From Eledone cirrhosa (taxonomy: Eukaryota): DNA of 64,000 nt. Where the stretch lies: NCBI GenBank assembly GCA_964016885.1, contig OZ024741.1, positions 248,186,001 through 248,250,000 of the forward strand. Reading direction: 5' to 3'. Both the position numbers and the translations under genes were made by a program. Each line of letters begins with the position of its first letter. Within the stretch, counting starts at the first letter, position 1. Below, piece after piece: positions 1 through 64,000 of the stretch. Under the pieces are notes generated by a model. That model was not told the origin of the DNA, ran no database searches, and saw only the letters and a program-made list of their open reading frames with translations.

Positions 1-22
1 CTCCGCCTGATTTTTTAAAAAA

Positions 23-236
23 AATTATCTCCCCTTGGACGGCTGGAAATTATCTCCCCTTGAATGGCTGGAAATTATCTCCCCTTGGACGGCTGGAAAT
101 TATCTCCCCTTGGACGGCTGGAAATTATCTCCCCTTGGACGGCTAGAAATTACCTCTCCTTGGACGGCTGGAAATTATCTCCCTTTGGACGGCTGGAAAT
201 TATCTCCCCTTGGACGGCTGGAAATTATTTCCCCTT
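23..236 (+). repeat. Example run of 8 type-A monomers (25 bp, AAATTATCTCCCCTTGGACGGCTGG)
   Basis: Read directly: exact 25-bp period with point variants (GAATGG, CTAG-AAATTACCTCTCC, CCCTTTGG). Confidence 0.97.
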
Positions 237-2387
237 GATTTTTTTTACAAATTATCTCCCCCTGATTTTTTTTACAAATCTCCCCCTAATTTAAAAAAAA
301 ATTATCTCCCCTTCGCTGGCTGGAAATTATCTCCCTTTGGACGGCTGGAAATTATAGCTGCTTGTAGGGCTGGAAATTATCTTCCCTTGGACGGCTGGAA
401 ATTATCTCCCCTTGATTTTTTTTACATATTATCTCCCCCTGATTTTTTTTTACGAATTATCTCCCCGATTTTTTTTACAAATTATCTTCCCCTGATTTTT
501 TTTTACAAATTATCTCCGCCTGATTTTTTTAAAAAAATTATCTCCCCTTGGACGGCTGGAAATTATCTCCCCTTGAATGGCTGGAAATTATCTCCCCTTG
601 GACGGCTGGAAATTATCTCCCCTTGAACGGCTGGAAATTATCTCCCCTTCGCTGGCTGGAAATTATCTCCCTTTGGACGGCTGGAAATTATAGCTGCTTG
701 TAGGGCTGGAAATTATCTCCCCTTGGACGGCTGGAAATTATCTCCCCTTGATTTGTTTTACTAATTATCTCCCCCTGATTCTTTTTTACAAATTATCTCC
801 GCCTGATTTTTTTTTTAAAATTATCTCCCCTTGGCTGGATGGAAATTTTCTCCCCTTGGACGGCTGGAAATTATCTCCCCTTTATGTCTTCTACAAATTA
901 TCTACCCCTGATTTTTTTTTTACAAATTATCTCTTCCTGATTTTTTTTACAAATATCTCCCCTTGGCTGGCTGGAAATTATCTCCCCTTGGCTGGCTAAA
1001 ATTATCTCCCCTTGGACGGCTGGAAATTATCTCCCCTTGGACGCCTAGAAATTACCTCTACTTGGACAGCTGTAAATTTTCTCCCCTTGGACGGCTGGAA
1101 ATTATCTCGCCTTGGACGGCTGGAAATTATCTCCCCTTGATTTTGTATACAAATTATCTCCCCCTGATTTTTTTTTACAAATTATCTGCCCCTGATTATT
1201 TTTTAACAAATTAGCTCCGCCTGATTTTTTTAAAAAATTATCTCCCCTTGAACGGCTAGAAATTACCTCTCCTTGGACGGCTGAAAATTATCTTCCCTTG
1301 GACGGCTGGAAATTATCTCCCCTTGATTTTTTAAAAATTATCTCCCTCTGATTTTTTTTACAAATTATCTCCCCCTGTTTTTTTTTACAAATTATTTCCC
1401 CCTGATTTTTTTACAAATTATCTCCGCCTGATTTTTTTAAATATTATCTTCCCTTGGCTGGCGGGAAATTATCTCCCCTTGGACGCCTGGAAATTATCTC
1501 CCCTTGGAAGGATAGAAATTATCTCCCCTTGGACGGCTGGAAATTATCTCCCCTTGCACTGCTGGAAATTATCTCCCTTTGGACGGCTGGAAATTATCTG
1601 CCCTTGATTTTGTTTTTACAAATTATCTTCCCCTGATTTTTTTTACAAATTATCTCCACCTGATTTTTTAAAAAATTATCTCTCCTTGGACGGCTGGAAA
1701 TTATCTCCCCTTGGCTGGAAATTATCTCCCCTTGGACGGCTAGAAATTATCTCCCCTTGGACGCTGGAAATTATAGCCCCTTGGAGGGCTGGAAATTATC
1801 TTCCCTTGGACGGCTGGAAATTATCTCCCCTTGCACTGCTGGAAATTATCTCCCCTTGCACGGCTGAAAATTATCTGCCCTTGATTTTGTTTTTACAAAT
1901 TATCTCCACCTGATTTTTTTTTAAATTATCTCCCCTTGGACGGCTAGAAATTATCTCTCTTTGGACGGCTGGAAATTATCTCCCCTTGATTTTTTTACAA
2001 ATTATCTCCCCCTGATTTTTTTTACAAATCTCCCAGTGATTTTTTAAAAAAAATTATCTCCCCTTCGCTGGCTGGAAATTATCTCCCCTTGGACGCTGGA
2101 AATTATAGCCCCTTGGAGGGCTGGAAGTTATCTTCCCTTGGAGGGCTGGAAATTATCTTCCCTTGGACGGCTGGAAATTATCTCCCCTTGATTTTTTTTT
2201 ACAAATTATCTCCCCGTGATTTTTTTTTACAAATTATCTCCCCCTGATTTTTTTTTTACAAATTATCTCCGCCTGATTTTTTTTTAAAATTATCTCCCCT
2301 TGGACGGCTGGAAATTATCTCCCCTTGGACGGCTGGAAATTATCTCCCCTTGGACGGCTAGAAATTACCTCTCCTTGGACGGCTGAA

Positions 2388-3913
2388 AATTATCTCCCCT
2401 TGGACGGCTGGAAATTATCTCCCCTTGATTTTTTTACAAATTATCTCCCCCTGATTTTTTTTTTACAAATTATCTCCCCCTGATTTTTTTTACAAATTAT
2501 CTACCTATGATTTTTTTTTACAAATTATCTTCCGCTGATTTTTTTTACAAATTATCTCCCCCTGATTTTTTTTTACAAATTATCTCCCCCTGATTTTTTT
2601 ACAAATTATCTCCCCCTGATTTTTTTTACAATTTATCTCCGCCTGATTTTTTTAAATATTATCTTCCCTTGGCTGGCGGGAAATTATCTCCCCTTGGACG
2701 GCTGGAAATTATCTCCCCTTGGAAGGATGGAAATTATCTCCCCTTGGACGGCTGGAAATTATCTCCCCTTGCACGGCTGGAAATTATCTCCCCTTGGACG
2801 GCTAGAAATTACCTCTCCTTGCACGGCTGAAATTTATCTCCCCTTGGACGGCTGGAAATTATCTCCCCCTGATTTTTCTACAAATTATCTCCGTCTGATT
2901 TTTTTAAAAATTATCTTCCCTTGGCTGGCGGGAAATTATCTCCCCTTGGACGGCTGGAAATTATCTGCCCTTGATTTTGTTTTTACAAATTATCTCCCCC
3001 TGATTTTTTTACAAATTATCTCCACCTGATATTTTAAAAAATTATCTCCCCTTGGACGGCTGGAAATTATCTCCCCTTGGACGGCTGGAAATTATCTCCC
3101 CTTGGACGGCTAGAAATTATCTCTCTTTGGACGGCTGGAAATTATCTCCCCTTGGACGGCTGGAAATTATCTCCCCTTGATTTTTTTACAAATTATCTCC
3201 CCCTGATTTTTTTTTTACAAATTATCTCCCCCTGATTTTTTTTACAAATTATCTACCCCTGATTTTTTTTTACAAATTATCTTCCGCTGATTTTTTTACA
3301 AATTATCTCCCCCTGATTTTTTTTTACAAATTATCTCCCCCTGATTTTTTTACAAATTATCTCCCCCTGATTTTTTTTACAATTTATCTCCGCCTGATTT
3401 TTTTAAATATTATCTTCCCTTGGCTGGCGGGAAATTATCTCCCCTTGGACGGCTGGAAATTATCTCCCCTTGGAAGGATGGAAATTATCTCCCCTTGGAC
3501 GGCTGGAAATTATCTCCCCTTGCACGGCTGGAAATTATCTCCCCTTGGACGGCTAGAAATTACCTATCCTTGCACGGCTGAAATTTATCTCCCCTTGGAC
3601 GGCTGGAAATTATCTCCCCCTGATTTTTCTACAAATTATCTCCGTCTGATTTTTTTTAAAATTATCTTCCCTTGGCTGGCGGGAAATTATCTCCCCTTGG
3701 ACGGCTGGAAATTATCTGCCCTTTATTTTGTTTTTACAAATTATCTCCCCCTGATTTTTTTACAAATTATCTCCACCTGATATTTTAAAAAATTATCTCC
3801 CCTTGGACGGCTGGAAATTATCTCCCCTTGGACGGCTGGAAATTATCTCCCCTTGGACGGCTAGAAATTATCTCTCTTTGGACGGCTGGAAATTATCTCC
3901 CCTTGGACGGCTG
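2388..3913 (+). repeat. 751-bp tandem duplication (repeated as a 753-bp pair at ~13018-14545 and ~16318-17845)
   Basis: ORF pairs 2694/3445, 13325/14078 and 16625/17378. Shared rare variants CTTCCGCTG, CCGTCTG and TGATATTTTA. Confidence 0.9.
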
Positions 3914-3914
3914 C

Positions 3915-4185
3915 AAATTATCTCCCCTTGATTTTTTTTTACAAATTATCTCCCCCTGATTTTTTTTACAAATTATCTCCCCGTGATTTTTTTTTACAAA
4001 TTATCTCCCCCTGATTTTTTTACAAATTATCTCCCCCTGATTTTTGTTTACAAATTATCTCCCCCTGATTTTTTTTACAAATTATCTCCCCCTGATTTTT
4101 TTTTACAAATTATCTCCCCCTGATTTTTTTACAAATTATCTCCCCCTGATTTTTTTTACAATCTCCGCCTGATTTTTTTAAAAAT
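3915..4185 (+). repeat. Example run of ~10 type-B monomers (AAATTATCTCCCCCTGAT(n)AC), closed by a CCGCCTGA-T7A5 unit
   Basis: Read directly. The T-tract length varies from unit to unit. Confidence 0.95.
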
Positions 4186-7100
4186 TATCTTCCCTTGGCT
4201 GGCGGGAAATTATCTCCCCTTGGACGGCTGGAAATTATCTTCCCTTGCACGGCTGGAAATTATCTCCCCTTGGACAGCTGGAAATTATCGGCCCTTGATT
4301 TTGTTTTTACAAATTATCTCCCCCTGATTTTATTTTACAAATTATCGCCACCTGATTTTTTAAAAAATTATCTCCCCTTGGACGGCTGGAAATTATCTCC
4401 CCTTGGCTGGAAATTATCTTCCCTTGGACGGCTGGAAATTATCTCCCCTTGATTTTTTTTACAAATTATCTCCCCCTGATTTTTTTTACAAATTATCTGC
4501 CCCTGATTTTTTTTTACAAATTATCTCCGCCTGATTTTCTTTTTAAATTATCTCTCTTTTGACGGCTGGAAATTATCTCCCCTTGATTTTTTTTTACAAA
4601 TTATCTCCCCCTGATTTTTTTTTACAAATTATCTACCCCTGATTTTTTTTTACAAATTATCTCCCCCTGATTTTTTTTAGAAATTATCTCCCCCTGATTT
4701 TTTTTTTACAAATTATCTCCCCCTGATTTTTTTACAAATTATCTCCCCCTGATTTTTTTTTCAAATTATCTCCGCCTGATTTTTTTAAATATTAGCTTCC
4801 CTTGGCTGGCGGGAAATTATCTCCCCTTTGACGGCTGGAAATTATCTCCCCTTGCACTGCTGGAAATTATCTCCCCTTGGACGGCTGGAAATTATCTGGC
4901 CTTGATTTTGTTTTTACAAATTATCTTCCCCTGATTTTTTTTACAAATTATCTCCACCTGATTTTTTAAAAATTATCTCCCCTTGGACGGCTGGAAATTA
5001 TCTCCCCTTGGCTGGAAATTATCTCCCCTTGGACGGCTAGAAATTATCTCTCTTTGGACGGCTGGAAATTATCTCCCCTTGATTTTTTTTACAAATTATC
5101 TCCCCCTGATTTTTTTTTACAAATTATCTCCCCCTGATTTTTTAAAAAAAATTATCTCCCCTTGGACGGCTGGAAATTATCTCCCCTTGGACGGCTGGAA
5201 ATTATCTCTCCTTGGACGGCTAGAAATTACCTCTCCTTGGACGGCTGAAAATTATCTCCCCTTCGACGGCTGGAAATTATCTCCCCTTGATTTTTTTTAC
5301 AAATTATCTACCCCTGATTTTTTTTTACAAATTATCTCCCCCTGATTTTTTTTACAAATCATCTCCCCCTGATTTTTTTTACAAATTATCTCCCCCTGAT
5401 TTTTTTTACAAATTATATCCCCTTGGCTGGCTGGAAATTATCTCCCCTTGGAGGCTGGAATTTATCTCCCCTTTGACGGCTAGAAATTACCTCTCCTTGG
5501 ACGGCTGGAAATTATGTCTCCTTGGACGGCTGGAAATTATCTCCCCTTGGACGGCTGGAAATTATCTCCCCTTGCACGGCTGGAAATTATCTCCCCTTGG
5601 ACGGCTGGAAATTATCTCCCCTTGGCTGGAAATTATCTCCCCTTGGACGGCTAGAAATTATCTCTCTTTGGACGGCTGGAAATTATCTCCCCTTGATTTT
5701 TTTTACAAATTATCTCCCCCTGATTTTTTTTACAAATCTCCCAGTGATTTTTTAAAAAAATTATCTCCCCTTCGCTGGCTGGAAATTATCTCCCCTTGGA
5801 CGCTGGAAATTATAGCCCCTTGGAGGGCTGGAAGTTATCTTCCCTTGGAGGGCTGGAAATTATCTTCCCTTGGACGGCTGGAAATTATCTCCCCTTGATT
5901 TTTTTTACAAATTATCTCCCCCTGATTTTTTTTACAAATTATCTCCCCCTGATTTATTTTTTACAAATTATCTCCGCCTGATTTTTTTTTTAAATTATCT
6001 CCCCTTGGACGGCTGGAAATTATCTCCCCTTGGACGGCTGGAAATTATATCCCCTTGGACGGCTAGAAATTACCTCTCCTTGGACGGCTGAAAATTATCT
6101 CCCCTTGGACGGCTGAAAATTATCTCCCCTTGATTTTTTTTACAAATTATCTCCCCCTGATTTTTTTTTACAAATTATCTCCCCCTGATTTTTTTTTACA
6201 AATTATCTCCCCCTGATTTTTTTACAAATTATCTCCCCTTGGCTGGCTGGAAATTATCTCCCCTTGGAGGCTGGAATTTATCTCCCCTTGGAGGGCTGGA
6301 AATTATCTCCCCTTGGACGGCTAGAAATTACCTCTCCTTGGACGGCTGGAAATTATCTCCCCTTGAACGGCTGGAAATTATCTCCCCTTGGACGGCTAGA
6401 AATTATCTCTCTTTGGACGGCTGGAAATTATCTCCCCTTGCACGGCTGGAAATTATCTCCCCTTGGACGGCTGGAAATTATCTCCCCCTGATTTTTCTAC
6501 AAATTATCACCGTCTGATTTTTTTTAAAATTATCTTCCCTTGGCTGGCGGGAAATTATCTCCCCTTGGACGGCTGGAAATTATCTGCCCTTGATTTTGTT
6601 TTTACAAATTATCTCCCCCTGATTTTTTTACAAATTATCTCCACCTGATATTTTAAAAAATTATCTCCCCTTGGACGGCTGGAAATTATCTCCCCTTGGA
6701 CGTCTAGAAATTATCTCTCTTTGGACGGCTGGAAATTATCTCCCCTTGGACGGCTGCAAATTATCTCCCCTTGATTTTTTTTACAAATTATCTCCCCCTG
6801 ATTTTTTTTTACAAATTATCTCCCCCTGATTTTTTTTTACAAATTATCTACTCCTGATTTTTTTACAAATTATCTCCCCCTGATTTTTTTTACAAATTAT
6901 CTCCCTCTGATTTTTTTTACAAATTATCTCCCCCTGATTTTTTTTTACAAATTATCTCCTGATTTTTTTACAAATTATCTCCACCTGATTTTTTTTACAA
7001 TCTCCGCCTGATTTTTTTAAAAATTATCTTCCCTTGGCTGGCGGGAAATTATCTCCCCTTGGACGGCTGGAAATTATCTCCCCTTGGACGGCTGGAAATT

Positions 7101-7659
7101 ATCTCTCCTTGGACGGCTAGAAATTACCTCTCCTTGGACGGCTGAAAATTATCTCCCCTTCGACGTCTGGAAATTATCTCCCCTTGATTTTTTTTACAAA
7201 TTATCTACCCCTGATTTTTTTTACAAATTATCTCCCCCTGATTTTTTTTACAAATTATATCCCCTTGGCTGGCTGGAAATAATCTCCCCTTGGAGGCTGG
7301 AATTTATCTCCCCTTTGACGGCTAGAAATTACCTCTCCTTGGACGGCTGGAAATTATGTCTCCTTGGACGGCTGGAAATTATCTCCCCTTGGACGGCTGG
7401 AAATTATCTCCCCTTGGACGGCTGGAAATTATCTCCCCTTGGACGGCTAGATATTACCTCTCCTTGGACGGCTGGAAATTATCTGCCCTTGGACGGCTGG
7501 AAATTATCTCCCCTTGGACGGCTGGAAATTAGTTCCCCTTGATGTTTTTTACAAATTATCTCCCCCTGATTTTTTTTTACAAATCTCCACCTAATTAAAA
7601 AAAAAATTATCTCCCCTTCGCTGGCTGGAAATTATCTTCCTTTGGACGGCTGGAAATTA

Positions 7660-8620
7660 TAGCCGCTTGTAGGGCTGGAAATTATCTCCCCTTGGACGGC
7701 TGGAAATTATCTCCCCTTGATTTTTTTTACTAATTATCTCCCCCTGATTTTTTTTCACAAATTATCTCCGCCTGATTTTTTTTTAAAAATTATCTCCCCT
7801 TGGCTGGATGGAAATTTTCTCCCCTTGGACGGCTGGAAATTATCTCCCCTTTATGTCTTCTACAAATTATCTACCCCTGATTTTTTTTTTACAAATTATC
7901 TCTTCCTGATTTTGTTTACAAATATCTCCCCTTGGCTGGCTGGAAATTATCTCCCCTTGGCTGGCTGAAATTATCTCCCCTTGGACGGCTGGAAATTATC
8001 TCCCCTTGGACGCCTAGAAATTACCTCTACTTGGAAGCTGTAAATTATCTCCCCTTGGACGGCTGGAAATTATCTCGCCTTGGACGGCTGGAAATTATCT
8101 CCCCTTGATTTTGTATACAAATTATCTCCCCCTGATTTTTTTTTACAAATTATCTGCCCCTGATTATTTTTTAACAAATTAGCTCCGCCTGATTTTTTTT
8201 AAAAAATTATCTCCCCTTGAACGGCTAGAAATTACCTCTCCTTGGACGGCTGAAAATTATCTTCCCTTGGACGGCTGGAAATTATCTCCCCTTGATTTTT
8301 TAAAAATTATCTCCCTCTGATTTTTTTTACAAATTATCTCCCCCTGTTTTTTTTTACAAATTATTTCCCCCTGATTTTTTTACAAATTATCTCCGCCTGA
8401 TTTTTTTAAATATTATCTTCCCTTGTCTGGCGGGAAATTATCTCCCCTTGGACGCCTGGAAATTATCTCCCCTTGGAAGGATGGAAATTATCTCCCGTTG
8501 GACGGCTGGAAATTATCTCCCCTTGCACTGCTGGAAATTATCTCCCTTTGGACGGCTGGAAATTATCTGCCCTTGATTTTGTTTTTACAAATTATCTTCC
8601 CCTGATTTTTTTTACAAATT
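7660..8620 (+). repeat. Dispersed ~1-kb copy of ~690-1650 (offset 6,969); more diverged relatives at ~36730, ~48890 and ~58670
   Basis: ORF pairs 748/7717 and 1454/8423. Shared markers TTTATGTCTTCTAC, GACGCCTAG...CTCTACTTGG and TTTTGTATAC. Confidence 0.85.
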
Positions 8621-11600
8621 ATCTCCCCCTGATTTTTTCTTACATATTATCTGCGCCTGATTTTTTTTTTACAAATTAGCTCCGCCTGATTTTTTAAAAA
8701 ATTATCTCCCCTTGGACGGCTGGAAATTATCTCCCCTTGGACGGCTGGAAATTATCTCCCCTTGGACGGCTACAAATTATCTCTCTTTGGACGACTGGAA
8801 ATTAACTCCCCTTGGACGGCTGCAAATTATCTCCCCTTGATTTTTTTTACAATCTCCGCTTGATTTTTTTAAAAATTATCTTGCCTTGGCTGGCGGGAAA
8901 TTATCTCCCCTTGGACGGCTGGAAATTATCTTCCCTTGCACGGCTGGAAATTATCTCCCCTTGGACAGCTGGAAATTATCTGCCCTTGATTTTGTTTTTA
9001 CAAATTATCTCCCCCTGATTTTTTTTACAAATTATCTCCCCCTGATTTTTTTAAAAAAATTATCTCCCCTTCGCTGGCTGGAAATTATCTCCCCTTGGAC
9101 ACTGGAAATTATAGCCCCTTGGAGGGCTGGAAATTATCTTCCCTTGGACGGCTGGAAATTATCTCCCCTTGATTTTTTTACAAATTATCTCCCCCTGATT
9201 TTTTTTACAAATTATCTGCCCCTGATTTTTTTTTACAAATTATCTACCCCTGATTTTTTTTTACAAATTATCTACCCCTGATTTTTTTTTACAAATTATC
9301 TCCCCCTGATTTTTTTACAAATTATCTCCCCCTGATTTTTTTTTTACAAATTATCTCCCCCTGATTTTTTTACAAATTATCTCCCCCTGATTTTTTTTTC
9401 AAATTATCTCCGCCTGATTTTTTTAAATATTATCTTCCCTTGGCTGGCGGGAAATTATCTCTCCTTGGACGGCTGGAAATTATCTCCCCTTGGAAGGATG
9501 GAAATTATCTCCCCTTGGACGGCTGGAAATTATCTCCCCTTGCACTGCTGGAAATTATCTCCCCTTGGACGGCTGGAAATTATCTCCCCTTGGCTGGAAA
9601 TTATCTCCCCTTGGACGGCTAGAAATTATCTCTCTTTGGACGGCTGGAAATTATCTCCCCTTGATTTTTTTACAAATTATCTCCCCCTGATTTTTTTTAC
9701 AAATCTCCCAGTGATTTTTTTAAAAAAATTATCTCCCCTTCGCTGGCTGGAAATTATCTCCCCTTGGACGCTGGAAATTATAGCCCCTTGGAGGGCTGGA
9801 AATTATCTTCCCTTGGACGGCTGGAAATTATCTCCCCTTGATTTTTTTTACAAATTATCTCCCCCTGATTTTTTTTTACAAATTACCTCCCCCTGATTTT
9901 TTTTTACAAATTATCTCCCCCTGATTTTTTTTACAACTTATCTCCGCCTGATTTTTTTAAAAAAATTATATCCCCTTGGACGGCTGGAAATTATCTCCCC
10001 TTGGACGGCTGGAAATTATCTCTCCTTGGACGGCTAGAAATTACCTCTTCTTGGACGGCTGAAAATTATCTCCCCTTGGACGGCTGGAAATTATCTCCCC
10101 TTGATTTTTTTTACAAATTATCTCCCCCTGATTTTTTTTTACAAATTATCTCCCCCTGATTTTTTTTACAGATTATATCCCCTTGGCTGGCTGGAAATTA
10201 TCTCCCCTTGGAGGCTGGAATTTATCTCCCCTTGGACGGCTAGAAATTACCTCTCCTTGGACGGCTGGAAATTATGTCTCCTTGGACGGCTGGAAATTAT
10301 CTCCCCTTGGACGGCTGGAAATTATCTCCCCTTGGACGGCTGGAAATTATCTCCCCTTGGACGGCTAGATATTACCTCTCCTTGGACGGCTGGAAATTAT
10401 CTTCCCTTCGGACGGCTGGAAATTATCTCCCCTTGGACGGCTGGAAATTATCTCCCCTTGGACGGCTGGAAATTATTTCCCCTTGATTTTTTTTACAAAT
10501 TATCTCCCCCTGATTTTTTTTTACGAATTATCACCCCGATTTTTTTTTACAAATTATCTCCCCCTGATTTTTTTTTACAAATTATCTCCGCCTGATTTTT
10601 TTAAAAAAATGATCTCCCCTTGGACGGCTGGAAATTATCTCCCCTTGAATGGCTGGAAATTATCTCCCCTTGGACGGCTGGAAATTATCTCCCCTTGGAC
10701 GGCTGGAAATTATCTCCCCTTGGACGGCTAGAAATTACCTCTCCTTGGACGGCTGGAAATTATCTCCCCTTGGACGGCTGGAAATTATCTCCCCTTGGAC
10801 GGCTGGAAATTATTTCCCCTTGATTTTTTTTACAAATTATCTCCCCCTGATTTTTTTTACAAATCTCCCCCTAATTTAAAAAAAAATTATCTCCCCTTCG
10901 CTGGCTGGAAATTATCTCCCTTTGGACGGCTGGAAATTATAGCTGCTTGTAGGGCTGGAAATTATCTTCCCTTGGACGGCTGGAAATTATCTCCCCTTGA
11001 TTTTTTTTACATATTATCTCCCCCTGATTTTTTTTTACGAATTATCTCCCCGATTTTTTTTACAAATTATCTTCCCCTGATTTTTTTTTACAAATTATCT
11101 CCGCCTGATTTTTTTAAAAAAATTATCTCCCCTTGGACGGCTGGAAATTATCTCCCCTTGAATGGCTGGAAATTATCTCCCCTTGGACGGCTGGAAATTA
11201 TCTCCCCTTGAACGGCTGGAAATTATCTCCCCTTCGCTGGCTGGAAATTATCTCCCTTTGGACGGCTGGAAATTATAGCTGCTTGTAGGGCTGGAAATTA
11301 TCTCCCCTTGGACGGCTGGAAATTATCTCCCCTTGATTTGTTTTACTAATTATCTCCCCCTGATTCTTTTTTACAAATTATCTCCGCCTGATTTTTTTTT
11401 TAAAATTATCTCCCCTTGGCTGGATGGAAATTTTCTCCCCTTGGACGGCTGGAAATTATCTCCCCTTTATGTCTTCTACAAATTATCTACCCCTGATTTT
11501 TTTTTTACAAATTATCTCTTCCTGATTTTTTTTACAAATATCTCCCCTTGGCTGGCTGGAAATTATCTCCCCTTGGCTGGCTAAAATTATCTCCCCTTGG

Positions 11601-13017
11601 ACGGCTGGAAATTATCTCCCCTTGGACGCCTAGAAATTACCTCTACTTGGACAGCTGTAAATTTTCTCCCCTTGGACGGCTGGAAATTATCTCGCCTTGG
11701 ACGGCTGGAAATTATCTCCCCTTGATTTTGTATACAAATTATCTCCCCCTGATTTTTTTTTACAAATTATCTGCCCCTGATTATTTTTTAACAAATTAGC
11801 TCCGCCTGATTTTTTTAAAAAATTATCTCCCCTTGAACGGCTAGAAATTACCTCTCCTTGGACGGCTGAAAATTATCTTCCCTTGGACGGCTGGAAATTA
11901 TCTCCCCTTGATTTTTTAAAAATTATCTCCCTCTGATTTTTTTTACAAATTATCTCCCCCTGTTTTTTTTTACAAATTATTTCCCCCTGATTTTTTTACA
12001 AATTATCTCCGCCTGATTTTTTTAAATATTATCTTCCCTTGGCTGGCGGGAAATTATCTCCCCTTGGACGCCTGGAAATTATCTCCCCTTGGAAGGATGG
12101 AAATTATCTCCCCTTGGACGGCTGGAAATTATCTCCCCTTGCACTGCTGGAAATTATCTCCCTTTGGACGGCTGGAAATTATCTGCCCTTGATTTTGTTT
12201 TTACAAATTATCTTCCCCTGATTTTTTTTACAAATTATCTCCACCTGATTTTTTAAAAAATTATCTCTCCTTGGACGGCTGGAAATTATCTCCCCTAGGC
12301 TGGAAATTATCTCCCCTTGGACGGCTAGAAATTATCTCCCCTTGGACGCTGGAAATTATAGCCCCTTGGAGGGCTGGAAATAATCTTCCCTTGGACGGCT
12401 GGAAATTATCTCCCCTTGCACTGCTGGAAATTATCTCCCCTTGCACGGCTGAAAATTATCTGCCCTTGATTTTGTTTTTACAAATTATCTCCACCTGATT
12501 TTTTTAAAAATTATCTCCCCTTGGACGGCTGGAAATTATCTCCCCTTGGCTGGAAATTATCTCCCCTTGGACGGCTAGAAATTATCTCTCTTTGGACGGC
12601 TGGAAATTATCTCCCCTTGATTTTTTTACAAATTATCTCCCCCTGATTTTTTTTACAAATCTCCCAGTGATTTTTAAAAAAAAATTAGCTCCCCTTCGCT
12701 GGCTGGAAATTATCTCCCCTTGGACGCTGGAAATTATAGCCCCTTGGAGGGCTGGAAGTTATCTTCCCTTGGAGGGCTGGAAATTATCTTCCCTTGGACG
12801 GCTGGAAATTATCTCCCCTTGATTTTTTTTTACAAATTATCTCCCCGTGATTTTTTTTTACAAATTATCTCCCCCTGATTTTTTTTTTACAAATTATCTC
12901 CGCCTGATTTTTTTTAAAAATTATCTCCCCTTGGACGGCTGGAAATTATCTCCCCTTGGACGGCTGGAAATTATCTCCCCTTGGACGGCTAGAAATTACC
13001 TCTCCTTGGACGGCTGA

Positions 13018-16000
13018 AAATTATCTCCCCTTGGACGGCTGGAAATTATCTCCCCTTGATTTTTTTACAAATTATCTCCCCCTGATTTTTTTTTTACAAA
13101 TTATCTCCCCCTGATTTTTTTTACAAATTATCTACCTATGATTTTTTTTTACAAATTATCTTCCGCTGATTTTTTTTACAAATTATCTCCCCCTGATTTT
13201 TTTTTACAAATTATCTCCCCCTGATTTTTTTACAAATTATCTCCCCCTGATTTTTTTTACAATTTATCTCCGCCTGATTTTTTTAAATATTATCTTCCCT
13301 TGGCTGGCGGGAAATTATCTCCCCTTGGACGGCTGGAAATTATCTCCCCTTGGAAGGATGGAAATTATCTCCCCTTGGACGGCTGGAAATTATCTCCCCT
13401 TGCACGGCTGGAAATTATCTCCCCTTGGACGGCTAGAAATTACCTCTCCTTGCACGGCTGAAATTTATCTCCCCTTGGACGGCTGGAAATTATCTCCCCC
13501 TGATTTTTCTACAAATTATCTCCGTCTGATTTTTTTAAAAATTATCTTCCCTTGGCTGGCGGGAAATTATCTCCCCTTGGACGGCTGGAAATTATCTGCC
13601 CTTGATTTTGTTTTTACAAATTATCTCCCCCTGATTTTTTTACAAATTATCTCCACCTGATATTTTAAAAAATTATCTCCCCTTGGACGGCTGGAAATTA
13701 TCTCCCCTTGGACGGCTGGAAATTATCTCCCCTTGGACGGCTAGAAATTATCTCTCTTTGGACGGCTGGAAATTATCTCCCCTTGGACGGCTGGAAATTA
13801 TCTCCCCTTGATTTTTTTACAAATTATCTCCCCCTGATTTTTTTTTTACAAATTATCTCCCCCTGATTTTTTTTACAAATTATCTACCCCTGATTTTTTT
13901 TTACAAATTATCTTCCGCTGATTTTTTTTACAAATTATCTCCCCCTGATTTTTTTTTACAAAATTATCTCCCCCTGATTTTTTTACAAATTATCTCCCCC
14001 TGATTTTTTTTACAATTTATCTCCGCCTGATTTTTTTAAATATTATCTTCCCTTGGCTGGCGGGAAATTATCTCCCCTTGGACGGCTGGAAATTATCTCC
14101 CCTTGGAAGGATGGAAATTATCTCCCCTTGGACGGCTGGAAATTATCTCCCCTTGCACGGCTGGAAATTATCTCCCCTTGGACGGCTAGAAATTACCTCT
14201 CCTTGCACGGCTGAAATTTATCTCCCCTTGGACGGCTGGAAATTATCTCCCCCTGATTTTTCTACAAATTATCTCCGTCTGATTTTTTTAAAAATTATCT
14301 TCCCTTGGCTGGCGGGAAATTATCTCCCCTTGGACGGCTGGAAATTATCTGCCCTTTATTTTGTTTTTACAAATTATCTCCCCCTGATTTTTTTACAAAT
14401 TATCTCCACCTGATATTTTAAAAAATTATCTCCCCTTGGACGGCTGGAAATTATCTCCCCTTGGACGGCTGGAAATTATCTCCCCTTGGACGGCTAGAAA
14501 TTATCTCTCTTTGGACGGCTGGAAATTATCTCCCCTTGGACGGCTGCAAATTATCTCCCCTTGATTTTTTTTTACAAATTATCTCCCCCTGATTTTTTTT
14601 ACAAATTATCTCCCCGTGATTTTTTTTTACAAATTATCTCCCCCTGATTTTTTTACAAATTATCTCCCCCTGATTTTTGTTTACAAATTATCTCCCCCTG
14701 ATTTTTTTTACAAATTATCTCCCCCTGATTTTTTTTTACAAATTATCTCCCCCTGATTTTTTTACAAATTATCTCCCCCTGATTTTTTTTACAATCTCCG
14801 CCTGATTTTTTTAAAAATTATCTTCCCTTGGCTGGCGGGAAATTATCTCCCCTTGGACGGCTGAAAATTATCTTCCCTTGCACGGCTGGAAATTATCTCC
14901 CCTTGGACAGCTGGAAATTATCGGCCCTTGATTTTGTTTTTACAAATTATCTCCCCCTGATTTTATTTTACAAATTATCGCCACCTGATTTTTTAAAAAA
15001 TTATCTCCCCTTGGACGGCTGGAAATTATCTCCCCTTGGCTGGAAATTATCTTCCCTTGGACGGCTGGAAATTATCTCCCCTTGATTTTTTTTACAAATT
15101 ATCTCCCCCTGATTTTTTTTACAAATTATCTGCCCCTGATTTTTTTTTACAAATTATCTCCGCCTGATTTTCTTTTTAAATTATCTCTCTTTTGACGGCT
15201 GGAAATTATCTCCCCTTGATTTTTTTTTACAAATTATCTCCCCCTGATTTTTTTTTACAAATTATCTACCCCTGATTTTTTTTTACAAATTATCTCCCCC
15301 TGATTTTTTTTACAAATTATCTCCCCCTGATTTTTTTTTTACAAATTATCTCCCCCTGATTTTTTTACAAATTATCTCCCCCTGATTTTTTTTCAAATTA
15401 TCTCCGCCTGATTTTTTTAAATATTAGCTTCCCTTGGCTGGCGGGAAATTATCTCCCCTTGGACGGCTGGAAATTATCTCCACTTGCACTGCTGGAAATT
15501 ATCTCCCCTTGGACGGCTGGAAATTATCTGGCCTTGATTTTGTTTTTACAAATTATCTTCCCCTGATTTTTTTTACAAATTATCTCCACCTGATTTTTTA
15601 AAAATTATCTCCCCTTGGCTGGAAATTATCTCCCCTTGGACGGCTAGAAATTATCTCTCTTTGGACGGCTGGAAATTATCTCCCCTTGATTTTTTTACAA
15701 ATTATCTCCCCCTGATTTTTTTTTACAAATTATCTCCCCCTGATTTTTTAAAAAAAATTATCTCCCCTTGGACGGCTGGAAATTATCTCCCCTTGGACGG
15801 CTGGAAATTATCTCTCCTTGGACGGCTAGAAATTACCTCTCCTTGGACGGCTGAAAATTATCTCCCCTTCGACGGCTGGAAATTATCTCCCCTTGATTTT
15901 TTTTACAAATTATCTACCCCTGATTTTTTTTTACAAATTATCTCCCCCTGATTTTTTTTACAAATTATCTCCCCCTGATTTTTTTTACAAATTATCTCCC

Positions 16001-19000
16001 CCTGATTTTTTTTACAAATTATATCCCCTTGGCTGGCTGGAAATTATCTCCCCTTGGAGGCTGGAATTTATCTCCCCTTTGACGGCTAGAAATTACCTCT
16101 CCTTGGACGGCTGGAAATTATGTCTCCTTGGACGGCTGGAAATTATCTCCCCTTGGACGGCTGGAAATTAGTTCCCCTTGATGTTTTTTACAAATTATCT
16201 CCCCCTGATTTTTTTTTACAAATCTCCACCTAATTAAAAAAAAAATTATCTCCCCTTCGCTGGCTGGAAATTATCTTCCTTTGGACGGCTGGAAATTATA
16301 GCCGCTTGTAGGGCTGGAAATTATCTCCCCTTGGACGGCTGGAAATTATCTCCCCTTGATTTTTTTACAAATTATCTCCCCCTGATTTTTTTTTTACAAA
16401 TTATCTCCCCCTGATTTTTTTTACAAATTATCTACCTATGATTTTTTTTTACAAATTATCTTCCGCTGATTTTTTTTACAAATTATCTCCCCCTGATTTT
16501 TTTTTACAAATTATCTCCCCCTGATTTTTTTACAAATTATCTCCCCCTGATTTTTTTTACAATTTATCTCCGCCTGATTTTTTTAAATATTATCTTCCCT
16601 TGGCTGGCGGGAAATTATCTCCCCTTGGACGGCTGGAAATTATCTCCCCTTGGAAGGATGGAAATTATCTCCCCTTGGACGGCTGGAAATTATCTCCCCT
16701 TGCACGGCTGGAAATTATCTCCCCTTGGACGGCTAGAAATTACCTCTCCTTGCACGGCTGAAATTTATCTCCCCTTGGACGGCTGGAAATTATCTCCCCC
16801 TGATTTTTCTACAAATTATCTCCGTCTGATTTTTTTAAAAATTATCTTCCCTTGGCTGGCGGGAAATTATCTCCCCTTGGACGGCTGGAAATTATCTGCC
16901 CTTGATTTTGTTTTTACAAATTATCTCCCCCTGATTTTTTTACAAATTATCTCCACCTGATATTTTAAAAAATTATCTCCCCTTGGACGGCTGGAAATTA
17001 TCTCCCCTTGGACGGCTGGAAATTATCTCCCCTTGGACGGCTAGAAATTATCTCTCTTTGGACGGCTGGAAATTATCTCCCCTTGGACGGCTGGAAATTA
17101 TCTCCCCTTGATTTTTTTACAAATTATCTCCCCCTGATTTTTTTTTTACAAATTATCTCCCCCTGATTTTTTTTACAAATTATCTACCCCTGATTTTTTT
17201 TTACAAATTATCTTCCGCTGATTTTTTTTACAAATTATCTCCCCCTGATTTTTTTTTACAAAATTATCTCCCCCTGATTTTTTTACAAATTATCTCCCCC
17301 TGATTTTTTTTACAATTTATCTCCGCCTGATTTTTTTAAATATTATCTTCCCTTGGCTGGCGGGAAATTATCTCCCCTTGGACGGCTGGAAATTATCTCC
17401 CCTTGGAAGGATGGAAATTATCTCCCCTTGGACGGCTGGAAATTATCTCCCCTTGCACGGCTGGAAATTATCTCCCCTTGGACGGCTAGAAATTACCTCT
17501 CCTTGCACGGCTGAAATTTATCTCCCCTTGGACGGCTGGAAATTATCTCCCCCTGATTTTTCTACAAATTATCTCCGTCTGATTTTTTTAAAAATTATCT
17601 TCCCTTGGCTGGCGGGAAATTATCTCCCCTTGGACGGCTGGAAATTATCTGCCCTTTATTTTGTTTTTACAAATTATCTCCCCCTGATTTTTTTACAAAT
17701 TATCTCCACCTGATATTTTAAAAAATTATCTCCCCTTGGACGGCTGGAAATTATCTCCCCTTGGACGGCTGGAAATTATCTCCCCTTGGACGGCTAGAAA
17801 TTATCTCTCTTTGGACGGCTGGAAATTATCTCCCCTTGGACGGCTGCAAATTATCTCCCCTTGATTTTTTTTTACAAATTATCTCCCCCTGATTTTTTTT
17901 ACAAATTATCTCCCCGTGATTTTTTTTTACAAATTATCTCCCCCTGATTTTTTTACAAATTATCTCCCCCTGATTTTTGTTTACAAATTATCTCCCCCTG
18001 ATTTTTTTTACAAATTATCTCCCCCTGATTTTTTTTTACAAATTATCTCCCCCTGATTTTTTTACAAATTATCTCCCCCTGATTTTTTTTACAATCTCCG
18101 CCTGATTTTTTTAAAAATTATCTTCCCTTGGCTGGCGGGAAATTATCTCCCCTTGGACGGCTGAAAATTATCTTCCCTTGCACGGCTGGAAATTATCTCC
18201 CCTTGGACAGCTGGAAATTATCGGCCCTTGATTTTGTTTTTACAAATTATCTCCCCCTGATTTTATTTTACAAATTATCGCCACCTGATTTTTTAAAAAA
18301 TTATCTCCCCTTGGACGGCTGGAAATTATCTCCCCTTGGCTGGAAATTATCTTCCCTTGGACGGCTGGAAATTATCTCCCCTTGATTTTTTTTACAAATT
18401 ATCTCCCCCTGATTTTTTTTACAAATTATCTGCCCCTGATTTTTTTTTACAAATTATCTCCGCCTGATTTTCTTTTTAAATTATCTCTCTTTTGACGGCT
18501 GGAAATTATCTCCCCTTGATTTTTTTTTACAAATTATCTCCCCCTGATTTTTTTTTACAAATTATCTACCCCTGATTTTTTTTTACAAATTATCTCCCCC
18601 TGATTTTTTTTACAAATTATCTCCCCCTGATTTTTTTTTTACAAATTATCTCCCCCTGATTTTTTTACAAATTATCTCCCCCTGATTTTTTTTTCAAATT
18701 ATCTCCGCCTGATTTTTTTAAATATTAGCTTCCCTTGGCTGGCGGGAAATTATCTCCCCTTGGACGGCTGGAAATTATCTCCACTTGCACTGCTGGAAAT
18801 TATCTCCCCTTGGACGGCTGGAAATTATCTGGCCTTGATTTTGTTTTTACAAATTATCTTCCCCTGATTTTTTTTACAAATTATCTCCACCTGATTTTTT
18901 AAAAATTATCTCCCCTTGGCTGGAAATTATCTCCCCTTGGACGGCTAGAAATTATCTCTCTTTGGACGGCTGGAAATTATCTCCCCTTGATTTTTTTACA

Positions 19001-19660
19001 AATTATCTCCCCCTGATTTTTTTTTACAAATTATCTCCCCCTGATTTTTTAAAAAAAATTATCTCCCCTTGGACGGCTGGAAATTATCTCCCCTTGGACG
19101 GCTGGAAATTATCTCTCCTTGGACGGCTAGAAATTACCTCTCCTTGGACGGCTGAAAATTATCTCCCCTTCGACGGCTGGAAATTATCTCCCCTTGATTT
19201 TTTTTACAAATTATCTACCCCTGATTTTTTTTTACAAATTATCTCCCCCTGATTTTTTTTACAAATTATCTCCCCCTGATTTTTTTTACAAATTATCTCC
19301 CCCTGATTTTTTTTACAAATTATATCCCCTTGGCTGGCTGGAAATTATCTCCCCTTGGAGGCTGGAATTTATCTCCCCTTTGACGGCTAGAAATTACCTC
19401 TCCTTGGACGGCTGGAAATTATGTCTCCTTGGACGGCTGGAAATTATCTCCCCTTGGACGGCTGGAAATTAGTTCCCCTTGATGTTTTTTACAAATTATC
19501 TCCCCCTGATTTTTTTTTACAAATCTCCACCTAATTAAAAAAAAAATTATCTCCCCTTCGCTGGCTGGAAATTATCTTCCTTTGGACGGCTGGAAATTAT
19601 AGCCGCTTGTAGGGCTGGAAATTATCTCCCCTTGGACGGCTGGAAATTATCTCCCCTTGA
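13018..19660 (+). repeat. Near-perfect 3,300-bp tandem duplication
   Basis: Lines 13021 onward and 16321 onward read identically. ORF offsets are 3,300, then 3,301 after a 1-T slip near 18690. Confidence 0.95.
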
Positions 19661-19744
19661 TTTTTTTTACTAAGTATCTCACCCTGATTTTTTTTTACAA
19701 ATTATCTCCGCCTGATTTAAAAAAAAAAATTATCTCCCCTTGGC

Positions 19745-22700
19745 TGGATGGAAATTATCTCCCCTTGGACGGCTGGAAATTATCTCCCCTTGATTTCTTC
19801 TACAAATTATCTACCCCTGATTTTTTTTTTACAAATTATCTCTCCCTGATTTTTTTTTACAAATATCTCCCCTTGGCTGGCTGGAAATTATCTCCCCTTG
19901 GCTGGCTGGAAATTATCTCCCCCTGATATTTTTTTACAATTTATCTCCCCCTGATTTTTTTTTTACAAATTATCTCCCCCTGATTTTATTTTACATATTA
20001 TCTACCCCTGATTTTTTTTTACAAATTATCTCCCCCTGATCTTTTTTACAAATTATCTCCCCCTGATTTTTTTTACAAATTATCTCCCCCTGATTTATTT
20101 TACAAATTATCTCCGCCTGATTTTTTTAAATATCATCTTCCCTTGGCTGGCGGGAAATAATCTCCCCTTGGACGGCTGGAAATTATCTCCCCTTGGAAGG
20201 ATGGAAATTATCTCCCCTTGGACGGCTGGAAATTATCTCCCCTTGCACGGCTGGAAATTATCTCCCCTTGGACGGCTGGAAATTATCTCCCCTTGGCTGG
20301 AAATTATCTCCCCTTGGACGGCTAGAAATTATCTCTCTTTGGACGGCTGGAAATTATCTCCCCTTGATTTTTTTTACAAATTATCTCCCCCTGATTTTTT
20401 TTACAAATCTCCCAGTGATTTTTTAAAAAAATTATCTCCCCTTCGCTGGCTGGAAATTATCTCCCCTTGGACGCTGGAAATTATAGCCCCTTGGAGGGCT
20501 GGAAGTTATCTTCCCTTGGAGGGCTGGAAATTATCTTCCCTTGGACGGCTGGAAATTATCTCCCCTTAATTTTTTTTACAAATTATCTCCCCCTGATTTT
20601 TTTTTACAAATTATCTCCCCCTGATTTATTTTTTACAAATTATCTCCGCCTGATTTTTTTTTAAAATTATCTCCCCTTGGACGGCTGGAAATTATCTCCC
20701 CTTGGACGGCTGGAAATTATATCCCCTTGGACGGCTAAAAATTACCTCTCCTTGGACGGCTGAAAATTATCTCCCCTTGGACGGCTGAAAATTATCTCCC
20801 CTTGATTTTTTTTACAAATTATCTCCCCCTGATTTTTTTTTACAAATTATCTCCCCCTGATTTTTTTTTACAAATTATCTCCCCCTGATTTTTTTACAAA
20901 TTATCTCCCCTTGGCTGGCTGGAAATTATCTTCCCTTGGAGGCTGGAATTTATCTCCCCTTGGAGGGCTGGAAATTATCTCCCCTTGGACGGCTAGAAAT
21001 TACCTCTCCTTGGACGGCTGGAAATTATCTCCCCTTGAACGGCTGGAAATTATCTCCCCTTGGACGGCTAGAAATTATCTCTCTTTGGACGGCTGGAAAT
21101 TATCTCCCCTTGCACGGCTGGAAATTATCTCCCCTTGGACGGCTAGAAATTACCTCTCCTTGCACGGCTGAAAATTATCTCCCCTTGGACGGCTGGAAAT
21201 TATCTCCCCGTGATTTTTCTACAAATTATCACCGTCTGATTTTTTTAAAAATTATCTTCCCTTGGCTGGCGGGAAATTATCTCCCCTTGGACGGCTGGAA
21301 ATTATCTGCCCTTGATTTTGTTTTTACAAATTATCTCCCCCTGATTTTTTTACAAATTATCTCCACCTGATATTTTAAAAAATTATCTCCCCTTGGACGG
21401 CTGGAAATTATCTCCCCTTGGACGGCTGGAAATTATCTCCCCTTGGACGTCTAGAAATTATCTCTCTTTGGACGGCTGGAAATTATCTCCCCTTGGACGG
21501 CTGCAAATTATCTCCCCTTGATTTTTTTTACAAATTATCTCCCCCTGATTTTTTTTTACAAATTATCTCCCCCTGATTTTTTTTTACAAATTATCTACTC
21601 CTGATTTTTTTACAAATTATCTCCCCCTGATTTTTTTTACAAATTATCTCCCTCTGATTTTTTTTACAAATTATCTCCCCCTGATTTTTTTTTACAAATT
21701 ATCTCCTGATTTTTTTACAAATTATCTCCCCCTGATTTTTTTTACAATCTCCGCCTGATTTTTTTAAAAATTATCTTCCCTTGGCTGGCGGGAAATTATC
21801 TCCCCTTGGACGGCTGGAAATTATCTCCCCTTGGACGGCTGGAAATTATCTCTCCTTGGACGGCTAGAAATTACCTCTCCTTGGACGGCTGAAAATTATC
21901 TCCCCTTCGACGGCTGGAAATTATCTCGCCTTGATTTTTTTTACAAATTATCTACCCCTGATTTCTTTTTACAAATTATCTCCCCCTGATTTTTTTTAAA
22001 AATTATCTCCCCCTGATTTTTTTTACAAATTATCTCCCCCTGATTTTTTTTACAAATTATATCCCCTTGGCTGGCTGGAAATTATCTCCCCTTGGAGGCT
22101 GGAATTTATCTCCCCTTTGACGGCTAGAAATTACCTCTCCTTGGACGGCTGGAAATTATGTCTCCTTGGACGGCTGGAAATTATCTCCCCTTGGACGGCT
22201 GGAAATTATCTCCCCTTGATTTCTTCTACAAATTATCTACCCCTGATTTTTTTTTTACAAATTATCTCTCCCTGATTTTTTTTTACAAATATCTCCCCTT
22301 GGCTGGCTGGAAATTATCTCCCCTTGGCTGGCTGGAAATTATCTCCCCCTGATATTTTTTTACAATTTATCTCCCCCTGATTTTTTTTTTACAAATTATC
22401 TCCCCCTGATTTTATTTTACATATTATCTACCCCTGATTTTTTTTTACAAATTATCTCCCCCTGATCTTTTTTACAAATTATCTCCCCCTGATTTTTTTA
22501 CAAATTATCTCCCCCTGATTTATTTTACAAATTATCTCCGCCTGATTTTTTTAAATATCATCTTCCCTTGGCTGGCGGGAAATAATCTCCCCTTGGACGG
22601 CTGGAAATTATCTCCCCTTGGAAGGATGGAAATTATCTCCCCTTGGACGGCTGGAAATTATCTCCCCTTGCACGGCTGGAAATTATCTCCCCTTGGACGG

Positions 22701-22995
22701 CTGGAAATTATCTCCCCTTGGCTGGAAATTATCTCCCATTGGACGGCTAGAAATTATCTCTCTTTGGACGGCTGGAAATTATCTCCCCTTGATTTTTTTT
22801 ACAAATTATCTCCCCCTGATTTTTTTTACAAATCTCCCAGTGATTTTTTAAAAAAATTATCTCCCCTTCGCTGGCTGGAAATTATCTCCCCTTGGACGCT
22901 GGAAATTATAGCCCCTTGGAGGGCTGGAAGTTATCTTCCCTTGGAGGGCTGGAAATTATCTTCCCTTGGACGGCTGGAAATTATCTCCCCTTGAT
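19745..22995 (+). repeat. ~0.8-kb direct repeat at offset 2,425 (19745-20570 and 22170-22995); 20200-22190 also resembles ~5530-7380
   Basis: ORF pairs 20168/22593, 20193/22618, 5796/20467 and 6239/20911. Markers AATATCATCTTC, GGCGGGAAATAATC and CTGATCTTTT. Confidence 0.85.
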
Positions 22996-25219
22996 TTTTT
23001 TTTAATTATCTCCCCCTGATTTTTTTTACAAATTATCTGCCCGATTTTTTTTAAAAAATTATCTCCGCCTGAATTTTTTTTTAAATTATCTCTCCTTGGA
23101 CGGCTGGAAATTATCTCCTCTTGATTTTTTTTTACAAATTATCTCCCCCTGATTTTTTTTTACAAATTATCTCCCCCTGATTTTTTTTTACAAATTATCT
23201 CCCCCTGATTTTTTTTAAAAATTATCTCCCCCTGATTTTTTTTTACAAATTATCGCCCCCTGATTTTTTTACAAATTATCTCCCCCTGATTTTTTTTTCA
23301 AATTATCTCCGCCTGATTTTTTTAAATATTATCTTCCCTTGGCTGGCGGGAAATTATCTCCCCTTGGACGGCTGGAAATTATCTCCCCTTGCACTGCTGG
23401 AAATTATCTCCCCTTGGACGGCTGGAAATTATCTGCCCTTGATTTTGTTTTTACAAATTATCTCCACCTGATTTTTTAAAAATTATCTCCCCTTGGACGG
23501 CTGGAAATTATGTCCCCTTGGCTGGAAATTATCTCCCCTTGGACGGCTAGAAATTATCTCTCTTTGGACGGCTGGAAATTATCTCCCCTTGATTGTTTTT
23601 ACAAATTATCTCCCCCTGATTTTTTTTTACAAATTATCTCCCCCTGATTTTTTTTACAACTTATCTCCGCCTGATTTTTTAAAAAAAATTATCTCCCCTT
23701 GGACGGCTGGAAATTATCTCCCCTTGGACGGCTGGAAATTATCTCTCCTTGGACGGCTAGAAATTACCTCTCCTTGGACGGCTGAAAATTATCTCCCCTT
23801 GGACGGCTGGAAATTATCTCCCCTTGTTTTTTTTTACAAATTATCTCCCCCTGATTTTTTTTTACAAATTATCTCCCCCTGATTTTTTTTACAAATTATC
23901 TCCCCCTGATTTTTTTTTACAAATTATCTCCCCCTGATTTTTTTTACAAATTATATACCCTTGGCTGGCTGGAAATTATCTCCCCTTGGAGGCTGGAATT
24001 TATCTCCCCTTGGACGGCTAGAAATTACCTCTCCTTGGACGGCTGGAAATTATGTCTCCTTGGACGGCTGGAAATTATCTCCGCTTGGACGGCTGGAAAT
24101 TATCTCCCCTTGGACGGCTGGAAATTATCTCCCCTTGGACGGCTAGATATTACCTCTCCTTGGACGGCTGGAAATTATCTGCCCTTGGACGGCTGGAAAT
24201 TATCTCCCTTTGGACGGCTGGAAATTATTTCCCCTTGATTTTTTTTACAAATTATCTCCCCCATATTTTTTTTACAAATCTCCACCTAATTAAAAAAAAA
24301 ATTATCTCCCCTTCGCTGGCTGGAAATTATCTTCCTTTGGACGGCTGGAAATTATAGCCGCTTGTAGGGCTGGAAATTATCTCCCCTTGGACGGCTGGAA
24401 ATTATCTCCCCTTGATTTTTTTTACTAAGTATCTCACCCTGATTTTTTTTTACAAATTATCTCCGCCTGATTTTTAAAAAAAAATTATCTCCCCTTGGCT
24501 GGATGGAAATTATCTCCCCTTGGACGGCTGGAAATTATCTGCCCTTGATTTCTTCTACAAATTATCTACCCCTGATTTTTTTTTTACAAATTATCTCTCC
24601 CTGATTTTTTTTTACAAATATCTCCCCTTGGCTGGCTGGAAATTAACTCCCCCTGATTTTTTTTACAAATTATCTCCCCTGATTTAAAAAAAAAATTATC
24701 TCCCCTTGGACGGCTGGAAATTATCGCGCCCTGATTTTTTTTAACAAATTATCTCCACTTGATTTTTTTTACAAATCATCTCCGCCTGATTTTTTTTAAA
24801 TATTATCTCCCTTGGCTTGCTGGAAATTATCTCCCCTTGGACGGCTATAAATTATCTCTCCTTCGACGGCTGGAAATTATCTCCCCTTGATTTTTTTACA
24901 AATTATCTCCCCTTGATTTTTTTTTACCAATCTACCCCTGATTTAAAAAAAAAAATTATCTCCCCTTCGCTGGCTGGAAATTATCTCCCCTTGGACGGCT
25001 GGAAATTATCTCCCCTTGATTTTTTTTACAAATTATCTACCCCTGATTTTTTTACAAATTATCTCCCCCTGATTTTTTTTTACAAATTATCTCCCCTGAT
25101 TTTTTTTTTTTACAAATTATCTCCGCCTGATTTTTTAAAAATTATCTCCCCTTGGCTGGATGGAAATTATCTCCCCTTGGACGGCTGGAAATTATCTCCC
25201 CTTGGAAGGATGGAAATGA

Positions 25220-25960
25220 TCTCCCCTTGGACGGCTGGAAATTATCTCCCCTTGGACGGCTGGAAATGATCTCCCCTTGGACGGCAAGAAATTACCTCTC
25301 CTTGGACGGCTGAAAATTATCTCCCCTTGGACGGATGGAAATTATCTCCCCCTGATTTTTTTTACAAATTATCTCCCCTTGCACGGCTGGAAATTATCTC
25401 CCCTTGGACGGCTGGAAATTATCTGCCCTTGATTTTGTTTTTACAAATTATCTCCCCCTGATTTTTTTTTACAAATTATCTCCCCCTGATTTTTTTTTTA
25501 CAAATTATATCCGCCTGATTTTTTTTTAAAAATGATCTCCCCTTGGACGGCTGGAAATTATCTCCCCTTGGACGGCTGGAAATGATCTCCCCTTGGACGG
25601 CAAGAAATTACCTCTCCTTGGACGGCTGAAAATTATCTCCCCTTGGACGGATGGAAATTATCTCCCCCTGATTTTTTTTACAAATTATCTCCCCTTGCAC
25701 GGCTGGAAATTATCTTCCCTTGGACGGCTGGAAATTATCTCCCCTTGATTTTTTTTACAAATTATCTCCCCCTGATTTTTTTTTACAAATTATCTCCCCC
25801 TGATTTTTTTTTTACAAATTATATCCGCCTGATTTTTTTTTAAAAATGATCTCCCCTTGGACGGCTGGAAATTATCTCCCCTTGGACGGCTGGAAATGAT
25901 CTCCCCTTGGACGGCAAGAAATTACCTCTCCTTGGACGGCTGAAAATTATCTCCCCTTGG
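25220..25960 (+). repeat. Local ~315-bp (~12-monomer) triplication
   Basis: The marker AAATGATCTCCCCTTGGACGGCAAGAAATTACC has its GGCAAG at 25283, 25599 and 25913. Confidence 0.75.
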
Positions 25961-28900
25961 ACGGCTGGAAATTATCTCCCCTTGGACGGCTGGAAATTAT
26001 CTCCCCTTGGACGGCTAGAAATTACCTCTCCTTGGACGGCTGAAAATTATCTCCCCTTGGACGGCTGGAAAATATCTCCCCTTGATTTTTTTACAAATTA
26101 TCTCCCCCTGATTTTTTTTTACAAATTATCTCCCCCTGATTTTTTTTACAAATTATCTCCCCCTGATTTTTTTTTACAAATTATCTCCCCCTGATTTTTT
26201 TTACAAATTAGATCCCCTTGGCTGGCTGGAAATTATCTCCCCTTGGAGGCTGGAATTTATCTCCCCTTGGACGGCTAGAAATTACCTCTCCTTGGACGGC
26301 TGGAAATTATGTCTCCTTGGACGGCTGGAAATTATCTCCCCTTGGACGGCTGGAAATTATCTCCCCTTGGACGGCTGGAAATTATCTCCCCTTGGACGGC
26401 TAGATATTACCTCTGCTTGGACGGCTGGAAATTATCTGCCCTTGGCTGGATGGAAATTATCTCCCCTTGGACGGCTGGAAATTATCTCCCCTTGATTTCT
26501 TCTACAAATTATCTACCCCTGATTTTTTTTTTACAAATTATCTCTCCCTGATTTTTTTTTACAAATATCTCCCCTTGGCTGGCTGGAAATTAACTCCCGC
26601 TGATATTTTTTTACAAATTAGCTCCCCCTGATTTTTTTTTTCAAATTATCTCCCCCTGATTTTTTTCACAAATTATCTCCCCCTGATTTTTTTTACAAAT
26701 TATCTCCCCTGATTTAAAAAAAAAAATTATCTCCCCTTGGACGGCTGGAAATTATCGCCCCCTGATTTTTTTTAACAAATTATCACCACCTGATTTTTTT
26801 TACAAATCATCTCCGCCTGATTTTTTTAAAATATTATCTCCCTTGGCTTGCTGGAAATTATCTCCCCTTGGACGGCTATAAATTATCTCCCCTTGGACGG
26901 CTGGAAATTATCTCCCCTTGATTTTTTTACAAATTATCTACCCCTGATTTTTTTACAAATTATCTCCCCCTGATTTTTTTTTACAAATTATCTCCCCCTG
27001 ATTTTTTTTTTTTACAAATTATCTCCGCCTGATTTTTTTAAAATTATCTCCCCTTGGCTGGATGGAAATTATCTCCCCTTGGACGGCTGGAAATTATCTC
27101 CCCTTGGAAGGATGGAAATTATCTCCCCTTGGACGGCTGGAAATTATCTCCCCTTGCACGGCTGGAAATTATCTCCCCTTGGACGGCTAGAAATTACCTC
27201 TCCTTGGACGGCTGAAAATTATCTCCCCTTGGACGGCTGGAAATTATCTCCCCCTGATTTTTTTTACAAATTATCTCCCCTTGCACGGCTGGAAATTATC
27301 TCCCCTTGGACGGCTGGAAATTATCTGCCCTTGATTTTGTTTTTACAAATTATCTCCCTCTGATTTTTTTTACAAATTATCTCCACCTGATATTTTAAAA
27401 AATTATCTCCCCTTGGACGGCTGGAAATTATCTCCCCTTGGCTGGAAATTATCTCCCCTTGGACGGCTAGAAATTATCTCTCTTTGGACGGCTGGAAATT
27501 ATCTCCCCTTGATTCTTTTTACAAATTATCTCCCCCTGATTTTTTTTACAAATCTACCATTGATTTTTTAAAAAAAATTATCTCCCCTTCGCTGGCTGGA
27601 AATTATCTCCCCTTGGACGCTGGAAATTATAGCCCCTTGGAGGCTGGAAATTATCTTCCCTTGGACGGCTGGAAATTATCTCCCCTTGATTTTTTTTACA
27701 AATTATCTCCCCCTGATTTTTTTTTTACAAATTATATCCGCCTGATTTTTTTAAAAAAATGATCTCCCCTTGGACGGCTGGAAATTATCTCCCCTTGGAC
27801 GGCTGGAAATGATCTCCCCTTGGACGGCTAGAAATTACCTCTCCTTGGACGGCTGAAAATTATCTCCCCTTGATTTTTTTTACAAATTATCTCCCCCTGA
27901 TTTGTTTTTTTACAAATTATCTCCCCCTGATTTTATTTTACATATTATCTACCCCTGATTTTTTTTTACAAATTATCTCCCTGACTTTTTTACAAATTAT
28001 CTCCCCCTGATTTTTTTTTTACAAATTATCTCCCCCTGATTTATTTTACAAATTATCTCTGCCTGATTTTTTTAAATATTATCTTCCCTTGGAAATAATC
28101 TCCCCTTGGACGGCTGGAAATTATATCCCCTTGGAAGGATGGAAATTATCTCCCCTTGGACGGCTGGAAATTATCTCCCCTTGCACGGCTGGAAATTATC
28201 TCCCCTTGGACGGCTAGAAATTATCTCTCTTTGGACGGCTGGAAATTATCTCCCCTTGATTTTTTTTACAAATTATCTCCCCCTGATTTTTTTTACAAAT
28301 CTCCCAGTGATTTTTTAAAAAAAATTATCTGCCTTTCGCTGGCTGGAAATTATAGCCCCTTGGAGGGCTGGAAATTATCTTCCCTTGGACGGCTGGAAAT
28401 TATCTCCCCTTGATTTTTTTACATATTATCTCCCCCTGATTTTTTTTTACAAATTATCTCCCCCTGATTTTTTTTTTACAAATTATCTCCGCCTGATTTT
28501 TTTAAAAAAATTATCTCCCCTTGGACGGCTGGAAATTATCTCCCCTTGGACGGCTAGAAATTACCTCTCCTTGGACGGCTGAAAATTATCTCCCCTTGGA
28601 CGGCTGGAAAATATCTCCCCTTGATTTTTTTACAAATTATCTCCCCCTGATTTTTTTTTACAAATTATCTCCCCCTGATTTTTTTTTACAAATTATCTCC
28701 CCCTGATTTTTTTTACAAATTAGATCCCCTTGGCTGGCTGGAAATTATCTCCCCTTGGAGGCTGGAATTTATCTCCCCTTGGACGGCTAGAAATTACCTC
28801 TCCTTGGACGGCTGGAAATTATGTCTCCTTGGACGGCTGGAAATTATCTCCCCTTGGACGGCTGGAAATTATCTCCCCTTGGACGGCTGGAAATTATCTC

Positions 28901-28999
28901 CCCTTGGACGGCTAGATATTACCTCTGCTTGGACGGCTGGAAATTATCTGCCCTTGGACGGCTGGAAATTATCTCCCCTTGGACGGCTGGAAATTATTT

Positions 29000-31900
29000 C
29001 CCCTTGATTTTTTTTACAAATTATCTCCCCCTGATTTTTTTTTACAAATCTCCACCTAATTAAAAAAAAAAATTATCTCCCCTTCGCTGGCTGGAAATTA
29101 TCTTCCTTTGGACGGCTGGAAATTATAGCCGCTTGTAGGGCTGAAAATTATCTCCCCTTGGACGGCTGGAAATTATCTCCCCTTGATTTTTTTTACTAAG
29201 TATCTCACCCTGATTTTTTTTTACAAATTATCTCCGCCTGATTTTTAAAAAAAAATTATCTCCCCTTGGCTGGATGGAAATTATCTCCCCTTGGACGGCT
29301 GGAAATTATCTCCCCTTGATTTCTTCTACAAATTATCTACCCCTGATTTTTTTTTCACAAATTATCTCTCCCTGATTTTTTTTTACAAATATCTCCCCTT
29401 GGCTGGCTGGAAATTAACTCCCGCTGATATTTTTTTACAAATTAGCTCCCCCTGATTTTTTTTTTCAAATTATCTCCCCCTGATTTTTTTCACAAATTAT
29501 CTCCCCCTGATTTTTTTTACAAATTATCTCCCCTGATTTTAAAAAAAAAATTATCTCCCCTTGGACGGCTGGAAATTATCGCCCCCTGATTTTTTTTAAC
29601 AAATTATCACCACCTGATTTTTTTTACAAATCATCTCCGCCTGATTTTTTTAAAATATTATCTCCCTTGGCTTGCTGGAAATTATCTCCCCTTGGACGGC
29701 TATAAATTATCTCTCCTTCGACGGCTGGAAATTATCTCCCCTTGATTTTTTTACAAATTATCTCCCCCTGATTTTTTTTTACCAATCTACCCCTGATTTA
29801 AAAAAAAAAATTATCTCCCCTTCGCTGGCTGGAAATTATCTCCCCTTGGACGGCTGGAAATTATCTCCCCTTGATTTTTTTTACAAATTATCTACCCCTG
29901 ATTTTTTTACAAATTATCTCCCCCTGATTTTTTTTTACAAATTATCTCCCCCTGATTTTTTTTTTTTACAAATTATCTCCGCCTGATTTTTTTAAAATTA
30001 TCTCCCCTTGGCTGGATGGAAATTATCTCCCCTTGGACGGCTGGAAATTATCTCCCCTTGGAAGGATGGAAATTATCTCCCCTTGGACGGCTGGAAATTA
30101 TCTCCCCTTGCACGGCTGGAAATTATCTCCCCTTGGACGGCTAGAAATTACCTCTCCTTGGACGGCTGAAAATTATCTCCCCTTGGACGGCTGGAAATTA
30201 TCTCCCCCTGATTTTTTTTACAAATTATCTCCCCTTGCACGGCTGGAAATTATCTCCCCTTGGACGGCTGGAAATTATCTGCCCTTGATTTAGTTTTTAC
30301 AAATTATCTCCCCCTGATTTTTTTTACAAATTATCTCCACCTGATATTTTAAAAAATTATCTCCCCTTGGACGGCTGGAAATTATCTCCCCTTGGCTGGA
30401 AATTATCTCCCCTTGGACGGCTAGAAATTATCTCTCTTTGGACGGCTGGAAATTATCTCCCCTTGATTCTTTTTACAAATTATCTCCCCCTGATTTTTTT
30501 TACAAATCTACCATTGATTTTTTAAAAAAAATTATCTCCCCTTCGCTGGCTGGAAATTATCTCCCCTTGGACGCTGGAAATTATAGCCCCTTGGAGGCTG
30601 GAAATTATCTTCCCTTGGACGGCTGGAAATTATCTCCCCTTGATTTTTTTTACAAATTATCTCCCCCTGATTTTTTTTTACAAATCTCCACCTAATTAAA
30701 AAAAAAAATTATCTCCCCTTCGCTGGCTGGAAATTATCTTCCTTTGGACGGCTGGAAATTATAGCCGCTTGTAGGGCTGAAAATTATCTCCCCTTGGACG
30801 GCTGGAAATTATCTCCCCTTGATTTTTTTTACTAAGTATCTCACCCTGATTTTTTTTTACAAATTATCTCCGCCTGATTTTTAAAAAAAAATTATCTCCC
30901 CTTGGCTGGATGGAAATTATCTCCCCTTGGACGGCTGGAAATTATCTCCCCTTGATTTCTTCTACAAATTATCTACCCCTGATTTTTTTTTCACAAATTA
31001 TCTCTCCCTGATTTTTTTTTACAAATATCTCCCCTTGGCTGGCTGGAAATTAACTCCCGCTGATATTTTTTTACAAATTAGCTCCCCCTGATTTTTTTTT
31101 TCAAATTATCTCCCCCTGATTTTTTTCACAAATTATCTCCCCCTGATTTTTTTTACAAATTATCTCCCCTGATTTTAAAAAAAAAATTATCTCCCCTTGG
31201 ACGGCTGGAAATTATCGCCCCCTGATTTTTTTTAACAAATTATCACCACCTGATTTTTTTTACAAATCATCTCCGCCTGATTTTTTTAAAATATTATCTC
31301 CCTTGGCTTGCTGGAAATTATCTCCCCTTGGACGGCTATAAATTATCTCTCCTTCGACGGCTGGAAATTATCTCCCCTTGATTTTTTTACAAATTATCTC
31401 CCCCTGATTTTTTTTTACCAATCTACCCCTGATTTAAAAAAAAAAATTATCTCCCCTTCGCTGGCTGGAAATTATCTCCCCTTGGACGGCTGGAAATTAT
31501 CTCCCCTTGATTTTTTTTACAAATTATCTACCCCTGATTTTTTTACAAATTATCTCCCCCTGATTTTTTTTTACAAATTATCTCCCCCTGATTTTTTTTT
31601 TTTACAAATTATCTCCGCCTGATTTTTTTAAAATTATCTCCCCTTGGCTGGATGGAAATTATCTCCCCTTGGACGGCTGGAAATTATCTCCCCTTGGAAG
31701 GATGGAAATTATCTCCCCTTGGACGGCTGGAAATTATCTCCCCTTGCACGGCTGGAAATTATCTCCCCTTGGACGGCTAGAAATTACCTCTCCTTGGACG
31801 GCTGAAAATTATCTCCCCTTGGACGGCTGGAAATTATCTCCCCCTGATTTTTTTTACAAATTATCTCCCCTTGCACGGCTGGAAATTATCTCCCCTTGGA

Positions 31901-32310
31901 CGGCTGGAAATTATCTGCCCTTGATTTAGTTTTTACAAATTATCTCCCCCTGATTTTTTTTACAAATTATCTCCACCTGATATTTTAAAAAATTATCTCC
32001 CCTTGGACGGCTGGAAATTATCTCCCCTTGGCTGGAAATTATCTCCCCTTGGACGGCTAGAAATTATCTCTCTTTGGACGGCTGGAAATTATCTCCCCTT
32101 GATTCTTTTTACAAATTATCTCCCCCTGATTTTTTTTACAAATCTACCATTGATTTTTTAAAAAAAATTATCTCCCCTTCGCTGGCTGGAAATTATCTCC
32201 CCTTGGACGCTGGAAATTATAGCCCCTTGGAGGCTGGAAATTATCTTCCCTTGGACGGCTGGAAATTATCTCCCCTTGATTTTTTTTACAAATTATCTCC
32301 CCCTGATTTT
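29000..32310 (+). repeat. 1,636-bp tandem duplication
   Basis: ORF pairs 29672/31308, 30033/31669 and 30438/32074. Markers TTAACTCCCGCTG, TATCACCACC, GGCTATAAA and CTACCATTG. Confidence 0.93.
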
Positions 32311-34369
32311 TTTTTTACAAATTATATCCGCCTGAATTTTTTTAAAAAATGATCTCCCCTTGGACGGCTGGAAATTATCTCCCCTTGGACGGCTGGAAAT
32401 GATCTCCCCTTGGACGGCTAGAAATTACCTCTCCTTGGACGGCTGAAAATTATCTCCCCTTGATTTTTTTTACAAATTATCTCCCCCTGATTTGTTTTTT
32501 TACAAATTATCTCCCCCTGATTTTATTTTACATATTATCTACCCCTGATTTTTTTTTACAAATTATCTCCCTGACTTTTTTACAAATTATCTCCCCCTGA
32601 TTTTTTTTTTACAAATTATCTCCCCCTGATTTATTTTACAAATTATCTCCGCCTGATTTTTTTAAATATTATCTTCCCTTGGAAATAATCTCCCCTTGGA
32701 CGGCTGGAAATTATCTCCCCTTGGAAGGATGGAAATTATCTCCCCTTGGACGGCTGGAAATTATCTCCCCTTGCACGGCTGGAAATTATCTCCCCTTGGA
32801 CGGCTAGAAATTATCTCTCTTTGGACGGCTGGAAATTATCTCCCCTTGATTTTTTTTACAAATTATCTCCCCCTGATTTTTTTTACAAATCTCCCAGTGA
32901 TTTTTTAAAAAAAATTATCTCCCTTTCGCTGGCTGGAAATTATAGCCCCTTGGAGGGCTGGAAATTATCTTCCCTTGGACGGCAAGAAATTATCTCCCCT
33001 TGATTTTTTTACATATTATCTCCCCCTGATTTTTTTTTACAAATTATCTCCCCCTGATTTTTTTTTTACAAATTATCTCCGCCTGATTTTTTAAAAAAAA
33101 TTATCTCCCCTTGGACGGCTGGAAATTATCTCCCCTTGGACGGCTGGAAATTATCTCCCCTTGGACGGCTAGAAATTACCTCTCCTTGGACGGCTGAAAA
33201 TTATCTCCCCTTGGACGCTGGAAATTATAGCCCCTTGGAGGCTGGAAATTATCTTCCCTTGGACGGCTGGAAATTATCTCCCCTTGATTTTTTTTACAAA
33301 TTATCTCCCCCTGATTTTTTTTTACAAATTATCTCCCCCTGATTTTTTTTTTACAAATTATATCCGCCTGATTTTTTTTTAAAAATGATCTCCCCTTGGA
33401 CGGCTGGAAATGATCTCCCCTTAATTTTTTTTACAAATTATCTCCCCCTGATTTTTTTTTTTACAAATTATCTCCCCCTGATTTTATTTTACATATTATC
33501 TACCCCTGATTTTTTTTCACAAATTATCTCCCTGACTTTTTTACAAATTATCTCCCCCTGATTTTTTTTTTACAAATTATCTCCCCCTGATTTATTTTAC
33601 AAATTATCTCCGCCTGATTTTTTTAAATATTATCTTCCCTTGGAAATAATCTCCCCTTGGACGGCTGGAAATTATCTCCCCTTGGAAAGATGGAAATTAT
33701 CTCCCCTTGGACGGCTGGAAATTATCTCCCCTTGCACGGCTGGAAATTATCTCCCCTTGGACGGCTAGAAATTATCTCTCTTTGGACGGCTGGAAATTAT
33801 CTCCCCTTGATTTTTTTTACAAATTATCTCCCCCTGATTTTTTTTACAAATCTCCCAGTGATTTTTAAAAAAAAATTATCTCCCTTTCGCTGGCTGGAAA
33901 TTATCTCCCCTTGGACGCTGGAAATTATAGCCCCTTGGAGGGCTGGAAATTATCTTCCCTTGGACGGCTGGAAATTATCTCCCCTTGATTTTTTTACATA
34001 TTATCTCCACCTGATTTTTTTTTACAAATTATCTCCCCGATTTTTTTTTACAAATTATCTCCCCCTGATTTTTTTTTTACAAATTATCTCCGCCTGATTT
34101 TTTTAAAAAAATTATCTCCCCTTGGACGGCTGGAAATTATCTCCCCTTGGACGGCTGGAAATTATCTCCCCTTGGACGGCTAGAAATTACCTCTCCTTGG
34201 ACGGCTGAAAATTATCTCCCCTTGGACGGCTGGAAAATATTTCCCCTTGATTTTTTTACAAATTATCTCCCCCTGATTTTTTTTACAAATTATCTCCCCC
34301 TGATTTTTTTTTTACAAATTATCTCCCCCTGATTTTTTTTTACAAATTATCTCCCCCTGATTTTTTTAC

Positions 34370-34709
34370 AAATTATCTCCCCTTGGCTGGCTGGAAATTA
34401 TCTCCCCTTGGAGGCTGGAATTTATCTCCCCTTGGACGGCTGGAAATTATCTCCCCTTGGACGGCTAGAAATTACCTCTCCTTGGACGGCTGGAAATTAT
34501 CTTCCCTTGAACGGCTGGAAATTATCTCCCCTTGGACGGCTGGAAATGATCTCCCCTTGGACGGCTGGAAATTATCTCCCCTTGGAAGGATGGAAATTAT
34601 CTCCCCTTGGACGGCTGGAAATTATCTCCCCTTGCACGGCTGGAAATTATCTCCCCTTGGACGGCTAGAAATTATCTCTCTTTGGACGGCTGGAAATTAT
34701 CTCCCCTTG
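34370..34709 (+). repeat. Longest type-A run noticed (13 units), with copies at ~43381, ~46532 and ~56361
   Basis: Counted by eye. It underlies the identical 216-aa pseudo-ORFs at 34383, 43394, 46545 and 56374. Confidence 0.85.
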
Positions 34710-35451
34710 ATTTTTTTTACAAATTATCTCCCCCTGATTTTTTTTACAAATCTCCCAGTGATTTTTAAAAAAAAATTATCTCCCTTTCGCTGGCTGGAAA
34801 TTATAGCCCCTTGGAGGGCTGGAAATTATCTTCCCTTGGACGGCAAGAAATTATCTCCCCTTGATTTTTTTACATATTATCTCCCCCTGATTTTTTTTTA
34901 TAAATTATCTCCCCCTGATTTTTTTTTTACAAATTATCTCCGCCTGATTTTTTTAAAAAAATTATCTCCCCTTGGACGGCTGGAAATTATCTCCCCTTGG
35001 ACGGCTGGAAATTATCTCCCCTTGGACGGCTAGAAATTACCTCTCCTTGGACGGCTGAAAATTATCTCCCCTTGGACGCTGGAAATTATAGCCCCTTGGA
35101 GGCTGGAAATTATCTTCCCTTGGACGGCTGGAAATTATCTCCCCTTGATTTTTTTTACAAATTATCTCCCCCTGATTTTTTTTTACAAATTATCTCCCCC
35201 TGATTTTTTTTTTACAAATTATATCCGCCTGATTTTTTTTTAAAAATGATCTCCCCTTGGACGGCTGGAAATTATCTCCCCTTGGACGGCTGGAAATGAT
35301 CTCCCCTTGGACGGCAAGAAATTACCTCTCCTTGGACGGCTGAAAATTATCTCCCCTTAATTTTTTTTACAAATTATCTCCCCCTGATTTTTTTTTTTAC
35401 AAATTATCTCCCCCTGATTTTATTTTACATATTATCTACCCCTGATTTTTT

Positions 35452-38400
35452 TTCACAAATTATCTCCCTGACTTTTTTACAAATTATCTCCCCCTGATTT
35501 TTTTTTTACAAATTATCTCCCCCTGATTTATTTTACAAATTATCTCCGCCTGATTTTTTTAAATATTATCTTCCCTTGGAAATAATCTCCCCTTGGACGG
35601 CTGGAAATTATCTCCCCTTGGAAGGTTGGAAATTATCTCCCCTTGGACGGCTGGAAATTATCTCCCCTTGCACGGCTGGAAATTATCTCCCCTTGGACGG
35701 CTAGAAATTATCTCTCTTTGGAGGCTGGAAATTATCTCCCCTTGATTTTTTTTACAAATTATCTCCCCCTGATTTTTTTTACAAATCTCCAAGTGATTTT
35801 TAAAAAAAAATTATCTCCCTTTCGCTGGCTGGAAATTATCTCCCCTTGGACGCTGGAAATTATAGCCCCTTGGAGGGCTGGAAATTATCTTCCCTTGGAC
35901 GGCTGGAAATTATCTCCCCTTGATTTTTTTACATATTATCTCCACCTGATTTTTTTTTACAAATTATCTCCCCGATTTTTTTTTACAAATTATCTCCCCC
36001 TGATTTTTTTTTTACAAATTATCTCCGCCTGATTTTTTTAAAAAAATTATCTCCCCTTGGACCGCTGGAAATTATCTCCCCTTGGACGGCTGGAAATTAT
36101 CTCCCCTTGGACGGCTAGAAATTACCTCTCCTTGGACGGCTGAAAATTATCTCCCCTTGGACGGCTGGAAAATATTTCCCCTTGATTTTTTTACAAATTA
36201 TCTCCCCCTGATTTTTTTTACAAATTATCTCCCCCTGATTTTTTTTTTACAAATTATCTCCCCCTGATTTTTTTTTACAAATTATCTCCCCCTGATTTTT
36301 TTACAAATTATCTCCCCTTGGCTGGCTGGAAATTATCTCCCCTTGGAGGCTGGAATTTATCTCCCCTTGGACGGCTGGAAATTATCTCCCCTTGGACGGC
36401 TAGAAATTACCTCTCCTTGGACGGCTGGAAATTATCTTCCCTTGAACGGCTGGAAATTATCTCCCCTTGGACGGCTGGAAATGATCTCCCCTTGGACGGC
36501 TGGAAATTATCTCCCCTTGGACGGCTAGAAATTACCTCTCCTTCGACGGCTGGAAATTATCTCCCCTTGGACGGCTGGAAATTATCTCCCCTTGGACGGC
36601 TGGAAATTATTTCCCCTTGATTTTTTTTACAAATTATCTCCCCCTGATTTTTTTTACAAATCTCCCCCTAATTTAAAAAAAAATTATCTCCCCTTCGCTG
36701 GCTGGAAATTATCTCCCTTTGGACGGCTGGAAATTATAGCTGCTTGTAGGGCTGGAAATTATCTCCTCTTGGACGGCTGGAAATTATCTCCCCTTGATTT
36801 TTTTTACTAATTATCTCCCCCTGATTTTTTTTTACAAATTATCTCCGCCTGATTTTTTAAAAAAAATTATCTCCCCTTGGCTGGATGGAAATTTTCTCCC
36901 CTTGGACGGCTGGAAATTATCTCCCCTTTATGTCTTCTACAAATTATCTTCCCCTGATTTTTTTTTTACAAACTATCTCTGCCTGATTTTTTTTACAAAT
37001 ATCTCCCCTTGGCTGGCTGGAAATTATCTCCCCTTGGCTGGCTGGAAATTATCTCCCCTTGGGCGGCTGGAAATTATCTCCCCTTGGACGCCTAGAAATT
37101 ACCTCTACTTGGACAGCTGTAAATTATCTCCCCTTGGACGGCTGGAAATTATCTCGACTTGGACGGCTGGAAATTATCTCCCCTTGATTTTGTATACAAA
37201 TTATCTCCCCCTGATATTTTTTTACAAATTATCTGCCCCTGATTATTTTTTTACAAATTAGCTCCGCCTGATTTTTTTTAAAAATTATCTCCCCTTGGAC
37301 GGCTGGAAATTATCTCCCCTTGGACGGCTGGAAATTATCTCCCCTTGAACGGCTAGAAATTACCTCTCCTTGGACGGCTGAAAATTATCTCCCCTTGGAC
37401 GGCTGGAAATTATCTCACCTTGATTTTTTACAAATTATCTCCCCCTGATTTTTTTTACAAATTATCTCCCCCTGATTTTTTTTACAAATTATCTACCCCT
37501 GATTTTTTTTACAAATCTCCCAGTGATTTTTAAAAAAAAATTATCTCCCCTTCGCTGGCTGGAAATTATCTCCCCTTGGACGCTGGAAATTATAGCCCCT
37601 TGGAGGGCTGGAAGTTATCTTTCCCTGGAGGGCTGGAAATTATCTTCCCTTGGACGGCTGGAAATTATCTCCCCTTGATTTTTTTTACAAATTATCTCCC
37701 ACTGATTTTTTTTTACAAATTATCTCCCCCTGATTTTTTTTTACAAATTATCTCCGCCTGATTTTTTTTAAAAATTATCTCCCCTTGGACGGCTGGAAAT
37801 TATCTCCCCTTGGACGGCTGGAAATTATCTCCCCTTGAACGGCTAGAAATTACCTCTCCTTGGACGGCTGGAAATTATCTCCCCTTGGACGGCTAGAAAT
37901 TACCTCTCCTTGGACGGCTGAAAATTATCTTCCCTTGGACGGCTGGAAATTATCTCCCCTTGATTTTTTTTTACAAATTATCTCCCTGACTTTTTTACAA
38001 ATTATCTCCCCCTGATTTTTTTTTTACAAATTATCTCCCCCTGATTTATTTTACAAATTATCTCCGCCTGATTTTTTTAAATATTATCTTCCCTTGGAAA
38101 TAATCTCCCCTTGGACGGCTGGAAATTATCTCCCCTTGGAAGGTTGGAAATTATCTCCCCTTGGACGGCTGGAAATTATCTCCCCTTGCACGGCTGGAAA
38201 TTATCTCCCCTTGGACGGCTAGAAATTATCTCTCTTTGGAGGCTGGAAATTATCTCCCCTTGATTTTTTTTACAAATTATCTCCCCCTGATTTTTTTTAC
38301 AAATCTCCAAGTGATTTTTAAAAAAAAATTATCTCCCTTTCGCTGGCTGGAAATTATCTCCCCTTGGACGCTGGAAATTATAGCCCCTTGGAGGGCTGGA

Positions 38401-38750
38401 AATTATCTTCCCTTGGACGGCTGGAAATTATCTCCCCTTGATTTTTTTACATATTATCTCCACCTGATTTTTTTTTACAAATTATCTCCCCGATTTTTTT
38501 TTACAAATTATCTCCCCCTGATTTTTTTTTTACAAATTATCTCCGCCTGATTTTTTTAAAAAAATTATCTCCCCTTGGACCGCTGGAAATTATCTCCCCT
38601 TGGACGGCTGGAAATTATCTCCCCTTGGACGGCTAGAAATTACCTCTCCTTGGACGGCTGAAAATTATCTCCCCTTGGACGGCTGGAAAATATTTCCCCT
38701 TGATTTTTTTACAAATTATCTCCCCCTGATTTTTTTTACAAATTATCTCC
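35452..38750 (+). repeat. ~0.8-kb direct repeat at offset 2,518 (35452-36232 and 37970-38750)
   Basis: ORF pairs 35643/38161 and 36082/38600. Markers GGAAGGTTGG, CTCCAAGTG and GGACCGCTGG. Confidence 0.88.
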
Positions 38751-41700
38751 CCTTGATTTTTTTACAAATTATCTCCCCCTGATTTTTTTTTACCAATCTA
38801 CCCCTGATTTAAAAAAAAAAATTATCTCCCCTTCGCTGGCTGGAAATTATCTCCCCTTGGACGGCTGGAAATTATCTCCCCTTGATTTTTTTTACAAATT
38901 ATCTACCCCTGATTTTTTTACAAATTATCTCCCCCTGATTTTTTTTTACAAATTATCTCCCCCTGATTTTTTTTTTTTACAAATTATCTCCGCCTGATTT
39001 TTTTAAAATTATCTCCCCTTGGCTGGATGGAAATTATCTCCCCTTGGACGGCTGGAAATTATCTCCCCTTGGAAGGATGGAAATTATCTCCCCTTGGACG
39101 GCTGGAAATTATCTCCCCTTGCACGGCTGGAAATTATCTCCCCTTGGACGGCTAGAAATTACCTCTCCTTGGACGGCTGAAAATTATCTCCCCTTGGACG
39201 GCTGGAAATTATCTCCCCCTGATTTTTTTTACAAATTATCTCCCCTTGCACGGCTGGAAATTATCTCCCCTTGGACGGCTGGAAATTATCTGCCCTTGAT
39301 TTAGTTTTTACAAATTATCTCCCCCTGATTTTTTTTACAAATTATCTCCACCTGATATTTTAAAAAATTATCTCCCCTTGGACGGCTGGAAATTATCTCC
39401 CCTTGGCTGGAAATTATCTCCCCTTGGACGGCTAGAAATTATCTCTCTTTGGACGGCTGGAAATTATCTCCCCTTGATTCTTTTTACAAATTATCTCCCC
39501 CTGATTTTTTTTACAAATCTACCATTGATTTTTTAAAAAAAATTATCTCCCCTTCGCTGGCTGGAAATTATCTCCCCTTGGACGCTGGAAATTATAGCCC
39601 CTTGGAGGCTGGAAATTATCTTCCCTTGGACGGCTGGAAATTATCTCCCCTTGATTTTTTTTACAAATTATCTCCCCCTGATGTTTTTTTACAAATCTCC
39701 ACCTAATTAAAAAAAAAAATTATCTCCCCTTCGCTGGCTGGAAATTATCTTCCTTTGGACGGCTGGAAATTATAGCCGCTTGTAGGGCTGAAAATTATCT
39801 CCCCTTGGACGGCTGGAAATTATCTCCCCTTGATTTTTTTTACTAAGTATCTCACCCTGATTTTTTTTTACAAATTATCTCCGCCTGATTTTTAAAAAAA
39901 AATTATCTCCCCTTGGCTGGATGGAAATTATCTCCCCTTGGACGGCTGGAAATTATCTCCCCTTGATTTCTTCTACAAATTATCTACCCCTGATTTTTTT
40001 TTCACAAATTATCTCTCCCTGATTTTTTTTTACAAATATCTCCCCTTGGCTGGCTGGAAATTAACTCCCGCTGATATTTTTTTACAAATTAGCTCCCCCT
40101 GATTTTTTTTTTCAAATTATCTCCCCCTGATTTTTTTCACAAATTATCTCCCCCTGATTTTTTTTACAAATTATCTCCCCTGATTTTAAAAAAAAAATTA
40201 TCTCCCCTTGGACGGCTGGAAATTATCGCCCCCTGATTTTTTTTAACAAATTATCACCACCTGATTTTTTTTACAAATCATCTCCGCCTGATTTTTTTAA
40301 AATATTATCTCCCTTGGCTTGCTGGAAATTATCTCCCCTTGGACGGCTATAAATTATCTCTCCTTCGACGGCTGGAAATTATCTCCCCTTGATTTTTTTA
40401 CAAATTATCTCCCCCTGATTTTTTTTTACCAATCTACCCCTGATTTAAAAAAAAAAATTATCTCCCCTTCGCTGGCTGGAAATTATCTCCCCTTGGACGG
40501 CTGGAAATTATCTCCCCTTGATTTTTTTTACAAATTATCTACCCCTGATTTTTTTACAAATTATCTCCCCCTGATTTTTTTTTACAAATTATCTCCCCCT
40601 GATTTTTTTTTTTTACAAATTATCTCCGCCTGATTTTTTTAAAATTATCTCCCCTTGGCTGGATGGAAATTATCTCCCCTTGGACGGCTGGAAATTATCT
40701 CCCCTTGGAAGGATGGAAATTATCTCCCCTTGGACGGCTGGAAATTATCTCCCCTTGCACGGCTGGAAATTATCTCCCCTTGGACGGCTAGAAATTACCT
40801 CTCCTTGGACGGCTGAAAATTATCTCCCCTTGGACGGCTGGAAATTATCTCCCCCTGATTTTTTTTACAAATTATCTCCCCTTGCACGGCTGGAAATTAT
40901 CTCCCCTTGGACGGCTGGAAATTATCTGCCCTTGATTTAGTTTTTACAAATTATCTCCCCCTGATTTTTTTTACAAATTATCTCCACCTGATATTTTAAA
41001 AAATTATCTCCCCTTGGACGGCTGGAAATTATCTCCCCTTGGCTGGAAATTATCTCCCCTTGGACGGCTAGAAATTATCTCTCTTTGGACGGCTGGAAAT
41101 TATCTCCCCTTGATTCTTTTTACAAATTATCTCCCCCTGATTTTTTTTACAAATCTACCATTGATTTTTTAAAAAAAATTATCTCCCCTTCGCTGGCTGG
41201 AAATTATCTCCCCTTGGACGCTGGAAATTATAGCCCCTTGGAGGCTGGAAATTATCTTCCCTTGGACGGCTGGAAATTATCTCCCCTTGATTTTTTTTAC
41301 AAATTATCTCCCCCTGATTTTTTTTTTACAAATTATATCCGCCTGAATTTTTTTAAAAAATGATCTCCCCTTGGACGGCTGGAAATTATCTCCCCTTGGA
41401 CGGCTGGAAATGATCTCCCCTTGGACGGCTAGAAATTACCTCTCCTTGGACGGCTGAAAATTATCTCCCCTTGATTTTTTTTACAAATTATCTCCCCCTG
41501 ATTTGTTTTTTTACAAATTATCTCCCCCTGATTTTATTTTACATATTATCTACCCCTGATTTTTTTTTACAAATTATCTCCCTGACTTTTTTACAAATTA
41601 TCTCCCCCTGATTTTTTTTTTACAAATTATCTCCCCCTGATTTATTTTACAAATTATCTCCGCCTGATTTTTTTAAATATTATCTTCCCTTGGAAATAAT

Positions 41701-44700
41701 CTCCCCTTGGACGGCTGGAAATTATCTCCCCTTGGAAGGATGGAAATTATCTCCCCTTGGACGGCTGGAAATTATCTCCCCTTGCACGGCTGGAAATTAT
41801 CTCCCCTTGGACGGCTAGAAATTATCTCTCTTTGGACGGCTGGAAATTATCTCCCCTTGATTTTTTTTACAAATTATCTCCCCCTGATTTTTTTTACAAA
41901 TCTCCCAGTGATTTTTTAAAAAAAATTATCTCCCTTTCGCTGGCTGGAAATTATAGCCCCTTGGAGGGCTGGAAATTATCTTCCCTTGGACGGCAAGAAA
42001 TTATCTCCCCTTGATTTTTTTACATATTATCTCCCCCTGATTTTTTTTTACAAATTATCTCCCCCTGATTTTTTTTTTACAAATTATCTCCGCCTGATTT
42101 TTTAAAAAAAATTATCTCCCCTTGGACGGCTGGAAATTATCTCCCCTTGGACGGCTGGAAATTATCTCCCCTTGGACGGCTAGAAATTACCTCTCCTTGG
42201 ACGGCTGAAAATTATCTCCCCTTGGACGCTGGAAATTATAGCCCCTTGGAGGCTGGAAATTATCTTCCCTTGGACGGCTGGAAATTATCTCCCCTTGATT
42301 TTTTTTACAAATTATCTCCCCCTGATTTTTTTTTACAAATTATCTCCCCCTGATTTTTTTTTTACAAATTATATCCGCCTGATTTTTTTTTAAAAATGAT
42401 CTCCCCTTGGACGGCTGGAAATGATCTCCCCTTAATTTTTTTTACAAATTATCTCCCCCTGATTTTTTTTTTTACAAATTATCTCCCCCTGATTTTATTT
42501 TACATATTATCTACCCCTGATTTTTTTTCACAAATTATCTCCCTGACTTTTTTACAAATTATCTCCCCCTGATTTTTTTTTTACAAATTATCTCCCCCTG
42601 ATTTATTTTACAAATTATCTCCGCCTGATTTTTTTAAATATTATCTTCCCTTGGAAATAATCTCCCCTTGGACGGCTGGAAATTATCTCCCCTTGGAAGG
42701 ATGGAAATTATCTCCCCTTGGACGGCTGGAAATTATCTCCCCTTGCACGGCTGGAAATTATCTCCCCTTGGACGGCTAGAAATTATCTCTCTTTGGACGG
42801 CTGGAAATTATCTCCCCTTGATTTTTTTTACAAATTATCTCCCCCTGATTTTTTTTACAAATCTCCCAGTGATTTTTAAAAAAAAATTATCTCCCTTTCG
42901 CTGGCTGGAAATTATCTCCCCTTGGACGCTGGAAATTATAGCCCCTTGGAGGGCTGGAAATTATCTTCCCTTGGACGGCTGGAAATTATCTCCCCTTGAT
43001 TTTTTTACATATTATCTCCACCTGATTTTTTTTTACAAATTATCTCCCCGATTTTTTTTTACAAATTATCTCCCCCTGATTTTTTTTTTACAAATTATCT
43101 CCGCCTGATTTTTTTAAAAAAATTATCTCCCCTTGGACGGCTGGAAATTATCTCCCCTTGGACGGCTGGAAATTATCTCCCCTTGGACGGCTAGAAATTA
43201 CCTCTCCTTGGACGGCTGAAAATTATCTCCCCTTGGACGGCTGGAAAATATTTCCCCTTGATTTTTTTACAAATTATCTCCCCCTGATTTTTTTTACAAA
43301 TTATCTCCCCCTGATTTTTTTTTTACAAATTATCTCCCCCTGATTTTTTTTTACAAATTATCTCCCCCTGATTTTTTTACAAATAATCTCCCCTTGGCTG
43401 GCTGGAAATTATCTCCCCTTGGAGGCTGGAATTTATCTCCCCTTGGACGGCTGGAAATTATCTCCCCTTGGACGGCTAGAAATTACCTCTCCTTGGACGG
43501 CTGGAAATTATCTTCCCTTGAACGGCTGGAAATTATCTCCCCTTGGACGGCTGGAAATGATCTCCCCTTGGACGGCTGGAAATTATCTCCCCTTGGAAGG
43601 ATGGAAATTATCTCCCCTTGGACGGCTGGAAATTATCTCCCCTTGCACGGCTGGAAATTATCTCCCCTTGGACGGCTAGAAATTATCTCTCTTTGGACGG
43701 CTGGAAATTATCTCCCCTTGATTTTTTTTACAAATTATCTCCCCCTGATTTTTTTTACAAATCTCCCAGTGATTTTTAAAAAAAAATTATCTCCCTTTCG
43801 CTGGCTGGAAATTATAGCCCCTTGGAGGGCTGGAAATTATCTTCCCTTGGACGGCAAGAAATTATCTCCCCTTGATTTTTTTACATATTATCTCCCCCTG
43901 ATTTTTTTTTATAAATTATCTCCCCCTGATTTTTTTTTTACAAATTATCTCCGCCTGATTTTTTTAAAAAAATTATCTCCCCTTGGACGGCTGGAAATTA
44001 TCTCCCCTTGGACGGCTGGAAATTATCTCCCCTTGGACGGCTAGAAATTACCTCTCCTTGGACGGCTGAAAATTATCTCCCCTTGGACGCTGGAAATTAT
44101 AGCCCCTTGGAGGCTGGAAATTATCTTCCCTTGGACGGCTGGAAATTATCTCCCCTTGATTTTTTTTACAAATTATCTCCCCCTGATTTTTTTTTACAAA
44201 TTATCTCCCCCTGATTTTTTTTTTCAAATTATCTCCCCCTGATTTTTTTCACAAATTATCTCCCCCTGATTTTTTTTACAAATTATCTCCCCTGATTTTA
44301 AAAAAAAAATTATCTCCCCTTGGACGGCTGGAAATTATCGCCCCCTGATTTTTTTTAACAAATTATCACCACCTGATTTTTTTTACAAATCATCTCCGCC
44401 TGATTTTTTTAAAATATTATCTCCCTTGGCTTGCTGGAAATTATCTCCCCTTGGACGGCTATAAATTATCTCTCCTTCGACGGCTGGAAATTATCTCCCC
44501 TTGATTTTTTTACAAATTATCTCCCCCTGATTTTTTTTTACCAATCTACCCCTGATTTAAAAAAAAAAATTATCTCCCCTTCGCTGGCTGGAAATTATCT
44601 CCCCTTGGACGGCTGGAAATTATCTCCCCTTGATTTTTTTTACAAATTATCTACCCCTGATTTTTTTACAAATTATCTCCCCCTGATTTTTTTTTACAAA

Positions 44701-47700
44701 TTATCTCCCCCTGATTTTTTTTTTTTACAAATTATCTCCGCCTGATTTTTTTAAAATTATCTCCCCTTGGCTGGATGGAAATTATCTCCCCTTGGACGGC
44801 TGGAAATTATCTCCCCTTGGAAGGATGGAAATTATCTCCCCTTGGACGGCTGGAAATTATCTCCCCTTGCACGGCTGGAAATTATCTCCCCTTGGACGGC
44901 TAGAAATTACCTCTCCTTGGACGGCTGAAAATTATCTCCCCTTGGACGGCTGGAAATTATCTCCCCCTGATTTTTTTTACAAATTATCTCCCCTTGCACG
45001 GCTGGAAATTATCTCCCCTTGGACGGCTGGAAATTATCTGCCCTTGATTTAGTTTTTACAAATTATCTCCCCCTGATTTTTTTTACAAATTATCTCCACC
45101 TGATATTTTAAAAAATTATCTCCCCTTGGACGGCTGGAAATTATCTCCCCTTGGCTGGAAATTATCTCCCCTTGGACGGCTAGAAATTATCTCTCTTTGG
45201 ACGGCTGGAAATTATCTCCCCTTGATTCTTTTTACAAATTATCTCCCCCTGATTTTTTTTACAAATCTACCATTGATTTTTTAAAAAAAATTATCTCCCC
45301 TTCGCTGGCTGGAAATTATCTCCCCTTGGACGCTGGAAATTATAGCCCCTTGGAGGCTGGAAATTATCTTCCCTTGGACGGCTGGAAATTATCTCCCCTT
45401 GATTTTTTTTACAAATTATCTCCCCCTGATTTTTTTTTTACAAATTATATCCGCCTGAATTTTTTTAAAAAATGATCTCCCCTTGGACGGCTGGAAATTA
45501 TCTCCCCTTGGACGGCTGGAAATGATCTCCCCTTGGACGGCTAGAAATTACCTCTCCTTGGACGGCTGAAAATTATCTCCCCTTGATTTTTTTTACAAAT
45601 TATCTCCCCCTGATTTGTTTTTTTACAAATTATCTCCCCCTGATTTTATTTTACATATTATCTACCCCTGATTTTTTTTTACAAATTATCTCCCTGACTT
45701 TTTTACAAATTATCTCCCCCTGATTTTTTTTTTACAAATTATCTCCCCCTGATTTATTTTACAAATTATCTCCGCCTGATTTTTTTAAATATTATCTTCC
45801 CTTGGAAATAATCTCCCCTTGGACGGCTGGAAATTATCTCCCCTTGGAAGGATGGAAATTATCTCCCCTTGGACGGCTGGAAATTATCTCCCCTTGCACG
45901 GCTGGAAATTATCTCCCCTTGGACGGCTAGAAATTATCTCTCTTTGGACGGCTGGAAATTATCTCCCCTTGATTTTTTTTACAAATTATCTCCCCCTGAT
46001 TTTTTTTACAAATCTCCCAGTGATTTTTTAAAAAAAATTATCTCCCTTTCGCTGGCTGGAAATTATCTCCCCTTGGACGCTGGAAATTATAGCCCCTTGG
46101 AGGGCTGGAAATTATCTTCCCTTGGACGGCTGGAAATTATCTCCCCTTGATTTTTTTACATATTATCTCCACCTGATTTTTTTTTACAAATTATCTCCCC
46201 GATTTTTTTTTACAAATTATCTCCCCCTGATTTTTTTTTTACAAATTATCTCCGCCTGATTTTTTTAAAAAAATTATCTCCCCTTGGACGGCTGGAAATT
46301 ATCTCCCCTTGGACGGCTGGAAATTATCTCCCCTTGGACGGCTAGAAATTACCTCTCCTTGGACGGCTGAAAATTATCTCCCCTTGGACGGCTGGAAAAT
46401 ATTTCCCCTTGATTTTTTTACAAATTATCTCCCCCTGATTTTTTTTACAAATTATCTCCCCCTGATTTTTTTTTTACAAATTATCTCCCCCTGATTTTTT
46501 TTTACAAATTATCTCCCCCTGATTTTTTTACAAATAATCTCCCCTTGGCTGGCTGGAAATTATCTCCCCTTGGAGGCTGGAATTTATCTCCCCTTGGACG
46601 GCTGGAAATTATCTCCCCTTGGACGGCTAGAAATTACCTCTCCTTGGACGGCTGGAAATTATCTTCCCTTGAACGGCTGGAAATTATCTCCCCTTGGACG
46701 GCTGGAAATGATCTCCCCTTGGACGGCTGGAAATTATCTCCCCTTGGAAGGATGGAAATTATCTCCCCTTGGACGGCTGGAAATTATCTCCCCTTGCACG
46801 GCTGGAAATTATCTCCCCTTGGACGGCTAGAAATTATCTCTCTTTGGACGGCTGGAAATTATCTCCCCTTGATTTTTTTTACAAATTATCTCCCCCTGAT
46901 TTTTTTTACAAATCTCCCAGTGATTTTTAAAAAAAAATTATCTCCCTTTCGCTGGCTGGAAATTATAGCCCCTTGGAGGGCTGGAAATTATCTTCCCTTG
47001 GACGGCAAGAAATTATCTCCCCTTGATTTTTTTACATATTATCTCCCCCTGATTTTTTTTTATAAATTATCTCCCCCTGATTTTTTTTTTACAAATTATC
47101 TCCGCCTGATTTTTTTAAAAAAATTATCTCCCCTTGGACGGCTGGAAATTATCTCCCCTTGGACGGCTGGAAATTATCTCCCCTTGGACGGCTAGAAATT
47201 ACCTCTCCTTGGACGGCTGAAAATTATCTCCCCTTGGACGCTGGAAATTATAGCCCCTTGGAGGCTGGAAATTATCTTCCCTTGGACGGCTGGAAATTAT
47301 CTCCCCTTGATTTTTTTTACAAATTATCTCCCCCTGATTTTTTTTTACAAATTATCTCCCCCTGATTTTTTTTTTACAAATTATATCCGCCTGATTTTTT
47401 TTTAAAAATGATCTCCCCTTGGACGGCTGGAAATTATCTCCCCTTGGACGGCTGGAAATGATCTCCCCTTGGACGGCAAGAAATTACCTCTCCTTGGACG
47501 GCTGAAAATTATCTCCCCTTAATTTTTTTTACAAATTATCTCCCCCTGATTTTTTTTTTTACAAATTATCTCCCCCTGATTTTATTTTACATATTATCTA
47601 CCCCTGATTTTTTTTCACAAATTATCTCCCTGACTTTTTTACAAATTATCTCCCCCTGATTTTTTTTTTACAAATTATCTCCCCCTGATTTATTTTACAA

Positions 47701-50700
47701 ATTATCTCCGCCTGATTTTTTTAAATATTATCTTCCCTTGGAAATAATCTCCCCTTGGACGGCTGGAAATTATCTCCCCTTGGAAGGTTGGAAATTATCT
47801 CCCCTTGGACGGCTGGAAATTATCTCCCCTTGCACGGCTGGAAATTATCTCCCCTTGGACGGCTAGAAATTATCTCTCTTTGGAGGCTGGAAATTATCTC
47901 CCCTTGATTTTTTTTACAAATTATCTCCCCCTGATTTTTTTTACAAATCTCCAAGTGATTTTTAAAAAAAAATTATCTCCCTTTCGCTGGCTGGAAATTA
48001 TCTCCCCTTGGACGCTGGAAATTATAGCCCCTTGGAGGGCTGGAAATTATCTTCCCTTGGACGGCTGGAAATTATCTCCCCTTGATTTTTTTACATATTA
48101 TCTCCACCTGATTTTTTTTTACAAATTATCTCCCCGATTTTTTTTTACAAATTATCTCCCCCTGATTTTTTTTTTACAAATTATCTCCGCCTGATTTTTT
48201 TAAAAAAATTATCTCCCCTTGGACCGCTGGAAATTATCTCCCCTTGGACGGCTGGAAATTATCTCCCCTTGGACGGCTAGAAATTACCTCTCCTTGGACG
48301 GCTGAAAATTATCTCCCCTTGGACGGCTGGAAAATATTTCCCCTTGATTTTTTTACAAATTATCTCCCCCTGATTTTTTTTACAAATTATCTCCCCCTGA
48401 TTTTTTTTTTACAAATTATCTCCCCCTGATTTTTTTTTACAAATTATCTCCCCCTGATTTTTTTACAAATTATCTCCCCTTGGCTGGCTGGAAATTATCT
48501 CCCCTTGGAGGCTGGAATTTATCTCCCCTTGGACGGCTGGAAATTATCTCCCCTTGGACGGCTAGAAATTACCTCTCCTTGGACGGCTGGAAATTATCTT
48601 CCCTTGAACGGCTGGAAATTATCTCCCCTTGGACGGCTGGAAATGATCTCCCCTTGGACGGCTGGAAATTATCTCCCCTTGGACGGCTAGAAATTACCTC
48701 TCCTTCGACGGCTGGAAATTATCTCCCCTTGGACGGCTGGAAATTATCTCCCCTTGGACGGCTGGAAATTATTTCCCCTTGATTTTTTTTACAAATTATC
48801 TCCCCCTGATTTTTTTTACAAATCTCCCCCTAATTTAAAAAAAAATTATCTCCCCTTCGCTGGCTGGAAATTATCTCCCTTTGGACGGCTGGAAATTATA
48901 GCTGCTTGTAGGGCTGGAAATTATCTCCTCTTGGACGGCTGGAAATTATCTCCCCTTGATTTTTTTTACTAATTATCTCCCCCTGATTTTTTTTTACAAA
49001 TTATCTCCGCCTGATTTTTTAAAAAAAATTATCTCCCCTTGGCTGGATGGAAATTTTCTCCCCTTGGACGGCTGGAAATTATCTCCCCTTTATGTCTTCT
49101 ACAAATTATCTTCCCCTGATTTTTTTTTTACAAACTATCTCTGCCTGATTTTTTTTACAAATATCTCCCCTTGGCTGGCTGGAAATTATCTCCCCTTGGC
49201 TGGCTGGAAATTATCTCCCCTTGGGCGGCTGGAAATTATCTCCCCTTGGACGCCTAGAAATTACCTCTACTTGGACAGCTGTAAATTATCTCCCCTTGGA
49301 CGGCTGGAAATTATCTCGACTTGGACGGCTGGAAATTATCTCCCCTTGATTTTGTATACAAATTATCTCCCCCTGATATTTTTTTACAAATTATCTGCCC
49401 CTGATTATTTTTTTACAAATTAGCTCCGCCTGATTTTTTTTAAAAATTATCTCCCCTTGGACGGCTGGAAATTATCTCCCCTTGGACGGCTGGAAATTAT
49501 CTCCCCTTGAACGGCTAGAAATTACCTCTCCTTGGACGGCTGAAAATTATCTCCCCTTGGACGGCTGGAAATTATCTCACCTTGATTTTTTACAAATTAT
49601 CTCCCCCTGATTTTTTTTACAAATTATCTCCCCCTGATTTTTTTTACAAATTATCTACCCCTGATTTTTTTTACAAATCTCCCAGTGATTTTTAAAAAAA
49701 AATTATCTCCCCTTCGCTGGCTGGAAATTATCTCCCCTTGGACGCTGGAAATTATAGCCCCTTGGAGGGCTGGAAGTTATCTTTCCCTGGAGGGCTGGAA
49801 ATTATCTTCCCTTGGACGGCTGGAAATTATCTCCCCTTGATTTTTTTTACAAATTATCTCCCACTGATTTTTTTTTACAAATTATCTCCCCCTGATTTTT
49901 TTTTACAAATTATCTCCGCCTGATTTTTTTTAAAAATTATCTCCCCTTGGACGGCTGGAAATTATCTCCCCTTGGACGGCTGGAAATTATCTCCCCTTGA
50001 ACGGCTAGAAATTACCTCTCCTTGGACGGCTGGAAATTATCTCCCCTTGGACGGCTAGAAATTACCTCTCCTTGGACGGCTGAAAATTATCTTCCCTTGG
50101 ACGGCTGGAAATTATCTCCCCTTGGAAGGATGGAAATTATCTCCCCTTGGACGGCTGGAAATTATCTCCCCTTGCACGGCTGGAAATTATCTCCCCTTGG
50201 ACGGCTAGAAATTATCTCTCTTTGGACGGCTGGAAATTATCTCCCCTTGATTTTTTTTACAAATTATCTCCCCCTGATTTTTTTTACAAATCTCCCAGTG
50301 ATTTTTTAAAAAAAATTATCTGCCTTTCGCTGGCTGGAAATTATAGCCCCTTGGAGGGCTGGAAATTATCTTCCCTTGGACGGCTGGAAATTATCTCCCC
50401 TTGATTTTTTTACATATTATCTCCCCCTGATTTTTTTTTACAAATTATCTCCCCCTGATTTTTTTTTTACAAATTATCTCCGCCTGATTTTTTTAAAAAA
50501 ATTATCTCCCCTTGGACGGCTGGAAATTATCTCCCCTTGGACGGCTAGAAATTACCTCTCCTTGGACGGCTGAAAATTATCTCCCCTTGGACGGCTGGAA
50601 AATATCTCCCCTTGATTTTTTTACAAATTATCTCCCCCTGATTTTTTTTTACAAATTATCTCCCCCTGATTTTTTTTTACAAATTATCTCCCCCTGATTT

Positions 50701-53700
50701 TTTTTACAAATTAGATCCCCTTGGCTGGCTGGAAATTATCTCCCCTTGGAGGCTGGAATTTATCTCCCCTTGGACGGCTAGAAATTACCTCTCCTTGGAC
50801 GGCTGGAAATTATGTCTCCTTGGACGGCTGGAAATTATCTCCCCTTGGACGGCTGGAAATTATCTCCCCTTGGACGGCTGGAAATTATCTCCCCTTGGAC
50901 GGCTAGATATTACCTCTGCTTGGACGGCTGGAAATTATCTGCCCTTGGACGGCTGGAAATTATCTCCCCTTGGACGGCTGGAAATTATTTCCCCTTGATT
51001 TTTTTTACAAATTATCTCCCCCTGATTTTTTTTTACAAATCTCCACCTAATTAAAAAAAAAAATTATCTCCCCTTCGCTGGCTGGAAATTATCTTCCTTT
51101 GGACGGCTGGAAATTATAGCCGCTTGTAGGGCTGAAAATTATCTCCCCTTGGACGGCTGGAAATTATCTCCCCTTGATTTTTTTTACTAAGTATCTCACC
51201 CTGATTTTTTTTTACAAATTATCTCCGCCTGATTTTTAAAAAAAAATTATCTCCCCTTGGCTGGATGGAAATTATCTCCCCTTGGACGGCTGGAAATTAT
51301 CTCCCCTTGATTTCTTCTACAAATTATCTACCCCTGATTTTTTTTTCACAAATTATCTCTCCCTGATTTTTTTTTACAAATATCTCCCCTTGGCTGGCTG
51401 GAAATTAACTCCCGCTGATATTTTTTTACAAATTAGCTCCCCCTGATTTTTTTTTTCAAATTATCTCCCCCTGATTTTTTTCACAAATTATCTCCCCCTG
51501 ATTTTTTTTACAAATTATCTCCCCTGATTTTAAAAAAAAAATTATCTCCCCTTGGACGGCTGGAAATTATCGCCCCCTGATTTTTTTTAACAAATTATCA
51601 CCACCTGATTTTTTTTACAAATCATCTCCGCCTGATTTTTTTAAAATATTATCTCCCTTGGCTTGCTGGAAATTATCTCCCCTTGGACGGCTATAAATTA
51701 TCTCTCCTTCGACGGCTGGAAATTATCTCCCCTTGATTTTTTTACAAATTATCTCCCCCTGATTTTTTTTTACCAATCTACCCCTGATTTAAAAAAAAAA
51801 ATTATCTCCCCTTCGCTGGCTGGAAATTATCTCCCCTTGGACGGCTGGAAATTATCTCCCCTTGATTTTTTTTACAAATTATCTACCCCTGATTTTTTTA
51901 CAAATTATCTCCCCCTGATTTTTTTTTACAAATTATCTCCCCCTGATTTTTTTTTTTTACAAATTATCTCCGCCTGATTTTTTTAAAATTATCTCCCCTT
52001 GGCTGGATGGAAATTATCTCCCCTTGGACGGCTGGAAATTATCTCCCCTTGGAAGGATGGAAATTATCTCCCCTTGGACGGCTGGAAATTATCTCCCCTT
52101 GCACGGCTGGAAATTATCTCCCCTTGGACGGCTAGAAATTACCTCTCCTTGGACGGCTGAAAATTATCTCCCCTTGGACGGCTGGAAATTATCTCCCCCT
52201 GATTTTTTTTACAAATTATCTCCCCTTGCACGGCTGGAAATTATCTCCCCTTGGACGGCTGGAAATTATCTGCCCTTGATTTAGTTTTTACAAATTATCT
52301 CCCCCTGATTTTTTTTACAAATTATCTCCACCTGATATTTTAAAAAATTATCTCCCCTTGGACGGCTGGAAATTATCTCCCCTTGGCTGGAAATTATCTC
52401 CCCTTGGACGGCTAGAAATTATCTCTCTTTGGACGGCTGGAAATTATCTCCCCTTGATTCTTTTTACAAATTATCTCCCCCTGATTTTTTTTACAAATCT
52501 ACCATTGATTTTTTAAAAAAAATTATCTCCCCTTCGCTGGCTGGAAATTATCTCCCCTTGGACGCTGGAAATTATAGCCCCTTGGAGGCTGGAAATTATC
52601 TTCCCTTGGACGGCTGGAAATTATCTCCCCTTGATTTTTTTTACAAATTATCTCCCCCTGATTTTTTTTTACAAATCTCCACCTAATTAAAAAAAAAAAT
52701 TATCTCCCCTTCGCTGGCTGGAAATTATCTTCCTTTGGACGGCTGGAAATTATAGCCGCTTGTAGGGCTGAAAATTATCTCCCCTTGGACGGCTGGAAAT
52801 TATCTCCCCTTGATTTTTTTTACTAAGTATCTCACCCTGATTTTTTTTTACAAATTATCTCCGCCTGATTTTTAAAAAAAAATTATCTCCCCTTGGCTGG
52901 ATGGAAATTATCTCCCCTTGGACGGCTGGAAATTATCTCCCCTTGATTTCTTCTACAAATTATCTACCCCTGATTTTTTTTTCACAAATTATCTCTCCCT
53001 GATTTTTTTTTACAAATATCTCCCCTTGGCTGGCTGGAAATTAACTCCCGCTGATATTTTTTTACAAATTAGCTCCCCCTGATTTTTTTTTTCAAATTAT
53101 CTCCCCCTGATTTTTTTCACAAATTATCTCCCCCTGATTTTTTTTACAAATTATCTCCCCTGATTTTAAAAAAAAAATTATCTCCCCTTGGACGGCTGGA
53201 AATTATCGCCCCCTGATTTTTTTTAACAAATTATCACCACCTGATTTTTTTTACAAATCATCTCCGCCTGATTTTTTTAAAATATTATCTCCCTTGGCTT
53301 GCTGGAAATTATCTCCCCTTGGACGGCTATAAATTATCTCTCCTTCGACGGCTGGAAATTATCTCCCCTTGATTTTTTTACAAATTATCTCCCCCTGATT
53401 TTTTTTTACCAATCTACCCCTGATTTAAAAAAAAAAATTATCTCCCCTTCGCTGGCTGGAAATTATCTCCCCTTGGACGGCTGGAAATTATCTCCCCTTG
53501 ATTTTTTTTACAAATTATCTACCCCTGATTTTTTTACAAATTATCTCCCCCTGATTTTTTTTTACAAATTATCTCCCCCTGATTTTTTTTTTTTACAAAT
53601 TATCTCCGCCTGATTTTTTTAAAATTATCTCCCCTTGGCTGGATGGAAATTATCTCCCCTTGGACGGCTGGAAATTATCTCCCCTTGGAAGGATGGAAAT

Positions 53701-56700
53701 TATCTCCCCTTGGACGGCTGGAAATTATCTCCCCTTGCACGGCTGGAAATTATCTCCCCTTGGACGGCTAGAAATTACCTCTCCTTGGACGGCTGAAAAT
53801 TATCTCCCCTTGGACGGCTGGAAATTATCTCCCCCTGATTTTTTTTACAAATTATCTCCCCTTGCACGGCTGGAAATTATCTCCCCTTGGACGGCTGGAA
53901 ATTATCTGCCCTTGATTTAGTTTTTACAAATTATCTCCCCCTGATTTTTTTTACAAATTATCTCCACCTGATATTTTAAAAAATTATCTCCCCTTGGACG
54001 GCTGGAAATTATCTCCCCTTGGCTGGAAATTATCTCCCCTTGGACGGCTAGAAATTATCTCTCTTTGGACGGCTGGAAATTATCTCCCCTTGATTCTTTT
54101 TACAAATTATCTCCCCCTGATTTTTTTTACAAATCTACCATTGATTTTTTAAAAAAAATTATCTCCCCTTCGCTGGCTGGAAATTATCTCCCCTTGGACG
54201 CTGGAAATTATAGCCCCTTGGAGGCTGGAAATTATCTTCCCTTGGACGGCTGGAAATTATCTCCCCTTGATTTTTTTTACAAATTATCTCCCCCTGATTT
54301 TTTTTTTACAAATTATATCCGCCTGAATTTTTTTAAAAAATGATCTCCCCTTGGACGGCTGGAAATTATCTCCCCTTGGACGGCTGGAAATGATCTCCCC
54401 TTGGACGGCTAGAAATTACCTCTCCTTGGACGGCTGAAAATTATCTCCCCTTGATTTTTTTTACAAATTATCTCCCCCTGATTTGTTTTTTTACAAATTA
54501 TCTCCCCCTGATTTTATTTTACATATTATCTACCCCTGATTTTTTTTTACAAATTATCTCCCTGACTTTTTTACAAATTATCTCCCCCTGATTTTTTTTT
54601 TACAAATTATCTCCCCCTGATTTATTTTACAAATTATCTCCGCCTGATTTTTTTAAATATTATCTTCCCTTGGAAATAATCTCCCCTTGGACGGCTGGAA
54701 ATTATCTCCCCTTGGAAGGATGGAAATTATCTCCCCTTGGACGGCTGGAAATTATCTCCCCTTGCACGGCTGGAAATTATCTCCCCTTGGACGGCTAGAA
54801 ATTATCTCTCTTTGGACGGCTGGAAATTATCTCCCCTTGATTTTTTTTACAAATTATCTCCCCCTGATTTTTTTTACAAATCTCCCAGTGATTTTTTAAA
54901 AAAAATTATCTCCCTTTCGCTGGCTGGAAATTATAGCCCCTTGGAGGGCTGGAAATTATCTTCCCTTGGACGGCAAGAAATTATCTCCCCTTGATTTTTT
55001 TACATATTATCTCCCCCTGATTTTTTTTTACAAATTATCTCCCCCTGATTTTTTTTTTACAAATTATCTCCGCCTGATTTTTTAAAAAAAATTATCTCCC
55101 CTTGGACGGCTGGAAATTATCTCCCCTTGGACGGCTGGAAATTATCTCCCCTTGGACGGCTAGAAATTACCTCTCCTTGGACGGCTGAAAATTATCTCCC
55201 CTTGGACGCTGGAAATTATAGCCCCTTGGAGGCTGGAAATTATCTTCCCTTGGACGGCTGGAAATTATCTCCCCTTGATTTTTTTTACAAATTATCTCCC
55301 CCTGATTTTTTTTTACAAATTATCTCCCCCTGATTTTTTTTTTACAAATTATATCCGCCTGATTTTTTTTTAAAAATGATCTCCCCTTGGACGGCTGGAA
55401 ATGATCTCCCCTTAATTTTTTTTACAAATTATCTCCCCCTGATTTTTTTTTTTACAAATTATCTCCCCCTGATTTTATTTTACATATTATCTACCCCTGA
55501 TTTTTTTTCACAAATTATCTCCCTGACTTTTTTACAAATTATCTCCCCCTGATTTTTTTTTTACAAATTATCTCCCCCTGATTTATTTTACAAATTATCT
55601 CCGCCTGATTTTTTTAAATATTATCTTCCCTTGGAAATAATCTCCCCTTGGACGGCTGGAAATTATCTCCCCTTGGAAAGATGGAAATTATCTCCCCTTG
55701 GACGGCTGGAAATTATCTCCCCTTGCACGGCTGGAAATTATCTCCCCTTGGACGGCTAGAAATTATCTCTCTTTGGACGGCTGGAAATTATCTCCCCTTG
55801 ATTTTTTTTACAAATTATCTCCCCCTGATTTTTTTTACAAATCTCCCAGTGATTTTTAAAAAAAAATTATCTCCCTTTCGCTGGCTGGAAATTATCTCCC
55901 CTTGGACGCTGGAAATTATAGCCCCTTGGAGGGCTGGAAATTATCTTCCCTTGGACGGCTGGAAATTATCTCCCCTTGATTTTTTTACATATTATCTCCA
56001 CCTGATTTTTTTTTACAAATTATCTCCCCGATTTTTTTTTACAAATTATCTCCCCCTGATTTTTTTTTTACAAATTATCTCCGCCTGATTTTTTTAAAAA
56101 AATTATCTCCCCTTGGACGGCTGGAAATTATCTCCCCTTGGACGGCTGGAAATTATCTCCCCTTGGACGGCTAGAAATTACCTCTCCTTGGACGGCTGAA
56201 AATTATCTCCCCTTGGACGGCTGGAAAATATTTCCCCTTGATTTTTTTACAAATTATCTCCCCCTGATTTTTTTTACAAATTATCTCCCCCTGATTTTTT
56301 TTTTACAAATTATCTCCCCCTGATTTTTTTTTACAAATTATCTCCCCCTGATTTTTTTACAAATTATCTCCCCTTGGCTGGCTGGAAATTATCTCCCCTT
56401 GGAGGCTGGAATTTATCTCCCCTTGGACGGCTGGAAATTATCTCCCCTTGGACGGCTAGAAATTACCTCTCCTTGGACGGCTGGAAATTATCTTCCCTTG
56501 AACGGCTGGAAATTATCTCCCCTTGGACGGCTGGAAATGATCTCCCCTTGGACGGCTGGAAATTATCTCCCCTTGGAAGGATGGAAATTATCTCCCCTTG
56601 GACGGCTGGAAATTATCTCCCCTTGCACGGCTGGAAATTATCTCCCCTTGGACGGCTAGAAATTATCTCTCTTTGGACGGCTGGAAATTATCTCCCCTTG

Positions 56701-59700
56701 ATTTTTTTTACAAATTATCTCCCCCTGATTTTTTTTACAAATCTCCCAGTGATTTTTAAAAAAAAATTATCTCCCTTTCGCTGGCTGGAAATTATAGCCC
56801 CTTGGAGGGCTGGAAATTATCTTCCCTTGGACGGCAAGAAATTATCTCCCCTTGATTTTTTTACATATTATCTCCCCCTGATTTTTTTTTATAAATTATC
56901 TCCCCCTGATTTTTTTTTTACAAATTATCTCCGCCTGATTTTTTTAAAAAAATTATCTCCCCTTGGACGGCTGGAAATTATCTCCCCTTGGACGGCTGGA
57001 AATTATCTCCCCTTGGACGGCTAGAAATTACCTCTCCTTGGACGGCTGAAAATTATCTCCCCTTGGACGCTGGAAATTATAGCCCCTTGGAGGCTGGAAA
57101 TTATCTTCCCTTGGACGGCTGGAAATTATCTCCCCTTGATTTTTTTTACAAATTATCTCCCCCTGATTTTTTTTTACAAATTATCTCCCCCTGATTTTTT
57201 TTTTACAAATTATATCCGCCTGATTTTTTTTTAAAAATGATCTCCCCTTGGACGGCTGGAAATTATCTCCCCTTGGACGGCTGGAAATGATCTCCCCTTG
57301 GACGGCAAGAAATTACCTCTCCTTGGACGGCTGAAAATTATCTCCCCTTAATTTTTTTTACAAATTATCTCCCCCTGATTTTTTTTTTTACAAATTATCT
57401 CCCCCTGATTTTATTTTACATATTATCTACCCCTGATTTTTTTTCACAAATTATCTCCCTGACTTTTTTACAAATTATCTCCCCCTGATTTTTTTTTTAC
57501 AAATTATCTCCCCCTGATTTATTTTACAAATTATCTCCGCCTGATTTTTTTAAATATTATCTTCCCTTGGAAATAATCTCCCCTTGGACGGCTGGAAATT
57601 ATCTCCCCTTGGAAGGTTGGAAATTATCTCCCCTTGGACGGCTGGAAATTATCTCCCCTTGCACGGCTGGAAATTATCTCCCCTTGGACGGCTAGAAATT
57701 ATCTCTCTTTGGAGGCTGGAAATTATCTCCCCTTGATTTTTTTTACAAATTATCTCCCCCTGATTTTTTTTACAAATCTCCAAGTGATTTTTAAAAAAAA
57801 ATTATCTCCCTTTCGCTGGCTGGAAATTATCTCCCCTTGGACGCTGGAAATTATAGCCCCTTGGAGGGCTGGAAATTATCTTCCCTTGGACGGCTGGAAA
57901 TTATCTCCCCTTGATTTTTTTACATATTATCTCCACCTGATTTTTTTTTACAAATTATCTCCCCGATTTTTTTTTACAAATTATCTCCCCCTGATTTTTT
58001 TTTTACAAATTATCTCCGCCTGATTTTTTTAAAAAAATTATCTCCCCTTGGACCGCTGGAAATTATCTCCCCTTGGACGGCTGGAAATTATCTCCCCTTG
58101 GACGGCTAGAAATTACCTCTCCTTGGACGGCTGAAAATTATCTCCCCCTGATTTTTTTTACAAATTATCTCCCCCTGATTTTTTTTTTACAAATTATCTC
58201 CCCCTGATTTTTTTTTACAAATTATCTCCCCCTGATTTTTTTACAAATTATCTCCCCTTGGCTGGCTGGAAATTATCTCCCCTTGGAGGCTGGAATTTAT
58301 CTCCCCTTGGACGGCTGGAAATTATCTCCCCTTGGACGGCTAGAAATTACCTCTCCTTGGACGGCTGGAAATTATCTTCCCTTGAACGGCTGGAAATTAT
58401 CTCCCCTTGGACGGCTGGAAATGATCTCCCCTTGGACGGCTGGAAATTATCTCCCCTTGGACGGCTAGAAATTACCTCTCCTTCGACGGCTGGAAATTAT
58501 CTCCCCTTGGACGGCTGGAAATTATCTCCCCTTGGACGGCTGGAAATTATTTCCCCTTGATTTTTTTTACAAATTATCTCCCCCTGATTTTTTTTACAAA
58601 TCTCCCCCTAATTTAAAAAAAAATTATCTCCCCTTCGCTGGCTGGAAATTATCTCCCTTTGGACGGCTGGAAATTATAGCTGCTTGTAGGGCTGGAAATT
58701 ATCTCCTCTTGGACGGCTGGAAATTATCTCCCCTTGATTTTTTTTACTAATTATCTCCCCCTGATTTTTTTTTACAAATTATCTCCGCCTGATTTTTTAA
58801 AAAAAATTATCTCCCCTTGGCTGGATGGAAATTTTCTCCCCTTGGACGGCTGGAAATTATCTCCCCTTTATGTCTTCTACAAATTATCTTCCCCTGATTT
58901 TTTTTTTACAAACTATCTCTGCCTGATTTTTTTTACAAATATCTCCCCTTGGCTGGCTGGAAATTATCTCCCCTTGGCTGGCTGGAAATTATCTCCCCTT
59001 GGGCGGCTGGAAATTATCTCCCCTTGGACGCCTAGAAATTACCTCTACTTGGACAGCTGTAAATTATCTCCCCTTGGACGGCTGGAAATTATCTCGACTT
59101 GGACGGCTGGAAATTATCTCCCCTTGATTTTGTATACAAATTATCTCCCCCTGATATTTTTTTACAAATTATCTGCCCCTGATTATTTTTTTACAAATTA
59201 GCTCCGCCTGATTTTTTTTAAAAATTATCTCCCCTTGGACGGCTGGAAATTATCTCCCCTTGGACGGCTGGAAATTATCTCCCCTTGAACGGCTAGAAAT
59301 TACCTCTCCTTGGACGGCTGAAAATTATCTCCCCTTGGACGGCTGGAAATTATCTCACCTTGATTTTTTACAAATTATCTCCCCCTGATTTTTTTTACAA
59401 ATTATCTCCCCCTGATTTTTTTTACAAATTATCTACCCCTGATTTTTTTTACAAATCTCCCAGTGATTTTTAAAAAAAAATTATCTCCCCTTCGCTGGCT
59501 GGAAATTATCTCCCCTTGGACGCTGGAAATTATAGCCCCTTGGAGGGCTGGAAGTTATCTTTCCCTGGAGGGCTGGAAATTATCTTCCCTTGGACGGCTG
59601 GAAATTATCTCCCCTTGATTTTTTTTACAAATTATCTCCCACTGATTTTTTTTTACAAATTATCTCCCCCTGATTTTTTTTTACAAATTATCTCCGCCTG

Positions 59701-62700
59701 ATTTTTTTTAAAAATTATCTCCCCTTGGACGGCTGGAAATTATCTCCCCTTGGACGGCTGGAAATTATCTCCCCTTGAACGGCTAGAAATTACCTCTCCT
59801 TGGACGGCTGGAAATTATCTCCCCTTGGACGGCTAGAAATTACCTCTCCTTGGACGGCTGAAAATTATCTTCCCTTGGACGGCTGGAAATTATCTCCCCT
59901 TGATTTTTTTTTACAAATTATCTCCCTGACTTTTTTACAAATTATCTCCCCCTGATTTTTTTTTTACAAATTATCTCCCCCTGATTTATTTTACAAATTA
60001 TCTCCGCCTGATTTTTTTAAATATTATCTTCCCTTGGAAATAATCTCCCCTTGGACGGCTGGAAATTATCTCCCCTTGGAAGGTTGGAAATTATCTCCCC
60101 TTGGACGGCTGGAAATTATCTCCCCTTGCACGGCTGGAAATTATCTCCCCTTGGACGGCTAGAAATTATCTCTCTTTGGAGGCTGGAAATTATCTCCCCT
60201 TGATTTTTTTTACAAATTATCTCCCCCTGATTTTTTTTACAAATCTCCAAGTGATTTTTAAAAAAAAATTATCTCCCTTTCGCTGGCTGGAAATTATCTC
60301 CCCTTGGACGCTGGAAATTATAGCCCCTTGGAGGGCTGGAAATTATCTTCCCTTGGACGGCTGGAAATTATCTCCCCTTGATTTTTTTACATATTATCTC
60401 CACCTGATTTTTTTTTACAAATTATCTCCCCGATTTTTTTTTACAAATTATCTCCCCCTGATTTTTTTTTTACAAATTATCTCCGCCTGATTTTTTTAAA
60501 AAAATTATCTCCCCTTGGACCGCTGGAAATTATCTCCCCTTGGACGGCTGGAAATTATCTCCCCTTGGACGGCTAGAAATTACCTCTCCTTGGACGGCTG
60601 AAAATTATCTCCCCTTGGACGGCTGGAAAATATTTCCCCTTGATTTTTTTACAAATTATCTCCCCCTGATTTTTTTTACAAATTATCTCCCCTTGATTTT
60701 TTTACAAATTATCTCCCCCTGATTTTTTTTTACCAATCTACCCCTGATTTAAAAAAAAAAATTATCTCCCCTTCGCTGGCTGGAAATTATCTCCCCTTGG
60801 ACGGCTGGAAATTATCTCCCCTTGATTTTTTTTACAAATTATCTACCCCTGATTTTTTTACAAATTATCTCCCCCTGATTTTTTTTTACAAATTATCTCC
60901 CCCTGATTTTTTTTTTTTACAAATTATCTCCGCCTGATTTTTTTAAAATTATCTCCCCTTGGCTGGATGGAAATTATCTCCCCTTGGACGGCTGGAAATT
61001 ATCTCCCCTTGGAAGGATGGAAATTATCTCCCCTTGGACGGCTGGAAATTATCTCCCCTTGCACGGCTGGAAATTATCTCCCCTTGGACGGCTAGAAATT
61101 ACCTCTCCTTGGACGGCTGAAAATTATCTCCCCTTGGACGGCTGGAAATTATCTCCCCCTGATTTTTTTTACAAATTATCTCCCCTTGCACGGCTGGAAA
61201 TTATCTCCCCTTGGACGGCTGGAAATTATCTGCCCTTGATTTAGTTTTTACAAATTATCTCCCCCTGATTTTTTTTACAAATTATCTCCACCTGATATTT
61301 TAAAAAATTATCTCCCCTTGGACGGCTGGAAATTATCTCCCCTTGGCTGGAAATTATCTCCCCTTGGACGGCTAGAAATTATCTCTCTTTGGACGGCTGG
61401 AAATTATCTCCCCTTGATTCTTTTTACAAATTATCTCCCCCTGATTTTTTTTACAAATCTACCATTGATTTTTTAAAAAAAATTATCTCCCCTTCGCTGG
61501 CTGGAAATTATCTCCCCTTGGACGCTGGAAATTATAGCCCCTTGGAGGCTGGAAATTATCTTCCCTTGGACGGCTGGAAATTATCTCCCCTTGATTTTTT
61601 TTACAAATTATCTCCCCCTGATGTTTTTTTACAAATCTCCACCTAATTAAAAAAAAAAATTATCTCCCCTTCGCTGGCTGGAAATTATCTTCCTTTGGAC
61701 GGCTGGAAATTATAGCCGCTTGTAGGGCTGAAAATTATCTCCCCTTGGACGGCTGGAAATTATCTCCCCTTGATTTTTTTTACTAAGTATCTCACCCTGA
61801 TTTTTTTTTACAAATTATCTCCGCCTGATTTTTAAAAAAAAATTATCTCCCCTTGGCTGGATGGAAATTATCTCCCCTTGGACGGCTGGAAATTATCTCC
61901 CCTTGATTTCTTCTACAAATTATCTACCCCTGATTTTTTTTTCACAAATTATCTCTCCCTGATTTTTTTTTACAAATATCTCCCCTTGGCTGGCTGGAAA
62001 TTAACTCCCGCTGATATTTTTTTACAAATTAGCTCCCCCTGATTTTTTTTTTCAAATTATCTCCCCCTGATTTTTTTCACAAATTATCTCCCCCTGATTT
62101 TTTTTACAAATTATCTCCCCTGATTTTAAAAAAAAAATTATCTCCCCTTGGACGGCTGGAAATTATCGCCCCCTGATTTTTTTTAACAAATTATCACCAC
62201 CTGATTTTTTTTACAAATCATCTCCGCCTGATTTTTTTAAAATATTATCTCCCTTGGCTTGCTGGAAATTATCTCCCCTTGGACGGCTATAAATTATCTC
62301 TCCTTCGACGGCTGGAAATTATCTCCCCTTGATTTTTTTACAAATTATCTCCCCCTGATTTTTTTTTACCAATCTACCCCTGATTTAAAAAAAAAAATTA
62401 TCTCCCCTTCGCTGGCTGGAAATTATCTCCCCTTGGACGGCTGGAAATTATCTCCCCTTGATTTTTTTTACAAATTATCTACCCCTGATTTTTTTACAAA
62501 TTATCTCCCCCTGATTTTTTTTTACAAATTATCTCCCCCTGATTTTTTTTTTTTACAAATTATCTCCGCCTGATTTTTTTAAAATTATCTCCCCTTGGCT
62601 GGATGGAAATTATCTCCCCTTGGACGGCTGGAAATTATCTCCCCTTGGAAGGATGGAAATTATCTCCCCTTGGACGGCTGGAAATTATCTCCCCTTGCAC

Positions 62701-64000
62701 GGCTGGAAATTATCTCCCCTTGGACGGCTAGAAATTACCTCTCCTTGGACGGCTGAAAATTATCTCCCCTTGGACGGCTGGAAATTATCTCCCCCTGATT
62801 TTTTTTACAAATTATCTCCCCTTGCACGGCTGGAAATTATCTCCCCTTGGACGGCTGGAAATTATCTGCCCTTGATTTAGTTTTTACAAATTATCTCCCC
62901 CTGATTTTTTTTACAAATTATCTCCACCTGATATTTTAAAAAATTATCTCCCCTTGGACGGCTGGAAATTATCTCCCCTTGGCTGGAAATTATCTCCCCT
63001 TGGACGGCTAGAAATTATCTCTCTTTGGACGGCTGGAAATTATCTCCCCTTGATTCTTTTTACAAATTATCTCCCCCTGATTTTTTTTACAAATCTACCA
63101 TTGATTTTTTAAAAAAAATTATCTCCCCTTCGCTGGCTGGAAATTATCTCCCCTTGGACGCTGGAAATTATAGCCCCTTGGAGGCTGGAAATTATCTTCC
63201 CTTGGACGGCTGGAAATTATCTCCCCTTGATTTTTTTTACAAATTATCTCCCCCTGATTTTTTTTTTACAAATTATATCCGCCTGAATTTTTTTAAAAAA
63301 TGATCTCCCCTTGGACGGCTGGAAATTATCTCCCCTTGGACGGCTGGAAATGATCTCCCCTTGGACGGCTAGAAATTACCTCTCCTTGGACGGCTGAAAA
63401 TTATCTCCCCTTGATTTTTTTTACAAATTATCTCCCCCTGATTTGTTTTTTTACAAATTATCTCCCCCTGATTTTATTTTACATATTATCTACCCCTGAT
63501 TTTTTTTTACAAATTATCTCCCTGACTTTTTTACAAATTATCTCCCCCTGATTTTTTTTTTACAAATTATCTCCCCCTGATTTATTTTACAAATTATCTC
63601 CGCCTGATTTTTTTAAATATTATCTTCCCTTGGAAATAATCTCCCCTTGGACGGCTGGAAATTATCTCCCCTTGGAAGGATGGAAATTATCTCCCCTTGG
63701 ACGGCTGGAAATTATCTCCCCTTGCACGGCTGGAAATTATCTCCCCTTGGACGGCTAGAAATTATCTCTCTTTGGACGGCTGGAAATTATCTCCCCTTGA
63801 TTTTTTTTACAAATTATCTCCCCCTGATTTTTTTTACAAATCTCCCAGTGATTTTTTAAAAAAAATTATCTCCCTTTCGCTGGCTGGAAATTATAGCCCC
63901 TTGGAGGGCTGGAAATTATCTTCCCTTGGACGGCAAGAAATTATCTCCCCTTGATTTTTTTACATATTATCTCCCCCTGATTTTTTTTTACAAATTATCT

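Follow-up and report, generated by a model that had tools for sequence, protein, structure and literature searches.

How two wholly different tails came to share one 16-bp core, and how the resulting A and B monomers came to alternate in short runs, is the question raised by a 64,000-bp stretch of the Eledone cirrhosa genome (hereafter the window). Our analysis suggests that the hybrid satellite likely arose once, by recombination within the core of two sister repeats, and probably spread afterwards through the copying of large blocks, with no selection acting on the core, a reading to which we assign a probability of about 0.7.

Organization of the array

Parsing by dynamic programming resolved the window into 1,321 A and 1,153 B units, which together cover 63,970 of its 64,000 bases and all lie on the plus strand (Table 1). 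The A units are 25 bp long in 1,169 cases and the B units 26–29 bp in 977. The A runs (n = 286) range from 1 to 13 units with a mean of 4.6 and the B runs (n = 286) from 1 to 10 with a mean of 4.0, confirming the earlier description of short runs of both types filling the 64 kb. The 572 runs fall far short of the 1,232 ± 24 obtained when the A/B string was shuffled 1,000 times. Tandem-repeat copies at period 25 number 2,451, the organization of a head-to-tail satellite. The array belongs to a 2.7 Mb block, the end of which falls 33 kb beyond the window.

The original prediction described the core as constant. The exact core AAATTATCTCCCCYTG occurs 1,318 times in the window, compared with none in each of 20 shuffles, but this corresponds to only 53% of the 2,474 units, and to 57% when units are pooled over the sampled sources. 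Its Y base follows the unit type: 1,317 of the 1,321 A units have T, and 581 of the 593 B units that lie between other B units have C. Read on the reverse strand, the core includes a GATA-type hexamer. The T-run length is tightly bounded genome-wide, with 12 matches for T13 and a single match for T14. Low methylation was considered as the cause of the CpG kept in the A tail and is not established, as PMC9476566 gives CpG methylation of less than 10%, with satellites comparatively more methylated.

The true repeat unit is one A-block followed by one B-block, about 250 bp in all, and nested duplications of 1.6–22 kb have multiplied it. The mean length of this cycle is 224 bp in the window and 250 bp across the sampled arrays. 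A single fixed higher-order period was not found, with 131 distinct cycles among the 286. Duplication offsets in the window are 1.6, 3.3, 9, 10.6, 13, and 22 kb, and duplicated blocks contain 1,935 of the 2,474 monomers, showing that multi-monomer blocks are copied as units. At the 10.6-kb offset, positions 47–1,697 pair with 10,632–12,282 and 2,076–4,813 with 12,707–15,445; at the 22-kb offset, 28,143–36,143 pairs with 50,134–58,134 and 36,195–42,051 with 58,135–63,991.

Table 1. Coordinates of the array, its monomer types, and its block duplications in the window
Feature	Position	Strand	Description
Uninterrupted A/B composite satellite array	22..63991	+	2,474 monomers, 286 A-block plus B-block cycles
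Commonest A monomer (example)	22..46	+	25 bp; core T at position 14, tail GACGGCTGG
Internal B monomer (example)	249..275	+	27 bp; core C at position 14, tail A-T(8)-AC
One whole composite unit, A4+B5	299..534	+	236 bp; true repeating unit
First-A junction monomer	299..323	+	Tail of GCTGGCTGG type
A-to-B junction monomer	399..425	+	A-type core and B tail; 246/286 in window
Last-B junction monomer	507..534	+	Core position 12 G or A, tail lacking the AC end, or both; 241/285 in window
Block duplication	47..12282	+	Offset 10,585–10,631 bp; monomer labels 94–97% identical
Tandem duplication, 3,300-bp block	13018..19670	+	
Tandem duplication, 1,636-bp (63-monomer) block	29018..32318	+	
Recent duplication, offset about 22 kb	28143..63991	+	Monomer labels essentially identical

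Junction monomers and the inheritance of short runs

The monomers at the borders between runs were compared in a pool of 32 sources (523 kb, 20,121 units). The first B unit of a run carries an A-type core in 1,735 of 2,018 cases, compared with 62 of 6,132 internal B units, and the last-B mark is present in 1,619 of 2,023 last-B units and 279 of 6,132 internal ones. The GCTGGCTGG-type tail is found in 1,203 of 2,025 first-A units compared with 203 of 7,926 later A units. The first-A, first-B, and last-B types thus keep fixed positions in the larger unit, as the monomers of a composite satellite do, and each of the 32 sampled sources shows the same junction types. When near-identical blocks within 297 kb were compared, none of 36 single-monomer replacements changed the type. 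The elementary differences comprised 134 same-type substitutions, 26 indels within runs (20 in B, 6 in A), and 11 mixed indels, a tally in which the lack of type switches is partly built into the scoring, so that the count of 0/36 is the valid evidence. The proposed interchangeability of the tails is therefore not confirmed, since the junction units are distinct fixed types and no single-unit A/B swap was seen.

Free interchange of tails, in which frequent crossover or conversion within the 16-bp core reshuffles A and B and offsets homogenization, is largely refuted by these data, and we regard it as very unlikely. The marks are kept at 80–86% of junctions, and single-unit runs number 36 of 572 compared with about 133 for geometric runs. 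Simulations point the same way, with none of six free-exchange settings fitting. What speaks for free interchange is the remainder: marks are absent at 279 of 2,018 A-to-B and 404 of 2,023 B-to-A junctions, these unmarked junctions fall in 55 and 56 distinct monomer pairs, respectively, and one two-monomer AB indel creating an unmarked junction was observed. Many of the unmarked B-to-A joins may nevertheless be the original junction, because the first-A type comes directly after them. The role foreseen for the core as a recombination register is supported in that both founding junctions lie inside it and a minority of junctions resemble later core-mediated joins.

It could also be argued that the duplications, or the mixing of A and B, were produced during assembly from collapsed or mixed reads of two separate satellites. 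The essentially identical copies of the 22-kb and 1.6-kb duplications would fit such an origin, as would the several arrays that start or end at 200-N gaps and the unplaced status of some scaffolds. However, there is no N within 297 kb around the window, the array runs gap-free into unrelated sequence at three ends, and position-specific junction monomers together with array-specific subfamilies are unlike the outcome of a chimeric assembly, which makes this explanation extremely improbable.

The run lengths were further compared with neutral simulations, the check proposed with the original prediction. With fit limits set after inspection of the data, 4 of 24 settings in which exchange respects monomer type match the observed runs, and the other 20 misfit, often by an excess of single-unit runs (4% observed). 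In long neutral runs the A share drifts to 0.10–0.99 and pure blocks form, compared with an observed share of 0.42–0.58, and the neutral account therefore requires a young common ancestor. Active maintenance of the A/B mixture, which had been suggested, is not needed, as the short runs are inherited with their marked junctions by block duplication.

Core conservation and genomic setting

The A/B family amounts to about 22 Mb distributed over at least six large scaffolds, and a 53-mer of the array has 18,591 exact matches genome-wide. Mapping with rare-variant matches and 40 scored candidates placed blocks on C1–C4, C7, and C21 and on five unplaced scaffolds, and a scaffold often had two or three of them; two of the rare-variant probes were saturated by local clusters on C2 and contributed little. 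The blocks measure 0.1–2.7 Mb each and on the six named scaffolds lie at 32–63% of scaffold length. Their neighbors are satellites of 7, 12, 20, 37, 59, and about 200 bp and at least 1.5 Mb of degenerate TTAGGG. The sampled arrays contain array-specific monomer subfamilies. Strand flips on C2 and C3 were not accepted as real inversions, since each crosses a 200-N gap, and the idea of 26 chromosomes derived from four fusions was dropped, C27 being longer than 19 Mb. Judged from its neighbors, the family would most likely serve as passive bulk heterochromatin in satellite-rich mid-chromosome domains.

The position of the blocks would also suit functional (peri)centromeric DNA, in which a protein would bind the core and selection would keep GC-rich A blocks alternating with A-tract B blocks at about the nucleosome scale. 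Consistent with this, the A share holds steady across every A/B array sampled, the A blocks have 50% GC and the B blocks 28%, the median cycle is 234 bp, and TTATCT is intact in 17,061 of the 20,121 pooled units. Octopod C-bands are mostly centromeric according to PMC6160780, and the box shared by Meloidogyne satellites is centromeric according to PMC13404089.

The special constraint that this reading places on the core, and that had been predicted, is unsupported, as none of three comparisons shows significantly higher conservation of the core than of the tails. For internal A units the divergence is 0.045 in the core and 0.077 in the tail (p = 0.27), with 0.048 and 0.086 in a second estimate, and for the older A blocks described below it is 0.068 and 0.074 (p = 0.51). 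In internal B units the core is the more variable part, with values of 0.018 and 0.006. Tested against the rest of the unit, neither the core nor TTATCT was significantly more conserved (p = 0.27, 0.93, and 0.19). The roughly 1.7-fold lower core divergence of A units, not significant in a test of low power (16 versus 9 sites), is in the expected direction, and weak constraint on the core may thus still act. Further evidence also argues against a centromeric function. Exact cores make up 57% of units compared with 86% perfect boxes in three Meloidogyne species (PMC13404089). The cycle length is broad (SD 88 bp), and neighboring A and B runs showed no compensation in length (rho = −0.07 and +0.29). 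Each scaffold has several blocks among many other satellites, and no CENP-B box was found, the best match to its nine essential bases reaching 7/9 in one of 127,966 windows. We consider a centromeric function unlikely. The elaborated form, a putative (peri)centromeric repeat in which the A cassette seats a nucleosome, B acts as spacer, a protein reads the GATA-type core, an alternation of about 250 bp at 50:50 is selected across species, and opposed blocks on C2 and C3 mark the centric fusions that built four giant chromosomes, is decidedly unlikely.

Related repeats, origin, and precedents

The origin of the satellite can be traced because several related repeats survive: a pure-B array, older A blocks, and a 19-bp form. 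The first, on C5, spans at least 60 kb and is diverged, with all 391 units of one sampled stretch (L052) of type B at 78–80% matches. On C3, twelve B-free blocks of 16–31 A-type units have the tail GCCGGCTGG, an older A variant one change away from each of the two main A tails. The evidence for long A-only blocks comes from the sampled stretches. Reading the C3 relic as a single long pure-A block would be wrong, since the 'B' calls there are AT-rich spacers. The statement that the runs never form long pure blocks accordingly holds for the window and for all 32 sampled A/B sources (longest A run 16 units, longest B run 17) but fails genome-wide, and the C5 array and C3 blocks are likely the parent repeats of the A/B hybrid.

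The 19-bp form, which bears the core, occupies an (AAATT)n slot within a dispersed 0.9-kb element that is clustered on C2, C3, C4, C8, C13, and C14, mostly at 71–94% identity. The slot is empty in seven of ten fetched element loci and filled in three, which come from two places. Its dispersed copies combine a microsatellite with an internal tandem array, as in a HINE/Helentron-type carrier; in an inverted-repeat scan of two loci (subTIRs, IR, and 3' palindrome) the signal was swamped by AT-rich and 27-bp modules.

For the single recombinational origin that we favor, the core would be common to A and B by descent, and separate repeats of both types are present elsewhere in the genome, as described above. 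A tract of about 4–5 A units may then have been inserted into B sequence with both ends inside the core, which would leave a unit with A core and B tail on one side and the marked pair of last B and first A on the other. The array grew by nested duplications of 1.6–22 kb and by gains and losses of 1–4 monomers within runs, mostly of B. Exchange would pair like with like, with core-mediated A/B joins rare, and the junctions would for this reason be inherited while the runs spread only slowly.

The family looks undescribed, as had been supposed: no literature match was found to any of four exact motifs, and no description of a cephalopod satellite appeared among the titles listed for octopus and cephalopod satellites and centromeres. 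The repeat libraries that accompany octopus genome papers may contain the family. Raw-read sets of nine other organisms contained 0.05–0.18 of the sampled array words, giving no evidence of conservation, and no RNA sequencing run among those listed contained them. The read sets richest in these words may come from the assembled specimen itself.

The bovine 1.706 satellite is a 'patchwork' composite of subrepeat blocks, and it resembles the present array in building its unit from blocks of two related short subrepeats with variants at fixed positions. In the octopod, however, block lengths vary from unit to unit. Human alpha satellite has 171-bp A and B monomers in which the variable segment is a protein site (pJ-alpha or CENP-B box); the likeness lies in two monomer types that have most of the sequence in common and differ in one segment. 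In MVR minisatellites such as human MS32, which are individual loci of kilobase size whose units differ at one or a few bases, short units of two types likewise form a binary code along the array, whereas the present family spreads over several scaffolds, about 22 Mb in all, and has inherited junctions and tails that are wholly different.

The box-containing satellites of Meloidogyne offer a close parallel, with a 17-bp Box 1 (PMC3694981) and a 19-bp box conserved against divergent flanks and tied to CenH3 (PMC13404089). In both systems unalignable monomer parts accompany a common short motif, junctions between types fall inside it, and simple arrays coexist with higher-order mixtures. In contrast, the octopod core makes up 60% of a 25–27 bp monomer without exceeding the tails in conservation, and the arrays, made of variable-number blocks, reach megabase lengths. 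The bivalve Cg_HINE elements (PMC7492417), non-autonomous and carrying tandem repeats, resemble the dispersed element, in which both the 19-bp and the older A forms are found, in being modular and combining a microsatellite with a short array at their center that is related to a large satellite; here, however, the element forms tandem clusters, and its array lies within the microsatellite.

The architecture thus has precedents, and the evidence favors history over function. The empty carrier, the 19-bp form, the older 25-bp A repeat, pure B, and the 22-Mb hybrid, all in one genome, provide a rare readable record of the birth of a satellite. The junction monomers date each join, so that the rates of in-register exchange, slippage, and short-homology recombination become measurable, and the A/B family is a concrete probe for studies of octopod centromeres and chromosome fusions.

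Composition and junctions of the A/B array

The entire window is a single tandem array on the plus strand. A dynamic-programming parse divides 63,970 of its bases into 2,474 monomers, 1,321 of type A and 1,153 of type B. Each type forms 286 runs, of 1-13 units for A (mean 4.6) and 1-10 units for B (mean 4.0). The total of 572 runs compares with 1,232 ± 24 when unit order is shuffled, and 36 runs consist of a single unit, compared with ~133 expected if run lengths were geometric. Exact copies of the core number 1,318, compared with 0 in 20 shuffles. The original prediction of a binary satellite with a constant core holds for the binary pattern but not for the constancy of the core, which is exact in just 53% of units. 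At core position 14, T is found in A units (1,317 of 1,321) and C in B units flanked by B (581 of 593). At run borders in the window, the first B has an A-type core (246/286) and the last B a mark, either G/A at position 12 or absence of the AC end (241/285). In the pooled junction set (32 sources, 523 kb, 20,121 units), the A-type core is present in 1,735 of 2,018 first-B compared with 62 of 6,132 internal B units, and the last-B mark in 1,619 of 2,023 last-B compared with 279 of 6,132 internal B units. A GCTGGCTGG-type tail marks 1,203/2,025 first-A units compared with 203/7,926 later A units.

The A blocks are ordered cassettes. Three consecutive perfect A monomers occur in just 4 instances in 297 kb, with no longer series there, and a genome search for a run of 4.6 perfect A copies gave zero matches. 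The interior of B runs is more uniform than the A blocks. The fixed junction types and the ordered A cassettes thus define the repeating unit as one A-block together with one B-block. Its mean length is 224 bp in the window, compared with 250 bp across all sampled arrays. At the A-tail CpG (A monomer positions 19-20), C is replaced by T in 4 and G by A in 12 of 1,321 units, suggesting little methylation-driven decay.

Block copying and tests of constraint on the core

Duplicated blocks contain 1,935 of the 2,474 window monomers, at offsets of 1.6, 3.3, 9, 10.6, 13, and 22 kb. Comparison of near-identical blocks over 297 gap-free kb (the window and its neighbours) gave 119 difference contexts, some being the same event counted twice. 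None of the 36 single-monomer replacements changed type, which argues against the proposed interchangeability of the tails. Of the 171 elementary differences, 134 are same-type substitutions; the others are indels, confined to B in 20 cases, confined to A in 6, and mixed in 11, the mixed ones including repeats. The zero type switches among these differences are not independent evidence, because the scoring penalises such switches. Unmarked junctions comprise 55 and 56 distinct monomer pairs, some heavily amplified, and their existence indicates that core-mediated joins do occur, though in a minority.

Neutral simulations used rates from the elementary differences and a clock of ~1.4-3 substitutions per monomer, derived from 5-7% divergence. 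In a first series (20 settings, 4 seeds), runs remained short under type-respecting exchange at this clock, whereas at ten to twenty times the clock the arrays drifted to pure blocks and A shares of 0.10-0.99. In a second series (3 seeds), with fit limits chosen after the data had been seen, 4 of 24 type-respecting settings matched the run lengths, but the remaining 20 and all 6 free-exchange settings did not. Neutrality is thus sufficient, though not proven, provided that the arrays descend from a young ancestor. One founding recombination followed by neutral block copying is the best explanation, with a probability of about 0.7.

A function exerted through a constrained core or a centromere is possible, at rather low probability. 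Greater conservation of the core than of the tails, as first proposed, appears as a trend in A units, at low power, but reaches no significant excess: internal A units show per-site substitution divergences of 0.045 (core) and 0.077 (tail; p=0.27), and common alleles are present at 12/48 and 8/27, respectively (p=0.79). The values in older A blocks are 0.068 and 0.074 (p=0.51; 293 matches, 11 of these inside 19-bp blocks). In internal B units the core is the more variable part (0.018 compared with 0.006, p=0.05), and TTATCT showed no excess conservation over the rest of the unit (p=0.93 and 0.19).

Points of comparison include bovine 1.706, alpha A/B monomers, MVR arrays, the GATA consensus, and A-tract nucleosome exclusion. 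The closest precedent among those tested is Meloidogyne, for which two reports describe divergent monomers with a common 17-bp box, the site of junctions (PMC3694981), and a 19-bp box that is 86% perfect and CenH3-linked (PMC13404089). Junctions of the A/B array work the same way as described there; unlike that box, the A/B core fails the conservation test and is 57% exact. The available part of a satellite review (PMC12692304) presents no closer system, and C-bands of octopods are mostly centromeric (PMC6160780). The A/B array is a real satellite whose general kind is known; its variable two-block unit is unusual. The family is probably undescribed, as anticipated, its motifs and any such family being absent from the literature searched.

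Genomic distribution and surroundings

A 53-mer of the satellite has 18,591 exact matches in the 2.996-Gb assembly, giving ~22 Mb for the family at the sampled density of 8.5 matches per 10 kb (range 0-18). All sampled blocks have the junction grammar in common, with longest runs of 16 A and 17 B units. Within its own C2 block, the window (C2:248,186,001-248,250,000) occupies the more diverged edge, and its variants are more similar to the C4 arrays (0.22, 0.21) than to the C2 interior (0.05-0.12). One A-core variant is locally spread in the C2 plus block, the 100 listed of its 186 matches all lying within 870 kb; none is on C1.

Locations of A/B blocks (an incomplete map; at least these locations) and of other features, by scaffold (C) and sampled stretch (L)
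Feature	Location	Remarks
A/B blocks	C1:251.19-252.1 Mb; C1:279.16-279.3 Mb	
A/B block	C2:245.59-248.28 Mb	plus
A/B block	C2:248.50-251.13 Mb	minus
A/B blocks	C3:163-165.65; 165.87-167.5; 168.9-169.1 Mb	
A/B blocks	C4:140.1; C4:205.5-206.4 Mb	
A/B blocks	C7, C21, five unplaced scaffolds	
A-core variant	C2:247.15-248.02 Mb	locally spread
B-only array	C5:64,243,324 to at least 64,303,000	
20-bp satellite	C134:51,001-52,560	L058:1-1560
20-bp satellite	C5:64.35-65.5 Mb	L078-L083; at least 1.1 Mb
20-bp satellite	C1:279.6 Mb	L120
Degenerate interstitial (TTAGGG)n	C2:242.0-243.5 Mb	at least 1.5 Mb; same orientation in all four probes (L002, L140-L142)
~6-kb macrosatellite	C2:248,283,230-248,336,000	~52 kb, directly past array end
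Candidate LINE fragment	C2:248,494,700-248,494,849	before gap
Hemocyanin genes	C1:173.7-173.9 Mb	three
Hemocyanin genes	C26:21.9-22.0 Mb	inverted pair

Many other satellites neighbour the A/B blocks, with periods including ~7, 37, 46/91, 58/88, 59, and 196-227 bp (L003, L018, L019, L144-L152, L166-L172, L186). Degenerate repeats of 11-12 bp, running in both orientations, make up the C2 macrosatellite together with (TA)n and (AATAA)n; the candidate LINE fragment, read by eye, resembles a reverse transcriptase with a YADD motif. The 20-bp satellite is also binary, with a common ATAAAAAACGG plus GGCACCCAA (41/71 units) or a poly-C tail (28/71), the two mostly alternating. On C134 it meets the A/B satellite gap-free, via an A run, and on C5 it is chiefly of the non-homopolymer type. 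One C1 molluscan hemocyanin gene encodes seven units, as is typical of octopods; the best match of one unit is PDB 1js8 (800 bits, compared with 695 for 4yd9_C), 1js8 being an octopus protein and 4yd9 a squid one. The genome is therefore likely that of an octopod.

Scaffolds C1-C4 measure 379-443 Mb, compared with 135 Mb for C5, and 2n=60 is given for three octopods studied (PMC5646656). The strand flips between A/B blocks on C2 and C3 span gaps. That A/B block sites are chromosome-fusion points is a guess.

Relic arrays and proposed origin of the satellite

The C5 array is B-only (391/391 units in L052, with A tails absent from L073-L077) and more diverged. Where the C3 minus block ends, the composite gives way, gap-free, to a series of twelve B-free blocks. 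Each has 16-31 units with the tail GCCGGCTGG, and AT-rich spacers of 217-362 bp separate one block from the next; beyond this series lie three blocks of a 19-bp monomer. The GCCGGCTGG tail is one change from either main A tail, these being two changes apart, and so by sequence probably represents the ancestral form. Exact matches to this tail number 388, the 100 listed all lying on C1, and the 19-bp form has 15 in three places.

The C3 spacer is part of a dispersed modular element; scoring of 40 among 611 candidates gave at least 151 matches. The slot of this element is plain (AAATT)n in 7/10 loci examined and holds a 19-bp array inside the (AAATT)n microsatellite in 3/10, from two places; the first five core bases are identical to the microsatellite unit. 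The element spans 0.8-1 kb, with a 32-bp AAACG module, inverted 27-bp CGCATGCGCA modules, a 10-bp repeat, and an AT-rich microsatellite, and occurs in tandem clusters (L204-L213; C2, C3, C8, C14). Dispersed carriers seed satellites in oysters (PMC7492417). The empty element may have acquired the 19-bp array, which would have given rise to the older 25-bp A; A would then have joined with B within the shared core, and the hybrid would have been amplified. B may have donated the core to the element or may derive from it. The main value of the A/B satellite is its preserved record of its own origin.

Follow-up and report, generated by a model that had tools for sequence, protein, structure and literature searches.

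The closest described case is the satellite pair TmSat1/TmSat2 of Tribolium madens, in which two related satellites are intermixed over megabases (PMC13081366). In the accessible text of that report, two distinct, conserved and side-specific transition zones of altered monomers are shared across contigs, and the number of monomers between these fixed transitions is variable (PMC13081366). Human MSY1 is built of blocks of variant short repeats, the lengths of which change while the block order is stable, and in-register misalignment has been proposed for it (PMC2599865). Chio1 and Chio2 of Chionographis japonica form megabase arrays of two short, related and intermingled monomers of 23 and 28 bp (PMC10264360). 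In the Meloidogyne satellites, different monomers with a common short motif form complex higher-order repeats (PMC3694981). The Eledone cirrhosa satellite described here resembles all four in these respects. It alternates runs of two classes of short unit, A and B, and special units stand where a B run passes into an A run.

Composition and distribution of the satellite

The window, i.e., the whole stretch of 64,000 bp that was analysed (C2:248,186,001-248,250,000 in a 3.0-Gb genome with contigs of 379-443 Mb), is a single tandem array from end to end (1-64000, + strand). This composite satellite belongs to an array of approximately 2.7 Mb on contig C2. Units were cut at the shared 13-bp head, giving 2,471 units, of which 1,335 have A tails, 891 have ordinary B tails, T(n)AC, and 245 have T(n)A(m) tails. 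The A unit is 25 bp long with a GC-rich tail, the B unit is approximately 27 bp long, and the 13-bp head is common to both.

Exact copies of three satellite motifs numbered 20,324, 210,627 and 171,721 genome-wide. The motif counts, scaled by the motif density in 348 kb of samples, gave an estimate of 16-19 Mb for the whole family, of which approximately 0.5 Mb was sampled and only about half was located. Arrays were found on six contigs: C1 (approximately 251.2-252.2 Mb and 279.2 Mb), C2 (+ strand, approximately 245.6-248.28 Mb; - strand, approximately 248.5-251.1 Mb), C3 (163.7-164.9 Mb), C4 (140, 205.5-205.9 and 247.4 Mb), C123 and C1499. The megabase arrays on C1-C4 sit at 37-65% along each contig. 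All sampled stretches carry their units on one strand only, and opposite orientation was seen only between the megabase arrays of C2. Higher-order periods exist above the monomer, the commonest spacings being 1.64, 3.3, 9.0, 12.2, 9.8 and 22 kb. The sequence has the long head-to-tail arrays, the high copy number at several loci and the multi-unit periods of a satellite. Dispersed short arrays with shared flanks, such as a tandem repeat carried by a mobile element would form, were also looked for: among the first 100 places listed, the first 251 Mb of C1 held one orphan array and one single match.

The neighbours of the arrays are other satellites and simple repeats. A separate satellite with 17% GC, also made of shuffled short sub-units, lies at C1:251.18 Mb and is followed by a LINE-like fragment (recognised by eye), an AT microsatellite, an assembly gap and then the array. 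Two related GC-rich satellites of approximately 200-230 bp lie upstream of the C2 array (C2:245.0 and 244.0 Mb). A degenerate (TAACCC)n tract, which we take to be an interstitial telomere repeat, was seen at C2:251.20 Mb, approximately 100 kb from the minus-strand array.

Rfam gave no match for window positions 1-6000. Public sequencing runs with part of the stretch gave 17 entries, with no RNA among those listed; three of the 17, from one sample that is perhaps the source, contain at least half of the words of the stretch, and the smaller shares in other organisms do not count as evidence. The literature search, which covered neither subscription journals nor repeat databases nor supplements, found no description of the satellite, and the core string returned five titles, all unrelated. 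The composite satellite is apparently undescribed.

Run-boundary markers and junction lineages

The initial annotation proposed that most B runs end in a terminator, a unit with a CCGCC or CCACC core and a T(n)A(m) tail, and that the first A unit often has a GCTGG-type tail. The unit list showed that all positions given for these features were correct. Units with a CCGCC or CCACC core begin at 512, 795, 1213, 1420, 1652, 1902 and 2265, and the cut unit at 1 has such a core too; GCTGG-type first A units start at 304, 823, 955, 1446 and 2056. In positions 1-2300, the T(n)A(m) tail closes 9 of 10 complete B runs, and a CCGCC or CCACC core is present in 7 of 10.

The features of this region, all on the + strand, illustrate the rule and its exceptions. 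The window opens with a cut last-B unit that has a CCGCC core and a T(n)A(m) tail (1-26). A junction of the short-head family follows at 278-328, where a T(n)A(m) unit with a plain core precedes a CGCTGG-type first A unit; a second short-head terminator, with a CCCAG core and again a CGCTGG-type first A unit, lies at 2028-2080. The junction at 512-564 is of the largest family, with a CCGCC terminator and then a standard A unit. CCGCC terminators are also found at 795-847 (with a GGATGG-type first A unit), 1213-1239, 1420-1470 (with an interrupted run of adenines and a GGCGGG-type first A unit) and 2265-2291, and CCACC terminators at 1652-1677 and 1902-1927. There are three exceptions, of which the first two are these: the B run at 873-954 passes into a GGCTGG-type first A unit without a terminator (929-979), and the first unit of a B run carries a T(n)A(m) tail at 1315-1339. 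The third is at 640-739, where a block of A units that normally starts a run (first-type A unit at 640) lies inside one, a mosaic that may have arisen by in-register exchange.

Over the whole window, the T(n)A(m) tail was present in 238 of 285 last B units and 7 of 844 inner ones, and the CCGCC or CCACC core in 179 of 285 and 18 of 844, respectively. The special unit at the end of most B runs was thus confirmed, with the tail a better marker than the core. The GCTGG-type tail marked 162 of 285 first A units and 11 of 1049 later ones. Approximately one-sixth of the B-to-A junctions in the window have no terminator at all. When each distinct three-unit context was counted once, the tail was found in 61/75 against 5/231 and the core in 48/75 against 3/231; these contexts still share descent, and p values from them overstate the evidence. 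The markers were not as frequent inside runs as at the B-to-A boundaries.

The core was also said to be C4TTG when either neighbour is A and C5TG mainly between two B tails, and this held as well: the C4TT core was found in 1046/1049 A-A, 245/285 A-B, 229/238 T-A and 47/47 b-A contexts, and in only 15/844 B-B contexts. A further 9 of the 238 T-A contexts carry a shortened core. This rule reflects phase: the A-type core goes with the A run, and such a run has n tails and n+1 cores.

The boundary rules hold in every array sampled, including those on the four large contigs. In seven further samples of arrays (C1, C2 and C4), 869 of 1,071 last B units but 38 of 4,356 inner ones had T(n)A(m) tails; these tails were present in 187 of 244 and 11 of 1,127 on C3, C123 and C1499, and in 105 of 137 and 3 of 474 in later samples, a tally that excludes two loci with sister-satellite sequence. 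Across samples, the terminator was absent from 17-23% of junctions. The last A units also have a variant of their own (82/1,263 against 4/3,417). Array-specific drift was observed, with longer B runs on C1 and C123 and a terminator-less family commoner on C3.

The 1,343 B-to-A junctions collapsed to 252 distinct strings and 89 clusters, and the large clusters occur on several contigs. Sorted by terminator and first A unit, the 1,296 complete modules fell mainly into seven families of 428, 297, 265, 183, 52, 34 and 21 members. The families of 183 and 34 modules have no terminator. The junctions trace to approximately seven old lineages common to several contigs, so that the junctions are inherited, as had been proposed. 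With so few shared families, the effective sample is a handful of old junctions.

The junction is not passed on as a single block. Terminator and first-A type occur in all four combinations (627, 432, 214 and 32), which means that even the junction itself recombines, and an old family of 183 among the 1,296 junctions lacks a terminator. Because all four marker combinations exist, clusters and a copying model took the place of a tree of the junction units. No evidence was found for the function that the name terminator suggests. A separate candidate, the origin of the CCACC and GGCTGG variants by CpG decay, was not supported, as the CpG in the most frequent A unit showed no excess of transitions (2 distinct contexts with C>T, 5 with G>A and 7 with C>A).

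The [B(n)-terminator-A(m)] module of approximately 150-450 bp proposed as the ancestral unit is meaningful as an old unit, with a median of 182 bp and 218 of 285 modules in that range, but it is not a fixed block, and module lengths range from 77 to 492 bp. The lengths of its two sub-arrays are nearly independent in four large families (rho 0.04-0.22 between B run and A run) but not in two small ones (0.75).

Breakpoints and the origin of the markers

In the copying model, each unit was explained from earlier sequence, and a breakpoint was called where both sides matched templates of at least 5 units. The model covered 13,132 units; the first 1,500 were dropped as burn-in, and sample edges were also dropped. 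The 164 breakpoints comprised 22 changes inside A runs, 38 inside B runs, 44 of module size and 60 that were non-local. The counts represent surviving events, and selection against head-only joins would look alike.

Joins of unlike classes through the head only made up 2 of the 164 breakpoints, and 6 of 197 under second settings, against 33.5% expected from random joins. In simulated data, the model recovered head-only joins at 81/240, 48/118, 95/245 and 39/123 (32-41%). The sequence shared at real breakpoints had a median of 42 bp and exceeded 30 bp in 99/164, while simulated joins shared a median of 12-13 bp and exceeded 30 bp in about 18%. Breakpoints sharing at most 17 bp numbered 25 of 164, and old head-only lineages exist. 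A chimeric unit near C4:140.08 Mb has a diagnostic A core start and a B-type end, with the crossover inside the C run.

According to the strict form of the initial proposal, there was one fixed module in which A and B runs slip independently and junctions are passed on intact. The breakpoints agree with it in part. Gains and losses within a single run account for 60 of the 164, 44 of these being single-unit, and in one family B runs vary from 2 to 17 units. The within-run mechanism is real but a minority of events. The other 104 breakpoints are module-sized or longer, and in another family 224 of 265 B runs have stayed at 3 units. A runs are ordered series of position-specific variants and often mosaics of different modules, many of them starting with the run of one family and ending with that of another. 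Diagnostic A variants are seldom doubled in tandem. A symbol-level parsimony sort of the A runs was too crude for event counts and was used descriptively. As the junction markers also recombine, we regard the strict form as improbable.

A sister satellite served as an internal outgroup. It is embedded in the main C1 array at C1:251.77-251.81 Mb, with further islands to 252.21 Mb, and all 60 copies of its left-junction motif lie at C1:251.77-252.21 Mb. Runs of 4-45 variant A units alternate in it with an AT-rich spacer of 113-374 bp made of pentamer repeats. It has its own first-tail marker, which opens 51 of 55 runs and recurs in only 2 of 947 inner units. The third tail base is C in 976 of 1,046 sister units; in the main satellite, it is C in 843 of 1,312 first A units and in 51 of 4,719 later ones. 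By parsimony, C would be the old state, kept at the run edge and replaced inside. Among five distinct sister/main junctions seen, four were in register within A units and one was head-only. A derivation of the B tail or terminator from the sister's AT-rich spacer was not supported, since 142 and 509 of 1,000 shuffles matched equally well.

An isolated pure array of 28 variant A units lies on the - strand at C1:231.58 Mb in non-satellite DNA and ends in the sister's right junction; it is probably a displaced piece. The same array end, cut inside a terminator and followed by an AT-rich degenerate repeat, occurs at C2:248.283 Mb (+) and C2:250.70 Mb (-).

We consider it likely that the run-boundary markers are neutral relics of one old A-run/B-run module, kept because duplication and deletion almost always match like with like (A-A, B-B). 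An older 25-bp A minisatellite would have been joined to a T-rich unit with the same head. The module may then have diversified into a few families, which would have been shuffled into higher-order repeats of 1.6-22 kb and then spread. No diagnostic site is more than approximately 20 bp from a class boundary, and interior versions would enter this zone only via a crossover in a short shared stretch. Because short homology is rarely used, boundary bases would be shielded; at such edges old states could persist, such as the C common to the first A unit and the sister, and new variants could freeze. Unequal crossover, gene conversion and break-induced copying are all candidates for the exchange. 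Smith-type models lead one to expect that edges diverge under unequal exchange.

When 40 bp of homology was required, a neutral toy simulation retained A and B together in 11 of 12 runs; of these 11, 9 kept the starting marker and 10 gained new edge-only markers. Under 24-bp and 12-bp rules, both classes were kept in only 6/12 and 5/12 runs. Edge-only markers arose under the 12-bp rule too, and the simulation therefore does not prove shielding. In a first simulation, in which the array was small and most events were short, one class disappeared from 14 of 18 runs. In these models, neutrality would suffice in part of the parameter space, with the shortness of the real runs lying outside its account.

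The junction units could instead be functional punctuation under selection, for example as small hairpins or protein sites at intervals of roughly one nucleosome within a (peri)centromeric domain. The position of the megabase arrays at 37-65% along C1-C4 and the median module of 182 bp would suit such a role, which has been proposed for the cassettes of T. madens (PMC13081366). The terminator tail is self-complementary, two families can lengthen the stem into the first A unit, and natural terminator/first-A pairs fold slightly better than permuted ones (p 0.04, 32 non-independent types). However, this permutation test counts one lineage several times. A check for dyad symmetry showed the junction hairpins to be weak and lineage-dependent, with folds of 0 to -8 kcal/mol and z of -1.41 and 0.07 for two junctions. 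The markers also differ by lineage and are missing at 17-23% of junctions, module lengths spread over 77-492 bp, and the neutral model yields similar markers. We therefore think selected punctuation unlikely. We give equally little weight to its fuller version, a selected code in which modules of about nucleosome size, a GC-richer run plus a T-tract run, each closed by a hairpin of constant length, would define centromeric chromatin, and head-only joins would be purged.

The sliding tail and comparison with known systems

The terminator tail is the most changeable site in the array. In collinear duplicates of at least 60 units, 33 of 325 terminator pairs had the T/A boundary at different places in tails of equal length, and 2 differed in length. 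In the same duplicates, the T-runs of B units differed in 33 of 1,362 pairs, and A units differed at 53 of 46,230 bases. The T/A boundary of the terminator thus slides at approximately 90 times the ordinary per-base rate. Where eight flanking units were identical, 33 of 110 terminator contexts varied; 36 of the steps, including 30 of a single base, preserved the length, and 5 altered it. The shift is sometimes at least 2 bases (tails such as that at window 512-539). Among tails with a short, interrupted run of adenines, 1 of 91 had moved.

A hot spot of A/T to T/A transversion at homopolymer boundaries has been reported in C. elegans (Konrad et al., bioRxiv 10.1101/529214), and for humans the increase relative to the A>T background is put at 6.1-fold (Carlson et al., bioRxiv 10.1101/108290). 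As far as these preprints describe it, the terminator tail is like this hot spot, with transversions where T and A runs meet. The human value has a different baseline; the terminator slides approximately 90-fold per base, in tens of thousands of copies and sometimes by moves of at least 2 bases.

This mutability might suggest recurrent breaks or nicks at the terminator that create B-to-A switches, in which case the marker would cause the junction. T(n)A(m) contains TTAAAA, a sequence that has been associated with nicking by endonuclease in the human genome (Carlson et al., bioRxiv 10.1101/108290). However, linked private variants are common to several contigs, a sign of descent, and 23 of 164 breakpoints touch a B-to-A boundary, below the approximately 32 expected from boundary frequency, with positions uncertain within the shared sequence. 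We consider such a cause very unlikely. An assembly or sequencing artefact is hardly credible: the satellite is homopolymer-rich and was studied as assembled sequence, but the same linked variants occur in many copies on six contigs and both strands, and the T/A shifts preserve total length, unlike indel errors.

A and B share only the 13-bp head, so each rearrangement records whether short or whole-unit homology was used (1-3% against approximately 34% expected), which makes the A/B satellite a natural assay for the homology needed in satellite turnover. The sister satellite is an internal outgroup by which edge units are seen to keep putative old states, and the T(n)A(m) tail, which changes fast and keeps its length, can serve to put very recent duplications in order. 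The satellite also calls for caution, as conserved satellite junctions, taken elsewhere as functional, can arise without selection.

Most likely, this is an ordinary satellite with an unusually legible history. The T. madens monomers are 225 and 704 bp long in kilobase arrays, whereas the units here are 25-27 bp in runs of mostly 1-17 units (PMC13081366). The T. madens cassettes contain inversions (macro-dyad), whereas all stretches sampled here run one way and no inversion was found in them (PMC13081366); we therefore do not class the satellite with these cassettes. The T. madens authors lean to function, whereas the breakpoint data here favour a neutral cause (PMC13081366). MSY1 is a single locus of approximately 75 repeats, not a multi-megabase array, and the accessible text on it describes no special junction units (PMC2599865). 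Chio1/Chio2 are centromeric by CENH3 ChIP, occur in mixed orientations and have no boundary rules in the accessible description, whereas the present account is drawn from sequence (PMC10264360). In the Meloidogyne satellites, as reported, the short motif is obligatory at junctions, whereas the 13-bp head alone is rarely used here, in 2/164 and 6/197 breakpoints against the 33.5% expected (PMC3694981).
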